A DNA stretch of 32,000 bases from Acaryochloris marina S15. GTDB lineage: Bacteria; Cyanobacteriota; Cyanobacteriia; Thermosynechococcales; Thermosynechococcaceae. Location: assembly GCF_018336915.1 (NCBI RefSeq), contig NZ_CP064923.1, positions 5,790,001-5,822,000 of the forward strand. Direction: 5' to 3'. This document shows positions 1 to 32,000 of the stretch, piece by piece. Below the pieces are notes generated by a model. That model did no database searches, was not told the DNA's origin, and saw only the letters and a program-made list of their open reading frames with translations. Both the position numbers and the translations under genes were made by a program. Positions within the stretch are counted from its first letter, which is position 1, and each line of letters starts with the position of its first letter.

Positions 1-807
1 CAACCGAGTGCCAATTCTGTCTCTTTTTTAGATCAGTTAGGGTGGCCTCCAGGAACGGAAATAGTCGGGCTATTGCCAGGTTCAAAGCCTTCCAAATTAC
101 GGGTGGGGGTGCCCTTCTGCTTGGGAGTGGCAGATCAGCTCCAGCAATATCGACCCCAAACACAGTTCATTATTCCCGTTGCTCCCGGTCTTTCCTTGGC
201 AACCCTATCTCGCTATGCTGACTCCAGCGATAACCCTTTGATTTCGAACTATTTAGGAAATACTGCCACCTTAGTTCAACCAGACCAGGGGCTTCCCTAT
301 CTCTCCACGCCTCAGGGCACTAAAGTCTGGCTGTGGCTGCCCAACCCTGCCTATGATTTGCTAGTACATTGCCAAATTTGCCTGACCACTGTGGGTGCCA
401 ACACGGCTGAACTAACGGCTTTAATGGTGCCGATGATGGTGATTCTGCCAACCCAGCATCTGGCTGGGGCACCTATTGGGGATGGTTTGCTGGGGCTAGT
501 GGCTCGCCTACCGTTTGTCGGAGAAGTGATTAACCGCTACATCCTGCCGCCAGGGTTTAAGGCTTGGCCTAATATTTGGGCAGATCAAGAGATTGTGCCG
601 GAGTGGGTTGGGCCTTTATCTCCTAAATCCGTTGCTCAATACTTGCAGACCGTGTTAGCTTCTCCATCCCGTCTGCAAGCCATCAAATTGTCTTTGAGAG
701 ACGTGCGAGGTGAAGTGGGTGCTGTTTCTCGTTTTGCCCAACTAGTATCAGCAACCCTGGCAGAAGAGATGCCTTTTGAGGAGTATATGACCCAGAATTC
801 ACCTTAA
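1..807 (+). CDS. LpxB-like / lipid-A-disaccharide synthase-related glycosyltransferase, C-terminal part (5' end outside window)
   Basis: Frame 1 is open from base 1, with no stop before the TTG at 73, so the ORF is cut by the window edge. Stop TAA is at 805-807. The segment ..CLTTVGANTAELTALMVPMMVILPTQ.. resembles the C-terminal half of a GT-B glycosyltransferase family conserved in cyanobacteria. The family name is from memory, not from a search. Confidence 0.5.
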   Translation, partial: QPSANSVSFLDQLGWPPGTEIVGLLPGSKPSKLRVGVPFCLGVADQLQQYRPQTQFIIPVAPGLSLATLSRYADSSDNPLISNYLGNTATLVQPDQGLPYLSTPQGTKVWLWLPNPAYDLLVHCQICLTTVGANTAELTALMVPMMVILPTQHLAGAPIGDGLLGLVARLPFVGEVINRYILPPGFKAWPNIWADQEIVPEWVGPLSPKSVAQYLQTVLASPSRLQAIKLSLRDVRGEVGAVSRFAQLVSATLAEEMPFEEYMTQNSP

Positions 808-1196
808 TAATCTTGGGATTGGCTATCGCGACGGCCCAATTCGTAGACCCCACCGATCAGCAAGCAAATCATTCCCAAACTGACACCCCAGCTACGGCCT
901 CCAAAACCCCAGGTACTCGCGCAATAACAGAGGCTACCTACTATTAAAAACGGCAAAATACTAATAAGGGATGCACAGACTAAATTGCGGGCTTCACGAG
1001 CAGGGCGAGATTTCTCAAATTCTTCTGCCGATAGATATAAGGAGCGGTCAACGAAGTTAAGCCATCGGCAGAGCTGAGTTGTGATCCACTGACTTAATGG
1101 ATTAAATCCGATGTATAGACCTGTGGCCCATAGACTCCCCCCGGCAATGGGTAGAGCTTCGATCTGAAACTGAAATGGAAAAACGTCAATGACCAT
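804..1196 (-). CDS. Hypothetical integral membrane protein
   Basis: 130-aa ORF with an ATG start at 1196-1194. It has several hydrophobic helices (LISILPFLIVGSLCY, VSLGMICLLIGGV). Its stop overlaps the stop of the convergent upstream gene. Confidence 0.55.
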   Translation of the reverse strand: MVIDVFPFQFQIEALPIAGGSLWATGLYIGFNPLSQWITTQLCRWLNFVDRSLYLSAEEFEKSRPAREARNLVCASLISILPFLIVGSLCYCASTWGFGGRSWGVSLGMICLLIGGVYELGRRDSQSQDY

Positions 1197-1377
1197 AGGT
1201 GATGGAGATGCCGAAATCGCAGGCTTTAGGGCTGCAATCTTTGGAGGTAGCAGTAAACGTGAAGGTTCATATCACTATGACATCAAATCCTTAATAAACC
1301 CACAAAAATCTTAACTCTTATGCGGTTCAATAGGCTGAAATATCGAATTTAGGTCGTGAGTTAGCTGATTTAGATGT

Positions 1378-1785
1378 CTAAGACTTTGAATGAGACTGTT
1401 CAAGCTGACATGGTGTGCAAATACCGAAAAATTCTAGCGTATGGTAGAAAATCTCGAACTTTGATGATTGTCTGAGCTGATTTTCCAATTCATGAACAGG
1501 GCATTCTTCCTCTTGGATGGGAATAGAAACGCCACATTGTAGACAAGTGACATGATGTTTATCTTGTTGAGCAGCAGTATAAAGGGTTTCGCCATTGTTC
1601 AGCAGTCTGGCCTGAATAATACCACTTAGTTTGAGGGTATCTAATGCCCGATAGACCGTGGCTAGCCCCAGGGTTAATTGAGCTTTACGTAACTCAAGAT
1701 AGAGTTCTTGAGCAGAAATCTCCCGGTTCAACTTTTTTAAAAGTTTGAGAACGGTATTTTGGCTGCGAGTAAGGTGTGATTTCAT
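1378..1785 (-). CDS. Fur family transcriptional regulator (Zur/FurB-like)
   Basis: 135 aa. It has a winged-helix segment (GLATVYRALDTLKLSGII), then HHVTCLQCG ... CPVHE ... HTLEFFGICTPC metal-binding motifs typical of Fur/Zur/PerR proteins. The paralog assignment is uncertain. Confidence 0.85.
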   Translation of the reverse strand: MKSHLTRSQNTVLKLLKKLNREISAQELYLELRKAQLTLGLATVYRALDTLKLSGIIQARLLNNGETLYTAAQQDKHHVTCLQCGVSIPIQEEECPVHELENQLRQSSKFEIFYHTLEFFGICTPCQLEQSHSKS

Positions 1786-2086
1786 GAAAAGGGCATCAAT
1801 AGTAATGATGCAGTGGCCAAGTGCTTACAAATAGGGTGCCTCAAAATCTCGATTGCATATCGTATAGAAATGATCTAATGCGCTCCCATCCTAGAATAGA
1901 CCAACATATCTGACTTGAGTTTGTTACCTTAAGGACGATGTTTGCTGCCTACACCCATTAGATTGGAGATCACTCTGGCAGAGCACGATCAATGTTCAAC
2001 CCACAACATACTAGGATATGGGGGGGAAACGCTTCTCCATTATTTCTCACTCATAGTGTTGATGACCTCGCCCTAGAACCAATTTT

Positions 2087-2950
2087 ATGACGCGTAGCAA
2101 GCTCTCAGATTCCGATAAGCAAACCATTACTCAACTCTTTCGCGAGTCTGAAGAGACCATTGCCCAACTGGCAACTCGCTTTGAGGTCAGTAGTTCAACG
2201 ATTCGGCGCATTATTAAAAATCAGCTGCCTGATCAAGAATACGATGCGCTAATTGCTACGAAGCAAGAGAAGCGAGGCCCTAAATCTTCTCGAAAGCAGT
2301 CTCCTGTCCTTGCTGCAAAGGCAGAGGTAGCTGAAGAGCCTAAGCCTGTGAAGGTCATCGACGCACCGGTACGGCCAGCGCCTATTAAAAAGCGTAAGCA
2401 AACAGAAGAATCAGCTGTTGTAGCAGAGGTAGAAACACCGTCGAAGTTGGCCGTTGCACAGCTCGATGGCCAGGAAGATCTTGCCGAAATCATTGCTGAT
2501 ATTGAGCATGATCTGCATGATCTACCTGCAGTTGATGCAGAGGAAGATACCGATATAGATGATTTTGATACAGATGATGCTGATCTAGAAGATGGCTCAG
2601 ATGCAGATGATGGGTTGGGGATCAACCTAGAAGCCGTTGAACTTATTCAAGTGTTGCCCTTTTCAGAAGCAAAGTTTCCCAAAACCTGTTACTTAGTGGT
2701 GGATCGGTCGTCGGAACTGATTACGCGTCCGCTACAAGCGTTTGGAGAATTAGGCACGATTCCAGAACAAGAAGTGGACGCAAAAACCTTACCCATTTTT
2801 GACAATCATCGGATTGCGCGTCGTTTTTCCCATCGCACCCAAAGAATTGTGAAAGTTCCCAACAGTAATGTCTTGAAAAAGACATGCCCTCAATTACTAG
2901 CGAAAGGAATCACACGCTTGCTAATCAATGGCCATGTTTATTCTCTATGA
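2087..2950 (+). CDS. Hypothetical protein with N-terminal helix-turn-helix and an acidic disordered middle region
   Basis: 287-aa ORF. The N-terminus (ETIAQLATRFEVSSSTIRRIIKN) is HTH-like. The centre is a D/E-rich low-complexity stretch, and the C-terminal ~100 aa look globular. It is divergent from the Fur gene. Confidence 0.6.
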   Translation: MTRSKLSDSDKQTITQLFRESEETIAQLATRFEVSSSTIRRIIKNQLPDQEYDALIATKQEKRGPKSSRKQSPVLAAKAEVAEEPKPVKVIDAPVRPAPIKKRKQTEESAVVAEVETPSKLAVAQLDGQEDLAEIIADIEHDLHDLPAVDAEEDTDIDDFDTDDADLEDGSDADDGLGINLEAVELIQVLPFSEAKFPKTCYLVVDRSSELITRPLQAFGELGTIPEQEVDAKTLPIFDNHRIARRFSHRTQRIVKVPNSNVLKKTCPQLLAKGITRLLINGHVYSL

Positions 2951-3093
2951 CGCTTTTTTTAAGGCCTAGGGCAATCTAAGTTATGAGCTATGATGCCTAG
3001 ACAGGTAGCGTGATATACACCTACATAAACTCTGAGAGTCAGAATATAAGTACTACAGTTAGTTGCTAATTCTTTATAAGCAAGAAATTTGAT

Positions 3094-4224
3094 ATGAAAG
3101 CGATGATTTTGGCGGCGGGTAAAGGCACCCGCGTTCGCCCAATAACATTCACTATCCCTAAGCCCATGATTCCTATCATGCAGAAGCCTGTGATGGAGTT
3201 CTTAGTGGAGCTCCTTCGTCAGCATGGCTTTGACGAAATTATGGTGAATGTCAGTCATTTAGCAGACGAGATCGAGAACTACTTCCGAGATGGGCAGCGT
3301 TTTGGTGTAGATATTGCTTACTCTTTTGAAGGTCGGATTGAAGATGGCAACCTGATTGGAGATGCAGTAGGCTCTGCAGGTGGCATGCGCCGCATTCAAG
3401 ATTTTTCACCTTTCTTTGACGATACGTTTATTGTCTTATGTGGGGATGCTCTGATTGACCTGGACCTGACGGCAGCAGTGGAATGGCATCGGCAAAAAGG
3501 CTCGATTGCCACTATTGTCATGAAAACAGTCGATCCGAACGATGTCTCTAGCTATGGTGTTGTTGTTACGGATGAAGAAGGACGAGTAAAGTCTTTCCAA
3601 GAAAAACCCAGTGTCGATGAAGCACTTAGCAACACTATTAATACTGGCATCTATATTTTTGAACCTGAAGTTCTCGATCTGATTCCCTCGGGTCAAGAGT
3701 TTGATATTGGTGGTGACCTCTTTCCCAAACTGGTGTCGATGAACATGCCTTTTTATGGCATTGCCATGGATTTCCAATGGGTAGACATTGGTAAAGTCCC
3801 TGATTATTGGCATGCCATTCGTAGTGTATTGATGGGCGATGTCAAAAATGTGGCGATTCCAGGTCATGAAGTGAAACCCGGTGTCTATACTGGGCTGAAC
3901 GTTGATATCGACTGGGATAAGGTTGATGTTCAAGGTCCCGTTTATATCGGTGGTATGACACGCATTGATGAAGGGGTTAAGATTATTGGCCCCACTATGA
4001 TTGGTCCCAACTGTCATATTTGTACTGGCGCAACCGTAGATAACAGCGTTATTTTTGAATATTCACGCTTAGGGTCTGAAGTGCGCCTTGTCGATAAGCT
4101 GGTTTTTGGACGCTATTGTGTGGATAAAACCGGTGCTTCGTTGGATGTCCGAGCTGCATCTTTGGATTGGCTCATTACGGATGCCCGTCAAGATGCTCAG
4201 GCTCCGTCACCGATGGTGAGCTAG
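3094..4224 (+). CDS. cugP: NDP-sugar pyrophosphorylase (mannose-1-phosphate guanylyltransferase-like; probable CugP-type UDP-glucose pyrophosphorylase)
   Basis: The N-terminal MKAMILAAGKGTRVRPIT..PKPM nucleotidyltransferase signature is present, with a C-terminal left-handed beta-helix region (VYIGGMTRIDEGVKIIGPTMIGPNCHI). It closely resembles my memory of Synechocystis Sll1558 (CugP). The symbol is tentative. Confidence 0.8.
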   Translation: MKAMILAAGKGTRVRPITFTIPKPMIPIMQKPVMEFLVELLRQHGFDEIMVNVSHLADEIENYFRDGQRFGVDIAYSFEGRIEDGNLIGDAVGSAGGMRRIQDFSPFFDDTFIVLCGDALIDLDLTAAVEWHRQKGSIATIVMKTVDPNDVSSYGVVVTDEEGRVKSFQEKPSVDEALSNTINTGIYIFEPEVLDLIPSGQEFDIGGDLFPKLVSMNMPFYGIAMDFQWVDIGKVPDYWHAIRSVLMGDVKNVAIPGHEVKPGVYTGLNVDIDWDKVDVQGPVYIGGMTRIDEGVKIIGPTMIGPNCHICTGATVDNSVIFEYSRLGSEVRLVDKLVFGRYCVDKTGASLDVRAASLDWLITDARQDAQAPSPMVS

Positions 4225-4573
4225 GTTCGTCGAATTTTTAGCGAAGACGATTATGGCATTGCTCCTAAGTTTTGGGTATTGCTTAACTATGACGTGGCTG
4301 TGGGGGAATCGTCCTAAAAAAATCAACCCCATTTTTGATGCCGAGTTTTTGAGTTTCGTCCCACAACCGCTCAGTGCAGCGATAGTGAGTGAGATGAGGG
4401 ATGGCTGGATATCAATTACGTAATCGCCGAACGCTGATCGCAGACTATTGCCGAGCCAGTGATGGGGATGCTACTTACTGTCCCCACATGGTACCTACCA
4501 ATACGCGAATCAGGACGCCCTAAAATAGGCCAATTCCAAAAAAACATAACTTTGTCGGGCTTGATAATTAGCA

Positions 4574-5926
4574 TTAGGCTGGCTGTGATAAGAGTGAATG
4601 AATCGGTAAGTCGAGATTAAAATAAAGACGAACTGCAATAATCAGCGCTAAACACCCTAGTAACAGGAATGTTGCTAGTAAATCTTGCATCAAGCCATTC
4701 AGGCCTTCTCTCAGCAGACCGTAATTGACAGCCAGATAATAAAACAGATCATTGAGGGCGACTCCCATAATTGCTCCTGCATTGCCAAAATATTGGAAGC
4801 CCATCCAAATACCAATGATGGTGCAGGCAAGGCGCAAGATGTTGCCGCAGGTGGTGTATTGAAATTTGCCCATGGCGAATAAATAGGGTTCATTCGTTTG
4901 GGAGAGTAAGCGAGGCCAAATGCCTAAAGCCAATATGGGGAGCATCCAGGAGGCATCGAGGTAGCGGGGGTCATACAGAGTTGTGATCAGCAAATCACCA
5001 AACCCTGCTAAAACGACCACTAAGAGCAGAGAGGCCAAGAGAAACGGGCGACGGTTTTTGAGAATCTTGGGGACAAGGATGTCTCGGGGCTGGTCAATGC
5101 TTTTGCTGATGGCAGGAAAAATCACTTTATTGCTGATGCTCATCACCACTTTGTAGGGCATATCGCTGAGGGTAAAGGCAATTCCGTACACACCCAATAA
5201 ACTGAGTGAAAAAAGGTCCCCAAGTATCAGCCGATCAGCTTGTTCTGCTAAAAAGGTTAGAGCTGTATTGATAAAAATCCATTGGCCTAGGGTAAGCAAG
5301 TCTTTTAAAGCATCCTTGTCCCAAGCAAATTGATTGCTGGAACCGGGAAAAAGAAAGTGACTCCAAACCATTTTCAAAAATGTAGAGGCCAACCCCCCAG
5401 CGACTAAGGCCCAGATGCTAGGCGCAATTGCTGCCCATATAATCATGATGATTATGCCTACAGCTTGAGTCGATAGCTCGAACACCACTTGTTTCTGCAC
5501 ATCAAGATGTCGTTCAAGCTGGGCAATTGCGGTGGATTCAAACCCCGAAAAAATCGTGGTGATGCCGACTATAGGAATCAGCCAGAGCAACTCAGGATGC
5601 TGGTACAGGGTGGCAATGGGCCAGGCAATCACCAGGCAGCCGAACCAGAGAACGAACCCACGAATGACGTCAACGGTCCAGGCTGTATTGAGAAAGACCG
5701 GATCGTCGCCTCGCTTATTTTGGACTACACTCCAGCTGGTTCCCAGATCTGAAAAGAGTTGGAGACCAATAATAAAAATATTGGTGAGGGCCATCAACCC
5801 AAATAGTTCTGGGTATAGCAGCCGGGTCAGAATAAGATTGCCACCGAATCGCAGACCTTGACTGCCGCCATACCCGATTAGAGTCCAGAGGGTGCCACGA
5901 ATGACCAACTTTTTGAGGGATGCCAT
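4574..5926 (-). CDS. Polysaccharide/oligosaccharide flippase, MOP superfamily (Wzx-like)
   Basis: Polytopic membrane protein with many hydrophobic helices and a Wzx-like N-terminus (MASLKKLVIRGTLWTLIGYGGSQGLRF). The longest ORF extends to 6028. I prefer the ATG at 5926 because the extra 34 aa are not family-like. Confidence 0.75.
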   Translation of the reverse strand: MASLKKLVIRGTLWTLIGYGGSQGLRFGGNLILTRLLYPELFGLMALTNIFIIGLQLFSDLGTSWSVVQNKRGDDPVFLNTAWTVDVIRGFVLWFGCLVIAWPIATLYQHPELLWLIPIVGITTIFSGFESTAIAQLERHLDVQKQVVFELSTQAVGIIIMIIWAAIAPSIWALVAGGLASTFLKMVWSHFLFPGSSNQFAWDKDALKDLLTLGQWIFINTALTFLAEQADRLILGDLFSLSLLGVYGIAFTLSDMPYKVVMSISNKVIFPAISKSIDQPRDILVPKILKNRRPFLLASLLLVVVLAGFGDLLITTLYDPRYLDASWMLPILALGIWPRLLSQTNEPYLFAMGKFQYTTCGNILRLACTIIGIWMGFQYFGNAGAIMGVALNDLFYYLAVNYGLLREGLNGLMQDLLATFLLLGCLALIIAVRLYFNLDLPIHSLLSQPA

Positions 5927-6114
5927 AGATTGGGGTTGAATGAGGGCAATATATGGGCCACCCTTATCCCTGTCTATGATGCTCTCAATGGAGAAGGCTA
6001 TTGTCTTGTGGTTAGAGACAAAAGCCACAGCATCATGGATTGAGATATAGGAGACCTATGTCAAGATGACGGTTAAAGCTGGAAAACTGGAAGTTGTAGA
6101 AAGTTTAAACAATT

Positions 6115-7068
6115 ATGGATGGACAGCGGTGGCTGGCACGTCAAGAACCCCAGTGGCGGCGATATGAAAGCTTGCTACAAAAGGCTGAAAAAAGAGGCCT
6201 GAAGAAATTGACTGGTCGAGAAGTGCAAGATCTGAGTGGGCTTTACCGGATGGTGGCTGCAGATTTAGCACGGGCACGAGCTCGACAATTAGGAACAGGG
6301 GTAACGGATAAGCTGAAGCAACTGACCTTGCGTGGGTATTCCCAAATTTATCAGGGGGGGCGCCGGTCGGCTTGGCGCTCGGTGTGGGAGTTTGTTTGTT
6401 GGGACTTTCCGGCTGTGGTGCAAGAAACCTGGGTGTTTACGGTGCTGGCTACGGCGGTATTTTTAGTGGGAGGCTTGATTGGCTGGTGGTTTACCTGGCG
6501 TGATCCAGTGTTTATGAATTTGGTGATTCCTCAACGGATTATCGATATTGTCCAAGAAGACGGGCAACTATGGATGGGGTCGATTGTGGGTAGTGAACCC
6601 CTAGCTTCGAGCGATATTATGCAAAATAATATCAGTGTCACCTTCTCGACGTTTGCCGGAGGGATGCTGGCGGGGTTGGGGACCCTCTATATTCTGTGGA
6701 TTAATGGGCTAAGCATTGCTGCGATCGCAACTCTAGTCGGTCAGAATAAATTAGCCTATCCTTTTTGGGCTTTTGTTTTTCCCCACGGTGCTTTGGAACT
6801 GCCCGCGATTTTTTTGGCCGGAGGAGCTGGGTTGTTACTGGCGAGGGCAGTGGTTTTCCCAGGACGATACAAACGGCTAGTCGCCTTAAAGTTGTACGGT
6901 GCCCAAGCGATACAGCTGATGTTTGGAGTAGTGCCGATGCTGATTATTGCTGGGGGCATTGAAGGATTTTTCTCACCTTCTCCGGGAGTCCCTGCGCCTG
7001 TTAAGTATGTTGCAGGTCTGAGTTTGTTATGGGGATTATTGCTATATTTGCGCCGTCGCCCGGCGTGA
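6115..7068 (+). CDS. SpoIIM/DUF95-like integral membrane protein
   Basis: 317 aa. The cytoplasmic N-terminus (..GREVQDLSGLYRMVAADLARARAR) is followed by about 6 TM helices and a PHGALELPAIFLAGGAG motif typical of the stage II sporulation protein M-like family. Confidence 0.7.
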   Translation: MDGQRWLARQEPQWRRYESLLQKAEKRGLKKLTGREVQDLSGLYRMVAADLARARARQLGTGVTDKLKQLTLRGYSQIYQGGRRSAWRSVWEFVCWDFPAVVQETWVFTVLATAVFLVGGLIGWWFTWRDPVFMNLVIPQRIIDIVQEDGQLWMGSIVGSEPLASSDIMQNNISVTFSTFAGGMLAGLGTLYILWINGLSIAAIATLVGQNKLAYPFWAFVFPHGALELPAIFLAGGAGLLLARAVVFPGRYKRLVALKLYGAQAIQLMFGVVPMLIIAGGIEGFFSPSPGVPAPVKYVAGLSLLWGLLLYLRRRPA

Positions 7069-7152
7069 AGGCAGCTTATGTAAAAGCCCTGAGATAGAAT
7101 AAACGTTAGAAGCAGTTGTTTATATTGATTTGCAGAAGGAATAGGTGAACCC

Positions 7153-7509
7153 ATGGTACAAGCAACTCAGTCTCAACAACGTGGCATTATGATGACTGAC
7201 AATGCCCTGAAGCACGTTCTGGAATTGCGAGAGAAGCAGGGAACAGATCTGTGCTTACGAGTAGGTGTTCGGGGCGGTGGCTGTTCTGGTATGTCTTACA
7301 CCATGGACTTTGAGGATCCTAAGAATATTCAGGGCTCGGATGAAGTATTTGATTATGACAGTTTTAAAGTCGTGTCCGATCCCAAGAGTATGCTGTATAT
7401 TTATGGTTTGGTTCTCGACTACAGCGATGCCTTGATTGGGGGTGGGTTTCAATTCACTAACCCTAATGCGACGCAGACCTGCGGTTGTGGAACGTCTTTC
7501 TCTGCCTAG
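7153..7509 (+). CDS. iscA: Iron-sulfur cluster insertion/assembly protein, IscA/HesB/SufA family
   Basis: 118 aa with LRVGVRGGGCSGMSY and a C-terminal FTNPNATQTCGCGTSF. These are the three conserved Cys of A-type carriers. The N-terminus parallels cyanobacterial IscA. Confidence 0.9.
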   Translation: MVQATQSQQRGIMMTDNALKHVLELREKQGTDLCLRVGVRGGGCSGMSYTMDFEDPKNIQGSDEVFDYDSFKVVSDPKSMLYIYGLVLDYSDALIGGGFQFTNPNATQTCGCGTSFSA

Positions 7510-7521
7510 GATTATTTGGGA

Positions 7522-7947
7522 ATGACTGACACTACCCTTGACGATGTCTTTAAGGAAGCTTTAGATCGCTATCAAGCAGGTGAGCCTGCTGAAGATTTGA
7601 TTCCAGTATTTAAAGACATTTGCGATCATGCCCGTAAGAGCAGTCCCGCTTGGACTTGCTTAGCCTGGCTCTATTTGCTAGCGGACAAGCATAACTCAGC
7701 TTATAAAGCAGCCCAAAAAGCGGTCAAGCTGAATCCTCAAGATCCGCAAGCGCGAGTTAATCTAGTGGTTGCCATGCTGGAAACAGGACAAAAAGGCGTT
7801 CGCAAGCATATCGAAATTGTTCAGCAAATTGCAATGGCAGTGCCTGAATTGCGAGATGAGCTGCAAGAAAGTTTTGACGATGGCTTGAAGCGCAAGCCAG
7901 ATTGGGCCAGCTTAGAGCGGGTGCAGGCTTGGGTTTTTGAGGGATAG
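7522..7947 (+). CDS. TPR-like repeat protein
   Basis: An ORF 13 nt after iscA. The segment WTCLAWLYLLADKHNSAYKAAQKAVKLNPQDPQARVNL fits a tetratricopeptide repeat. The ATG at 7522 is preferred over the TTG at 7516. Confidence 0.6.
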   Translation: MTDTTLDDVFKEALDRYQAGEPAEDLIPVFKDICDHARKSSPAWTCLAWLYLLADKHNSAYKAAQKAVKLNPQDPQARVNLVVAMLETGQKGVRKHIEIVQQIAMAVPELRDELQESFDDGLKRKPDWASLERVQAWVFEG

Positions 7948-8033
7948 TTGCTCTCAATATGAAAAAATGAGAAAGACATCAGTTCGCCAACTGATGTCTT
8001 TTGTAGTTGAAGCCAGAAAAGTAGGAGAGAGTT

Positions 8034-8285
8034 ATGTTTGAAAAACTCATCAATGGCATTAACACTGTCCTGATGCTCGACGTATTTTTCGTAATCTTCT
8101 GTTTTATCTGGTTTTTAGTAGGGCTCCTAGGACGACAGCTAGGAATCCCTCTGGGATTTGATGTGTGGTATTCCCTTTGGCCCAACGTTATCCAGCCTGC
8201 AATTGGGTTGGTGATGGCAGGTTCCATATTGACAGGCATCGTTGGCCAGATTCGCAAACGCATGCCTTCTTCTCAAGAGTGGTGA
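8034..8285 (+). CDS. Small membrane protein (two predicted TM helices)
   Basis: 83-aa ORF with hydrophobic stretches VLMLDVFFVIFCFIWFLVGLLG and VIQPAIGLVMAGSILTGIVG. No recognisable family. Confidence 0.5.
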   Translation: MFEKLINGINTVLMLDVFFVIFCFIWFLVGLLGRQLGIPLGFDVWYSLWPNVIQPAIGLVMAGSILTGIVGQIRKRMPSSQEW

Positions 8286-8303
8286 TGGATGGTTGTCAGC
8301 TGG

Positions 8304-8600
8304 CTAAAGACGCTCAAATCTGTCTGGCGACAGTTCATCTAGATCGTCTTCATCATCCCAGTCATCGTATTCGATTACAGGATCTGTAAGAACAGCTTGT
8401 TGGACTTCATATAGGGTTAACCATTTTCCTGCTTCATGGATCCGTCTGGGAGGATTCTGATAGCGGGCGAAGAACCAGGGTGGAGTGGTGGGTTGAGTGA
8501 TTTCAGCTTGAACACGATAGGGATCAAGATCAGGATAATTAGGATCCCGCTCAACCTTCACCCATACTTTTTGGCCAATTAATTCGTCTGGAGACAGCAT
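8304..8600 (-). CDS. Hypothetical protein with acidic C-terminus
   Basis: 98-aa ORF with an ATG start and non-repetitive composition. The tail is DDWDDEDDLDELSPDRFERL. No family recognised. Confidence 0.5.
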   Translation of the reverse strand: MLSPDELIGQKVWVKVERDPNYPDLDPYRVQAEITQPTTPPWFFARYQNPPRRIHEAGKWLTLYEVQQAVLTDPVIEYDDWDDEDDLDELSPDRFERL

Positions 8601-8974
8601 GATGATGGTTCGAACTTGAGCGCTAACATTCTCTTAAACACTTCTATTGTACAAAAATGAGGAATCTCAGAGTTGTACTTAAATGGATTCTCAAGGATTG
8701 GTTTTTAATAATCTAATCATTCCCAGCTTAAATGGCAACTTGACTTTCCGTATGGGATCAGTTCGGGGATCAAAGATGCAGCCTCTGATACCAAGGACGA
8801 GATCACTTATTTTTGAGGTCTATAAAACCACAAGACTAAAAATTTAGTGTATTCATAAAAAAGGGGGATTCATATCAATATTGCTACGATCATGGACCGC
8901 TATGTCCAAAATGTTCGGTCTGCTTGTGCAATAGCGAATCCCCTATTCACTCAGCATTTTTCAAGGACCTAATT

Positions 8975-9862
8975 GTGACAGTTGCATTAGAACAGACTCC
9001 AACCGCCCAGTATTGGCAGTGGCAGGGATGGCGGATTCATTATGTACAGAAAGGTGAGCAAGGTCCCTGTGTGGTCCTGCTCCATGGCTTTGGTGCTTCT
9101 ACAGACCACTGGCGCAAAAATATTGAAGAGCTCTCCCAGTATTACCGGGTATGGGCAGTCGATATGTTGGGATTTGGCCGCTCTGAGAAACCGGATATGG
9201 ACTATACCGGGGATTTATGGCGGACTCAAATGCAGGCTTTTTGTGAAGAGGTGATTCAAGAGCCTGTGTTTATTGCTGGAAATTCTCTGGGTGGCTATGC
9301 CAGTCTCTGTTTCGCGGTAGATTGTCCACGATGGACGCGAGGGGTCATATTGCTCAACTGTGCTGGATCTTTTGCAGAAGTTGAGCCTAAACCTGAGCTG
9401 TCGGCTTGGCGACAACAGTTGCAAGAGCGGCGCAAAACCGTGATGCGATCGCGTCCTGTGATCAACGTCATGAGCTACTTCTTGTTTAACCGCATGCGGA
9501 AGCCAGAAAATATCCGCAAAGCTTTGTCCCAGGTGTATAAAGATCAATCGGCCGTAACGGATCGCTTGGTTGAAGAAATCTATCAGCCCTCCCTAGATAA
9601 GGGAGCGCGGGGCGTTTTTGCAGGTGTGTTTAAGTCACCGCCTGGCCGCAAGCTCGATGACTTGCTACAAAGCTTGGGCCGCCCTCTATTCCTGCTGTGG
9701 GGATCAGCAGATCCATGGATGACGCCTCAGAAAGCAGAGAAATTTCAACAGTTCTACCCTGCGGCTGATTTAGTCTTAGTCGATGCAGGACACTGTCCCC
9801 ATGATGAGCGTCCTGAAGTCATCAATGCTGAGCTGCATCGCTGGATCCAGCAGCAGTTATAG
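8975..9862 (+). CDS. Alpha/beta fold hydrolase
   Basis: Present are the HGFGAS oxyanion motif, the GNSLGG nucleophile elbow, and a C-terminal DAGHCPHDE segment carrying the catalytic His. The ORF-track start (TTG 8924) is probably too long. GTG 8975 gives MTVALEQTP... Confidence 0.85.
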   Translation: MTVALEQTPTAQYWQWQGWRIHYVQKGEQGPCVVLLHGFGASTDHWRKNIEELSQYYRVWAVDMLGFGRSEKPDMDYTGDLWRTQMQAFCEEVIQEPVFIAGNSLGGYASLCFAVDCPRWTRGVILLNCAGSFAEVEPKPELSAWRQQLQERRKTVMRSRPVINVMSYFLFNRMRKPENIRKALSQVYKDQSAVTDRLVEEIYQPSLDKGARGVFAGVFKSPPGRKLDDLLQSLGRPLFLLWGSADPWMTPQKAEKFQQFYPAADLVLVDAGHCPHDERPEVINAELHRWIQQQL

Positions 9863-9875
9863 ATGGCAGGCCCGA

Positions 9876-10739
9876 TTATTTGACCCCAGCGATGGTGATC
9901 GTCCTGAAAATCAGAGACTTTTCAGCGCAGGTGCGTCTTAGAGCAAAGGGGAGGAGTCCCACTCCCTTTTCAAGGGCAAGGAGGAACAGAGAGATCGGGA
10001 AAATAATGGGTAAAGACAGTATTTGATTTTTGAAGACCTTATAAATCTGAATTTTGGAGAACCCTGCCTGTTTAAAGAGCTGGGCTAGTTCAACAATCGA
10101 ATATTCCTTGAGATGGAACCCTGTGGCAACTTCATCAAAATACTTGGAGATGTCGTGGGGGCCAGATAATCGATGGGGCGTGACGCAGACATAAGTGCCG
10201 CCTGGTTTGAGGGCAGTGCAAATATTCTTAAGCTGGTCGTAGGCATCTTCGGGATGCAAATGCTCCATCAGCTGGTGGCTATAGGCTAAATCGATACTGC
10301 TAGGTTCCGTGGGAATACTACAGCCATCGGAAATAATTAAGTCAACGTTTTTGGGTAAGGCCAAGTCTTTGGTAATTTCGGTGGCGACATCCACGGCATA
10401 GACTTGCTGGACATGGGGGGCAATTTCGCGGCAGAGGTGACAGTTGCCAGGTCCGATTTCCAGAAATGTTGAGTCGTCTGACATAAAGTGCTGCAAAAAG
10501 TCGATGCGTTGCTGAATGAGTTTGTTAGCACTGGTATCGGCTGGGCGAGAGTGATGGGAATGATGAGTCACTTTCGTGAATAGGGCATCGTAGAGTTGGG
10601 TGTAAAGTGACCCTTCTATGCGCTCGGATTGGGTGGAGTGCCGGAGCTGATCAGCGAGCTGTTTTTCGATGTGGTAATGCTCGGTAATTTGCTCAACGGT
10701 TCTGTCATCTGAATCTTTTATCTTTAGCTGTGTACTCAT
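9876..10739 (-). CDS. Class I SAM-dependent methyltransferase
   Basis: Motif I is FLEIGPGNCH, followed by AVDV and post-I/II motifs (LKPGGTYVCVTP). The ATG at 10739 (MSTQLKIKD..) is preferred over the longest ORF start at 10802. Confidence 0.8.
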   Translation of the reverse strand: MSTQLKIKDSDDRTVEQITEHYHIEKQLADQLRHSTQSERIEGSLYTQLYDALFTKVTHHSHHSRPADTSANKLIQQRIDFLQHFMSDDSTFLEIGPGNCHLCREIAPHVQQVYAVDVATEITKDLALPKNVDLIISDGCSIPTEPSSIDLAYSHQLMEHLHPEDAYDQLKNICTALKPGGTYVCVTPHRLSGPHDISKYFDEVATGFHLKEYSIVELAQLFKQAGFSKIQIYKVFKNQILSLPIIFPISLFLLALEKGVGLLPFALRRTCAEKSLIFRTITIAGVK

Positions 10740-10985
10740 AGTTCTATTTATAGGTATAAGAAATCTGGCTTGGCCAGCGCACCTGGAGATCTGGAAGACC
10801 ATGGTTAAGGGCGCTGTTCAGGAGAGAGAACACATGCTTACCACTATAGCCTTGCCCTCAGATACTGACGAATAAGGGCATTTTTGAGAAGAGTAAAGGT
10901 AGCGCAGAAGGCTGAAATATTCTCAGGGAAAGAGTTGTATAAGAATGTCTTCTCGATATCAAATCAGCGACTTAGATTTCTGGAA

Positions 10986-11007
10986 CAACTGAGGCAAAAA
11001 GTGAGGC
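10986..11007 (+). repeat. Copy 1 of a 17-bp exact repeat GAGGCAAAAAGTGAGGC (12-mer AAAAAGTGAGGC unit)
   Basis: GAGGCAAAAAGTGAGGC at 10991-11007 is identical to 11210-11226. Both lie in the AT-rich 740-bp region upstream of the 11543 gene. Confidence 0.8.
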
Positions 11008-11202
11008 ATTTTCACTTTAGGTTTGGAGTAAAAACCTCTAAATAAGTGTCCGTTAGTATTTTAATTTAAACAAATAAAATTTTAGCTGATTCATTTCTGA
11101 ATAGGGCTGAAGGAAACCTAAAGCTGGCATGAAAGAAATCTGAGAAAGCTGAAAGCTATATGAGAAGAATTTTTCAGGACATCTACCCTTTGATTGCTGG
11201 AG

Positions 11203-11226
11203 AAAAAGTGAGGCAAAAAGTGAGGC
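11203..11226 (+). repeat. Copy 2: two perfect tandem AAAAAGTGAGGC 12-mers
   Basis: AAAAAGTGAGGC occurs at 11203-11214 and again at 11215-11226, read directly from the sequence. Confidence 0.8.
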
Positions 11227-11530
11227 TTTTCTGCTGTGCAGATCTTTTATTGTCAAAACAGTAAGGTCATTGAAATCAATTGGATTTGCATAACGCTCCA
11301 AGTCTGACCTCATGGCTTGTGAGTTGACATCTTTCTCAAATCTGGGGAGTGCTCCTCCTATTTGTTGAGTTCTCCAAAATAGCTTTGACACGTACCGCAG
11401 GCATTTCTTGCCTTGCGGCCGGTGGATCGTGCTGTTTGTGCAGTTCATCTGTTGATCTTGCTTCCCCTGTTGACGATGGGCAATAGCCCGAGTTACGACC
11501 ACATGCAAACAATTTGTCTAGAAAAAATCT

Positions 11531-11534
11531 GGAG
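11531..11534 (+). promoter_or_regulatory. Shine-Dalgarno-like GGAG
   Basis: GGAG lies 8 nt upstream of the ATG at 11543. Confidence 0.45.
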
Positions 11535-11542
11535 ATGCAACT

Positions 11543-13927
11543 ATGCCTAATTTCAATTCACTCAATGATGGCGATCTAGAAAATGGTCCTGTTGTGCTAG
11601 ATGAATTCCGCGAATCTTTGCGCGTCCGCTCGGGTCAAAACTTACAAACGGGCGATCAAAATAGCGTGGTGACGGAAGGCGTCCTCAACACAGTTGTAGT
11701 AGAAGGCAATGCTGCGATTGAGAGCAATGACACGGCTGTGGAAGCCAATGGTTTAGCCAGCATCATCTTTAACCAGGGCACCATTGCTGGAGGTGTGAAT
11801 GGTGTCAGTGCGACGGGCAATCGTTTTCGCTTGTTTAACCGGGGCACTATTGCGTCTGACAGCCGAGCGGTGGATATCAGCGATGGGGATGGCAGCATTG
11901 TCATCAATTCTGGTTCGATTATTGGCACAGACGATCAGCGAAACGGGACTTTATATGTCGATGGCACCGTCGATAACTTCCGGCTTCTCAATCAACGCTC
12001 GGGCGTTATTGATGCGGGAGATGGCAATCTTGGAGATGCCGTTTCGGTACAGGTGGGTGCTACAGATGATCCCACCAGCGAGGGTATCAATATTGTCAAC
12101 AATGGTTTATTCCAAGGCCGGGGCGATGGCCCAGAGGTTTTTGCCAACGGTGCCCGAGTCGCCCCTAATGGGTCAAGCGGCCTTCGATTCTTTAATGGCT
12201 CAGGTCAGCCCGAGACTTCCGTGAGTGGATCTGTGATTAATAACGGTACGATTACCGCCGAAGTGAATGTGGGCTTTCTCGGCGGCTTGGTCGTAGAAGA
12301 TGGCGTGGGTTTTGATGGGCAGATTGTCAATGGCCGTAATGGTCTGATTGAAGGGCCTCGGAATGGTCTTTATATTGGTAATGCAGACCATGATCTAACG
12401 ATTCGCAACTTTGGTCGCATCGAGTCTGGGAGTCGGGCGGTCAATATCGACGGCACAGGTGTAGATTTACTGAACTATGGCACCATCACGGGTACCGGCA
12501 ATCAGCGTAATGGCACTGTTTACTCAGATGCCACAGCAGATAACTACCGAATTTTTAATGGCCGTTCGGGCGTCATTGATGCAGGAGTTGGTAACCAAGG
12601 AGCAGGAATTGCCCTGCAGACGGGTGATATTGCAGGAGATGTTGTTAATTCGACGTTAACTAACTTTGGCACGATACAGGGTCGAGGTCAGGCTGCTGCT
12701 AACTTAGGTTTAGCAGGTGATGGTCTACGAATTTTTTCTGGTGTCGATGGTGGAGGAACCGTCTATCGTGGCAACATTTTTAACCAGGGTCGAATTCTTT
12801 CCGAAAGTTTGCAAGGTCCGACTGCTGCAGTTCGATTTTCCAATGGCCTGGCCTATGAAGGGACATTGACCAACGCCAGAGGAGGACTCATTGATGGTGC
12901 TCAAAATGGCTTGTATTTTGGCGATGCTGACCATGATGCAACGGTGATTAATCGTGGCACCATTCAAAGCGGTAGCCGAGCTGTCAACATTGATGGTTCT
13001 GGTGTTGATTTGCGTAACTTTGGTCAAATTTTGGGGACAGATGATCAACGTAACGGTACAGTTTATGCCGACTCAACTGCAGAAGACTACTCCATTTTCA
13101 ATGGACGTTCAGGGTTGATTGACGCCGGTGAAGGCAATAACGGTGCTGGTGTTTCCTTGCAGACAGGCGATGAAGATGGTGATATCGTCGAAGCCTCACT
13201 CCGCAATGACGGTTTAATCCGAGGCCGTGGAGATGGCGTAGGTAATCAGGCTGGCGACGGTGTTCGTCTGTTTACGAGTGTGGCTGGATCCACAACCTTT
13301 GCGGGGGATTTGGATAATCGAGGTCAAATCTTTGGTACGGATGATGGCATCGATATTCAAACCGGGGTAACGCTAGATGGCGACATTAATAACTCAGGTT
13401 TGCTTGCCGCAGATGAGATTGGGGTCAATATTAGTGGAGCGCTTAATGGTGAATTGAATAACCAAGGCACCATTACCGGGAGAGCTGCTGCCATTGATGC
13501 GAGTGCAGCTACTGCTGGAATCACCGTCAATAACCAAGGTGAGATCAATGGTGATGTGACCCTAAGTAACTTTGACGATATCTTTAACGGTGCAGAAGGC
13601 ACGGTTAATGGCGTCATTAATGGAGGTGGAGGCAACGACCTTCTGATTGGGGGGCGTCAAAACGATATCTTTGTAGGAGGTGACGGTCAGGATACGTTCG
13701 TATTTGCAGCAAATTCAGGGGTTGATATCGTCACAGATTTTGCAACTAGCGAGATTGATGTTCTTGATTTCAGCGCTGTCTTTAGTGATATCAACGAAAT
13801 TGTGGGGGTTGGCGGCGCTGCGACTCAGGTGGGTACTGCCACCTTGATTGATTTGGGAAATAACAATGAAGTAGTGCTATTGAATGTCAGTGTAAGTGAC
13901 TTAACAGTGGATAACTTTATCGTTTAA
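11543..13927 (+). CDS. Secreted repeat protein, probable T1SS substrate (beta-helix-like N/G/D-rich repeats plus C-terminal RTX nonapeptides)
   Basis: 794 aa with no N-terminal signal peptide. There are three ~181-190-aa tandem repeats (SRAV(D/N)I.. at aa 107, 297, 478). GGGGNDLLIGGRQNDIFVGGDGQDTFVF (aa 694-721) is a hemolysin-type Ca-binding repeat block, followed by a ~70-aa non-repeat C-terminus. The gene lies next to an ABC/HlyD pair. Confidence 0.85.
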   Translation: MPNFNSLNDGDLENGPVVLDEFRESLRVRSGQNLQTGDQNSVVTEGVLNTVVVEGNAAIESNDTAVEANGLASIIFNQGTIAGGVNGVSATGNRFRLFNRGTIASDSRAVDISDGDGSIVINSGSIIGTDDQRNGTLYVDGTVDNFRLLNQRSGVIDAGDGNLGDAVSVQVGATDDPTSEGINIVNNGLFQGRGDGPEVFANGARVAPNGSSGLRFFNGSGQPETSVSGSVINNGTITAEVNVGFLGGLVVEDGVGFDGQIVNGRNGLIEGPRNGLYIGNADHDLTIRNFGRIESGSRAVNIDGTGVDLLNYGTITGTGNQRNGTVYSDATADNYRIFNGRSGVIDAGVGNQGAGIALQTGDIAGDVVNSTLTNFGTIQGRGQAAANLGLAGDGLRIFSGVDGGGTVYRGNIFNQGRILSESLQGPTAAVRFSNGLAYEGTLTNARGGLIDGAQNGLYFGDADHDATVINRGTIQSGSRAVNIDGSGVDLRNFGQILGTDDQRNGTVYADSTAEDYSIFNGRSGLIDAGEGNNGAGVSLQTGDEDGDIVEASLRNDGLIRGRGDGVGNQAGDGVRLFTSVAGSTTFAGDLDNRGQIFGTDDGIDIQTGVTLDGDINNSGLLAADEIGVNISGALNGELNNQGTITGRAAAIDASAATAGITVNNQGEINGDVTLSNFDDIFNGAEGTVNGVINGGGGNDLLIGGRQNDIFVGGDGQDTFVFAANSGVDIVTDFATSEIDVLDFSAVFSDINEIVGVGGAATQVGTATLIDLGNNNEVVLLNVSVSDLTVDNFIV
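11861..13340 (+). repeat. Three in-frame tandem repeats (~543-570 bp each) inside the 794-aa gene
   Basis: The protein segments starting at aa 107, 297 and 478 align by eye, for example GSRAVNIDG(T/S)GVDL.N(Y/F)G.I.GT..QRNGTVY.D.TA(D/E).Y.IFNGRSG(V/L)IDAG.GN.GAG(I/V).LQTGD. Confidence 0.8.
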
Positions 13928-13934
13928 GCCAGAT

Positions 13935-13962
13935 AGCGGCAGGCTCCAAGCCTGCCGCTTTG
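13935..13962 (+). terminator. Rho-independent terminator candidate
   Basis: A perfect 10-bp stem, AGCGGCAGGC (13935-13944) / GCCTGCCGCT (13950-13959), with a 5-nt loop, starts 8 nt after the stop codon. It is followed only by a short T run (TTTGG). Confidence 0.65.
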
Positions 13963-14751
13963 GTCATCCGTGGTTTCGTCAGATTGCCATCGGTTTGGGC
14001 AGGGTTGCTCTGATGGGTTCCCATTCAACAGTAAGGCTATGACTCAACCCATTTGCTAATAAGTCGGTCGCTGCTAATTGGATAGCTGTAGCAAAGCAAA
14101 ATTCCCAGCCCTATTCCGCTATATCTACTCGCCGAGCTTGCCTAGCTAATGAGCTAACGATTCTGCCTTTATGGTCTGGGAAGTGGATGCATAAATATTC
14201 ACTCACTAACTGATAAATAGTTGGCTGCCTCAACCACTGGTATCAAGCAACATTAGTTCTGATTAGAAAAGGTAGTTTATGACTGAGTGTAAATCTTGGA
14301 TAACTAATATCACTTAAATTATTTAGCCAAGATAGTAATAATTCTAGAAAGAATAACGAGAAGGCTGTGGTTTCTTTCAGTTGCTTATTATGAAGAGTCA
14401 GGAATATAGCTATAGCAGTCTAAAACAGATGGTCATTGATAATACAATTTTACGTAGATTGCAAAACATAAAAGAATTATTTGCCTTGGAAAAATAATTT
14501 TACTAGATGTTAACGTTCCTAGTTGGTGCTGATCTATCAGTTGTAAATATATGGGTTAAGATTCCGAGGGATGATGACACAGCGAGATCCTATTGCTGAC
14601 TGAAACGACGCCATGAGAGTTACATCTTCCTAGTCAGCAGGGTATGGTAACAATACTTTCCTTTCACCCTTACCTTCATCTGTTTTATTCATGTTGTCTC
14701 TAAATTGATCTTTAGACTTGAATAACCCTCTCTATTAAGAGTATTTTTGAT

Positions 14752-15504
14752 ATGATCTCTGCCCTACCGATTGTGGATAAAACTGTTCAACCCTCTGATT
14801 TAATTCCTTTGCTTGGGCAATATCAGCTGCTTCCTCAGTTGCTGAAAGAACTGATTATTGACCAAGCTATTCAAGACGTTCAATTAGGCCCAGAAGAAGT
14901 TGTACAAGCAGTAGAGCAGTTCTATCGTCAGCATCAAATCGGTGAGGAAGCTAGACGTGAGGCTTGGCTAAAGCATTATCGGATGACGCCTCAGCAGTTG
15001 GCTGCGCAAGCCCAACGGCAGTTGAAACTGCATAAATTTAAACTCCAAACCTGGAATAACCAGGTAGAGTCTGATTTTCTCCAGCAAAAAGGGCAGTTTG
15101 ATCAATATGTTTATTCTTTGATCCGAGTGGCCAGTGCCGAAGTGGCTCAAGAATTATATTTCCGACTGCAGGCCGGTGAACAAGCGTTTGCAGATTTGGC
15201 AACCAAATATTCTCAAGGTCCTGAAGCACAAACAGGTGGATTGATTGGTCCTGTTACTGCAGCCAATCTACATCCCACGTTAGTGCAAATTCTGACGAGT
15301 GCTCAACCTGGGCAAGTACGCCCTCCTATTCGCTTAGGTGAATGGTTTGTGATTGTCAGTTTGCAAAAATTGATCTCGGCTCAACTAGATGCCCCGCTGC
15401 GACAACAATTGCTGGAGCAGCGTTTTAATGAGTGGCTCCAATTGCAGCTTAAATCGGCTGCAATTTCTGATGACTCTATTGCTGTTTCGGCGCGAACACC
15501 ATGA
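14752..15504 (+). CDS. Parvulin-type (PpiC/SurA-like) peptidyl-prolyl isomerase family protein, probably non-catalytic
   Basis: 250 aa. The C-terminal half matches the parvulin fold pattern (FADLATKYSQGPEAQTGGLIGPV...LHPTLVQIL...GQVRPPIRLGEWFVIV). No signal peptide is visible. Its stop overlaps the ABC start (ATGA at 15501-15504). Confidence 0.75.
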   Translation: MISALPIVDKTVQPSDLIPLLGQYQLLPQLLKELIIDQAIQDVQLGPEEVVQAVEQFYRQHQIGEEARREAWLKHYRMTPQQLAAQAQRQLKLHKFKLQTWNNQVESDFLQQKGQFDQYVYSLIRVASAEVAQELYFRLQAGEQAFADLATKYSQGPEAQTGGLIGPVTAANLHPTLVQILTSAQPGQVRPPIRLGEWFVIVSLQKLISAQLDAPLRQQLLEQRFNEWLQLQLKSAAISDDSIAVSARTP

Positions 15505-18458
15505 CTTCAGCCATCCTTGCTCTGGAATCCTTTCTTAAGGATCTACCCGGTTTTAACCAGCTTTCAGAAGCGGTTTTATCTTCGGTGGCGAAAGAATTTC
15601 AACCATTGCGCTATCCCATGGGCCGCCCCCTTGTGTCTAATCGGGCCATGCCTCAAGACTTTACCCTGATCTATCAAGGGCAGGTGCGCCTATTAGGTTA
15701 CGATCCTCGCACCGATACTCCAGTGACCCTCAGTCTGTTGGGACCGGGTGCTGCAGTCGGGTGGATTAGCCTGGTGCGCCAAATTCCCTGTGAGACGGCC
15801 ATTGCTTCGGTGGAAACAGTGGGATTAAAGTTGCCTGCGGCGACTTTTTTAGAGCTGCTGGAACATGAATCGAGCCTGGCTCAAGTGTATGAGCAGCAGG
15901 CTAATATTCTCGAAGCGTTTGATGTTCTGGGCCAACAGTTATTGATCCGGGCGGATGGCTCGACTGACCTGAAATTTTTGGCAGAAAGAGCTTTACCAGC
16001 AAGTCTGATTCAAAAGTGCCCCATCCGAGATATCTCTATTGATCAATTACAGCCCAATTTGGAATGGTTTGTGAGTGGAGGGTCCATTCCTGACTTGGAA
16101 ATTGGTCAACCCTTGGAAACCTGTCTAGAGCAGCTCAATGGCACGGTCTCTCGTTCAGAAACACTCCGGTTGATTGGGTTATCACCGATCAAGGCCCAGC
16201 AGCTATCGATTGAGCCAGTGGCTTCTATTCCCCAAGCAGATACTTGGGAGGATATCCCCGAAGCACCAACTTTGCTGCCTGCGGTCGATGATGCCCCGGT
16301 GAAACATGGCAAATATCCCTTTAAGTCTGGTCGGGGCCCTATTGATGCCCCGCTGGCTTGTTTCCAAATGCTGGCGCTGTATCTCAATTTGCCGTTTCGC
16401 AAGGATGTTCTGCGGCGCATTCTCAAAAACCAAGCGGAGCGCAATGGTCCAGGAATTTCCCTGCCGGTGTATGGTGCGATCTCAGAGTCGATGGGATTAC
16501 GAGCCCAGTTAGTGGAAACCCCTGCTTCTGCGTTTTCTCGTCTTCCTGCTCCTGCCTTAATCAATTGGCAAGATCGTATTGCACTGGTGTATGAAACCAG
16601 TGCTAAAGAAATCGTATTTGCGGTGCCTGAGCAAACCTTGCTGCGTCAGCACCCCGATGAATTTTTGGAAGCCTTTGATGACAAGGTGCAAGTGCTGCTG
16701 CTAGAGCGCACCCATGATACGCCCCAAAGTCGATTTAACCTGAGCTGGTTTTGGCCTTCGATTAAGAAGCACCGTAAGGTTTTGATTGAGGTGCTGATTG
16801 CCTCTTTCTTTGTGCAGTTATTTGGTTTAGCGAATCCGCTTATTACCCAGGTCATTATTGATAAAGTTTTATCCCAAGGGGCTTTGGGGACCCTGAATGT
16901 CCTCGGTATGTTGTTGGTTGGTGTGGCTGTTTTTGAAGCCTTGCTCACCAGTTTTCGGACCTATCTGTTTGTGGATACCACGAATCGGATTGATATGTCC
17001 CTAGGAGCGGAGGTGATCGATCACTTAGTCCGATTACCCCTACGCTATTTTGATAAGCGGCCTGTGGGTGAACTCGCCACCCGAGTGAATGAACTCGAAA
17101 ACATCCGTAAGTTTTTGACGGGAACGGCTTTGACGGTGGTGTTGGATGCGGTTTTCTCCGTGGTGTACATCGTCGTCATGGTGTTCTACAGCTGGCTGCT
17201 GACGATTATTGCCCTGGGTACGGTACCGTTATTTGCCTTGCTAACCTTTATTTTTGCGCCGATTATTCGCCGCCTTGCCCGGACTAAGGCTGAGGAGAAC
17301 GCCAAGACCCAGTCGTACTTGGTGGAGGTGGTATCGGGAATACAAACGGTCAAAGCTCAAAATATTGAGCTGAAATCCCGATGGCAATGGCAAGATCGCT
17401 ATGCCCGGTATGTCAGCGCTGGATTTAAGGCGGTTGTGGCATCTACAACAGCTGGCTCCATGAGTGGCTTTTTGAATAAGTTATCTAGTCTGCTCTTGCT
17501 GTGGGTGGGAGCCTATCTATTTATTGAAGGGCAGTTGACCGTGGGTGAATTGATTGCCTTTCGTATTATTGCTGGTTATACCACTGGCCCCTTGCTCCGG
17601 TTAGTGCAGCTATGGCAGAACTTCCAAGAAACAGCACTGTCCCTAGAACGATTGAGCGATATTCTCGACTATCCCCAAGAAGTGACTGAAGCAGATCGAG
17701 ATTTAATCCCCATGCCGCTAATGGAGGGGGCCGTCAAGTTTGAGGATCTGTCTTTCCGGTTTAAGGATAGTGGACCGATGCAGCTTCAGCAGGTGTCTCT
17801 CGAAGTGCCAGCTCAAACCTTTGTGGGAATTGTCGGTCAGAGTGGTTCCGGTAAGAGTACCTTGATGAAGCTGCTGATGCGACTTTATAACGCGAATGGA
17901 GGACGAATCGTAGTCGACCAGTACGACATTAGCAAGGTCGAGCTATACTCTCTCCGGCGTCAAATTGGCATGGTGCTGCAGGATAGTTTGCTGTTTGATG
18001 GCACGGTGCAAGAGAATATTGCTCTTTCGGCACCAGATGCAACGGCGGAAGAAATTGTGGAGGCCGCCAGAATAGCCTATGCCCATGATTTCATTATGGA
18101 GCTGCCCCAAGGCTATAACTCCCGAGTGGGTGAGCGGGGCTCGTCTTTGTCTGGGGGACAACGGCAACGGATTGCGATCGCAAGAATGGTACTGCAAAAT
18201 CCCCAGCTCATTATTCTGGATGAAGCCACGAGTGCACTAGATTACAACGCTGAACGGCAAGTCTGTCTTAATCTGGCAGAAGCCTTTGGTGATCGCACCG
18301 TTTTCTTTGTTACCCACCGCCTCAAAACTTTGGAATCAGCAGATATGATTCTGATGATGGATCAGGGCAATCTAGTAGAACAAGGCACCCATGCAGAATT
18401 GATGCAGCAAAAAGGTCGATATTACTGGCTTTACCAGCAACAGGAGACTCAATCATGA
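15501..18458 (+). CDS. T1SS ABC transporter with N-terminal cNMP-binding-like domain and C39-like (apparently inactive) peptidase domain
   Basis: 985 aa. It has a CAP-effector-like fold at aa ~8-125, a C39-like domain at aa ~270-405 and a 6-helix TMD. The NBD carries Walker A GQSGSGKST, signature LSGGQRQRIAIAR, Walker B IILDEATSALD and the H-loop VTHRL. Confidence 0.95.
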   Translation: MTSAILALESFLKDLPGFNQLSEAVLSSVAKEFQPLRYPMGRPLVSNRAMPQDFTLIYQGQVRLLGYDPRTDTPVTLSLLGPGAAVGWISLVRQIPCETAIASVETVGLKLPAATFLELLEHESSLAQVYEQQANILEAFDVLGQQLLIRADGSTDLKFLAERALPASLIQKCPIRDISIDQLQPNLEWFVSGGSIPDLEIGQPLETCLEQLNGTVSRSETLRLIGLSPIKAQQLSIEPVASIPQADTWEDIPEAPTLLPAVDDAPVKHGKYPFKSGRGPIDAPLACFQMLALYLNLPFRKDVLRRILKNQAERNGPGISLPVYGAISESMGLRAQLVETPASAFSRLPAPALINWQDRIALVYETSAKEIVFAVPEQTLLRQHPDEFLEAFDDKVQVLLLERTHDTPQSRFNLSWFWPSIKKHRKVLIEVLIASFFVQLFGLANPLITQVIIDKVLSQGALGTLNVLGMLLVGVAVFEALLTSFRTYLFVDTTNRIDMSLGAEVIDHLVRLPLRYFDKRPVGELATRVNELENIRKFLTGTALTVVLDAVFSVVYIVVMVFYSWLLTIIALGTVPLFALLTFIFAPIIRRLARTKAEENAKTQSYLVEVVSGIQTVKAQNIELKSRWQWQDRYARYVSAGFKAVVASTTAGSMSGFLNKLSSLLLLWVGAYLFIEGQLTVGELIAFRIIAGYTTGPLLRLVQLWQNFQETALSLERLSDILDYPQEVTEADRDLIPMPLMEGAVKFEDLSFRFKDSGPMQLQQVSLEVPAQTFVGIVGQSGSGKSTLMKLLMRLYNANGGRIVVDQYDISKVELYSLRRQIGMVLQDSLLFDGTVQENIALSAPDATAEEIVEAARIAYAHDFIMELPQGYNSRVGERGSSLSGGQRQRIAIARMVLQNPQLIILDEATSALDYNAERQVCLNLAEAFGDRTVFFVTHRLKTLESADMILMMDQGNLVEQGTHAELMQQKGRYYWLYQQQETQS

Positions 18459-20026
18459 CCATTACTCAAGATTTCGCTGGCGACCCCCAAAGACCTTCGA
18501 CTGAATCAGAGCAAAATGTATTACCCCTAACAAAGGGCCGTCCCACAAAAGAGAAGCCGTTTGATCGGCCAGTCATTCTCCAGCAATCTCCGGTTTGGTC
18601 TAGAGCGATCATTTGGGGGATTGTGGGCGCTGCTTCGGCAGCATTGGCATGGGCCTGTTTGTTTCAAATTGAAGAAGCGATTCCTGCAACTGGCCAGCTA
18701 GAACCCCAGGGAGCAGTCAAACCCATCCAATCTCCGGTTACAGGTGTTGTGACAGAGATCAAAGTTGACGAAGGACAGTTGGTTAAAGCCGGCGATCCAT
18801 TGATTTTTCTGAACGCAAAAGGCACGAACTCTGAAATCAAGTCCCTAGAAGATCAACTTGACCAACTCCGTGAAGTCAACAAATATTACCGCCAGCAGCT
18901 AGAAGGAAATAGTGTTGCCCCGCTTCCAGATGTGATTAATGTCGAGTTGATTAATGCGACGCGTGATCGGCGGGCCCTCGTCGCTGAGAATAAACTATTC
19001 AGAGCCCAACTGAATGGAGCGAAAAACGCTAAAGCCTTTTCACCGGAAGAGCAACAGCGCTTGAAGTCTGGGTTGTTGCAAGGCTCGTCTAGTGTAGCGG
19101 CTGCCCAAGCCCGAGTGATGCAAGGTGAAAAACAGCTGCGCCAAATTGAAGTGCAGCTAGAGCAGACCAAAATTCAATTAGCTAGTGCTCAACAGACCTT
19201 GTCTCTGAATCAAGAGATTGTTAAAGATATTGAAGAGGCCCACAAGAAAGGGGCAATTGCCCGGGTTCAATTTAAACGTCAAGAAGATGAAGTGCAGTCT
19301 GGTCAAGCAGAAGTCTCTCGTCTGCAGCAAGAGCAAATTCGCTTGTTACGTCAAATGGAGCAAATTGGTCAAGAGAAGGTACAGTCTCAAGCACAAGCTC
19401 TCAATACAGTAGCCACCAACCAGCGAGATTTGTTGGATCGGATTGCCGCAAATGAAAAACAGATCACGGAAATCGATAGCCAGCTCACCAAAGCGGTCGT
19501 TGATAATAAAAGAGCAATTGCAGATTTAAACAGTCGTTTGACACAAGCCCAACTAACTCGCGAGTATCAAGTGTTGAAAGCACCTGTGGATGGGTTGGTG
19601 TTTGATCTCCAGCCTAGTGGACCTGGCTTTGTGGTGAATGCGAGTGAGCCGATTTTGAAAATTGTGCCGTCTGATAGTCTAAAGGCCAAAGTCTACATCA
19701 CCAATAAAGATATTGGCTTTATTCAAACAGGAATGCCTGTCGATGTACGAGTCGATTCGTTTAACTTTAGTGAATTTGGCGATATTGAAGGAACCATTGA
19801 GTCCATTGGCTCTGATGCTTTACCGCCAACGGAGGTGCGCCAGTTTTACAGCTTTCCAGCCATGGTGCAGTTAGATTCACAAACATTAGAGGCTAAGGGG
19901 CGTAATCTAGATTTGCAGTCTGGGATGTCTGTCAGTGTCAATATCAAAGTACGCAAGCGACCTATCATTAGTTTGATTACCGATCGCTTTTCCAAGGAAG
20001 CCGATGGCATTAAGCATTTACGCTAA
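18455..20026 (+). CDS. HlyD-family periplasmic adaptor (membrane fusion protein) of the T1SS
   Basis: 523 aa with a single N-terminal TM (AIIWGIVGAASAALAWACLF), a lipoyl-like segment, a long Q/E-rich coiled coil and a C-terminal beta-barrel segment. There is an ATGA overlap with the ABC gene at 18455-18458. Confidence 0.9.
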   Translation: MTITQDFAGDPQRPSTESEQNVLPLTKGRPTKEKPFDRPVILQQSPVWSRAIIWGIVGAASAALAWACLFQIEEAIPATGQLEPQGAVKPIQSPVTGVVTEIKVDEGQLVKAGDPLIFLNAKGTNSEIKSLEDQLDQLREVNKYYRQQLEGNSVAPLPDVINVELINATRDRRALVAENKLFRAQLNGAKNAKAFSPEEQQRLKSGLLQGSSSVAAAQARVMQGEKQLRQIEVQLEQTKIQLASAQQTLSLNQEIVKDIEEAHKKGAIARVQFKRQEDEVQSGQAEVSRLQQEQIRLLRQMEQIGQEKVQSQAQALNTVATNQRDLLDRIAANEKQITEIDSQLTKAVVDNKRAIADLNSRLTQAQLTREYQVLKAPVDGLVFDLQPSGPGFVVNASEPILKIVPSDSLKAKVYITNKDIGFIQTGMPVDVRVDSFNFSEFGDIEGTIESIGSDALPPTEVRQFYSFPAMVQLDSQTLEAKGRNLDLQSGMSVSVNIKVRKRPIISLITDRFSKEADGIKHLR

Positions 20027-20079
20027 GTCGTAAAAGCCCTGACTTAGTGGCATGTGCTTTCAGCTCAGCAGCTTGGTTC

Positions 20080-20109
20080 AAAAAAGCCCTGACGAAATGT
20101 CGTCAGGGC
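20080..20109 (-). terminator. Rho-independent terminator for the small minus-strand ORFs
   Basis: The stem is GCCCTGACG (20086-20094) / CGTCAGGGC (20101-20109) with a 6-nt loop. On the minus strand it is followed by TTTTTT (complement of 20080-20085). There is no U-tract in the plus orientation. Confidence 0.65.
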
Positions 20110-20174
20110 AGCATCATCAGGTATGTGACATGAGCGCTGGATCATTCGCCTAGAGATGTGCTATTTCTTCGGAA

Positions 20175-20303
20175 TCACTCTGACTCGTTCATACTTTCTA
20201 CATCTAAATCGAGCAGCATAAAACTTTTAATCTCTGTATCAGATAAAAAGAGAGACTGCTCAATAGGGGAGATAGTTGTGCTTAAAGTGTTGTGGAGAGT
20301 CAT
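20175..20303 (-). CDS. Small acidic protein, paralog A (42 aa, C-terminally shorter)
   Basis: My translation is MTLHNTLSTTISPIEQSLFLSDTEIKSFMLLDLDVESMNESE. It is paralogous to 20385..20585. The ORF is below the track threshold and is supported by the synonymous-rich substitution pattern between the two copies. Confidence 0.4.
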   Translation of the reverse strand: MTLHNTLSTTISPIEQSLFLSDTEIKSFMLLDLDVESMNESE

Positions 20304-20384
20304 GGTTGTAAGCGTCTGGGGGAGTGCTGTCTGAAAGGCAAAGGGATCAATATTGGATATGTGGTGTAAGGCTAGGTCATTCGC

Positions 20385-20585
20385 CTAGAGATGTGCCAAC
20401 TCTCCTTCAATTCCAAGCCCTTCATTCATACTTTCTACATCTAAATCGATCAGCATGAAACTTTTAATTTCTGCGTCAGATAAAAAGAGAGACTGCTCAG
20501 TATAGGAGGCAGTTGTGCTTAAGGTGTTGAGAAGAGTCATGGTTTGAATGTTTTGGAGAAGTGCTATCTGAGAGGTCTGAGTCAT
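20385..20585 (-). CDS. Small acidic protein, paralog B (66 aa; alternative start ATG 20540 gives 51 aa)
   Basis: This is the ORF-track entry. Its core EQSLFLSDAEIKSFMLIDLDVESMNE is shared with paralog A. Over 40 aligned codons there are 7 synonymous and 6 non-synonymous differences. Confidence 0.5.
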   Translation of the reverse strand: MTQTSQIALLQNIQTMTLLNTLSTTASYTEQSLFLSDAEIKSFMLIDLDVESMNEGLGIEGELAHL

Positions 20586-20773
20586 TGGGGTAGTCGGGGT
20601 TGGTTGCTTATAGATATAGACTAACCATTACAGTAAGCTTGAGAGTCAAGAGAAATTTGTATAAGAATAAATTATACTTGGCGTTTCTTCCATATACCTG
20701 ATGGCTTAAAAGCCATATATAGAAAGACTTTACGTATGACTAATGTTTTTTTGTGGATATACATTTTGCAGAC

Positions 20774-20807
20774 AAAAAAACTGCTCTGGCAGCACCAGAG
20801 CAGTTTT
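20774..20807 (-). terminator. Rho-independent terminator of the giant RTX gene (bidirectional-looking)
   Basis: The stem is CTGCTCTGG (20781-20789) / CCAGAGCAG (20795-20803) with a 5-nt loop. An A7 run precedes it and T4 follows on the plus strand, so the minus-strand RNA reads hairpin plus U7. It lies 65 nt downstream of the stop at 20872. Confidence 0.8.
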
Positions 20808-20871
20808 CGCTTTAAAGTCTAAGGAGTTTTACGGGGTCTTGGCCGCTTTACGACTTCAGAATTAGGAGCCC

Positions 20872-23800
20872 CTAGATATAGATGAAAGAGCTGTCTTCCA
20901 AGCTGAAAACAGAGTCACTCATAACATTAGCAATCAGCTCATCAGCACCACCATTAGAATCCAAATAGATTCCGGTGCCGCCCATGCCAGGTGCTGAAGC
21001 GCCTAAGACATAGTCGGATGCGGAGCCACTGAGTTGGATCATATCCTCACCTCCATTGAAGTCGGTAATGACAGCAAAGTCATTCAGACCTGCAGATGTA
21101 TCATCGCCGTCGTTGTAGTAGGCAACATCACCACCGAGGACGAAATAGTCTGCACCTTCATCTCCAGTCAGATAGTCAATGGAACCACTGCCTTTGAGGG
21201 TGTCGCTGTTGGCACCGACTAAGACATCAGCACCACTCCCACCCAGAAGGGTGTCATTACCTTCGTGGCCGATTAAGGTGTCGTTGTTAGCACCGCCTTC
21301 CAGCATATCGTTGCCAGCGCCAGCATAGAGGGCATCGGTCCCGTCACCACCTAGCAGTTGGTTATTTCCAGTGCTGCCAAACAGAACATCATTGCCAACG
21401 CCACCATCTAATAAGTCATTGCCCGTATCGGCATAAAGGGAATCATTTCCTTCTCCTCCTAGAAGTGTGTCAATACCAGACCCACCGAAGAGCTGGTCAT
21501 TGCCACTGCCCCCTTCGAGCACATCATTACCGCTACCACCTTTGAGGTGGTCTGCACCCGCACCCGCACTAAGGATATCGTCATTACTGCCGCCGTCTAG
21601 GGTGTCTTTACCGTCGCCACTGGTGAGGGTGTCATTGCCTGATCCACCTTTGAGGTTGTTGTTGCCACCCGTCGTGGTCAAGACATCATCCCCGGCACCT
21701 CCATCTAAACGGTCACTGCCGCTGCCACTAGAGAGGGTGTCATTTCCACCCTGGCCATAGAGCTTCACTTTGGCACCATTAGTGGATGTAATTTGGTCAT
21801 TACCACTGTTGGCAGAAAGGGTTTCGATACCAACGGCATCGATATTCATGTTCAGGTCAGAGGTGCTTTGAAAGTAAGCCGTATCTGTACCTGTACCACC
21901 TTCAACAACGGTATCGTCAGCATCGAAGTAGAGTTTATCGTTGCCCGCGCCCCCGATGAGTTGGTCTGCACCTGCATCCCCTTTCAGGATGTCGTTTCCA
22001 GACCCGGCATCTAAGAGGTCATCGCCACTGCCGCCAAGCAGGCTGTCGTTTCCACTATCAGCGCTGAGGGTATCGTTTCCAGACCCACCGTCTAAGGTGT
22101 CTTTGCCCCCGGCGGTAGTCAAGCTATCGTTGCCGTCGCCACCGAATAGGGCATTGTTACCACCGCTAGAAGATAAGACATCGTTACCACTGCCACCGTC
22201 TAAACGATCGTTGCCGCTGCTGCTAGTGAGGGTGTCATCGCCAGCCAGACCATACATTTTAATGTTGGTGCCATTGCTAGAGGTGAACTGGTCGTTCCCA
22301 GCATTACCGTGAATTTCTTCAATGCTGACATCATCAATATTGAGAGTTAGACCATCGCTACTTTGGAGTTTGGCAACATCTGTACCGTCGCCACCGTCAA
22401 AGGTATCGTCACCATCGAAGTTAATGGTATCGTTACCTGCGCCGCCCAATAAAGTATCGGCCCCAGCATTGCCTGAGAGAACATCGTTGCCCTCTTGACC
22501 TTCTAGGAGGTCATCTCCCGTACCACCCGAGAGAATGTCATTGCCTGCCCCAGCAAGAATGGTGTCATTACCGATTCCCCCATCGAGATTGTCATGGCCG
22601 GTGCCTCCAGTGATGCTGTCATCTCCAGCTTCACCATGAATTTCAACATTCTCGGTCCCGGAATTGGTAAAGACATCATCGCCGCCAGAACCGTAGGCCA
22701 ATTCAATTTGGCTAGCGCCTAGATCTAGGGTGACGGGCTGATTGCCTTGAGCACGAGCGATGTCGTAACCGTCGCCACCATCGACTACGGTATCATCCGC
22801 ATCGAACAGCAATGTGTCAGAGCCGTCACCCCCATACAGTTCATCTGCTCCGTCGCCACCGACCAACATGTCATTCTCAGTGCCACCTTCGAGGATGTCA
22901 TCCCCAGCATTACCTTCAAGGTAGTCATGGCCTGCCCCACCGGAAATCAGGTCGTTGCCTTCACCTGCGATGGCAGTATCTTCACCCGCTCCACCAGCTA
23001 GGGTATCGTCACCAGTGCCGCCTTCTAGATAGTCATTAGCTGAGCCACCGGATAACTGGTCATCACCACCGTTACCGAACAAAGCAACCGTCGTAGAAGC
23101 TGGAGTACCAGCACCATTCGTATTAGTGAAAATATCATCCCCACTATTGCCGTGGGCTTCATTAAAGCTGTTAGCACCTGCATCAAAGACGACACCTTCA
23201 GCCGATTCCACCATGGCGATGTCATAGCCTTCACCACCCAGGATTTGGGTGTCAGCAGCATCAATGAACACAACGTCATTGCCATCGCCACCTAAGAGAG
23301 TATCTGCGCCTGCACCGCCACTAATGGCATCATTGCCGCTGCCCCCATCGATAAAATCATCTCCAGCATTACCGGAGAGCCATTCGTCATTACCTGCATT
23401 ACCCGAAATGACGTCAGCGCCTTCGCCCCCTTCAATGACATCTTGGCCGTCGCCACCACTGAGTTGGTCAGCGCCTTCACCGCCGCTCAAGTAGTCGTTG
23501 CCTGCATCACCTGAGAGGACATCATCTCCGGCATCACCCATAAGGACGTCTTTTTCTTCTCCACCGAAGAGGGTATCGTTGCCAGCGCCCCCTTCCAGAA
23601 TGTCTAAGCCAGCTTCTCCTTTCAGGAGATCGGCATTATCGCCGCCACCCAAGGAGTCGTTGCCAGCACCGCCGTATAGCGTATCTAGTCCAGCATCGCC
23701 TTGGAGAATGTCATTGCCAGCGTCACCGGTCAGTAGGTCATCACCGGCACCGCCGAGGACTGTATCATCGGCTTCACCCCCAGAAACGGTATCATTTCCT

Positions 23801-25569
23801 TCGCCCCCAGAAACGATGTCGCTGCCGAGACCGCCTTCTACGAGGTCATTGCCAGCACCACCGTCGACCCAAAAGTCATCTCCTTCGCCCCCTTTAAGAA
23901 TGTCATCGCCAGCATCGCCTTTGAGGACATCGTTTCCGGCATCTCCTTCTAAGACATCATTGCCGAGACCACCGCTGAGAGTGTCACTGCCGAGACCACC
24001 ACTGAGCTGGTCCTGGCCTTCGCCCCCATCGACGATGTCATTGCCGGCATCACCTGTGAGAACGTCATCGCCTGCATTACCGAGGACGGTGTCATTGCCG
24101 TCGCCACCGCTAACAGTATCTTGGTCTGCCCCACCCGCAACGACATCATTGCCGAGGCCGCCTTCAACGAGGTCATTGCCTGCACCACCGTCAACCCAGT
24201 AGTCGTTGCCTTCTCCAGCATTCAGGTAATCATTACCCGCATCGCCCATTAGGACATCATTACCCGTGTTACCGAGGAGGATATCTGCACCTTCCCCACC
24301 GGACATCACATCTTCGCCAGCCCCGCCATCGATTAAATCAGCGCCTTCGCCACCGGAGAGCCAACCATCGTTACCCGCGCCACCGTCTATGGTGTCATTG
24401 CCCTGGCCACCTTCGATGGCATCCATACCCTCATCTCCAGAGAGCAGGTCATCGCCTAATCCACCACTAACAAAGTCATGACCAGCACCACCGCTGATGG
24501 TGTCTTGTCCCGCATCTCCGTAAAGAACGTCTTGGTCACCTTCGCCAGTAATAAGGTCGTCGCCTTCGCCACCGTGAATATTGTCATCGCCTTGACCCCC
24601 GGATAAGGTATCTGTACCCGTGCCTCCGTCCATATGGTCAACTTGTTCGCCGCCGAACAGGGCATCGTCGCCTGCTCCCCCGGTGAGGGTGTCATCATTG
24701 GCACCGCCATAGAGGGTATCGTTGCCTTCACCCCCATCCATGATGTCGTTACCTTCCTCGCCGTAGAGGGCATCGTTGCCTTCGCCGCCAGACATCCAAT
24801 AGTCGTCACCCGCACCCCCTATCAGCTCATCGTTGCCGGCTTCTCCCATGAGGATGTCGTTGCCGGATTGACCTAGGATTTTGTCATCTCCCAGACCGCC
24901 CTTAAGGGTGTCGGCACCTGCACCGCCGTCTAGTAAGTCAGCACCAGTACCGCCGTCGATATAATCTGTACCAGAACCCGCTAATAAAGTATCTTGGCCT
25001 TCATTGCCAAGGAGGTTGTCATTGCCTGTGCCACCGGTGACAAAATCATTGCCTTCGCCGCCACTGAGAATATCGTTGCCTGCGTCTCCATGCAGGGTGT
25101 CGTCGCCAGCTTCACCGGCTAGCCAGTAGTCATCTCCTTGACCACCAATGATCATGTCTGCGCCTTGATCGCCCATGATGGCGTCTTTACCTAAGCCACC
25201 GATGAGGACATCATTACCAACGCCACCTAGTAAGAGGTCGTCGTTTTGGGTGCCGCTAATAGCATTGGGATCAGCGAAACCCGCACCACTCTCATCTACT
25301 GGACCGCTATAGATATAGTTGCCATTGGCGTCTTGTTGCCAGTTTTGGGTACCGCCTTCATCACCATGCATCCAGTCGTTGCCTTGGCTGCCAGAGAGCG
25401 TATCGTTGCCCGTGCCACCTTTAACGACATCATCACCTTCGTTACCCGAAAGCCACATATCATCGCCTTCGCCACCGATAATGGTATCGTCGCCTTCATT
25501 GCCGACGACGACGTCATCTGCTTCTGAGCCAAATAGTGCTTCGCTGTTTTCAGTACCAAATACTTGCAT
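20872..25569 (-). CDS. Giant RTX / hemolysin-type calcium-binding repeat protein, probable T1SS substrate
   Basis: 1565 aa, starting directly with repeats and no signal peptide. GGxGxDxLx nonapeptides run along almost the whole length, well over 100 units by eye. Four ~75-aa spacer modules interrupt them, and a ~110-aa non-repeat C-terminus (..DFAVITDFNGGEDMIQLSG..SVFSLEDSSFIYI) follows. Confidence 0.95.
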   Translation of the reverse strand: MQVFGTENSEALFGSEADDVVVGNEGDDTIIGGEGDDMWLSGNEGDDVVKGGTGNDTLSGSQGNDWMHGDEGGTQNWQQDANGNYIYSGPVDESGAGFADPNAISGTQNDDLLLGGVGNDVLIGGLGKDAIMGDQGADMIIGGQGDDYWLAGEAGDDTLHGDAGNDILSGGEGNDFVTGGTGNDNLLGNEGQDTLLAGSGTDYIDGGTGADLLDGGAGADTLKGGLGDDKILGQSGNDILMGEAGNDELIGGAGDDYWMSGGEGNDALYGEEGNDIMDGGEGNDTLYGGANDDTLTGGAGDDALFGGEQVDHMDGGTGTDTLSGGQGDDNIHGGEGDDLITGEGDQDVLYGDAGQDTISGGAGHDFVSGGLGDDLLSGDEGMDAIEGGQGNDTIDGGAGNDGWLSGGEGADLIDGGAGEDVMSGGEGADILLGNTGNDVLMGDAGNDYLNAGEGNDYWVDGGAGNDLVEGGLGNDVVAGGADQDTVSGGDGNDTVLGNAGDDVLTGDAGNDIVDGGEGQDQLSGGLGSDTLSGGLGNDVLEGDAGNDVLKGDAGDDILKGGEGDDFWVDGGAGNDLVEGGLGSDIVSGGEGNDTVSGGEADDTVLGGAGDDLLTGDAGNDILQGDAGLDTLYGGAGNDSLGGGDNADLLKGEAGLDILEGGAGNDTLFGGEEKDVLMGDAGDDVLSGDAGNDYLSGGEGADQLSGGDGQDVIEGGEGADVISGNAGNDEWLSGNAGDDFIDGGSGNDAISGGAGADTLLGGDGNDVVFIDAADTQILGGEGYDIAMVESAEGVVFDAGANSFNEAHGNSGDDIFTNTNGAGTPASTTVALFGNGGDDQLSGGSANDYLEGGTGDDTLAGGAGEDTAIAGEGNDLISGGAGHDYLEGNAGDDILEGGTENDMLVGGDGADELYGGDGSDTLLFDADDTVVDGGDGYDIARAQGNQPVTLDLGASQIELAYGSGGDDVFTNSGTENVEIHGEAGDDSITGGTGHDNLDGGIGNDTILAGAGNDILSGGTGDDLLEGQEGNDVLSGNAGADTLLGGAGNDTINFDGDDTFDGGDGTDVAKLQSSDGLTLNIDDVSIEEIHGNAGNDQFTSSNGTNIKMYGLAGDDTLTSSSGNDRLDGGSGNDVLSSSGGNNALFGGDGNDSLTTAGGKDTLDGGSGNDTLSADSGNDSLLGGSGDDLLDAGSGNDILKGDAGADQLIGGAGNDKLYFDADDTVVEGGTGTDTAYFQSTSDLNMNIDAVGIETLSANSGNDQITSTNGAKVKLYGQGGNDTLSSGSGSDRLDGGAGDDVLTTTGGNNNLKGGSGNDTLTSGDGKDTLDGGSNDDILSAGAGADHLKGGSGNDVLEGGSGNDQLFGGSGIDTLLGGEGNDSLYADTGNDLLDGGVGNDVLFGSTGNNQLLGGDGTDALYAGAGNDMLEGGANNDTLIGHEGNDTLLGGSGADVLVGANSDTLKGSGSIDYLTGDEGADYFVLGGDVAYYNDGDDTSAGLNDFAVITDFNGGEDMIQLSGSASDYVLGASAPGMGGTGIYLDSNGGADELIANVMSDSVFSLEDSSFIYI
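21445..22428 (-). repeat. Internal ~492-bp (164-aa) super-repeat, two copies, within the RTX gene
   Basis: Residues 1048-1211 and 1212-1375 align by eye: (I/L)(N/Y)FD(G/A)DDT..GG.GTD.A..QS(S/T)(D/S).L.(L/M)NID.(V)(S/G)IE....N(A/S)GNDQ(F/I)TS(S/T)NG...K(M/L)YG..G(D/N)DTL(T/S)S.SG(N/S)DRLDGG.G(N/D)DVL...GGNN.. Confidence 0.75.
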
Positions 25570-25573
25570 GGTT

Positions 25574-25580
25574 TCCCCCT
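25574..25580 (-). promoter_or_regulatory. Shine-Dalgarno-like AGGGGGA for the RTX gene
   Basis: The minus strand reads ..CCAGGGGGAAACC ATG, with a purine-rich block 4-10 nt upstream of the ATG at 25569. Confidence 0.5.
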
Positions 25581-25742
25581 GGTTTGTAATTCTTCTTAAC
25601 GCTAATTGTTCAAGTTAACTGGAGTGTCAATAGATCAAGCTATAAAAAAAACTTATGTAATTGACACGAATAGATAGGACAGTTTGTGGACTCCATGAAT
25701 AGGTGAAGTCCGGTAGATCAGAAACGATGGTTGAGATATGGA

Positions 25743-26699
25743 TTAAGGAACAGGTTGTGGATAGCTAACGGTTGAGTTATCAACCACGATGGGTTCATCC
25801 ACAATCACGTCTTCAAGATTGGCATCGATTAAATTGCTGCCAAAGAGGTTAACCCCTCGTAAATCTGCTCCCTGCAAATTGGCTCCCATGAGAATGGCTT
25901 CGCTGAGGTTGGCACCTCGCAGGTCGGCTTCACATAGACAGGCACCACCCAAGTTGCTGCCAATTAAACTGGTTTCGGTGAGGGTGGCTTCACTTAAATC
26001 TGTGCCAATGAGAACTGCATGGGATAAGTCAGCTTGTTTGAGATAGGCCCCGATCATATCGGCTCCGCTGAGATAGGCTTCTCGAAATGTGCATTGCTCT
26101 AGGGCGGCTTCATTCAAACTCGCTAGCATCAGCTCAGCCCGATTGAAATTGGCATGGCTGAGTAAGGTGCCGCTTAATTTAGCACCAATCAACTTCAGGC
26201 CCGCAAAATGGCGTTCGCCTGCGGCATATTTTGCCAGCATGCCTCTGCTGATATCTTCGTCTCCCTCAAGGACTGTCAGACTTTGGTCTTCAATCGTTTG
26301 CAGCAGTTTTAAGAGAGATTGGGATTGGGGGCCGACGGTGCTAAGCTGCTGTAATTGTTCAAACCGGCGTCCGAGCTGCTGTCGGGTTTGGTTGAGTTCT
26401 GTGAGTTGTTGATCTAAGTCTTCGATATGGCAGGCCACCATCTGCTGCATGCGCTGTTGAGCATCTTTGGACTGTTCGCCGATGTCCAGCAGTTCTTTAA
26501 TTTCATGGAGGGAAAGGCCAAAGTTTTGGGCACTGCGAATAATTTGTAATCTCTCTTGGGCTGCTATGGTGTAGAGTCGATAACCGGATCGATTCCGTTC
26601 AGGTTGTTTGAGTAGCCCGAGTTGCTCATAATAGCGAATCGCTTGGGGAGAGACACCAAATTTACTGGCTAATTGGCCAATGAGCAGTCCAGTCGTCAT
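25743..26699 (-). CDS. MerR-family HTH regulator fused to a C-terminal pentapeptide-repeat domain
   Basis: From ATG 26699 the sequence is MTTGLLIGQLASKFGVSPQAIRYYEQLGLL..RSGYRLY..LQIIRSAQNFGLSLHEIKELL, the MerR HTH plus wing. A Q-rich coiled coil follows, then ~27 consecutive A(D/N)Lxx-type pentapeptides (aa 186-322 of the long ORF). The longest ORF starts at 26768. Confidence 0.85.
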   Translation of the reverse strand: MTTGLLIGQLASKFGVSPQAIRYYEQLGLLKQPERNRSGYRLYTIAAQERLQIIRSAQNFGLSLHEIKELLDIGEQSKDAQQRMQQMVACHIEDLDQQLTELNQTRQQLGRRFEQLQQLSTVGPQSQSLLKLLQTIEDQSLTVLEGDEDISRGMLAKYAAGERHFAGLKLIGAKLSGTLLSHANFNRAELMLASLNEAALEQCTFREAYLSGADMIGAYLKQADLSHAVLIGTDLSEATLTETSLIGSNLGGACLCEADLRGANLSEAILMGANLQGADLRGVNLFGSNLIDANLEDVIVDEPIVVDNSTVSYPQPVP

Positions 26700-26856
26700 T
26701 TTGTTATCAGGGATTGAAAATCCAGCTTTTTTATCAGTTATTCTTAGGATGCCCAAATAAAAAGGCAATTGAGCGGAGTAAAGACGACAAACTCCAGCAA
26801 AAATTGCCTCAGATAGATGTAAGGTTTATTGAAAATAGTTTGGATTTGACTATTAA

Positions 26857-27174
26857 TTAAGCCATAGCAGCAACTAAATGATTTGTAGTTTTTGGTCCAA
26901 CCTTTTCTTTGAGAATATCTTGGATTTGACGCAGATAATCTTCGGCAACTTCTTGAGGAAAGTTGAGGTGGATGGTGAGATTAGGATTGCTGCTATAGAT
27001 GTGTAATGAGCCATAGGTGGGTAACCAGCCTGAGAAGCCAGCCACCTGTGTATAGGCGATAAATTGAAAAGCCCGAGTGCTGGGGTTAGAGTATTCAATT
27101 CCGCTTTCTGTAAGGGTTATAGTGACATCGCTGTTTGCATCTTTGGGATGAAAACCTTTGAATTCCATTCTCAT
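26857..27174 (-). CDS. Hypothetical protein (105 aa)
   Basis: ATG-initiated ORF with non-repetitive, beta-rich-looking composition. It is on the same strand as the MerR-pentapeptide gene and just upstream of it. No family recognised. Confidence 0.5.
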   Translation of the reverse strand: MRMEFKGFHPKDANSDVTITLTESGIEYSNPSTRAFQFIAYTQVAGFSGWLPTYGSLHIYSSNPNLTIHLNFPQEVAEDYLRQIQDILKEKVGPKTTNHLVAAMA

Positions 27175-27518
27175 GACAGACTCCTAGACATTGGTCAATT
27201 TGATGTGCTCAATCTGGTGTTTGCGGAGTATTCTTTTATAGAATATCTTTGCTAAGAAAGAGTAAGTTTTCTATTTGTCGTGAGTACGAAAGCAGAAAAA
27301 GAATGACTCTTCATTCAGATTGGATATTCCAATATTGCCCAAAAAGGAATGCTATCTAACTTGAAAATCATGGAGTATTTATGTCATAAGCTGATAGTTG
27401 GATTTAATTTCTATCGGAGATATATAAAACTCAAGCAATATGTTTTTTTGCCTATACAAATTAGACAGAAAGATATACATCTCAAACGATGTTTGTGAAT
27501 GCTTAATAGATAAGTGGG

Positions 27519-27557
27519 AGTCCTAGCACTAGCCGTGGGATGGCTAGTGCTAGGACT
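27519..27557 (-). terminator. Perfect 16-bp inverted repeat (stem-loop) just downstream of the cyclase gene
   Basis: The stem is AGTCCTAGCACTAGCC (27519-27534) / GGCTAGTGCTAGGACT (27542-27557) with a 7-nt loop. It starts 14 nt after the minus-strand stop at 27571. No clear U-tract follows in either orientation. Confidence 0.5.
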
Positions 27558-27570
27558 GCACCAGAAGATT

Positions 27571-29241
27571 TTAAGGTTTGCTAGCCATTACAGCTTGCCC
27601 TTGGGCAGGGGGATTTTTCTGGTTCCAGAGCAGACGATACAGTTGAATGGGGTCTTGGATGCCTTTAACTTGAACTGGAGTCAACTGTTGGAGAGGTGCG
27701 TCACATTGATGTAGCTCATTTAAAGTGCTTTGGGAGATCAGGATTTCACCGGCGCGGGCCACGTCACAAATACGGCTACTGATGTTGGTGGTATTGCCAA
27801 TGGTGCCGTACTGGAAGAGTTGTTCAGAACCAATATTGCCGGCAGCAACGACGCCGGTGTTAACACCAATATGAATCTGAATGTTAAAGTTCCACCGTTT
27901 AGCCCAACGTTGATTGAGTTTGGAGACGGCGTTTTGCATGGCGATGGCGGCTTTGACTGCCCGCTCCGCGTCGTTGGGATGTTGATAGGGGGCTCCCCAG
28001 ACGGCCAAGAGGGCATCTCCGATATATTGTTCTAAGGTGCCTTCGAATCGAAAGACGATGCCCTCAACCATGACGCTAAAGTATTCATTTAGCATGGTGA
28101 TGACTTGGCGGGGTTCGAGGCGAGAGGATAGCTCTGTAAACCGACTGATGTCAGCAAAGACGACGGTGACTTTGGTGTCAATCACCTCTAATTGGCTTTC
28201 CTCACTCAATTTTCGCCAGACGTTTTGCGGGAAAAAGCGTTCTAGTTTGGTGCGTAGAACGGCTTCCGTTTGAATTTTTTTGTAGAGATGGGCATTGTCG
28301 ATTGCGATCGCAGCCTGATTCGCTAATCCAGCCAAAAATTCCAAATCCTCTCCAGAGTAGAGGGCACGGACGGAGAGATTGTCCGTGTATAAGACTCCAA
28401 TCACTTCATCTCTGGGTTTGAGGGGGACGCACATGGCGGCATGAATCGCCTGCTGGACGATGGATCGCGATTCATGGAACCTGCGATCGCGGGCGGCATC
28501 ATCCGTTAGGATCCCTTCTCCCGACTCATAGACAAAATTAGTGATGGTAGTGCTGTAAAAGCGGAGTCCGGTGGGAATGCCACTGCGGAATTTGATCGCT
28601 TTTTGTTCTAGCTCTTGGGTTTGGGGATTGACCAAGAGAATTAAACCGCGATCGACGGTCATAATCTCGAACAGCAAATCCAGAATTTTATCGAGCAGTT
28701 CTTCTAATTCTTTGGGAGACGATAGCTGTTGACTGACTTCTAGCAAAATTTTGAGCTTATCAACCGAGCGAGTTTGATCGTCCTGTTGTTTGAGCTTCAA
28801 ACCCACGCCGGATTCGCCGGGAGCTTCAGGTTCTAGTAAATCTTGCAGTTCAATTCGAGTATTTTCAGGGGCAAAGCGACTAATGATGGACAGGGACTGA
28901 TCCGGTGGTGGATTGGGGGAAGTCGGCTCAGGAATGGTAGCCGTCAAGTTCCAGGTGATTTGCATATCAATGGTCCCAAACCGGACCCGATCACCATCTT
29001 TGAGCTGGCATTGCTGAATCGGCTGATCGTTGACATAGGTATGATTGAGGCTATCTAGATCCTTGAGAACGGCTTGACCATTTTCTTGGACCTTGAGCTC
29101 AGCATGGTGACGCGATAAGCTCGGGTGCATCAACACAATATGATTATCTAATCCCCGGCCAATCGAATTGGATCCTGTAACCAAAGTGTAGGATTTGGGA
29201 TTTGGTGCATTAGGGGGAGCCACTAAGTACGGCACATGCAC
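27571..29241 (-). CDS. FHA-GAF-class III adenylate/guanylate cyclase
   Basis: 556 aa. The FHA domain (aa ~18-97) reads SIGRG..N.IVL....SR.HA.L......L.DL.S.N.T.VN. A GAF domain spans aa ~163-320. The cyclase homology domain (aa ~355-530) has metal-binding Asp in VVFADISRFT and YIGDA, and the transition-state motif GNTTNISSR. Confidence 0.9.
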   Translation of the reverse strand: MHVPYLVAPPNAPNPKSYTLVTGSNSIGRGLDNHIVLMHPSLSRHHAELKVQENGQAVLKDLDSLNHTYVNDQPIQQCQLKDGDRVRFGTIDMQITWNLTATIPEPTSPNPPPDQSLSIISRFAPENTRIELQDLLEPEAPGESGVGLKLKQQDDQTRSVDKLKILLEVSQQLSSPKELEELLDKILDLLFEIMTVDRGLILLVNPQTQELEQKAIKFRSGIPTGLRFYSTTITNFVYESGEGILTDDAARDRRFHESRSIVQQAIHAAMCVPLKPRDEVIGVLYTDNLSVRALYSGEDLEFLAGLANQAAIAIDNAHLYKKIQTEAVLRTKLERFFPQNVWRKLSEESQLEVIDTKVTVVFADISRFTELSSRLEPRQVITMLNEYFSVMVEGIVFRFEGTLEQYIGDALLAVWGAPYQHPNDAERAVKAAIAMQNAVSKLNQRWAKRWNFNIQIHIGVNTGVVAAGNIGSEQLFQYGTIGNTTNISSRICDVARAGEILISQSTLNELHQCDAPLQQLTPVQVKGIQDPIQLYRLLWNQKNPPAQGQAVMASKP

Positions 29242-29589
29242 TCCTGTCGTGGGTAACGAGTCTTGATCACAACTTTAGAGATAGTTTAACGGTTGCCAAT
29301 CGCTAAATAAGGGGAAGTTAAACACTATATTAATGTCTAAATTCAAGAACTCCCAATAATGGGTGAGTTTTGGGTCGGCTCCTGCCCTGGGTGTCGTCTG
29401 AGTTATTTACACAATAAGTAAGCTCAATCACAATAAAAGGAGGGTTACCGTTTTGGCAACGGGTGATTCTCTGGGCAAGCCACGAACTCGCAAGTTTTTG
29501 CGGTGATGGGGGCAGACTGACACATATACAAATAGCGCTTGAGGTCAGACTCAAGTTATGACTGAGAGACGGGTTGAGACTGAGCTGTT

Positions 29590-31116
29590 ATGACCAAACT
29601 CTTAAATAACCGTTATCAAGTTCTGGATGTTTTGGGGGGCGGTGGTTTTAGCACCACATTTTTGGTGGAAGACACCCATATGCCTTCCCGGCGTCGTTGT
29701 GTCTTGAAGCAGCTCAAGCCCGTGAGTGTTGACCCATCGATTCAAACCCTGGTTCAAGAGCGGTTTCAGCGAGAAGCAGCCATCCTGGAAACTTTGGGGG
29801 ATGTATCAGATCAAATTCCCCGGCTGTATGCCTACTTTACGGAAGCCCATCAATACTATTTAGTCCAAGAGCTGATTGAAGGGCGAACCCTAGCAGAAGT
29901 GATCCAGACCCAACAAGCTCTGAGTGAAGCGACCGTACTCGATATTTTGATGCGATTGCTGCCGATTATTGATCTGATCCATCAACGGGGCATTATTCAT
30001 CGAGATATTAAGCCGGAAAATATTATTTTGCGCAGCCAGGATGGCAAACCCGTCTTGATTGACTTTGGGGCGGTGAAAGAAACCCTCGGGACCGTGGTAA
30101 ATGCCCAGGGGCAGCCGACAAGTTCGGTGGTAATTGGTACTCCTGGATTTATGTCTACGGAGCAATCCCGAGGATTTCCCACCTATGCGAGCGATCTCTA
30201 TAGTTTGGGCCTAACCGCGATTTATTTGCTCACGGGTAAATTTCCCCATGAGCTGAATATCGATCCCCAGACCAGCCAGTTACGCTGGCATCAATCGGTG
30301 CTGAACGTGTCACCGGGGCTTGCCACAGTTCTTGATCGCTCCATCAACTTGGCTGCCCGTGATCGTTACGCCTCAGCGCCTGACTTTTTACAAGCACTGC
30401 GAGATAGCAGTATGAAGACGGTGGCTGATGCGGCCGTTCCGCCTCCTCCACCCGCGCCCGTCTATTCCACACCTCAACCTACTCCTCCGCCGAATGTGCA
30501 GCCGACGGATATCGCAGCTCCAACCCAGTCTCTTCTAGAGCCATCGCCCGGATTTACCCCGAAAAAAGTAGGGATACTGAGTGCGATCGCACTCGCGTCT
30601 GCTGTGGTCAGCTTTGTGGCAGTTCAACAGCTATGGCCTGTGATGGCTGGCCTTTTGGCGGGTCGTACTGAGGATCCTGATCCCACCGAGATTAGCCCTG
30701 GCGTATCGCCCAGTGAAACGCCGGACGTCACACCCAGCCCGACGCCAGACATTACACCCAGTCCGACGCCAGAAGCTTCTCCACCTGTTGAGTCGCAATT
30801 TGCTGCCATCGCCTATTCCATCCCCACAGGTATCTATGGATATGGGTTGCGTTATCCGTCACAAGCTGAAGCTGAAAAACGGGCCTTACAAGAATGTAAT
30901 CAGCGTGCCCCTGCCAAAGATTGCCAAGCCTTGTTTTGGTTTAAAAATGCCTGTGGGAGCGTAGTTCGCGCCACATCTGGGGCCTATGGTTGGGCGTGGA
31001 GCGAAGACATTCAGGTGGCTGAGCAAGAAGCTCGCAAGCAGTGTTCTAGCTTTGGCGGTACCGACTGCAAAATTCTGCTGAACCTTTGCAGCGATCGCGT
31101 TATCCAGTCTAGCTAA
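29590..31116 (+). CDS. Hanks-type Ser/Thr protein kinase with TM segment and C-terminal Cys-rich DUF4189-like domain
   Basis: The G-loop is LGGGGFSTTF, the catalytic Lys sits in CVLKQLK, and HRDIKPENIIL, DFG and GTPGFMSTEQ are present. A P-rich linker follows, then a hydrophobic stretch at aa 327-358 and a PT-rich repeat. The final ~100 aa (FAAIAYS..TG.YGYG...S..EAE..AL..C....C..LF.F.N.C....) fit my memory of DUF4189. Confidence 0.9.
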   Translation: MTKLLNNRYQVLDVLGGGGFSTTFLVEDTHMPSRRRCVLKQLKPVSVDPSIQTLVQERFQREAAILETLGDVSDQIPRLYAYFTEAHQYYLVQELIEGRTLAEVIQTQQALSEATVLDILMRLLPIIDLIHQRGIIHRDIKPENIILRSQDGKPVLIDFGAVKETLGTVVNAQGQPTSSVVIGTPGFMSTEQSRGFPTYASDLYSLGLTAIYLLTGKFPHELNIDPQTSQLRWHQSVLNVSPGLATVLDRSINLAARDRYASAPDFLQALRDSSMKTVADAAVPPPPPAPVYSTPQPTPPPNVQPTDIAAPTQSLLEPSPGFTPKKVGILSAIALASAVVSFVAVQQLWPVMAGLLAGRTEDPDPTEISPGVSPSETPDVTPSPTPDITPSPTPEASPPVESQFAAIAYSIPTGIYGYGLRYPSQAEAEKRALQECNQRAPAKDCQALFWFKNACGSVVRATSGAYGWAWSEDIQVAEQEARKQCSSFGGTDCKILLNLCSDRVIQSS

Positions 31117-31640
31117 GGGGTCGTTTTTTCTAGATATCGGCGAACCCCTATCCCCATTTGGGTGAGATTAGGGCCAATCTTCTGACTCAGCAACTCTTCC
31201 ACAAACCCCGCTACTTGACTCCGTAAAAAGTCGGGAATGCCATCAATTTTCTGGGGGTAGATGATTAGCTCTCCCCTGTTTTCGACAATGGTGGTGTCTC
31301 CCTGCTCTCGAAACAGATTTTTGCCGGAACAAGACACCGCCTCGGTGAAAGCATGGGTGGTAATCCGCCACTCCAATGAAAAATCTGCTTCATTCCAAAT
31401 ATTATGTTCGGTCCAAGACAGCATTTGCTCGTCGATAAACGCCTTAGCAATGGTGGGAATATCACCGCCCCCATGCCACTCATTAGTACAAATCACCCGT
31501 TGATCTTCCTGGCGATAGGTCTTGGGCTCAATATGATGCACATTGTCCATATAGGGCAAGAGTTCTTGTAGCTTGTCCCGGTAAGTTGCAAATACAAGGG
31601 ATCTGGGGAATGGGATTTGGGCATCTACAGAGATGTTCAT
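31113..31640 (-). CDS. SRPBCC/START-like (polyketide cyclase-like) family protein, tentative
   Basis: The ORF starts MNISVDAQIPFPRSLVFATYRDKL.., typical of an SRPBCC N-terminal strand-helix. It is ~175 aa. The longest ORF begins with GTG at 31664. Its stop overlaps the kinase stop. Confidence 0.55.
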   Translation of the reverse strand: MNISVDAQIPFPRSLVFATYRDKLQELLPYMDNVHHIEPKTYRQEDQRVICTNEWHGGGDIPTIAKAFIDEQMLSWTEHNIWNEADFSLEWRITTHAFTEAVSCSGKNLFREQGDTTIVENRGELIIYPQKIDGIPDFLRSQVAGFVEELLSQKIGPNLTQMGIGVRRYLEKTTP

Positions 31641-32000
31641 ATTGAGCTGACCGGTAACAAACACATATAAGCAACCGAAGGGGAGTAGGTGGATGATGGA
31701 TTTACAAGCTTCTATGTAGATATCGCATTTATATGGCTTCTGCGTTTAGATGTAGCAAAAATCAATGAAATTAAAGTGTTTGTTGAATAGTTTTTTTATC
31801 GGTTTACATCATTTTAGTGTAGGGTGTCGGCAACCTCTAAACCCTTGATTGGCAAGCTTTATCTCTAACCACCTGCCTTATAACCTGGCGTGATCTCCCC
31901 TGACGCTGGCTGCATCTTACCTTGAATGCTCAAATCGAAATTTTTAAGGCTGCAAGAGGGTGAGACAATTGTAAGCAAATAGGGCGATTAATGCTCTAGC

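Follow-up and report, generated by a model that had tools for sequence, protein, structure and literature searches.

A probable chromosomal copy of a pan-cyanobacterial hemolysin-type export operon with lineage-specific flanking genes in Acaryochloris marina S15

The window analysed here is a stretch of 32,000 nucleotides from Acaryochloris marina S15, and all positions are counted from its first letter. Its central part contains three genes on the plus strand, encoding a PPIase-like protein, an ABC exporter and an HlyD-family protein (the trio), which are preceded by the gene of a large repeat protein (cargo 1) and followed, on the minus strand, by two small ORFs and the gene of a second large repeat protein (cargo 2). 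The positions, strands and lengths of these ORFs, which had been proposed in an original prediction, are all exact according to an ORF check; overlaps of 4 nt between the PPIase-like and ABC genes and between the ABC and HlyD genes follow from the ORF coordinates. The features of the locus are the following:

11543..13927, plus strand: cargo 1, a Gly/Asn/Asp-rich beta-strand-repeat protein of 794 aa and putative type I secretion system (T1SS) substrate (ORF and sequence reading)
13935..13959, plus strand: terminator-like hairpin after cargo 1, with a 10-bp GC-rich stem and a short T tract (sequence reading)
14620..14648, plus strand: candidate trio promoter TTACAT-N17-TATGGT (alignment of 8 loci, unique match, putative assignment)
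14752..15504, plus strand: PrsA/SurA-fold parvulin-like protein of 250 aa (Rotamase, PF00639, 45.8 bits)
15501..18458, plus strand: ABC exporter of the HlyB subfamily, 985 aa (Pfam and TIGR profiles, HlyB alignment)
18455..20026, plus strand: HlyD-family membrane-fusion (periplasmic adaptor) protein, 523 aa (HlyD_3, HlyD_D23, Biotin_lipoyl_2)
20086..20109, minus strand: terminator of the small ORFs, a 10-bp stem (7 GC pairs) followed by a T run (sequence reading)
20175..20303, minus strand: small ORF B, 42 aa, truncated tandem paralogue of ORF A (237-nt repeat)
20385..20585, minus strand: small ORF A, 66 aa, orphan acidic protein with a net charge of about -8 (cluster search, dN/dS, model)
20618..20649, minus strand: P_small, MerR-type promoter TTGACT-20 bp-TAGTCT (motif and strain comparison)
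20659..20677, no strand assigned: perfect palindrome GTATAA-N7-TTATAC, 10 nt upstream of the -35 element of P_small and present in all 8 strains
20774..20803, minus strand: conserved cargo 2 terminator CTGCTCTGG-TGCTG-CCAGAGCAG followed by T7 (sequence and strain comparison)
20872..25569, minus strand: cargo 2, 1565 aa, nearly all RTX beta-roll repeats, putative T1SS substrate (PF00353)
25599..25630, minus strand: P_cargo2, MerR-type promoter/operator TTGACA-20 bp-TAGCGT (motif comparison)
25743..26699, minus strand: MerR-PRP, a MerR-family HTH and dimerisation helix fused to pentapeptide repeats, 318 aa from the ATG at 26699 (Pfam)
26857..27174, minus strand: orf105, 105 aa, no family match (neighbourhood comparison)

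Terminator-like hairpins are found at all three places at which terminators had been predicted, namely after cargo 1, cargo 2 and the small ORFs. The spacers had been described as unusually AT-rich and typical of accessory regions; they are indeed long and mildly AT-rich (GC 0.37-0.43 compared with about 0.47-0.57 in the coding DNA of the window), but this is usual for intergenic DNA. One of them, 20027-20871, is not a non-coding stretch, because the small ORFs and their promoter lie within it. A TolC-like gene was not found in the 32-kb window, in which all ORFs of at least 300 aa are accounted for, in line with the predicted absence of an outer-membrane factor; a TolC-like channel would be encoded elsewhere.

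The ABC protein consists of an N-terminal cNMP-binding domain, a C39-like domain, a six-helix transmembrane domain and a nucleotide-binding domain, with the Pfam matches cNMP_binding, Peptidase_C39 (PF03412, 23.4 bits), ABC_membrane and ABC_tran. It scores 734.1 bits against TIGR01846, above the cutoff of 725.55, and its residues 281-981 align with residues 7-705 of E. coli HlyB (7sgr; E 7e-165). The HlyD protein matches PF13437 (HlyD_3; E 2.6e-25) and reaches 207.7 against TIGR01843, just under the cutoff of 208.65. As proposed before, the trio is a HlyB/HlyD-type T1SS with a cNMP-binding and C39-like ABC protein, as evident from the TIGR01846 score, the full-length HlyB alignment and the HlyD domains. 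The C39-like domain lacks the catalytic Cys (IDAPLAC compared with IDYGLYA in HlyB, with Ala at the Cys/Tyr position) and is unable to cleave peptides; by analogy to HlyB, it would tether unfolded RTX substrates. Membership in the PCAT group of bacteriocin and GG-leader exporters, which includes HetC, was considered and rejected because of this replacement of Cys by Ala, and the scores against the PCAT profiles TIGR01193 and TIGR03796 are far below the cutoffs. The N-terminal cyclic-nucleotide-binding-type domain probably provides a regulatory input to the exporter. HetC of Nostoc PCC 7120 has the same three-part N-terminal architecture (cNMP-binding, C39, ABC exporter), and its cNMP-type domain binds ppGpp and is needed for function (PMC10986499), so that there is a known case of an exporter of this kind under nucleotide control. 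However, the peptidase of HetC has its active Cys, and HetC is a PCAT whose substrate is presumed to be a peptide, whereas the ABC protein of the window carries Ala and belongs to the HlyB subfamily, and the gene neighbourhood of HetC is unlike that of the window.

One of the closest known systems is the E. coli hemolysin T1SS, with which the locus shares a C39-like domain without Cys, an HlyD adaptor and an outer-membrane factor encoded elsewhere, as well as substrates with RTX repeats and an uncleaved C-terminal signal, the latter being putative here. In contrast to HlyB, the exporter of the window possesses the extra N-terminal cNMP-binding-type domain, the operon begins with the gene of a PrsA-like pseudo-parvulin, and the acyltransferase HlyC is missing. 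Moreover, the hemolysin genes are arranged as hlyCABD, whereas the substrate genes of the window are separate and independently regulated, and one of them is convergent.

The parvulin-like protein had been expected to be cytoplasmic, and inspection of its N-terminus and of the family consensus agrees: neither a signal peptide nor a lipobox is present, and the protein is therefore predicted to be cytoplasmic. Its predicted model (pLDDT 84.8) matches PrsA (6vj6; Foldseek E 1e-9, TMq 0.54), and the protein weakly matches TIGR02933 NifM. The catalytic His/Asp(Cys)/His residues of parvulins are replaced by Leu123/Gly156/Phe199, of which the first was placed by motif inspection (SHILV compared with SLIRV) and the other two by alignment with SurA (D to G156, H to F199). 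In sets of 71 and 38 orthologues, Leu123 and Gly156 are invariant or nearly so and position 199/200 is always hydrophobic. An assignment as active parvulin PPIase (PpiC/Par10, Pin1) was rejected, since the fold is present but all three catalytic residues are replaced. The protein probably works in the cytoplasm as a chaperone and not as an isomerase; its role would be that of a holdase, or of a chaperone for targeting, acting on the long and still unfolded Ca-free substrates that await export. As in PrsA of Bacillus, SurA of E. coli and NifM, the N- and C-terminal helices form a chaperone module into which the parvulin domain is inserted, as judged from the predicted fold; the first parvulin domain of SurA is also catalytically inactive. 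The protein of the window differs from these three in its predicted cytoplasmic location, in that its sole parvulin domain lacks any catalytic residue, and in that its gene shares an operon with a T1SS instead of being linked to Sec or BAM. The catalytic loss in this "PPIase" had been missed in the original prediction.

Comparison of 80 trio loci, whose ABC orthologues share 57-67% identity and which span Gloeobacterales, Pseudanabaena, Thermosynechococcaceae, Leptolyngbya, Coleofasciculus, Chroococcidiopsis, Crocosphaera and Nostocales, revealed that the synteny of the trio is phylum-wide. The PPIase-like gene is located directly upstream of the ABC gene in 70 of the 73 informative cyanobacterial loci, from Gloeobacterales to Nostocales, with a gap of 0-538 nt, and HlyD follows the ABC gene in 76 of 77. 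The PPIase-like gene is missing upstream of ABC in two loci (L066 and L074), and a PPIase homolog of Nostoc sp. CENA543 adjoins no ABC gene. Within the 824-bp spacer between cargo 1 and the trio, only the part from about 14616 to 14751, which holds the candidate promoter, is kept across all chromosomal Acaryochloris copies (8 loci aligned). At least a second copy of the trio exists, on plasmid pREB1 of A. marina MBIC11017, with an RTX gene directly upstream. Including this paralogue, unrelated RTX genes adjoin the trio in 14 of the 80 loci; outside Acaryochloris, most trio loci (66 of the 80) lack an RTX gene within 10 kb, so that the main substrates of the system are normally encoded elsewhere.

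Both large proteins had been described as lacking signal peptides and carrying GGxGxD repeats. The N-termini are indeed free of signal peptides, and the repeats are plentiful in cargo 2 and borderline in cargo 1; judged by tandem GGxGxDxUx repeats, a non-repeat C-terminus and the absence of a signal peptide, cargo 2 is an RTX protein and cargo 1 a borderline case. Cargo 2 matches PF00353 (HemolysinCabind) with 814.8 bits in 45 stretches, contains 70 GGxGxD motifs and resembles the RTX region of CyaA and the beta-rolls of lipases and proteases. Its length differs among strains, from 1565 to 1842-1861 aa, and it is possibly a surface-layer or matrix protein. Cargo 1 contains no Cys and a single short RTX block (aa ~686-722), which resembles cargo 2 and includes two strict GGxGxD motifs at aa 694 and 712. 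A Pfam scan of the whole protein gave no match; scanned alone, its C-terminal 136 aa barely pass PF00353 (23.7 compared with 23 bits) and match the C-termini of T1SS-secreted enzymes (serralysin, PueAB and SMc04171). Cargo 1 belongs to a large "beta strand repeat-containing / calcium-binding protein" family and weakly matches the R-module of AlgE4. The tails of cargo 1 (DIVTDF..EIDVLDFS...TVDNFIV) and cargo 2 (VITDF..GEDMIQLS...EDSSFIYI) have the motif DF...D.(I/L).(L/F)S ... (D/S)xxFI(V/Y) in common, which is also present in the trio-adjacent RTX genes of loci L019, L029, L031, L034, L039 and L078. With their RTX repeats, non-repeat C-termini and shared tail motif, both proteins look like C-terminal-signal T1SS substrates, as had been proposed.

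Cargo 1 and cargo 2 may use this particular exporter. Adjacency is no proof of specificity, because the pREB1 copy of the trio exists and cyanobacteria usually carry several T1SS. The synteny between cargos and trio that had been anticipated holds within the A. marina clade (L007, L008, L087-L091) but not in other Acaryochloris or in other genera: locus L010 contains only cargo 1, and L011 contains neither cargo. In Synechocystis PCC 6803, Sll1180 and Sll1181, analogs of HlyB and HlyD, export the S-layer RTX protein Sll1951 together with the TolC protein Slr1270 (Agarwal 2018, as cited in PMC11594277). The substrate of this cyanobacterial HlyB/HlyD pair is a giant RTX protein of the cell surface, and cargo 2 is likewise an all-RTX protein of more than 1500 aa. 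The gene of Sll1951 is not known to adjoin those of Sll1180 and Sll1181. Neither a parvulin partner nor a small acidic protein is reported for this system in the papers searched.

Of the two small ORFs, both of which had been placed in one island with the trio, ORF A is a real gene and ORF B a recent truncated tandem copy. ORF A contains the conserved core QSLFLSDAEI(N/K)SFMLLDLDV(D/E)SMNE and a variable tail; the model predicts an N-terminal helix, and the rest is of low confidence. A search of 1.8e9 representatives yielded 6 clusters of small proteins as its family, besides a single false positive of low complexity, and profile scans and the model revealed no recognisable family, confident fold, secretion motif or leader motif. 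The two ORFs arose by a 237-nt tandem duplication (84% identity), and other strains have a single copy. ORF B lacks the N-terminal helix, a promoter of its own and the C-terminal tail, which is removed by a 2-nt deletion and a TGA codon; its dN/dS against ORF A is 0.32, and it is possibly a recent copy in decay. Acaryochloris is the only genus in which the small gene is seen; there it always follows closely after cargo 2, in the constant order RTX gene, small gene and convergent HlyD gene, with an equivalent CCCTGAC...GTCAGGG-T(n) hairpin at its 3' side in every strain, and it is missing from L009, L010, L011 and all other cyanobacteria examined. Since the small gene, cargo 2 and MerR-PRP are found together in all full loci, the small ORFs belong with cargo 2 and this regulator instead of the trio. 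orf105 travels with these genes and is missing with them from L011, in which the cyclase and kinase genes directly follow HlyD; the block from orf105 to the small ORFs is thus an indel.

MerR-PRP matches the Pfam domains MerR_1, MerR and MerR-DNA-bind, the ZntR, MerR, CadR and CueR models (E 1e-21 to 1e-24) and HetL-like repeats (1.5e-27), and its MerR domain is 40% identical to mer-operon MerR proteins. The usual C-terminal metal-binding Cys cluster is absent; the region contains pentapeptide repeats and one Cys. Only two sites of the type TTGAC-N21-TAnnnT occur in the window, P_cargo2 and P_small, 29-32 nt upstream of the two start codons and identical to each other at 21 of 32 positions. 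P_cargo2 (TCCAGT-TA-ACTTGA) agrees with the mer-operator dyad TCCAGT-N2-ACTGGA at 11 of 12 positions, and the P_small dyad with mer-type half-sites at only 9 of 12. Both promoters are conserved across strains, P_small being nearly invariant although synonymous sites of the ORF are saturated. A degenerate motif search of 241 million metagenome records matched only 4 contigs, in each of which the site has a divergent merR on one side and a merB or HMA gene on the other, and the window's promoter motif is therefore that of genuine mer operators. Cargo 2 and the small gene would form separate transcription units, each with its own terminator. As near-twin promoters with 20-bp spacers are of the type remodelled by MerR activators, both are probably co-activated by the adjacent MerR-PRP. 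MerR-PRP resembles MerR, ZntR and CueR in its HTH and coiled coil and in the spacer length of its presumed promoters (19-20 bp in the known systems). In contrast to these activators, a HetL-like pentapeptide-repeat domain replaces the metal-binding C-terminus, the targets would be an RTX protein and a small acidic protein instead of metal-resistance genes, and the gene is co-directional with its presumed target rather than divergent as in mer operons.

Taken together, we favour, with somewhat more confidence than doubt, the reading that a three-gene hemolysin-type export operon of pan-cyanobacterial distribution forms the centre of the locus, here as its chromosomal copy in Acaryochloris and with lineage-specific flanks. 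Only the genes flanking the trio are Acaryochloris-specific, and two substrate modules would have settled beside the core operon in this lineage: upstream, a beta-strand-repeat protein with a minimal RTX block, and downstream, a four-gene indel block of orf105, the MerR-pentapeptide regulator, the giant all-RTX protein and the small acidic protein. The latter, which is largely disordered, most likely works together with the RTX protein or takes part in its regulation. The secretion system itself is known; new are the accessory module and an apparently undescribed conserved partner.

The original prediction instead regarded the whole 14-kb stretch as a self-contained accessory T1SS island, gained in one piece, in which two dedicated cargos are accompanied by a helper PPIase and by small peptides. 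The long spacers and the gene order are as described there, an IS256-family element is inserted in the region in strain CP071717, and trio-plus-cargo units can move, because the pREB1 copy has an RTX gene upstream. However, this view fails on the conserved order and orientation of the trio across the phylum, including Gloeobacterales, which make it a core operon. Furthermore, the trio has no GC anomaly, the upstream hydrolase and methyltransferase and the downstream cyclase and kinase genes are conserved chromosomal context in Acaryochloris, and the presence of cargo 1 is not tied to that of the cargo 2 block (L010, L011). A species-tree-like phylogeny of ABC, HlyD and PPIase together with the same flanking core genes in cargo-less Acaryochloris would speak against it as well, which is largely the case already, and we consider the island distinctly improbable. 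It is less far-fetched, but still unlikely, that the adjacency is incidental, i.e., that the trio exports substrates encoded elsewhere, such as an S-layer protein, while the flanking proteins merely landed in permissive intergenic DNA and use another T1SS or none. The many trio loci without a nearby RTX gene, the paralogous trios and the organisation of the cargo genes as separate units with their own terminators, and a regulator of its own for cargo 2, are consistent with this. Trio-adjacent RTX genes, however, occur in several unrelated lineages and share the C-terminal motif, their frequency (14 of 80 loci, spanning 1.4 Mb) exceeds the genomic RTX density by a rough estimate, and the plasmid paralogue repeats the layout with an upstream cargo.

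Two further alternatives to the lineage-specific module proposed above concern the small ORFs. They could encode bacteriocin- or pheromone-type precursors that are processed and exported by the adjacent ABC protein in a PCAT/HetC-like manner, in keeping with the conserved N-terminal two-thirds and a hypervariable tail of 2-22 residues, the C39-type domain of the ABC protein and the proposal that HetC, with its cNMP-binding and C39 domains, exports a signalling peptide (PMC10986499). This appears very improbable: the C39-like domain lacks the catalytic Cys, reading of the sequence shows no Gly-Gly or Gly-Ala at the spacing from the LSxxE(I/L) segment that would be expected, and the gene tracks cargo 2 and MerR-PRP rather than the trio. 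That the small ORFs are not genes at all, the conserved DNA being a promoter, UTR or small RNA with an accidental frame, is scarcely credible. Conservation is higher in the 90 nt upstream than in the ORF, a Shine-Dalgarno sequence is absent and copy B is truncated; against this, dN/dS is 0.11-0.43 over all 31 computable pairs, with dS often above 1, and the frame is held through in-frame indels in 9 copies. An Rfam search gave no match, and the RNA stability is not unusual (z = -1.46). The small gene is thus a coding gene of restricted distribution.

The link of the MerR-pentapeptide regulator to the small ORFs and cargo 2 had been overlooked in the original prediction. The palindrome upstream of P_small is possibly the site of a second regulator.

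The centre of the locus is a machine of a known kind: judged by its sequence, the PPIase-ABC-HlyD operon (the trio) is a hemolysin-type type I secretion system (T1SS), and it is core rather than island. Of the self-contained T1SS island named in the original prediction, the machinery stands and the island does not, as the trio is syntenic across cyanobacteria and accessory features are confined to its flanks; the locus is a core operon with accessory flanks. New are the variations around it, namely a conserved partner that looks like a dead parvulin, a module of a MerR-pentapeptide protein, an RTX protein and a small protein, and promoters resembling mer operators, for all of which functions are proposed below. 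The ORF coordinates agree exactly with a recomputed ORF map, and a terminator-like hairpin is present at each of the three sites for which a terminator had been proposed (window positions):

11543-13927, plus strand, cargo 1, putative T1SS substrate, 794 aa
13935-13959, terminator-like hairpin after cargo 1
14752-15504, plus strand, PPIase, a parvulin-like protein, 250 aa
15501-18458, plus strand, ABC protein, 985 aa
18455-20026, plus strand, HlyD, 523 aa
20086-20109, terminator-like hairpin after the small ORFs
20175-20303, minus strand, small ORF B (copy B), 42 aa
20385-20585, minus strand, small ORF A (the small gene), 66 aa
about 20774-20803, terminator-like hairpin after cargo 2
20872-25569, minus strand, cargo 2, putative T1SS substrate, 1565 aa

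Pfam and NCBIfam assign Rotamase to the PPIase, cNMP_binding, Peptidase_C39, ABC_membrane and ABC_tran to the ABC protein and HlyD_3 to HlyD. The ABC protein scores 734.1 against TIGR01846, the HlyB subfamily model with a curated cutoff of 725.55, and residues 281-981 of the ABC protein align with E. coli HlyB (E 7e-165). Inside this alignment, the N-terminal C39-like domain reads IDAPLAC in the window and IDYGLYA in HlyB; thus, where true C39 peptidases have their catalytic Cys, the window protein has Ala. No TolC-like gene lies within the window, whose remaining large ORFs are all assigned otherwise (nucleotidyl transferase, polysaccharide-synthesis protein, SpoIIM, hydrolase, methyltransferase, MerR-pentapeptide protein, FHA-GAF-cyclase and Ser/Thr kinase). 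The spacers are AT-rich, but only mildly so. An Rfam scan of the entire window at gathering thresholds gave no match.

Acaryochloris assembly GCA_021497025.1 (CP071717) encodes an identical ABC protein, as do several assemblies from read archives, and the nearest named relative is A. marina MBIC11017. A genome collection was scanned with the ABC protein as query, and the best 80 loci were then searched with the window proteins and spacings were measured. Among these 80, a PPIase homologue lies on the same strand 0-538 nt upstream of the ABC gene in 70 of the 73 loci with enough upstream DNA, and HlyD is present in 76 of the 77 having downstream DNA. Synechocystis is not represented in this set of 80. 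Trio loci occur in Gloeobacterales, Pseudanabaena, Gloeomargaritaceae, Thermosynechococcaceae, Leptolyngbyaceae, Coleofasciculus, Chroococcidiopsis, Crocosphaera, Scytonema, Calothrix and Nostoc; exceptions to the PPIase linkage are L066 and L074, which have no PPIase, and L035, in which it is divergent. Since the tblastn matches begin at query residue 1 in most loci, the cNMP-type domain belongs to the conserved ABC protein. The trio order is therefore widely conserved, whereas the cargos and the small gene are not tied to the trio and are present in part of the Acaryochloris loci.

Several loci show further peculiarities. In Nostoc sp. CENA543 (L094, 9001-9726), a homologue of the parvulin-like protein with 50% identity stands alone, away from ABC/HlyD genes, so that some Nostocales either have lost the operon linkage or possess a paralogue. 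On a contig of 3.6 kb assigned to the bin 'Candidatus Obscuribacterales' (L093), PPIase and ABC genes form a pair overlapping by 4 nt as in the window, which reflects either mis-binning or hints at a pair older than Cyanobacteria proper, and a 2.9-kb contig binned as Acetobacteraceae (L045) carries a cyanobacterial-type ABC gene, probably through a binning error. The A. marina MBIC11017 plasmid pREB1 contains a paralogue of the entire trio (L009, 4534-14541; ABC 93%, PPIase 82% and HlyD 79% identical), near which a CHAT-TPR protein, a carbonic anhydrase and a TonB-dependent receptor, among others, are encoded.

Other cyanobacterial exporters have been linked to substrates and ligands. In Synechocystis, Sll1951, an S-layer protein of RTX type, was assigned Sll1180/Sll1181 and the TolC protein Slr1270 as its export system (Agarwal 2018, cited in PMC11594277). 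HetC, which is related to the window ABC protein, likewise carries a cNMP-type domain on an exporter, and this domain binds ppGpp (PMC10986499). An FHA-GAF-adenylate/guanylate cyclase gene (minus strand) and a Ser/Thr kinase-DUF4189 gene (plus strand) are divergent neighbours at 27571-31116 of the window. The cyclase could conceivably be tied in function to the ABC protein's cNMP-binding domain; however, the cyclase stands beside the trio in Acaryochloris only, and conserved synteny thus gives no support for it.

The first gene of the operon encodes a parvulin in fold rather than in active site. In a phmmer alignment with SurA, the catalytic Asp corresponds to Gly156 and the C-terminal His to Phe199 of the window protein, and the His of the SHILV motif is Leu123 (YSLIR in the window). 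In two alignments, one of 71 orthologues from the loci and one of 38 database homologues, Gly156 never varies, Leu123 hardly varies and the position of the C-terminal His is hydrophobic throughout. An AlphaFold model (pLDDT 84.8) shows a parvulin domain wrapped by helices 14-116 and 214-242, with PrsA foldases (6vj6, E 1e-9) and SurA as top structural matches. A signal peptide is found neither in the window protein nor in the family consensus. To judge from these residues, the 'PPIase' is a catalytically dead PrsA/SurA-like protein, and we infer a role as cytoplasmic holdase or targeting factor for T1SS substrates. T1SSs are usually described as three-component machines without need for a dedicated cytoplasmic helper. 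Such a T1SS partner was not found described in the searchable literature, an absence that is no proof of novelty. In most of the cyanobacteria covered, Gloeobacterales through Nostocales, the T1SS operon opens with the gene for this putative pseudo-parvulin, a position that points to a conserved fourth T1SS component.

The flanks of the operon are separate accessory modules. Cargo 1 is found in L007, L010, L087 and L088. Cargo 2, the small gene and MerR-PRP, a MerR HTH-pentapeptide-repeat regulator (25743-26699, minus strand), occur together in L007, L008 and L087, as well as in L088-L091 as far as these shorter contigs extend; all three are missing from pREB1 (L009), L010 and an Acaryochloris MAG (L011). 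In the latter, the FHA-GAF-cyclase and kinase genes directly follow HlyD, which identifies window ~20027-27500, comprising the small gene, cargo 2, MerR-PRP and the 105-aa ORF orf105, as an insertion/deletion block. In CP071717 (L006:15282-16616), a 1335-bp IS256-family element (Transposase_mut, divided over two ORFs; 9-bp duplication) separates the terminator of cargo 2 from the promoter of the small gene (window ~20781); it is missing from the window and from five read-archive assemblies.

The two cargos differ in build. Cargo 2 is a beta-roll almost throughout, with 70 GGxGxD motifs and 45 HemolysinCabind stretches (Pfam/NCBIfam), and matches the RTX domains of CyaA and of a T1SS-secreted lipase and protease. 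It measures 1565 aa in the window versus 1842-1861 aa in MBIC11017, L008 and L087, presumably owing to gain or loss of RTX repeat blocks. Cargo 1 as an entire protein has no Pfam match and contains two strict GGxGxD motifs only; the 136 residues at its end score above the PF00353 threshold and have matches in the C-termini of serralysins, PueAB and SMc04171-type proteins. The N-terminal 680 residues (11543-13582) are assigned to a large 'beta strand repeat-containing / calcium-binding protein' family that occurs in marine cyanobacteria and Alphaproteobacteria; its fusion partners are usually RTX repeats or CHRD domains (also CHRD+RTX), once an autotransporter barrel (PF03797) and once PEP-CTERM. 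These varied export and anchoring fusions mark the region as a modular extracellular passenger domain. Common to both cargos is ...DF...D.(I/L).(L/F)S..., followed after ~50 residues by (D/S)xxFI(V/Y) at the C-terminus, and trio-adjacent RTX genes of other genera share this style of ending (SASNFTIL, SASDFTIT, SAANFRIL, AADFTVVAI and others). In 14 of the best 80 loci, an RTX ORF is found no more than 10 kb from the trio; substrate genes have thus repeatedly settled beside the operon, and most loci have none. Among the 14 is the pREB1 paralogue, whose immediate upstream neighbour is another RTX gene, of 1365 aa.

Across A. marina-type strains, the 740 bp preceding cargo 1 show 79-82% identity, a high value for non-coding DNA, and they hold a 29-nt direct repeat containing TGAGGCAAAAAGTGAGGC (10983-11011 and 11202-11230, 219 nt apart; chance expectation 0.02). 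The region or its repeat could represent a site for a regulator or a long 5' UTR. A 151-aa ORF at 11053-11508 (minus strand) is probably not coding, its protein identity to L007 (54%) being lower than the DNA identity (79%).

An exhaustive profile-free search of 1.8 billion representatives with the small ORFs returned seven matches, six of which are proteins of 58-77 aa; P0002 (2961 aa), a low-complexity Thr/Ser/Asn-rich repeat protein, was dismissed as a false positive. All members with retrievable context lie on Acaryochloris-type contigs (ABC 95-98% identical) in the constant order RTX gene, small gene, convergent HlyD, and the family HMM found no copy in any other cyanobacterial locus searched. 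Pfam, NCBIfam and lenient Pfam scans assign the small proteins to no family. The frame is kept through in-frame indels with pairwise dN/dS of 0.11-0.43 (dS often >1), and the small gene is therefore a real gene. A tandem duplication of 237 nt in the window and close relatives gave rise to copies A and B; copy B is without promoter and first 15 codons, and a 2-nt deletion and a TGA remove its tail. The proteins share the core QSLFLSDAEI(N/K)SFMLLDLDV(D/E)SMNE followed by a variable tail. The model, with a pLDDT of 64.6 too low-confidence for a fold search, has an N-terminal helix (residues 3-28, pLDDT ~84) and then a low-confidence region, an arrangement typical of disordered proteins with a short binding motif. 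The transcript shows no unusual RNA folding (z = -1.46). A double-glycine leader was rejected, as LSDAEI(K/N)SFML has L-I or L-L instead of GG at -2/-1, and so was an EF-hand: DLDVDSMNESLE fits positions 1, 3, 5, 9 and 12 in some members, with position 12 unconserved (Gly in the window copy).

The small gene and cargo 2 are preceded by twin MerR-type promoters:

20649-20618, minus strand, P_small, promoter of the small gene, TTGACT-20 bp-TAGTCT
25630-25599, minus strand, P_cargo2, promoter of cargo 2, TTGACA-20 bp-TAGCGT

They are identical at 21 of 32 positions, end 32 nt (P_small) and 29 nt (P_cargo2) before the start codon, and are the only matches to TTGAC-N21-TAnnnT on either strand of the window. 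Both are conserved in other strains, which hardly differ in the 90 nt preceding the small gene. The gene immediately upstream of cargo 2 encodes MerR-PRP, in which a MerR HTH with dimerisation helix is fused to a HetL-like pentapeptide-repeat domain; its MerR part is closest to ZntR, MerR, CadR and CueR (E 1e-21 to 1e-24), a subfamily whose members activate promoters with spacers of 19-20 bp. A degenerate form of the shared motif was matched by four contigs only in a search of 241 million metagenome records. All are high-GC and carry TTGACC TTCCAGTGAACTGGAACCTC TAGCGT, in which the TTCCAGT/ACTGGAA dyad is perfect. On one side of the motif is a divergent MerR gene, 40% identical to the window MerR domain, and on the other side merB (three contigs, nearly identical to one another) or an HMA-domain gene; the four contigs thus amount to two independent cases, each a genuine mer-type operator. 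Of the 12 dyad positions, 11 are kept in P_cargo2 and 9 in P_small. On this evidence, we infer that MerR-PRP probably co-activates cargo 2 and the small gene, and TTGACNYTSNAGYKWACTKKAAYNNYTAGNNT provides a search pattern for its regulon in the Acaryochloris genome. The Acaryochloris module would then re-use a mer-operator-type promoter and a MerR DNA-binding domain together with a pentapeptide-repeat sensor domain to control a surface protein of the RTX type and an orphan small protein; for a metal-resistance switch, such rewiring is unusual. The two 32-bp sites offer a concrete handle on the regulation of large secreted proteins in cyanobacteria.

It is tempting to speculate, by analogy to FlgM and ExsE, that the disordered acidic small protein is a secretion-coupled regulator, a reading we regard as very improbable. 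The small protein would bind the pentapeptide-repeat domain of MerR-PRP (or a cargo/chaperone complex) in the cytoplasm, the neighbouring T1SS would remove it from the cell, and transcription from the twin promoters ahead of the giant RTX gene and the small gene would then increase only with an active exporter. If true, this would be the first feedback circuit of such kind described for a T1SS, and its neighbour would be a PrsA-like chaperone that is catalytically dead, pan-cyanobacterial and dedicated to T1SS substrates.

A perfect palindrome, GTATAA-N7-TTATAC (20659-20677), lies 10 nt upstream of the P_small -35 element and is kept in 8 of 8 strains; it is neither an NtcA site (GTA-N8-TAC), for which the spacing is wrong, nor a CRP site (TGTGA-N6-TCACA), for which the sequence is wrong. 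Furthermore, orf105 (26857-27174, minus strand) matches no family; it is conserved, with 86% in L008, and accompanies the block of MerR-PRP, cargo 2 and the small gene.

Follow-up and report, generated by a model that had tools for sequence, protein, structure and literature searches.

The 985-aa protein encoded by ORF 15501-18458 (plus strand) of the window, i.e. the whole stretch of 32,000 nucleotides of Acaryochloris marina S15 that was analysed, combines a cNMP-binding-like domain, a C39-like domain (CLD) and an HlyB-type ABC exporter. It is probably the ABC part of an HlyB-type type I secretion system (T1SS), with a CLD that does not cleave and a conserved, non-canonical CNB module, and likely exports large RTX proteins. 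The genes relevant to this reading are the following.

14752-15504, plus strand: gene of a parvulin-type (PpiC/SurA-like) peptidyl-prolyl isomerase (PPIase), first in the operon (Pfam Rotamase, 1.3e-11)
15501-18458, plus strand: gene of the type I secretion ABC exporter, 985 aa (TIGR01846, HlyB 7sgr, exact look-up)
18455-20026, plus strand: gene of an HlyD-family membrane fusion protein (Pfam HlyD_3, 2.6e-25)
20872-25569, minus strand: gene of an RTX protein of 1565 aa, likely substrate (47 HemolysinCabind stretches, E = 1e-252)
11543-13927, plus strand: gene of a repetitive protein of 794 aa, second possible substrate (a short RTX block close to the C-terminal end, 'GGGGNDLLIGGRQNDIFVGGDGQDTF')

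The PPIase, ABC and HlyD genes form a translationally coupled operon, with the gene of the 1565-aa RTX protein nearby. As read in the sequence, the TGA stop codon of the PPIase gene shares ATGA with the start codon of the ABC gene, and the ABC stop codon shares ATGA with the ATG of the HlyD gene (4-nt overlap in both cases). Isomerase, exporter and adaptor would be made from this one operon. The HlyD-family protein scored 207.7 bits with TIGR01843, just below the cutoff of 208.65. No TolC gene was found within the window, and an Rfam scan of the window gave no match.

An initial homologue search returned only 31 proteins, which were fragmentary. Far more informative was a genome scan, which located at least 589 stretches of related sequence among species-representative genomes; one A. 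marina locus matched the N-terminal region of the ABC protein with 92% identity. When 80 related loci were compared, a PPIase homologue was located directly upstream of the ABC gene on the same strand in approximately 70, and the downstream HlyD gene was conserved. The complete order PPIase-ABC-HlyD was kept in approximately 70 of the 80, drawn from many cyanobacterial orders. A secretion system with an ABC pump of this type is present in nearly all cyanobacteria.

The ABC protein is an additional member of a known family, with the same sequence as WP_212663838.1 from Acaryochloris sp. 'Moss Beach' (exact look-up). Pfam matches were obtained to cNMP_binding (aa 37-122), Peptidase_C39 (aa 283-395), ABC_membrane and ABC_tran, and its parts were delimited as follows.

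15501-15905, plus strand: cNMP-binding-like (CNB-fold) domain, aa 1-135 (Pfam PF00027, profile, AlphaFold, Foldseek)
15759-15815, plus strand: equivalent of the phosphate-binding cassette (PBC), aa 87-105, G-W-I-S-L-V-R-Q-I-P-C-E-T-A-I-A-S-V-E (ungapped profile alignment to the PKA-R cassette)
15906-16190, plus strand: structured middle module, aa 136-230, helices and a small sheet, no recognisable family (pLDDT 80-92)
16191-16307, plus strand: linker, aa 231-269, poorly conserved and predicted to be disordered (pLDDT < 50 at 231-247 and 260-269)
16308-16715, plus strand: C39-like domain, aa 270-405, without catalytic residues (PF03412, PCAT1 profile alignment, Foldseek)
16782-17594, plus strand: transmembrane domain, aa 428-698 (Pfam ABC_membrane, 5.8e-58)
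17784-18233, plus strand: ATP-binding cassette, aa 762-911 (Pfam ABC_tran, 5.5e-33)

TIGR01846 (type_I_sec_HlyB) matched aa 285-982 with 734.1 bits, which is above its curated (trusted) cutoff of 725.55. The best match among solved structures was HlyB (7sgr, E = 3e-165), aligned from the CLD through the C-terminus, and a Walker A motif ('GQSGSGKST') and an ABC signature ('LSGGQRQR') were read in the translation. These sequence and fold matches are homology signals well above chance. The TIGR01846 match, the adjacent HlyD gene and the nearby RTX protein with its 47 repeat matches all support the assignment of the CLD to the HlyB type made in a preliminary description of this DNA.

The 1565-aa RTX protein carries 70 GGxGxD motifs and lacks an N-terminal double-glycine leader. 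For the 794-aa protein, no Pfam match, a weak C-terminal match to NF052454 and two GGxGxD motifs were recorded. CLD transporters pair with large, uncleaved RTX cargo, and the CLD of HlyB is essential for secretion (PMC8277102). The inner-membrane pump of the window likely exports RTX-type proteins that are large and not cleaved, the 1565-aa neighbour among them. Of 50 long loci, 11 had RTX-like ORFs no more than 8 kb away; as RTX genes adjoin only about one fifth of the related loci, the substrates are mostly encoded elsewhere.

The CLD scored 23.4 bits with PF03412 Peptidase_C39 (cutoff 22). A single-sequence phmmer search of the CLD fragment against the PDB gave a chance match only, and the family profile was needed: columns were assigned with a 36-sequence profile aligned to PCAT1 (7n87/4ry2; E = 3e-8). 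In this alignment the catalytic Cys of PCAT1 corresponds to A283 (codon 16347-16349), on which Tyr9 of HlyB also falls in a pairwise alignment, and the catalytic His corresponds to R359 (16575-16577). The Asp of 'ADP' is replaced by V375, followed by the invariant P376, and the oxyanion-hole Gln by the Gly of 'KSGRG'. C287 aligns with the second, non-catalytic Cys of the PCAT1 motif D-C-G-A-A-C. The preliminary description had arrived by eye at the same Cys, His and Asp columns, had placed Cys287 off the canonical column, and was exact in its codon positions. Among 71 full-length relatives, from which all conservation counts were taken, the Cys column never holds a Cys and the His column never a His; the latter is occupied by S, R, N, G or T across the family. 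C287, M290, W356 and P376 were present in 71/71.

The CLD-only model (pLDDT 88.9) matched the C39 domain of PCAT1 with a Foldseek TM-score of 0.71, LahT with 0.69-0.74, ComA-PEP with 0.66-0.73 and the HlyB CLD with 0.61-0.65. The CLD thus retains the papain-like fold but has lost Cys, His, Asp and oxyanion Gln, and it is predicted to be unable to cut a leader peptide. The likeness to the HlyB CLD was borne out as far as the missing catalytic Cys is concerned, but not for the His, which HlyB has kept and the window protein has lost. Judged by sequence profile, the active PCAT1 peptidase is a closer match to the CLD than is the HlyB CLD, which the family CLD profile did not detect at E <= 1; the CLD of the window protein has also lost more residues than that of HlyB. 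Of the HlyB-type His/Trp stack (H83/W77) the His is missing (R359); the invariant Trp356 is one position away from HlyB W77 in a pairwise alignment, and the Trp may therefore be retained. By analogy with HlyB, the CLD most likely serves to keep the unfolded substrate in position at the pump entrance. Given that the hallmark His is absent and that the HlyB CLD escaped profile detection, this docking role is borrowed from a distant relative.

A transporter of the PCAT/AMS type that processes and exports bacteriocins or RiPPs, with a C39 domain removing a double-glycine leader, would account for the Pfam Peptidase_C39 score above cutoff, for the closest profile match of the CLD being an active peptidase, and for the NCBI name of the protein, 'peptidase domain-containing ABC transporter'. 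The 'group I' gene set of Wang et al. 2011 is complete and in order in the window (SurA-like rotamase, long-type ABC with CAP_ED, C39 and ABC, HlyD), and the order SurA-ABC-HlyD has been classed as a bacteriocin cluster (PMC3140520). However, this function is highly improbable in view of the replacement of all four catalytic-site residues, with neither Cys nor His in these columns in the 71 relatives, and of the HlyB-like transmembrane and ATPase part. Inspection by eye of ORFs of at least 25 aa in the flanks 13900-14800 and 20000-20900 did not reveal a double-glycine precursor ORF beside the operon. Precursors are also few in group I clusters in general, which average only 0.35 candidates each and of which A. 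marina MBIC11017 has three (PMC3140520). With none of the catalytic residues left, clusters of this kind ought not to be listed as bacteriocin loci.

The cNMP-like domain scored 31.5 bits with PF00027 (cutoff 27.5), and the family profile matched CNB domains of the PDB down to 1e-15. An AlphaFold2 model of aa 1-420 had a mean pLDDT of 84 (approximately 92 in the CNB part), and its CNB part was matched by Foldseek to CNB-B of PKG I-beta with a target TM-score of 0.86 and an rmsd of 1.7 A. Model and structural comparison confirmed both the CNB and the C39 fold. The ungapped alignment of the family profile to the PKA regulatory subunit ('GELALMYGTPRAASV' vs 'GWVSLVRGVPCETAI') places the cassette Glu on W88 and the Arg on C97, in agreement with the earlier reading of G87-A102 at 15759-15806. 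Alignment to a Toxoplasma CNB domain likewise puts the Arg column on C97, and in a gapped PKG alignment it moves one position, to P96. No Arg occupies the PBC Arg column under any of these three alignments, nor in the 71 full-length relatives. Of 168 related CNB domains from a library of 1.8 billion proteins, 136 have Cys at the Arg column and 156 have Glu at the position that follows it.

Both accessory domains had at first been called degenerate. This fits the C39-like domain but not the cNMP-like cassette, which is strongly conserved: aa 92-103 (R-G-V-P-C-E-T-A-I-A-S) are the best-conserved 12-aa stretch within the N-terminal 420 aa of the 71 relatives, with a conservation of 0.87 vs. 0.83 in the transmembrane domain and 0.82 in the ATPase. 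G87, E98 and S103 were found in all 71, T99 and A102 in 70, R93 in 68, C97 in 67 and W88 in 66. The canonical cassette has been replaced by a different conserved motif and has not decayed, and conservation of this motif without the Glu and the Arg therefore speaks for a selected, working module. True degeneration, with both domains as functionless evolutionary relics, would explain why canonical functional residues are absent from both; it can practically be dismissed, however, given their high conservation across cyanobacterial orders, with a cassette equivalent conserved like the ATPase and four invariant CLD residues, and their confidently folded AlphaFold models. Further, HetC no longer functions when hetC codons 2-278, and with them the cNMP domain, are deleted (PMC10986499), and HlyB does not secrete without its CLD (PMC8277102).

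The cNMP-like domain has thus kept its beta-barrel fold, while its cassette has been rebuilt and lacks the two residues, Glu and Arg, by which cyclic nucleotides are held. The domain most likely serves as a regulatory input with a ligand that is neither cAMP nor cGMP, linking secretion to the state of the cell. Non-canonical binding of cAMP or cGMP, e.g. with Arg93, four residues upstream, as the phosphate contact, is unlikely. Arg93 does lie within the cassette and is widely conserved, the fold is very near that of cGMP-bound PKG CNB-B, and a class III nucleotidyl cyclase gene is present at 27571-29241, 9 kb from the ABC gene; but cyclase genes are numerous in cyanobacteria, so this proximity means little. 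Moreover, the ribose-holding Glu is Trp, the Arg column is Cys, and the following residue, normally a phosphate-contacting Ser, Thr or Ala, is an invariant Glu that would repel phosphate. The N-terminal region of the related HetC bound ppGpp, GTP and GDP but not cAMP, in a 480-residue fragment that included the peptidase domain (PMC10986499). From this relative a guanine nucleotide (ppGpp or GTP) is suggested as the only ligand candidate with an experimental basis. Literature searches turned up no publication that links sll1180 with cyclic nucleotides.

Alternatively, the conserved motif could form a protein-protein surface and not a pocket for a ligand, in which case the domain would bind no small molecule and would dock to the PPIase, to the substrate, to the ATPase domain or to an adjacent protomer of an HlyB/HlyD-like assembly. 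This is a rather doubtful possibility, for which the strong conservation of a motif unlike any known ligand cassette and the PPIase gene upstream on the same strand in most loci can be adduced; the flexible linker of approximately 40 residues would let the domain reach other parts of the complex. In known CNB-fold proteins, however, the cassette lines the ligand pocket, and the HetC fragment did bind nucleotides. For a regulatory input, we tentatively consider that the rebuilt cassette (Trp, Arg, Cys-Glu-Thr-Ala) might be the pocket of a new class of CNB-fold sensor, which would respond to a non-cyclic signal, for instance an alarmone of the guanine nucleotide type, or to redox state via the conserved Cys, and would gate type I secretion of RTX and S-layer proteins in nearly the entire cyanobacterial phylum.

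The middle module has three invariant residues (W189, S192, R223) and gave no PDB match in a profile search. An origin as a decayed second CNB domain, an idea that came from Foldseek alignments of approximately 250 columns to tandem-CNB proteins and from the tandem CNB of the metagenomic protein P0176, was unsupported, as no PDB match was found by profile search; in hhalign with a CNB profile, only 18 residues common to both alignments were matched. The length of the following linker (aa 231-269) varies among alignments.

In genome mining and in NCBI protein names, these transporters figure as exporters of the peptidase or bacteriocin type. If the sensor-class reading is true, the published 'group I bacteriocin clusters' would be regulated protein-secretion systems and not bacteriocin machinery. 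The conserved non-canonical cassette singles out four precise residues, W88, R93, C97 and E98, that bear on whether and how cyanobacteria control secretion via the pump. This is relevant to S-layer biology and to the engineering of cyanobacterial secretion. The discovery is modest, since earlier publications already cover the architecture, the concept of the CLD and what a close relative does.

The order of cNMP-like domain, C39 fold and ABC exporter is known from the 'long type' cyanobacterial transporters (PMC3140520) and is shared with HetC of Nostoc PCC 7120 and other long-type PCATs (PMC10986499, PMC3140520) and with the metagenomic protein P0176/P0193. Unlike the window protein, HetC has an active peptidase (C347, H420) that is required for function (PMC10986499). 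P0176 has 'MDCGAACISMI', 'GFHFVV' and 'VADPG' and, in its first CNB domain, the canonical cassette 'GELALVKREPRMATV', whereas the window protein has neither. Among the best 150 library representatives and the 31 earlier matches to the CLD profile, P0176 was the only one with catalytic Cys and His, and no relative combined the CNB type of the window protein with an active peptidase. PCAT1 of Clostridium thermocellum (4ry2, 6v9z, 7n87), the closest profile and fold match to the CLD, resembles the window protein in overall exporter architecture; it differs in lacking a cNMP-like domain and in possessing an active Cys/His/Asp/Gln peptidase, which cuts the double-glycine leader off a small peptide.

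A CNB fold with Cys at the Arg column, as in the window protein, is also found by profile alignment in domain 2 of the Euglena PKA regulatory subunit (6rsx; cassette 'GEMSLMFNQPCVATV'). Such CNB domains without the cassette Arg keep the Glu and are located in kinase regulators, whereas in the window protein the Glu is replaced and the motif after the Cys is a different one, an invariant Glu-Thr-Ala. The PKA regulatory subunits of trypanosomatids have nucleosides, not cAMP, as their ligands.

HlyB of Escherichia coli (7sgr, 8dck; CLD 3zua) likewise has a CLD without the catalytic Cys, an HlyD partner, as is encoded next to the ABC gene of the window, and RTX cargo, as is likely for the window protein. 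In contrast to the window protein, it is devoid of a cNMP-like domain, middle module and long linker, and it has retained the Asp as well as His83, which stacks on Trp77. The 'HlyB family' protein BAA18265.1 of Synechocystis sp. PCC 6803 (1011 aa) shares 56% full-length identity and four Pfam domains with the window protein, in addition to the cassette 'RNVPCETAIAS' and the CLD motifs 'ACFQM', 'RWQDS..LVYE' and 'AVPE', and its gene is also followed by one for an HlyD-type adaptor. Differences are an Asp in place of Trp88, no PPIase gene directly upstream, and a substrate encoded elsewhere. BAA18265.1 is probably Sll1180, judging from its name, its length and the adjacent adaptor gene. According to the statement in PMC11594277 that cites Agarwal 2018, Sll1180, Sll1181 and Slr1270 of Synechocystis export the RTX S-layer protein Sll1951.

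The ABC protein is an HlyB-family exporter whose gene shares an operon with those of an HlyD adaptor and a PPIase, and RTX genes adjoin this operon:

14752-15504: parvulin-type PPIase gene upstream of the ABC gene, its stop overlapping the ABC start as ATGA (translationally coupled)
15501..18458, + strand: ABC protein gene, an ORF of 985 aa
18455-20026: HlyD-family adaptor gene downstream, overlapping the ABC stop as ATGA
20872..25569, - strand (opposite to the ABC gene): 1565-aa protein with 47 RTX-repeat matches, without N-terminal leader
upstream: repetitive protein of 794 aa carrying a short RTX block near its C-terminus

Pfam domains of the ABC protein, all scoring above the gathering score, were:

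aa 37-122: cNMP_binding (31.5 bits)
aa 283-395: Peptidase_C39 (23.4 bits)
aa 428-698: ABC_membrane
aa 762-911: ABC_tran

The NCBIfam model TIGR01846 (HlyB-type type I secretion permease/ATPase) scored 734 bits over aa 285-982 (cutoff 725.6), and the top solved-structure match was E. coli HlyB (7sgr, E = 3e-165), with an alignment that runs from the C39-like domain as far as the C-terminus. WP_212663838.1 from Acaryochloris sp. 'Moss Beach', a 'peptidase domain-containing ABC transporter', is identical to the ABC protein. Two antisense ORFs inside the gene, 16106-16564 (-; 152 aa) and 16646-16948 (-; 100 aa), gave no sign of being genes. An AlphaFold2 model of aa 1-420 had a pLDDT of 84 (about 92 in the CNB part). 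In this model, aa 136-230 (window 15906-16190; pLDDT 80-92) form a helix-and-sheet module between the CNB domain and the linker (aa 231-269), which follows it directly and is disordered. Trp189, Ser192 and Arg223 are invariant in the module; it had no match in Pfam or among sequences of solved structures (PDB), and profile comparison revealed no similarity to the CNB domain.

The C39-fold domain (CLD) lacks every catalytic residue. As a single-sequence search with the CLD alone gave nothing useful, a family profile was built from 36 sequences. It matched the PCAT1 peptidase domain (E = 3e-8), with the following equivalences in the profile alignment:

PCAT1 catalytic Cys (in T-D-C-G-A-A-C): Ala283
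PCAT1 second, non-catalytic Cys: Cys287
PCAT1 catalytic His (A-H-F-V-V): Arg359
PCAT1 Asp of A-D-P: Val375, followed by invariant Pro376
PCAT1 oxyanion-hole Gln (V-R-Q-Y-D): Gly within 'KSGRG'

The preliminary description had read Ala283, Arg359 and Val in the Cys, His and Asp columns and had set Cys287 off the catalytic column; the alignment bears out both statements, and the codon coordinates given for them were exact. HlyB Tyr9 falls on Ala283 in a pairwise alignment. The AlphaFold2 CLD model (pLDDT 88.9) matched PCAT1 C39 (TM 0.71) and the HlyB CLD (0.61-0.65), as well as LahT (0.69-0.74) and ComA-PEP (0.66-0.73).

Species-representative genomes were scanned with two family motifs, which yielded at least 589 related stretches. 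Eighty loci were kept, with cyanobacteria named in nearly all of their record titles, and 71 full-length proteins drawn from them were aligned. Across these relatives the CLD varies at its catalytic columns: A32, G21, S8, V5 and E5 in the Cys column; S46, R12, N4, G4 and T3 in the His column; V53, I13, S2, D2 and A1 in the Asp column. Ala286, Cys287, Met290, Trp356 and Pro376 are each fixed (71/71). HlyB retains His83, stacked on Trp77 (PMC8277102), whereas His is lost in the family of the ABC protein and the invariant Trp lies one position off HlyB Trp77 in the pairwise alignment. The family profile detected PCAT1 whereas the HlyB CLD went undetected at E <= 1; together with a CNB domain common to active long-type transporters, this suggests that the loss of the catalytic residues may have been independent of that in proteobacterial CLDs.

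The CNB-like domain is altered, not decayed: it carries a conserved replacement motif without the cyclic-nucleotide contacts. A profile of 36 sequences (first 145 residues) matched solved CNB domains with E down to 1e-15. Since G-E-L-A-L-M-Y-G-T-P-R-A-A-S-V of the PKA regulatory subunit aligned ungapped with G-W-V-S-L-V-R-G-V-P-C-E-T-A-I of the profile, the ribose-contacting Glu was assigned to Trp88 and the phosphate-contacting Arg to Cys97, in agreement with the earlier claim that both are replaced. A Toxoplasma CNB domain gave the same Arg column, and a gapped PKG alignment moved it by one, to Pro96; no alignment placed an Arg there. The model superposed on cGMP-bound PKG I-beta CNB-B with a target TM-score of 0.86 and an rmsd of 1.7 A.

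Mean frequency of the commonest residue in 71 aligned full-length proteins
aa 92-103 (best 12-residue stretch within aa 1-420): 0.87
transmembrane domain: 0.83
ATPase: 0.82
CLD: 0.67
CNB domain as a whole: 0.65
linker: 0.48

Within the cassette (aa 87-105), Gly87, Glu98 and Ser103 were present in 71/71 proteins, Thr99 and Ala102 in 70/71, Arg93 in 68/71, Cys97 in 67/71 and Trp88 in 66/71. With the CNB domain as query, HMMER run in full over 1.84 billion representative proteins returned 570 matches at E <= 1e-3; among 168 recovered CNB domains the Arg column held Cys in 136 and the next residue was Glu in 156. Conservation of this kind indicates that the cassette is under purifying selection for a different function. 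That both accessory domains are functionless relics, as the loss of canonical residues in each might suggest, is extremely improbable beside this conservation. The label 'degenerate', applied to both domains in the preliminary description, holds for the C39-like domain with its missing catalytic residues and fails for the cNMP-like cassette, a conserved variant; overall, that interpretation is supported. Non-canonical cNMP binding through the well-conserved Arg93 is improbable; Glu at the position where Ser, Thr or Ala normally meets the phosphate further argues against canonical cyclic-nucleotide binding. P0036 (1137 aa), from the representative-protein library, joins the family CNB domain and the beginning of the CLD (as far as 'ACFQM') to an unrelated P-loop region ('GSSGSGKS'); its C-terminus resembles a histidine kinase by eye, and the protein is possibly a chimera or misassembly.

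Of the 80 related loci, about 70 keep the PPIase-ABC-HlyD order, which occurs in Acaryochloris, Thermosynechococcaceae, Leptolyngbya, Nostoc, Scytonema, Calothrix and Moorena; the PPIase gene is absent from the Synechocystis locus. Inspection by eye revealed no obvious signal peptide on the PPIase, which may thus partner the secretion system in the cytoplasm. RTX-like ORFs lie at most 8 kb away in 11 of 50 long loci, above chance by a rough estimate, and most substrates must be encoded elsewhere than beside the transporter. Close paralogues of the whole module exist in Acaryochloris marina on the chromosome (L001) and on a plasmid (L003, MBIC11017 pREB1), with 92% and 88% identity to the N-terminal region of the ABC protein and a large RTX-like ORF near each. 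Between the hlyD stop (20026) and the RTX gene end (20872), a tandem direct repeat of about 200 nt (20136-20575) occurs in two copies, 84-85% identical and spaced by about 236 nt. Each copy contains a small minus-strand ORF (20175-20303, 42 aa; 20385-20585, 66 aa), and both share the peptide '..TLSTT.S..EQSLFLSD.EIKSFML.DLDVESMNE'. A protein with FHA, GAF and class III adenylate/guanylate cyclase domains is encoded 9 kb from the transporter (27571-29241, -), adjoined by genes for a MerR-pentapeptide-repeat protein (25743-26768, -) and a Ser/Thr kinase with DUF4189 (29590-31116, +). Rfam had no match anywhere in the window.

By analogy with HlyB, where both the CLD as a concept and its association with large RTX cargo that is not cleaved are established (PMC8277102, PMC6363468), the CLD would dock unfolded RTX cargo, on which the PPIase may act in the cytoplasm. 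The CNB-like domain, flexibly tethered, would serve as a regulatory input for some signal that is neither cAMP nor cGMP.

In gene order and domain set the operon matches the 'group I bacteriocin gene cluster' (SurA, long-type ABC with CAP_ED and C39, HlyD; PMC3140520), which has a mean of 0.35 candidate precursors per cluster (Wang et al. 2011, PMC3140520). The missing catalytic residues are apparently not discussed there, the word 'cysteine' being absent. Despite this likeness, a bacteriocin peptidase-exporter is a highly improbable identity for the ABC protein, given a CLD lacking the catalytic Cys and His; no double-glycine precursor ORF was seen in the flanking intergenic regions. Group I-type loci are likely mislabelled as bacteriocin clusters.

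Nostoc HetC shares the architecture of the ABC protein, but its peptidase is active (C347, H420; PMC10986499). Its 480-residue N-terminal fragment binds ppGpp (Kd 59 uM), GTP and GDP and does not bind cAMP, 2-oxoglutarate or c-di-GMP, and deletion of hetC codons 2-278, including the cNMP domain, abolished function (PMC10986499). Guanine nucleotides are the sole candidate input with any experimental hint. That the CNB-like domain is instead purely a protein-docking surface seems rather unlikely beside the HetC binding data. The remaining interest lies in what the altered domain senses and in the likely mislabelling of the loci. An active C39 and the canonical cassette G-E-L-A-L-V-K-R-E-P-R-M-A-T-V occur together in P0176, a metagenomic relative (full length P0193, 1067 aa), so both ancestral-looking states exist within the CNB, C39 and ABC architecture.

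The 'HlyB family' protein BAA18265.1 of Synechocystis PCC 6803 (1011 aa) is 56% identical to the ABC protein over its full length, carries 'RNVPCETAIAS', 'ACFQM', 'RWQDS' and 'AVPE', and its gene is followed by an HlyD-type gene. We take BAA18265.1 to be Sll1180. Together with Sll1181 and Slr1270, Sll1180 is credited with export of the S-layer protein Sll1951 (Agarwal 2018, as cited in PMC11594277). The ABC protein adds a new member to a known family that spans the phylum and includes a characterised relative; it is not a new kind of system.

Follow-up and report, generated by a model that had tools for sequence, protein, structure and literature searches.

A tandem repeat with two small ORFs beside a T1SS operon

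Between a T1SS operon and a giant RTX gene of Acaryochloris marina S15 lie two small, tandemly repeated ORFs, which raise the question of whether they are genuine genes and whether they belong to the secretion system beside which they are encoded. We analyzed the window, i.e., the whole stretch of 32,000 nucleotides containing this locus. The repeat is composed of the following elements:

20371..20575, no strand assigned: copy-B repeat unit, repeat families D1 and D2, 84-85% identity to the copy-A unit
20385..20585, minus strand: copy B, a 66-aa acidic protein (ORF, orthologues, synteny, dN/dS, database identity, AlphaFold2 model)
20304..20384, minus strand: spacer between B and A (sequence comparison)
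20136..20338, no strand assigned: copy-A repeat unit, repeat families D1 and D2
20175..20303, minus strand: copy A, a 42-aa core-only ORF and partial tandem duplicate of B

A repeat search of the window returned the segment pairs 20136-20168/20371-20403 (85%) and 20185-20338/20422-20575 (84%), whose members are 235 and 237 nt apart, in agreement with the ~235-bp repeat described in the initial annotation; the boundary string TCATTCGCCTAGAGATGTGC was likewise found at 20142 and 20377. The homology extends over ~203 nt versus ~205 nt, with a 2-nt indel, and is well above chance. The two minus-strand translations given in that annotation proved to be exact, and comparison of the copies from their shared ATG reproduced the 7 synonymous differences (codons 3, 6, 22, 24, 28, 39, and 40) and the 6 nonsynonymous ones (H/L, I/A, P/Y, I/T, T/A, and L/I). 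Past codon 40 the copies do differ by a 22- versus 24-nt segment, after which the homology returns at GCACATCTCTAGGCGAATGA, out of frame in A. This 2-nt length difference shifts the frame in A, which consequently stops after NESE and lacks the tail. No further copies of the family were found in the window, in related loci, or on plasmids. A 13-nt inverted repeat flanking the small-gene unit (20115-20127/20691-20703) was rejected as a chance occurrence, because a 1.2-kb stretch should contain ~0.4 pairs of this kind by chance and other lineages do not have it.

Conservation of copy B within Acaryochloris

Copy B, which contains 9 D+E and 1 K+R residues, has the same sequence as RefSeq WP_212663840.1, a hypothetical protein from Acaryochloris sp. 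'Moss Beach'; its orthologue in A. marina is AM1_3184. It is composed of an N-terminal helix (residues 3-29), a variable linker, a conserved core (residues 30-55, EQSLFLSDAEIKSFMLIDLDVESMNE), and a poorly conserved tail. Homologues are thus present elsewhere, and intact orthologues of copy B occur at the equivalent position in ~10 diverged Acaryochloris lineages. In these orthologous loci, the unlinked paralogue described below apart, the small gene is always located between the 3' end of the RTX gene and the convergent hlyD; it was kept despite an IS insertion in MBIC11017 and despite the loss of the RTX gene and p105 in locus L021.

The purifying selection in the minus-strand frame that had been proposed from the two copies holds between them and is stronger among the ~10 orthologues, in which synonymous divergence is saturating. 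The dN/dS values (NG86) among the long-form orthologues, a comparison that the initial annotation had suggested, ranged from 0.08 to 0.27 at dS values of 0.3 to >2, and all ten long-form orthologues are intact, their indels being in-frame without exception. By segment, pN/pS was 0.46 for the N-terminus, 0.59 for the middle, 0.17 for the core, and 0.64 for the tail.

The same data bear on the reading that the repeat is a noncoding RNA or a regulatory DNA element whose ORFs arose by chance. It would fit the shortness of the ORFs, their lack of a Shine-Dalgarno sequence, and some weak subthreshold Rfam matches (NsiR1, 23.8 bits versus a gathering score of 39; Spot 42, 20.8 bits versus a gathering score of 80, to the terminator hairpin only). 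However, no Rfam family reached its threshold, the upstream region showed neither excess folding (z=-0.82) nor compensatory pairs (0 found), and no RNA structure was detected that would explain the conservation. An RNA element in the conserved upstream region was rejected for this lack of excess stability and covariation. With dN/dS values of 0.08 to 0.27 at saturated dS and only in-frame indels in ~10 lineages, the noncoding reading is effectively refuted by the substitution pattern and scarcely credible. Judged by these sequence comparisons, copy B is evidently a genuine gene, and the orphan family to which it belongs is confined to Acaryochloris.

Membership in this family is supported by significant phmmer and hmmsearch profile matches spanning the core EQSLFLSDAEINSFMLLDLDVDSMNE. 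The family HMM scored B with E=4e-38, A with E=4e-32, AM1_3184 with E=1e-38, and the paralogue AM1_5890 (P0026) with E=3e-11. Among 5.8 billion proteins, the family comprised 15 clusters, all of Acaryochloris type, in a long form of 58-77 aa (AM1_3184 type) and a short form of 39 aa (AM1_5890 type) that is conserved in several strains. The 26-residue family core reads [ED]QSLFLS[DE]xEI[NK]S[FI]MLLDLD[VE][DE]SMNE, and the members are acidic, with 9-11 D+E versus 0-2 K+R residues. In A. marina the AM1_5890 paralogue is unlinked, being located 2.7 Mb away in a PAS/ferredoxin context, with a PAS protein encoded upstream and a Fer2 protein downstream, and with no transporter and no MerR gene nearby. 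Matches to large proteins in the profile search, namely P0022 (HYR repeats) and P0027-P0029 (NHL repeats, RLFVSDxxNNRVLVFD), were rejected as repeat-summed artifacts. No mention of AM1_3182 to AM1_3187 was found in the literature.

Copy A is shortened to the core

Copy A lacks the promoter, the 5'UTR, and the first 15 codons of B. In its core, 5 synonymous and 2 nonsynonymous differences from B were counted (pS 0.36, pN 0.03; Fisher p=0.0016), and the Poisson probability of at most 2 nonsynonymous changes, with 11.6 expected under neutrality, is 7e-4; across all 40 shared codons the constraint on A is marginal (P=0.064). The A-side stretch homologous to B codons 1-15 has a pN of 0.43 versus a pS of 0.39 and is therefore neutral. 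The suggestion that A is a truncated or decaying paralogue was accordingly correct with respect to truncation, which affects both ends, and incorrect with respect to decay of the core; only the part upstream of the ATG behaves neutrally. Copy A is a partial tandem duplicate, whose tail was lost at a later stage through the 2-nt length difference, and we conclude from this substitution pattern that it in all probability keeps its core under purifying selection. The constraint seen in A may in part reflect past rather than present selection.

The spacer 20304..20384 is of mixed origin. Its part 20304-20338 is the counterpart of B codons 4-15, at present under neutral evolution, and ~20339-20381 corresponds to the ancestral 3'UTR of B, with a motif, ATCCAATATTGATCCCTTTGCC, that is matched in other species by the sequence just ahead of the terminator. 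The spacer lies in frame with the TAG stop of B, and a terminator search found none within it.

Copy A was seen in the window and in locus L004 only and is missing from L003 and L005. In the latter two loci, B is followed directly by the 3' flank of A without the ancestral 3'UTR piece, an arrangement that points to a secondary deletion of copy A. In these two sister strains, copy A was removed through recombination of the 20-nt repeats GCACATCTCTAGGCGAATGA. Having been lost there, it is dispensable and not essential. It was not called by any annotation, and its exact 42-aa sequence had no match in a collection of ~15 billion protein sequences. Copy B is an already known RefSeq hypothetical protein, and copy A an added, unannotated 42-aa ORF. 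In its architecture, copy A resembles the natural 39-aa paralogue AM1_5890.

A conserved candidate promoter and two terminators

The regulatory elements around the small genes are as follows:

20770..20807, minus strand: RTX-gene terminator, hairpin 20777-20807 with 13-nt perfect arms and a T-run; conserved in all loci
20659..20679, minus strand: Box 1, AAGTATAAYTTATTCTTATAC, dyad GTATAA-N7-TTATAC; candidate transcription-factor site centered near -57
20618..20650, minus strand: Box 2, candidate core promoter, -35 TTGACT at 20649-20644 and -10 TAGTCT at 20623-20618
20076..20109, minus strand: intrinsic terminator of the small genes, hairpin 20109-20086 with 10 pairs, 7 of them G-C, and a T-run; orthologous in all loci

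Both boxes precede B as well as each orthologue and paralogue, copy A having none of its own and relying presumably on those of B, and they are near-invariant where the coding sequences are saturated at synonymous sites. The Box 1 dyad is unchanged in all loci including that of the unlinked paralogue, with a single flanking-base difference in L021. Box 2 has a spacer of 20 nt whose length is invariant and which contains the dyads CTTGA-N3-TCAAG and TTAC-N-GTAA. The spacing TTGACY-N20-TAGKMT was constant in all 14 of 14 distinct promoter sequences, the hexamers being assigned by eye. The -10 and transcription-start positions were also assigned by eye; transcription would start near 20611, and in the paralogue the conservation drops just past the -10. 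A generic sigma-70 scan missed this promoter because it permits spacers of 16-18 nt only.

The spacer dyads are short; a single compensatory change speaks for them, TTAC-N-GTAA having become TTGC-N-GCAA in the paralogue, and locus L007 breaks the symmetry. By eye, neither box fits the consensus of NtcA (GTA-N8-TAC), CRP, Fur, LexA, or HLR1. A metagenome scan with the Box 1 pattern yielded five AT-rich chance matches, none of which was accompanied by Box 2 or a small gene.

The proposal that the pair forms an independent transcription unit is borne out by a predicted promoter and a terminator that are conserved at all orthologous loci. Both terminators named in the annotation were confirmed, and that of the RTX gene lies between the RTX transcript and the candidate promoter of the small genes. 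B and A would thus be carried by one bicistronic mRNA running from the conserved promoter to the hairpin 20109-20086.

Searches for known families, folds, and motifs

The initial annotation could not assign the peptides to a family, and searches of Pfam, NCBIfam, PHROGs, PADLOC, and the PDB gave no match either; the defense and phage libraries PADLOC and PHROGs contained nothing meaningful for the small genes. The AlphaFold2 model consists of helices only, without a compact fold (pLDDT 65, pTM 0.24-0.31), and Foldseek against the PDB as well as a PDB sequence search returned no match; since the model is of low confidence, these empty structure searches are uninformative. The absence of a match to any known family or system does not amount to a new mechanism.

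Among the leader families (bacteriocin, Nif11, and NHLP entries of NCBIfam and Pfam), no match to any member was obtained even at E<=10. The LSDxEIKS stretch had been noted to recall a double-glycine leader without a following GG, and indeed a GG, GA, or GS site is not present, the 11 of 11 aligned members having LL, LI, or QL there. RiPP precursors would have a conserved leader, a hypervariable core, and a modification enzyme in the cluster; no such enzyme was found, and the PpiC rotamase scored 52.6 bits against the TIGR04500 cutoff of 180.

A C-terminal secretion domain like that of the co-encoded T1SS cargo (...TDFxxGxDxIxL ... ending in DxxF(I/S)YI or DNFIV) was not found, and the C-terminus of the peptide is variable. 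GGxGxD nonapeptide repeats were also not found, neither as a HemolysinCabind match nor by inspection of the sequence. The tail, in spite of its variability (pN/pS 0.64), keeps a pattern of x-hydrophobic-acidic-hydrophobic-acidic residues, the hydrophobic ones being L, I, or V. On visual inspection, SLFLSDAEIKSFMLI looks similar to the termini of the cargo, ...SVSDLTVDNFIV and ...SLEDSSFIYI; mimicry of a secretion signal was rejected because hhalign gave a probability of 0.08% for the family versus the cargo C-termini. An EF-hand or Ca-binding loop in DLDVDSMNESLE was dropped, as family members lack conservation at positions 6, 8, and 12.

Genomic neighborhood and its bearing on function

The genes surrounding the small-gene unit are the following:

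14752..20026, plus strand: T1SS operon, convergent with the small genes (PpiC rotamase, ABC transporter, HlyD)
14752-15504, plus strand: PpiC rotamase gene
15501-18458, plus strand: cNMP-binding/C39-like/ABC gene of HlyB type (TIGR01846, 734 bits versus cutoff 725.55)
18455-20026, plus strand: HlyD gene
20872-25569, minus strand: RTX gene, 1,565 aa
25743..26768, minus strand: regulator gene, fusion of a MerR HTH and pentapeptide repeats

In the ABC protein, the cNMP domain covers residues 1-150 and the C39-like domain residues ~262-420. In an alignment of the C39-like domain with HlyB (7SGR, 8DCK), the Ala of IDAPLACFQML is placed at HlyB Tyr9, which according to the literature corresponds to the catalytic Cys of C39 peptidases. 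As the C39-like domain of the transporter lacks the catalytic Cys, cleavage of a GG leader is not expected.

This arrangement suggests that the peptide might be a client of the T1SS that docks on the noncatalytic C39-like domain via a leader-like helix, LSDAEI(N/K)S(F/I)M, in which LL or LI takes the place of the double glycine. The published leader consensus is LSxxELxxIxGG. Of the six leader positions that are conserved apart from the glycines, residues 35-46 fit five (-4, -7, -8, -11, -12), a by-eye reading that provides a lead rather than a test, and an uncleavable leader would be coherent with the Ala at the catalytic Cys position. The gene also adjoins hlyD in all loci that have it, the paralogue apart, and cyanobacterial transporters combining cNMP-binding, C39, and ABC domains are believed to export peptides that are yet to be identified (HetC; PMC10986499). 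Against these points stand the absent GG/GA/GS site, the internal rather than N-terminal position of the motif, the lack of leader-family HMM matches at E<=10, a family profile that does not resemble the C-terminal secretion domain of either local cargo protein (hhalign probability 0.08%), and the fact that the C-terminus is the least conserved part of the peptide. Moreover, PPIase-ABC-HlyD operons without the small gene exist in another Acaryochloris lineage and in another cyanobacterium (L024 and L025) with a shared CLD sequence, GRGP(I/V)DAPLACFQML, and the paralogue is not near any transporter. Because the operon occurs elsewhere without the gene and the paralogue lies in a PAS/ferredoxin context, the link to the T1SS is weaker than the position suggests, and we regard as unlikely a client role in which the peptide either leaves the cell without cleavage, to serve as a signal or small cargo, or gates the RTX cargo or competes with it.

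In the furthest-reaching version of this idea, a T1SS ABC transporter with a C39-like domain (HlyB type) would serve small non-RTX clients, of which the peptides would be the first case. An uncleavable pseudo-leader, LSxxEIxxFM-LL rather than -GG, would dock on the peptidase domain, catalytically dead, of an exporter gated by cyclic nucleotides, and the peptides, expressed from a MerR-type promoter, would be exported as signals or would gate RTX secretion. We consider it improbable. If the pseudo-leader reading were true, the class of substrates handled by HetC-like cyanobacterial exporters could be modeled concretely on these peptides.

The MerR/pentapeptide gene was found in every small-gene locus with a sufficiently long contig (the window, L002-L005, L008, L009, and L021). 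L024 and L025, in which the T1SS operon occurs without the MerR/cyclase block, also lack the small gene and both boxes, and the small gene was seen only beside this block, the unlinked paralogue excepted. In Acaryochloris sp. IP29b_bin.148, whose T1SS operon lacks the gene, p105 is on a different contig. The evidence for the association with the MerR block is one informative counterexample (L024) and otherwise ordinary within-genus synteny, and the absence of a MerR gene near the paralogue counts against it. A literature search for MerR/pentapeptide fusions in cyanobacteria gave unrelated topics only.

MerR-type promoters have a 19- to 20-bp spacer as their hallmark, which makes the MerR/pentapeptide neighbor the best candidate regulator of the Box 2 promoter. 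By analogy to operator-mimicking acidic antirepressors, the peptide could itself act inside the cell by binding and antagonizing a DNA-binding protein, e.g., this regulator, and so exert feedback on its own promoter. The strong acidity (9-11 D+E versus 0-2 K+R), the co-occurrence with the MerR/pentapeptide gene, and the operator-rich promoter common to the paralogue are in line with such a role, for which CarS of Myxococcus, which sequesters the MerR-type DNA-binding domain of CarA/CarH, is a precedent. On the other hand, CarS is SH3-like and no fold is predicted for the peptide, Foldseek and the PDB sequence search found no match, and the core is hydrophobic/acidic and amphipathic instead of forming a regular charge array, so that we think an antiregulator improbable as well.

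More plausible than these two roles, yet still doubtful in our view, is that the position is incidental, with B being an orphan unrelated to its neighbors whose synteny was inherited within the genus and A a nonfunctional remnant that is being lost. Within-genus synteny is the default expectation for a family confined to one genus, and the paralogue occurs in an unrelated context. For A, this reading accords with the missing homologue of the promoter and start region, the frameshifted tail, the deletion in L003 and L005, the missing annotation, and the marginal constraint over 40 codons (P=0.064). It does not readily account for a gene and promoter that stayed intact through the nearby IS insertion and RTX/p105 deletion, or for a core of A with 5 synonymous versus 2 nonsynonymous changes next to a neutral untranslated part, which is hard to reconcile with a dead copy.

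Proposed role and comparison with known systems

The explanation that we prefer, and hold to be rather probable as a whole, combines a real orphan gene, a shortened copy of it, a shared regulated promoter, and an island-linked peptide that binds a partner through its core. The promoter would be controlled by a trans-acting regulator common to the unlinked paralogue. The core would be a short motif that binds a conserved protein and adopts its fold on this partner, and the peptide would function within the cyclase/p105/MerR/RTX island next to the T1SS without being a core T1SS component.

The locus thus presents a small-protein family of one cyanobacterial genus that has an unusually conserved promoter and is unlike anything characterized. 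Copy A is a clean natural case of a gene shrinking to its functional core, for which the 39-aa paralogue provides an independent parallel. The two invariant dyad boxes and the promoter with a 20-bp spacer, found on two unlinked genes, form a compact candidate regulatory unit that could reveal the regulon of an unstudied regulator combining MerR and pentapeptide repeats. If the peptide acted on the adjacent cNMP-binding, C39-like type I exporter, this would bear on which small peptides such exporters handle.

With double-glycine leader peptides (ComC, CvaC, and class II bacteriocins; Nif11/NHLP in cyanobacteria), the Acaryochloris peptides share small size and acidity, a location by a C39-type ABC exporter and an HlyD-family adaptor, the helix motif LSxxE(I/L)xx(F/I)x, and tandem copies with a conserved front and a variable C-terminal part. 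They differ in having LL or LI instead of GG, GA, or GS and in carrying the motif at residues 35-46 rather than at the N-terminus. In addition, the transporter lacks the catalytic Cys, no leader HMM matches, and the paralogue lies away from transporters.

CarS of Myxococcus xanthus is likewise small and strongly acidic, and its gene lies near that of a MerR-family regulator and has an operator-like promoter of its own. It is a folded SH3-like domain of ~110 aa and shows no similarity to the Acaryochloris peptides in sequence or predicted structure.

HetC-type exporters of cyanobacteria (cNMP-binding, C39, and ABC domains), whose peptide substrate is unknown (PMC10986499), have the same domain order as the neighboring transporter. 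A small peptide gene was sought but not found for HetC, whereas one adjoins the transporter here. HetC retains catalytic activity, and no HlyD gene adjoins it; in contrast, the transporter at this locus is an HlyB-type T1SS component (TIGR01846) whose cargo is RTX and whose peptidase domain is dead.

The closest relatives remain AM1_3184 and AM1_5890 of Acaryochloris marina MBIC11017. Since these entries are uncharacterized, membership in their family provides a family name and no function. Both are true homologues that share the promoter, and AM1_3184 also shares the synteny; unlike them, the tandem copy A is specific to the sublineage represented by the window and L004.

Repeat, ORFs and flanking genes

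The initial annotation had placed a tandem duplication of two small minus-strand ORFs between a type I secretion system (T1SS) operon and an RTX gene. The 20-nt boundary string is indeed present at 20142 and 20377, and a repeat search aligned 20136-20168 with 20371-20403 (85%) and 20185-20338 with 20422-20575 (84%), at spacings of 235 and 237 nt. The translations of ORF B (20385-20585, 66 aa) and ORF A (20175-20303, 42 aa) agreed with those reported, and a script recovered the same 7 synonymous (codons 3, 6, 22, 24, 28, 39, and 40) and 6 non-synonymous differences. Past codon 40, a 22-nt segment faces a 24-nt segment before homology restarts, out of frame in A. The strong intrinsic terminator of the pair was found at 20109-20086 and the RTX gene's own hairpin at 20777-20807. 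Domain scans agreed with the flanking genes described:

PpiC rotamase gene, flanking, in the T1SS operon (domain scan)
15501-18458, plus strand, ABC transporter of 985 aa with cNMP-binding and C39-like domains (TIGR01846, HlyB type, 734 bits against a cutoff of 725.55)
HlyD gene, flanking (domain scan)
Minus strand, RTX gene of 1565 aa with 45 HemolysinCabind stretches

The locus is from Acaryochloris, its HlyD showing 100% identity to the A. marina NIES-2412 protein. The string AAAAGCCCTGAC occurs twice just past the hlyD stop codon (20032-20043 and 20082-20093). As the terminator hairpin (20086-20109) has an A-run on one flank and a T-run on the other, it may be shared by the convergent hlyD and small-gene units.

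Conservation of copy B as a coding gene

Copy B is identical to WP_212663840.1/QUY42680.1, hypothetical protein HRE53_12840 of Acaryochloris sp. 'Moss Beach', and its orthologue in A. marina MBIC11017, AM1_3184, is likewise annotated as hypothetical; a literature search found no paper mentioning AM1_3182 to AM1_3187. Orthologues were compared from loci L001-L011 and L021, about 10 distinct lineages, and in every recovered locus the gene lies past the RTX terminator and convergent with hlyD. All orthologues are intact with in-frame indels only. Pairwise NG86 dN/dS was 0.08-0.27, apart from three pairs of close orthologues with values ranging to 0.34, with dS from 0.3 to saturation, in agreement with the purifying selection proposed for this frame. 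By segment, pN/pS was 0.46 (residues 1-15), 0.59 (16-29), 0.17 (the core, 30-55), and 0.64 (tail). These comparisons showed copy B to be a real coding gene that has a promoter and a terminator of its own, both conserved.

The RTX-to-small-gene junction is a rearrangement site in two loci. In MBIC11017, an IS element separates the small gene, which is kept, from the RTX gene; the 271-aa ORF inserted there (L008, 9017-9832) is read as its transposase. In L021 (9430-9760), the RTX gene is deleted to a 3' remnant comprising its last few codons (...LTDSSLTYI*) and the terminator, and the neighbouring p105 (in the window at 26857-27174, minus; a 105-aa hypothetical protein of AM1_3188 type) to a 24-residue fragment, yet neither the small gene nor its promoter is damaged.

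An RNA structure could also account for the conservation. Rfam gave only sub-threshold matches confined to the terminator hairpin, and the conserved upstream 110 nt were not more stably folded than shuffled sequences (z=-0.82), with no compensatory pairs among them. The RNA-element reading was rejected on these grounds.

Copy A and the duplication history

A-B homology begins only at codon 4 of B, so the duplicate did not take along the start codon, 5'UTR, and promoter of B. The segment upstream of A's ATG, homologous to B codons 1-15, is neutral (pN 0.43, pS 0.39). In the core, Sd=5 and Nd=2 (pS 0.36, pN 0.03), where neutral evolution of the A lineage after the duplication would predict about 11.6 non-synonymous changes [P(<=2)=7e-4; Fisher p=0.0016]; extended to the full 40 shared codons, the test reaches no more than marginal significance (P=0.064). 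This two-part pattern suggests that A is translated from its own ATG, and the codon comparison showed constraint on the core in both copies. The tail, which keeps the pattern x-[LIV]-[EDG]-[LIV]-[ED] in other family members, was removed in A by the 2-nt length difference. The earlier suggestion of a truncated or decaying paralog thus holds for truncation, since the start region and tail are gone, but not for decay, since the core is still constrained. The 42-aa layout resembles a natural short-form paralogue of the AM1_5890 type (MTITPANSEQSLFLSNEEINSFLLLDLDEDSMNDASVTV, 39 aa) conserved in several strains. The exact copy A sequence had no entry in a protein collection of ~15 billion sequences.

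In the near-identical strains L003 and L005, B is followed directly by A's 3' flank. Both lack the piece ATCCAATATTGATCCCTTTGCC, which follows B in the window and corresponds to the 3'UTR sequence ahead of the terminator in other species. Their ancestor therefore had two copies, and a deletion between the 20-nt repeats gave rise to the present arrangement. L004 retains both copies. The sequence comparison thus shows the duplication history, and copy A, absent from two strains, is evidently dispensable.

As a terminator scan found none between B and A, a single bicistronic transcript is the simplest reading. B's TAG stop (20382-20384) is in frame with A, and the 26 codons between (20304-20381) are stop-free; read-through would join B and A in one fusion of 136 aa. 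Such an arrangement is expected by chance in ~1 of 10 cases and is probably coincidental.

Promoter and candidate regulator

The most conserved sequence of the whole small-gene unit is non-coding. It consists of Box 1, an invariant dyad GTATAA-N7-TTATAC inside AAGTATAAYTTATTCTTATAC with one flanking base changed in L021, and, 9 variable bases later, the near-invariant Box 2, YTTGACYYTCAAGCTNRCTGYARTSGYTAGKMTRT. Their conservation spans lineages with synonymous saturation in the coding sequence, and AM1_5890, a paralogue located 2.7 Mb away in A. marina, is preceded by both. We read Box 2 as a -35 TTGACY and a -10 TAGKMT separated by a spacer that is always 20 nt long, with a predicted transcription start near 20611:

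20649-20644, minus strand, candidate -35 element (sequence reading)
20623-20618, minus strand, candidate -10 element (sequence reading)

In the paralogue, conservation falls directly past TAGKMT, which fits a -10 element and not a 5'UTR element. With this candidate promoter, its own conserved terminator, and the RTX hairpin in between, the pair qualifies as the independent transcription unit originally proposed. A generic promoter scan also returned a plus-strand site, TTGAGA-18-AAGAAT (20639-20668), made up of Box 2 and Box 1 read in reverse complement; a divergent transcript from it might run antisense to the 3' end of the RTX gene.

Spacers of 19-20 bp are a hallmark of MerR-type promoters, and a gene for a MerR-HTH/pentapeptide fusion (25743-26768, minus) is present in every small-gene locus whose contig extends that far. 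We infer that the small-gene promoter, in which the spacer dyads are short, may be under MerR-type control. The fusion protein unusually joins a MerR HTH and dimerisation region to a C-terminal pentapeptide-repeat domain; its window and L021 versions share ~81% identity. The papers retrieved in a literature search on fusions of this kind in cyanobacteria all dealt with unrelated topics.

Family extent, predicted structure and the paralogue AM1_5890

As the initial annotation had stated, the peptides could be assigned to no family: Pfam and NCBIfam (E<=10), PADLOC and PHROGs (E<=1), a PDB profile search, and Foldseek with the AlphaFold2 model gave nothing meaningful. A profile search of 1.84 billion representatives yielded true matches only to small Acaryochloris-type proteins; a few large-protein matches were rejected as artefacts of NHL and HYR repeats. 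A profile-seeded search of 5.8 billion clusters gave a family total of 15 clusters, and no copies were found on plasmids. The composition is strongly acidic (8-11 D+E versus 0-2 K+R). AlphaFold2 models from 6 or 11 sequences (mean pLDDT 65, pTM 0.24-0.31) showed an N-terminal helix (3-29) and short core helices without a compact fold. Taken together, these results depict a disordered peptide bearing one constrained linear motif, which would act as a ligand. Orphan small genes as such are common.

AM1_5890 (L013 10348-10821; A. marina CP000828, about 5.95 Mb) lies between genes for a PAS protein and a Fer2-domain protein, with a gene for a 1502-aa CheB/CheR-PAS histidine kinase upstream. No plus-strand terminator was found before the Fer2 gene, so the two are probably co-transcribed. 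The start ATG of the annotated 66-aa form lies inside Box 2, which makes the 39-aa form the likelier product.

Relation to the T1SS

An FHA-GAF-adenylate/guanylate cyclase gene (27571-29241, minus) is syntenic with the cNMP-domain ABC transporter (15501-18458, plus). This synteny suggests secretion gated by cyclic nucleotide. The equivalent N-terminal domain of Nostoc HetC binds ppGpp (PMC10986499).

The same T1SS probably handles a second cargo, a 794-aa repeat protein (11543-13927, plus) to which Pfam assigns no family. The protein terminates in ...SVSDLTVDNFIV, and its C-terminal domain (TDFxxxEIDVLDFS...) resembles the one in the RTX protein (...TDFNGGEDMIQLSG...SSFIYI). p105 had no match in Pfam or NCBIfam. 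The window version of p105 shares 95-97% identity with those of L002 and L008 and 86% with that of L009; in these lineages small peptide identity is only 57-81%.

The peptide might itself act on the T1SS transporter. In two places, Acaryochloris sp. IP29b_bin.148 (L024), whose locus also lacks the MerR/cyclase/RTX block, and a different cyanobacterium (L025), the PPIase-ABC-HlyD operon is present and its CLD (C39-like domain) sequence is the same, but small gene and boxes are missing. These two loci and the unlinked paralogue AM1_5890 make the peptide a putative lineage-specific add-on that follows the cyclase/p105/MerR/RTX island and not the T1SS core. The family showed no similarity to local cargo C-termini. 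Action on the transporter is conceivable but unlikely.

In the alignment with HlyB, the transporter has Ala opposite HlyB Tyr9, the position that the catalytic Cys occupies in C39 peptidases. The domain is thus a predicted non-catalytic CLD, and leader cleavage is not expected. That the peptide is an uncleavable pseudo-leader client of this CLD-type, cNMP-gated exporter appears still more doubtful. The vague likeness to double-glycine leaders noted initially stands in one respect: residues 35-46, LSDAEI(N/K)S(F/I)M-LL, appear to fit the non-glycine positions of the published LSxxELxxIxGG consensus. Leader HMMs did not match, however, and the small peptide differs from double-glycine leaders in lacking the GG site and in carrying its leader-like motif internally instead of at the N terminus.
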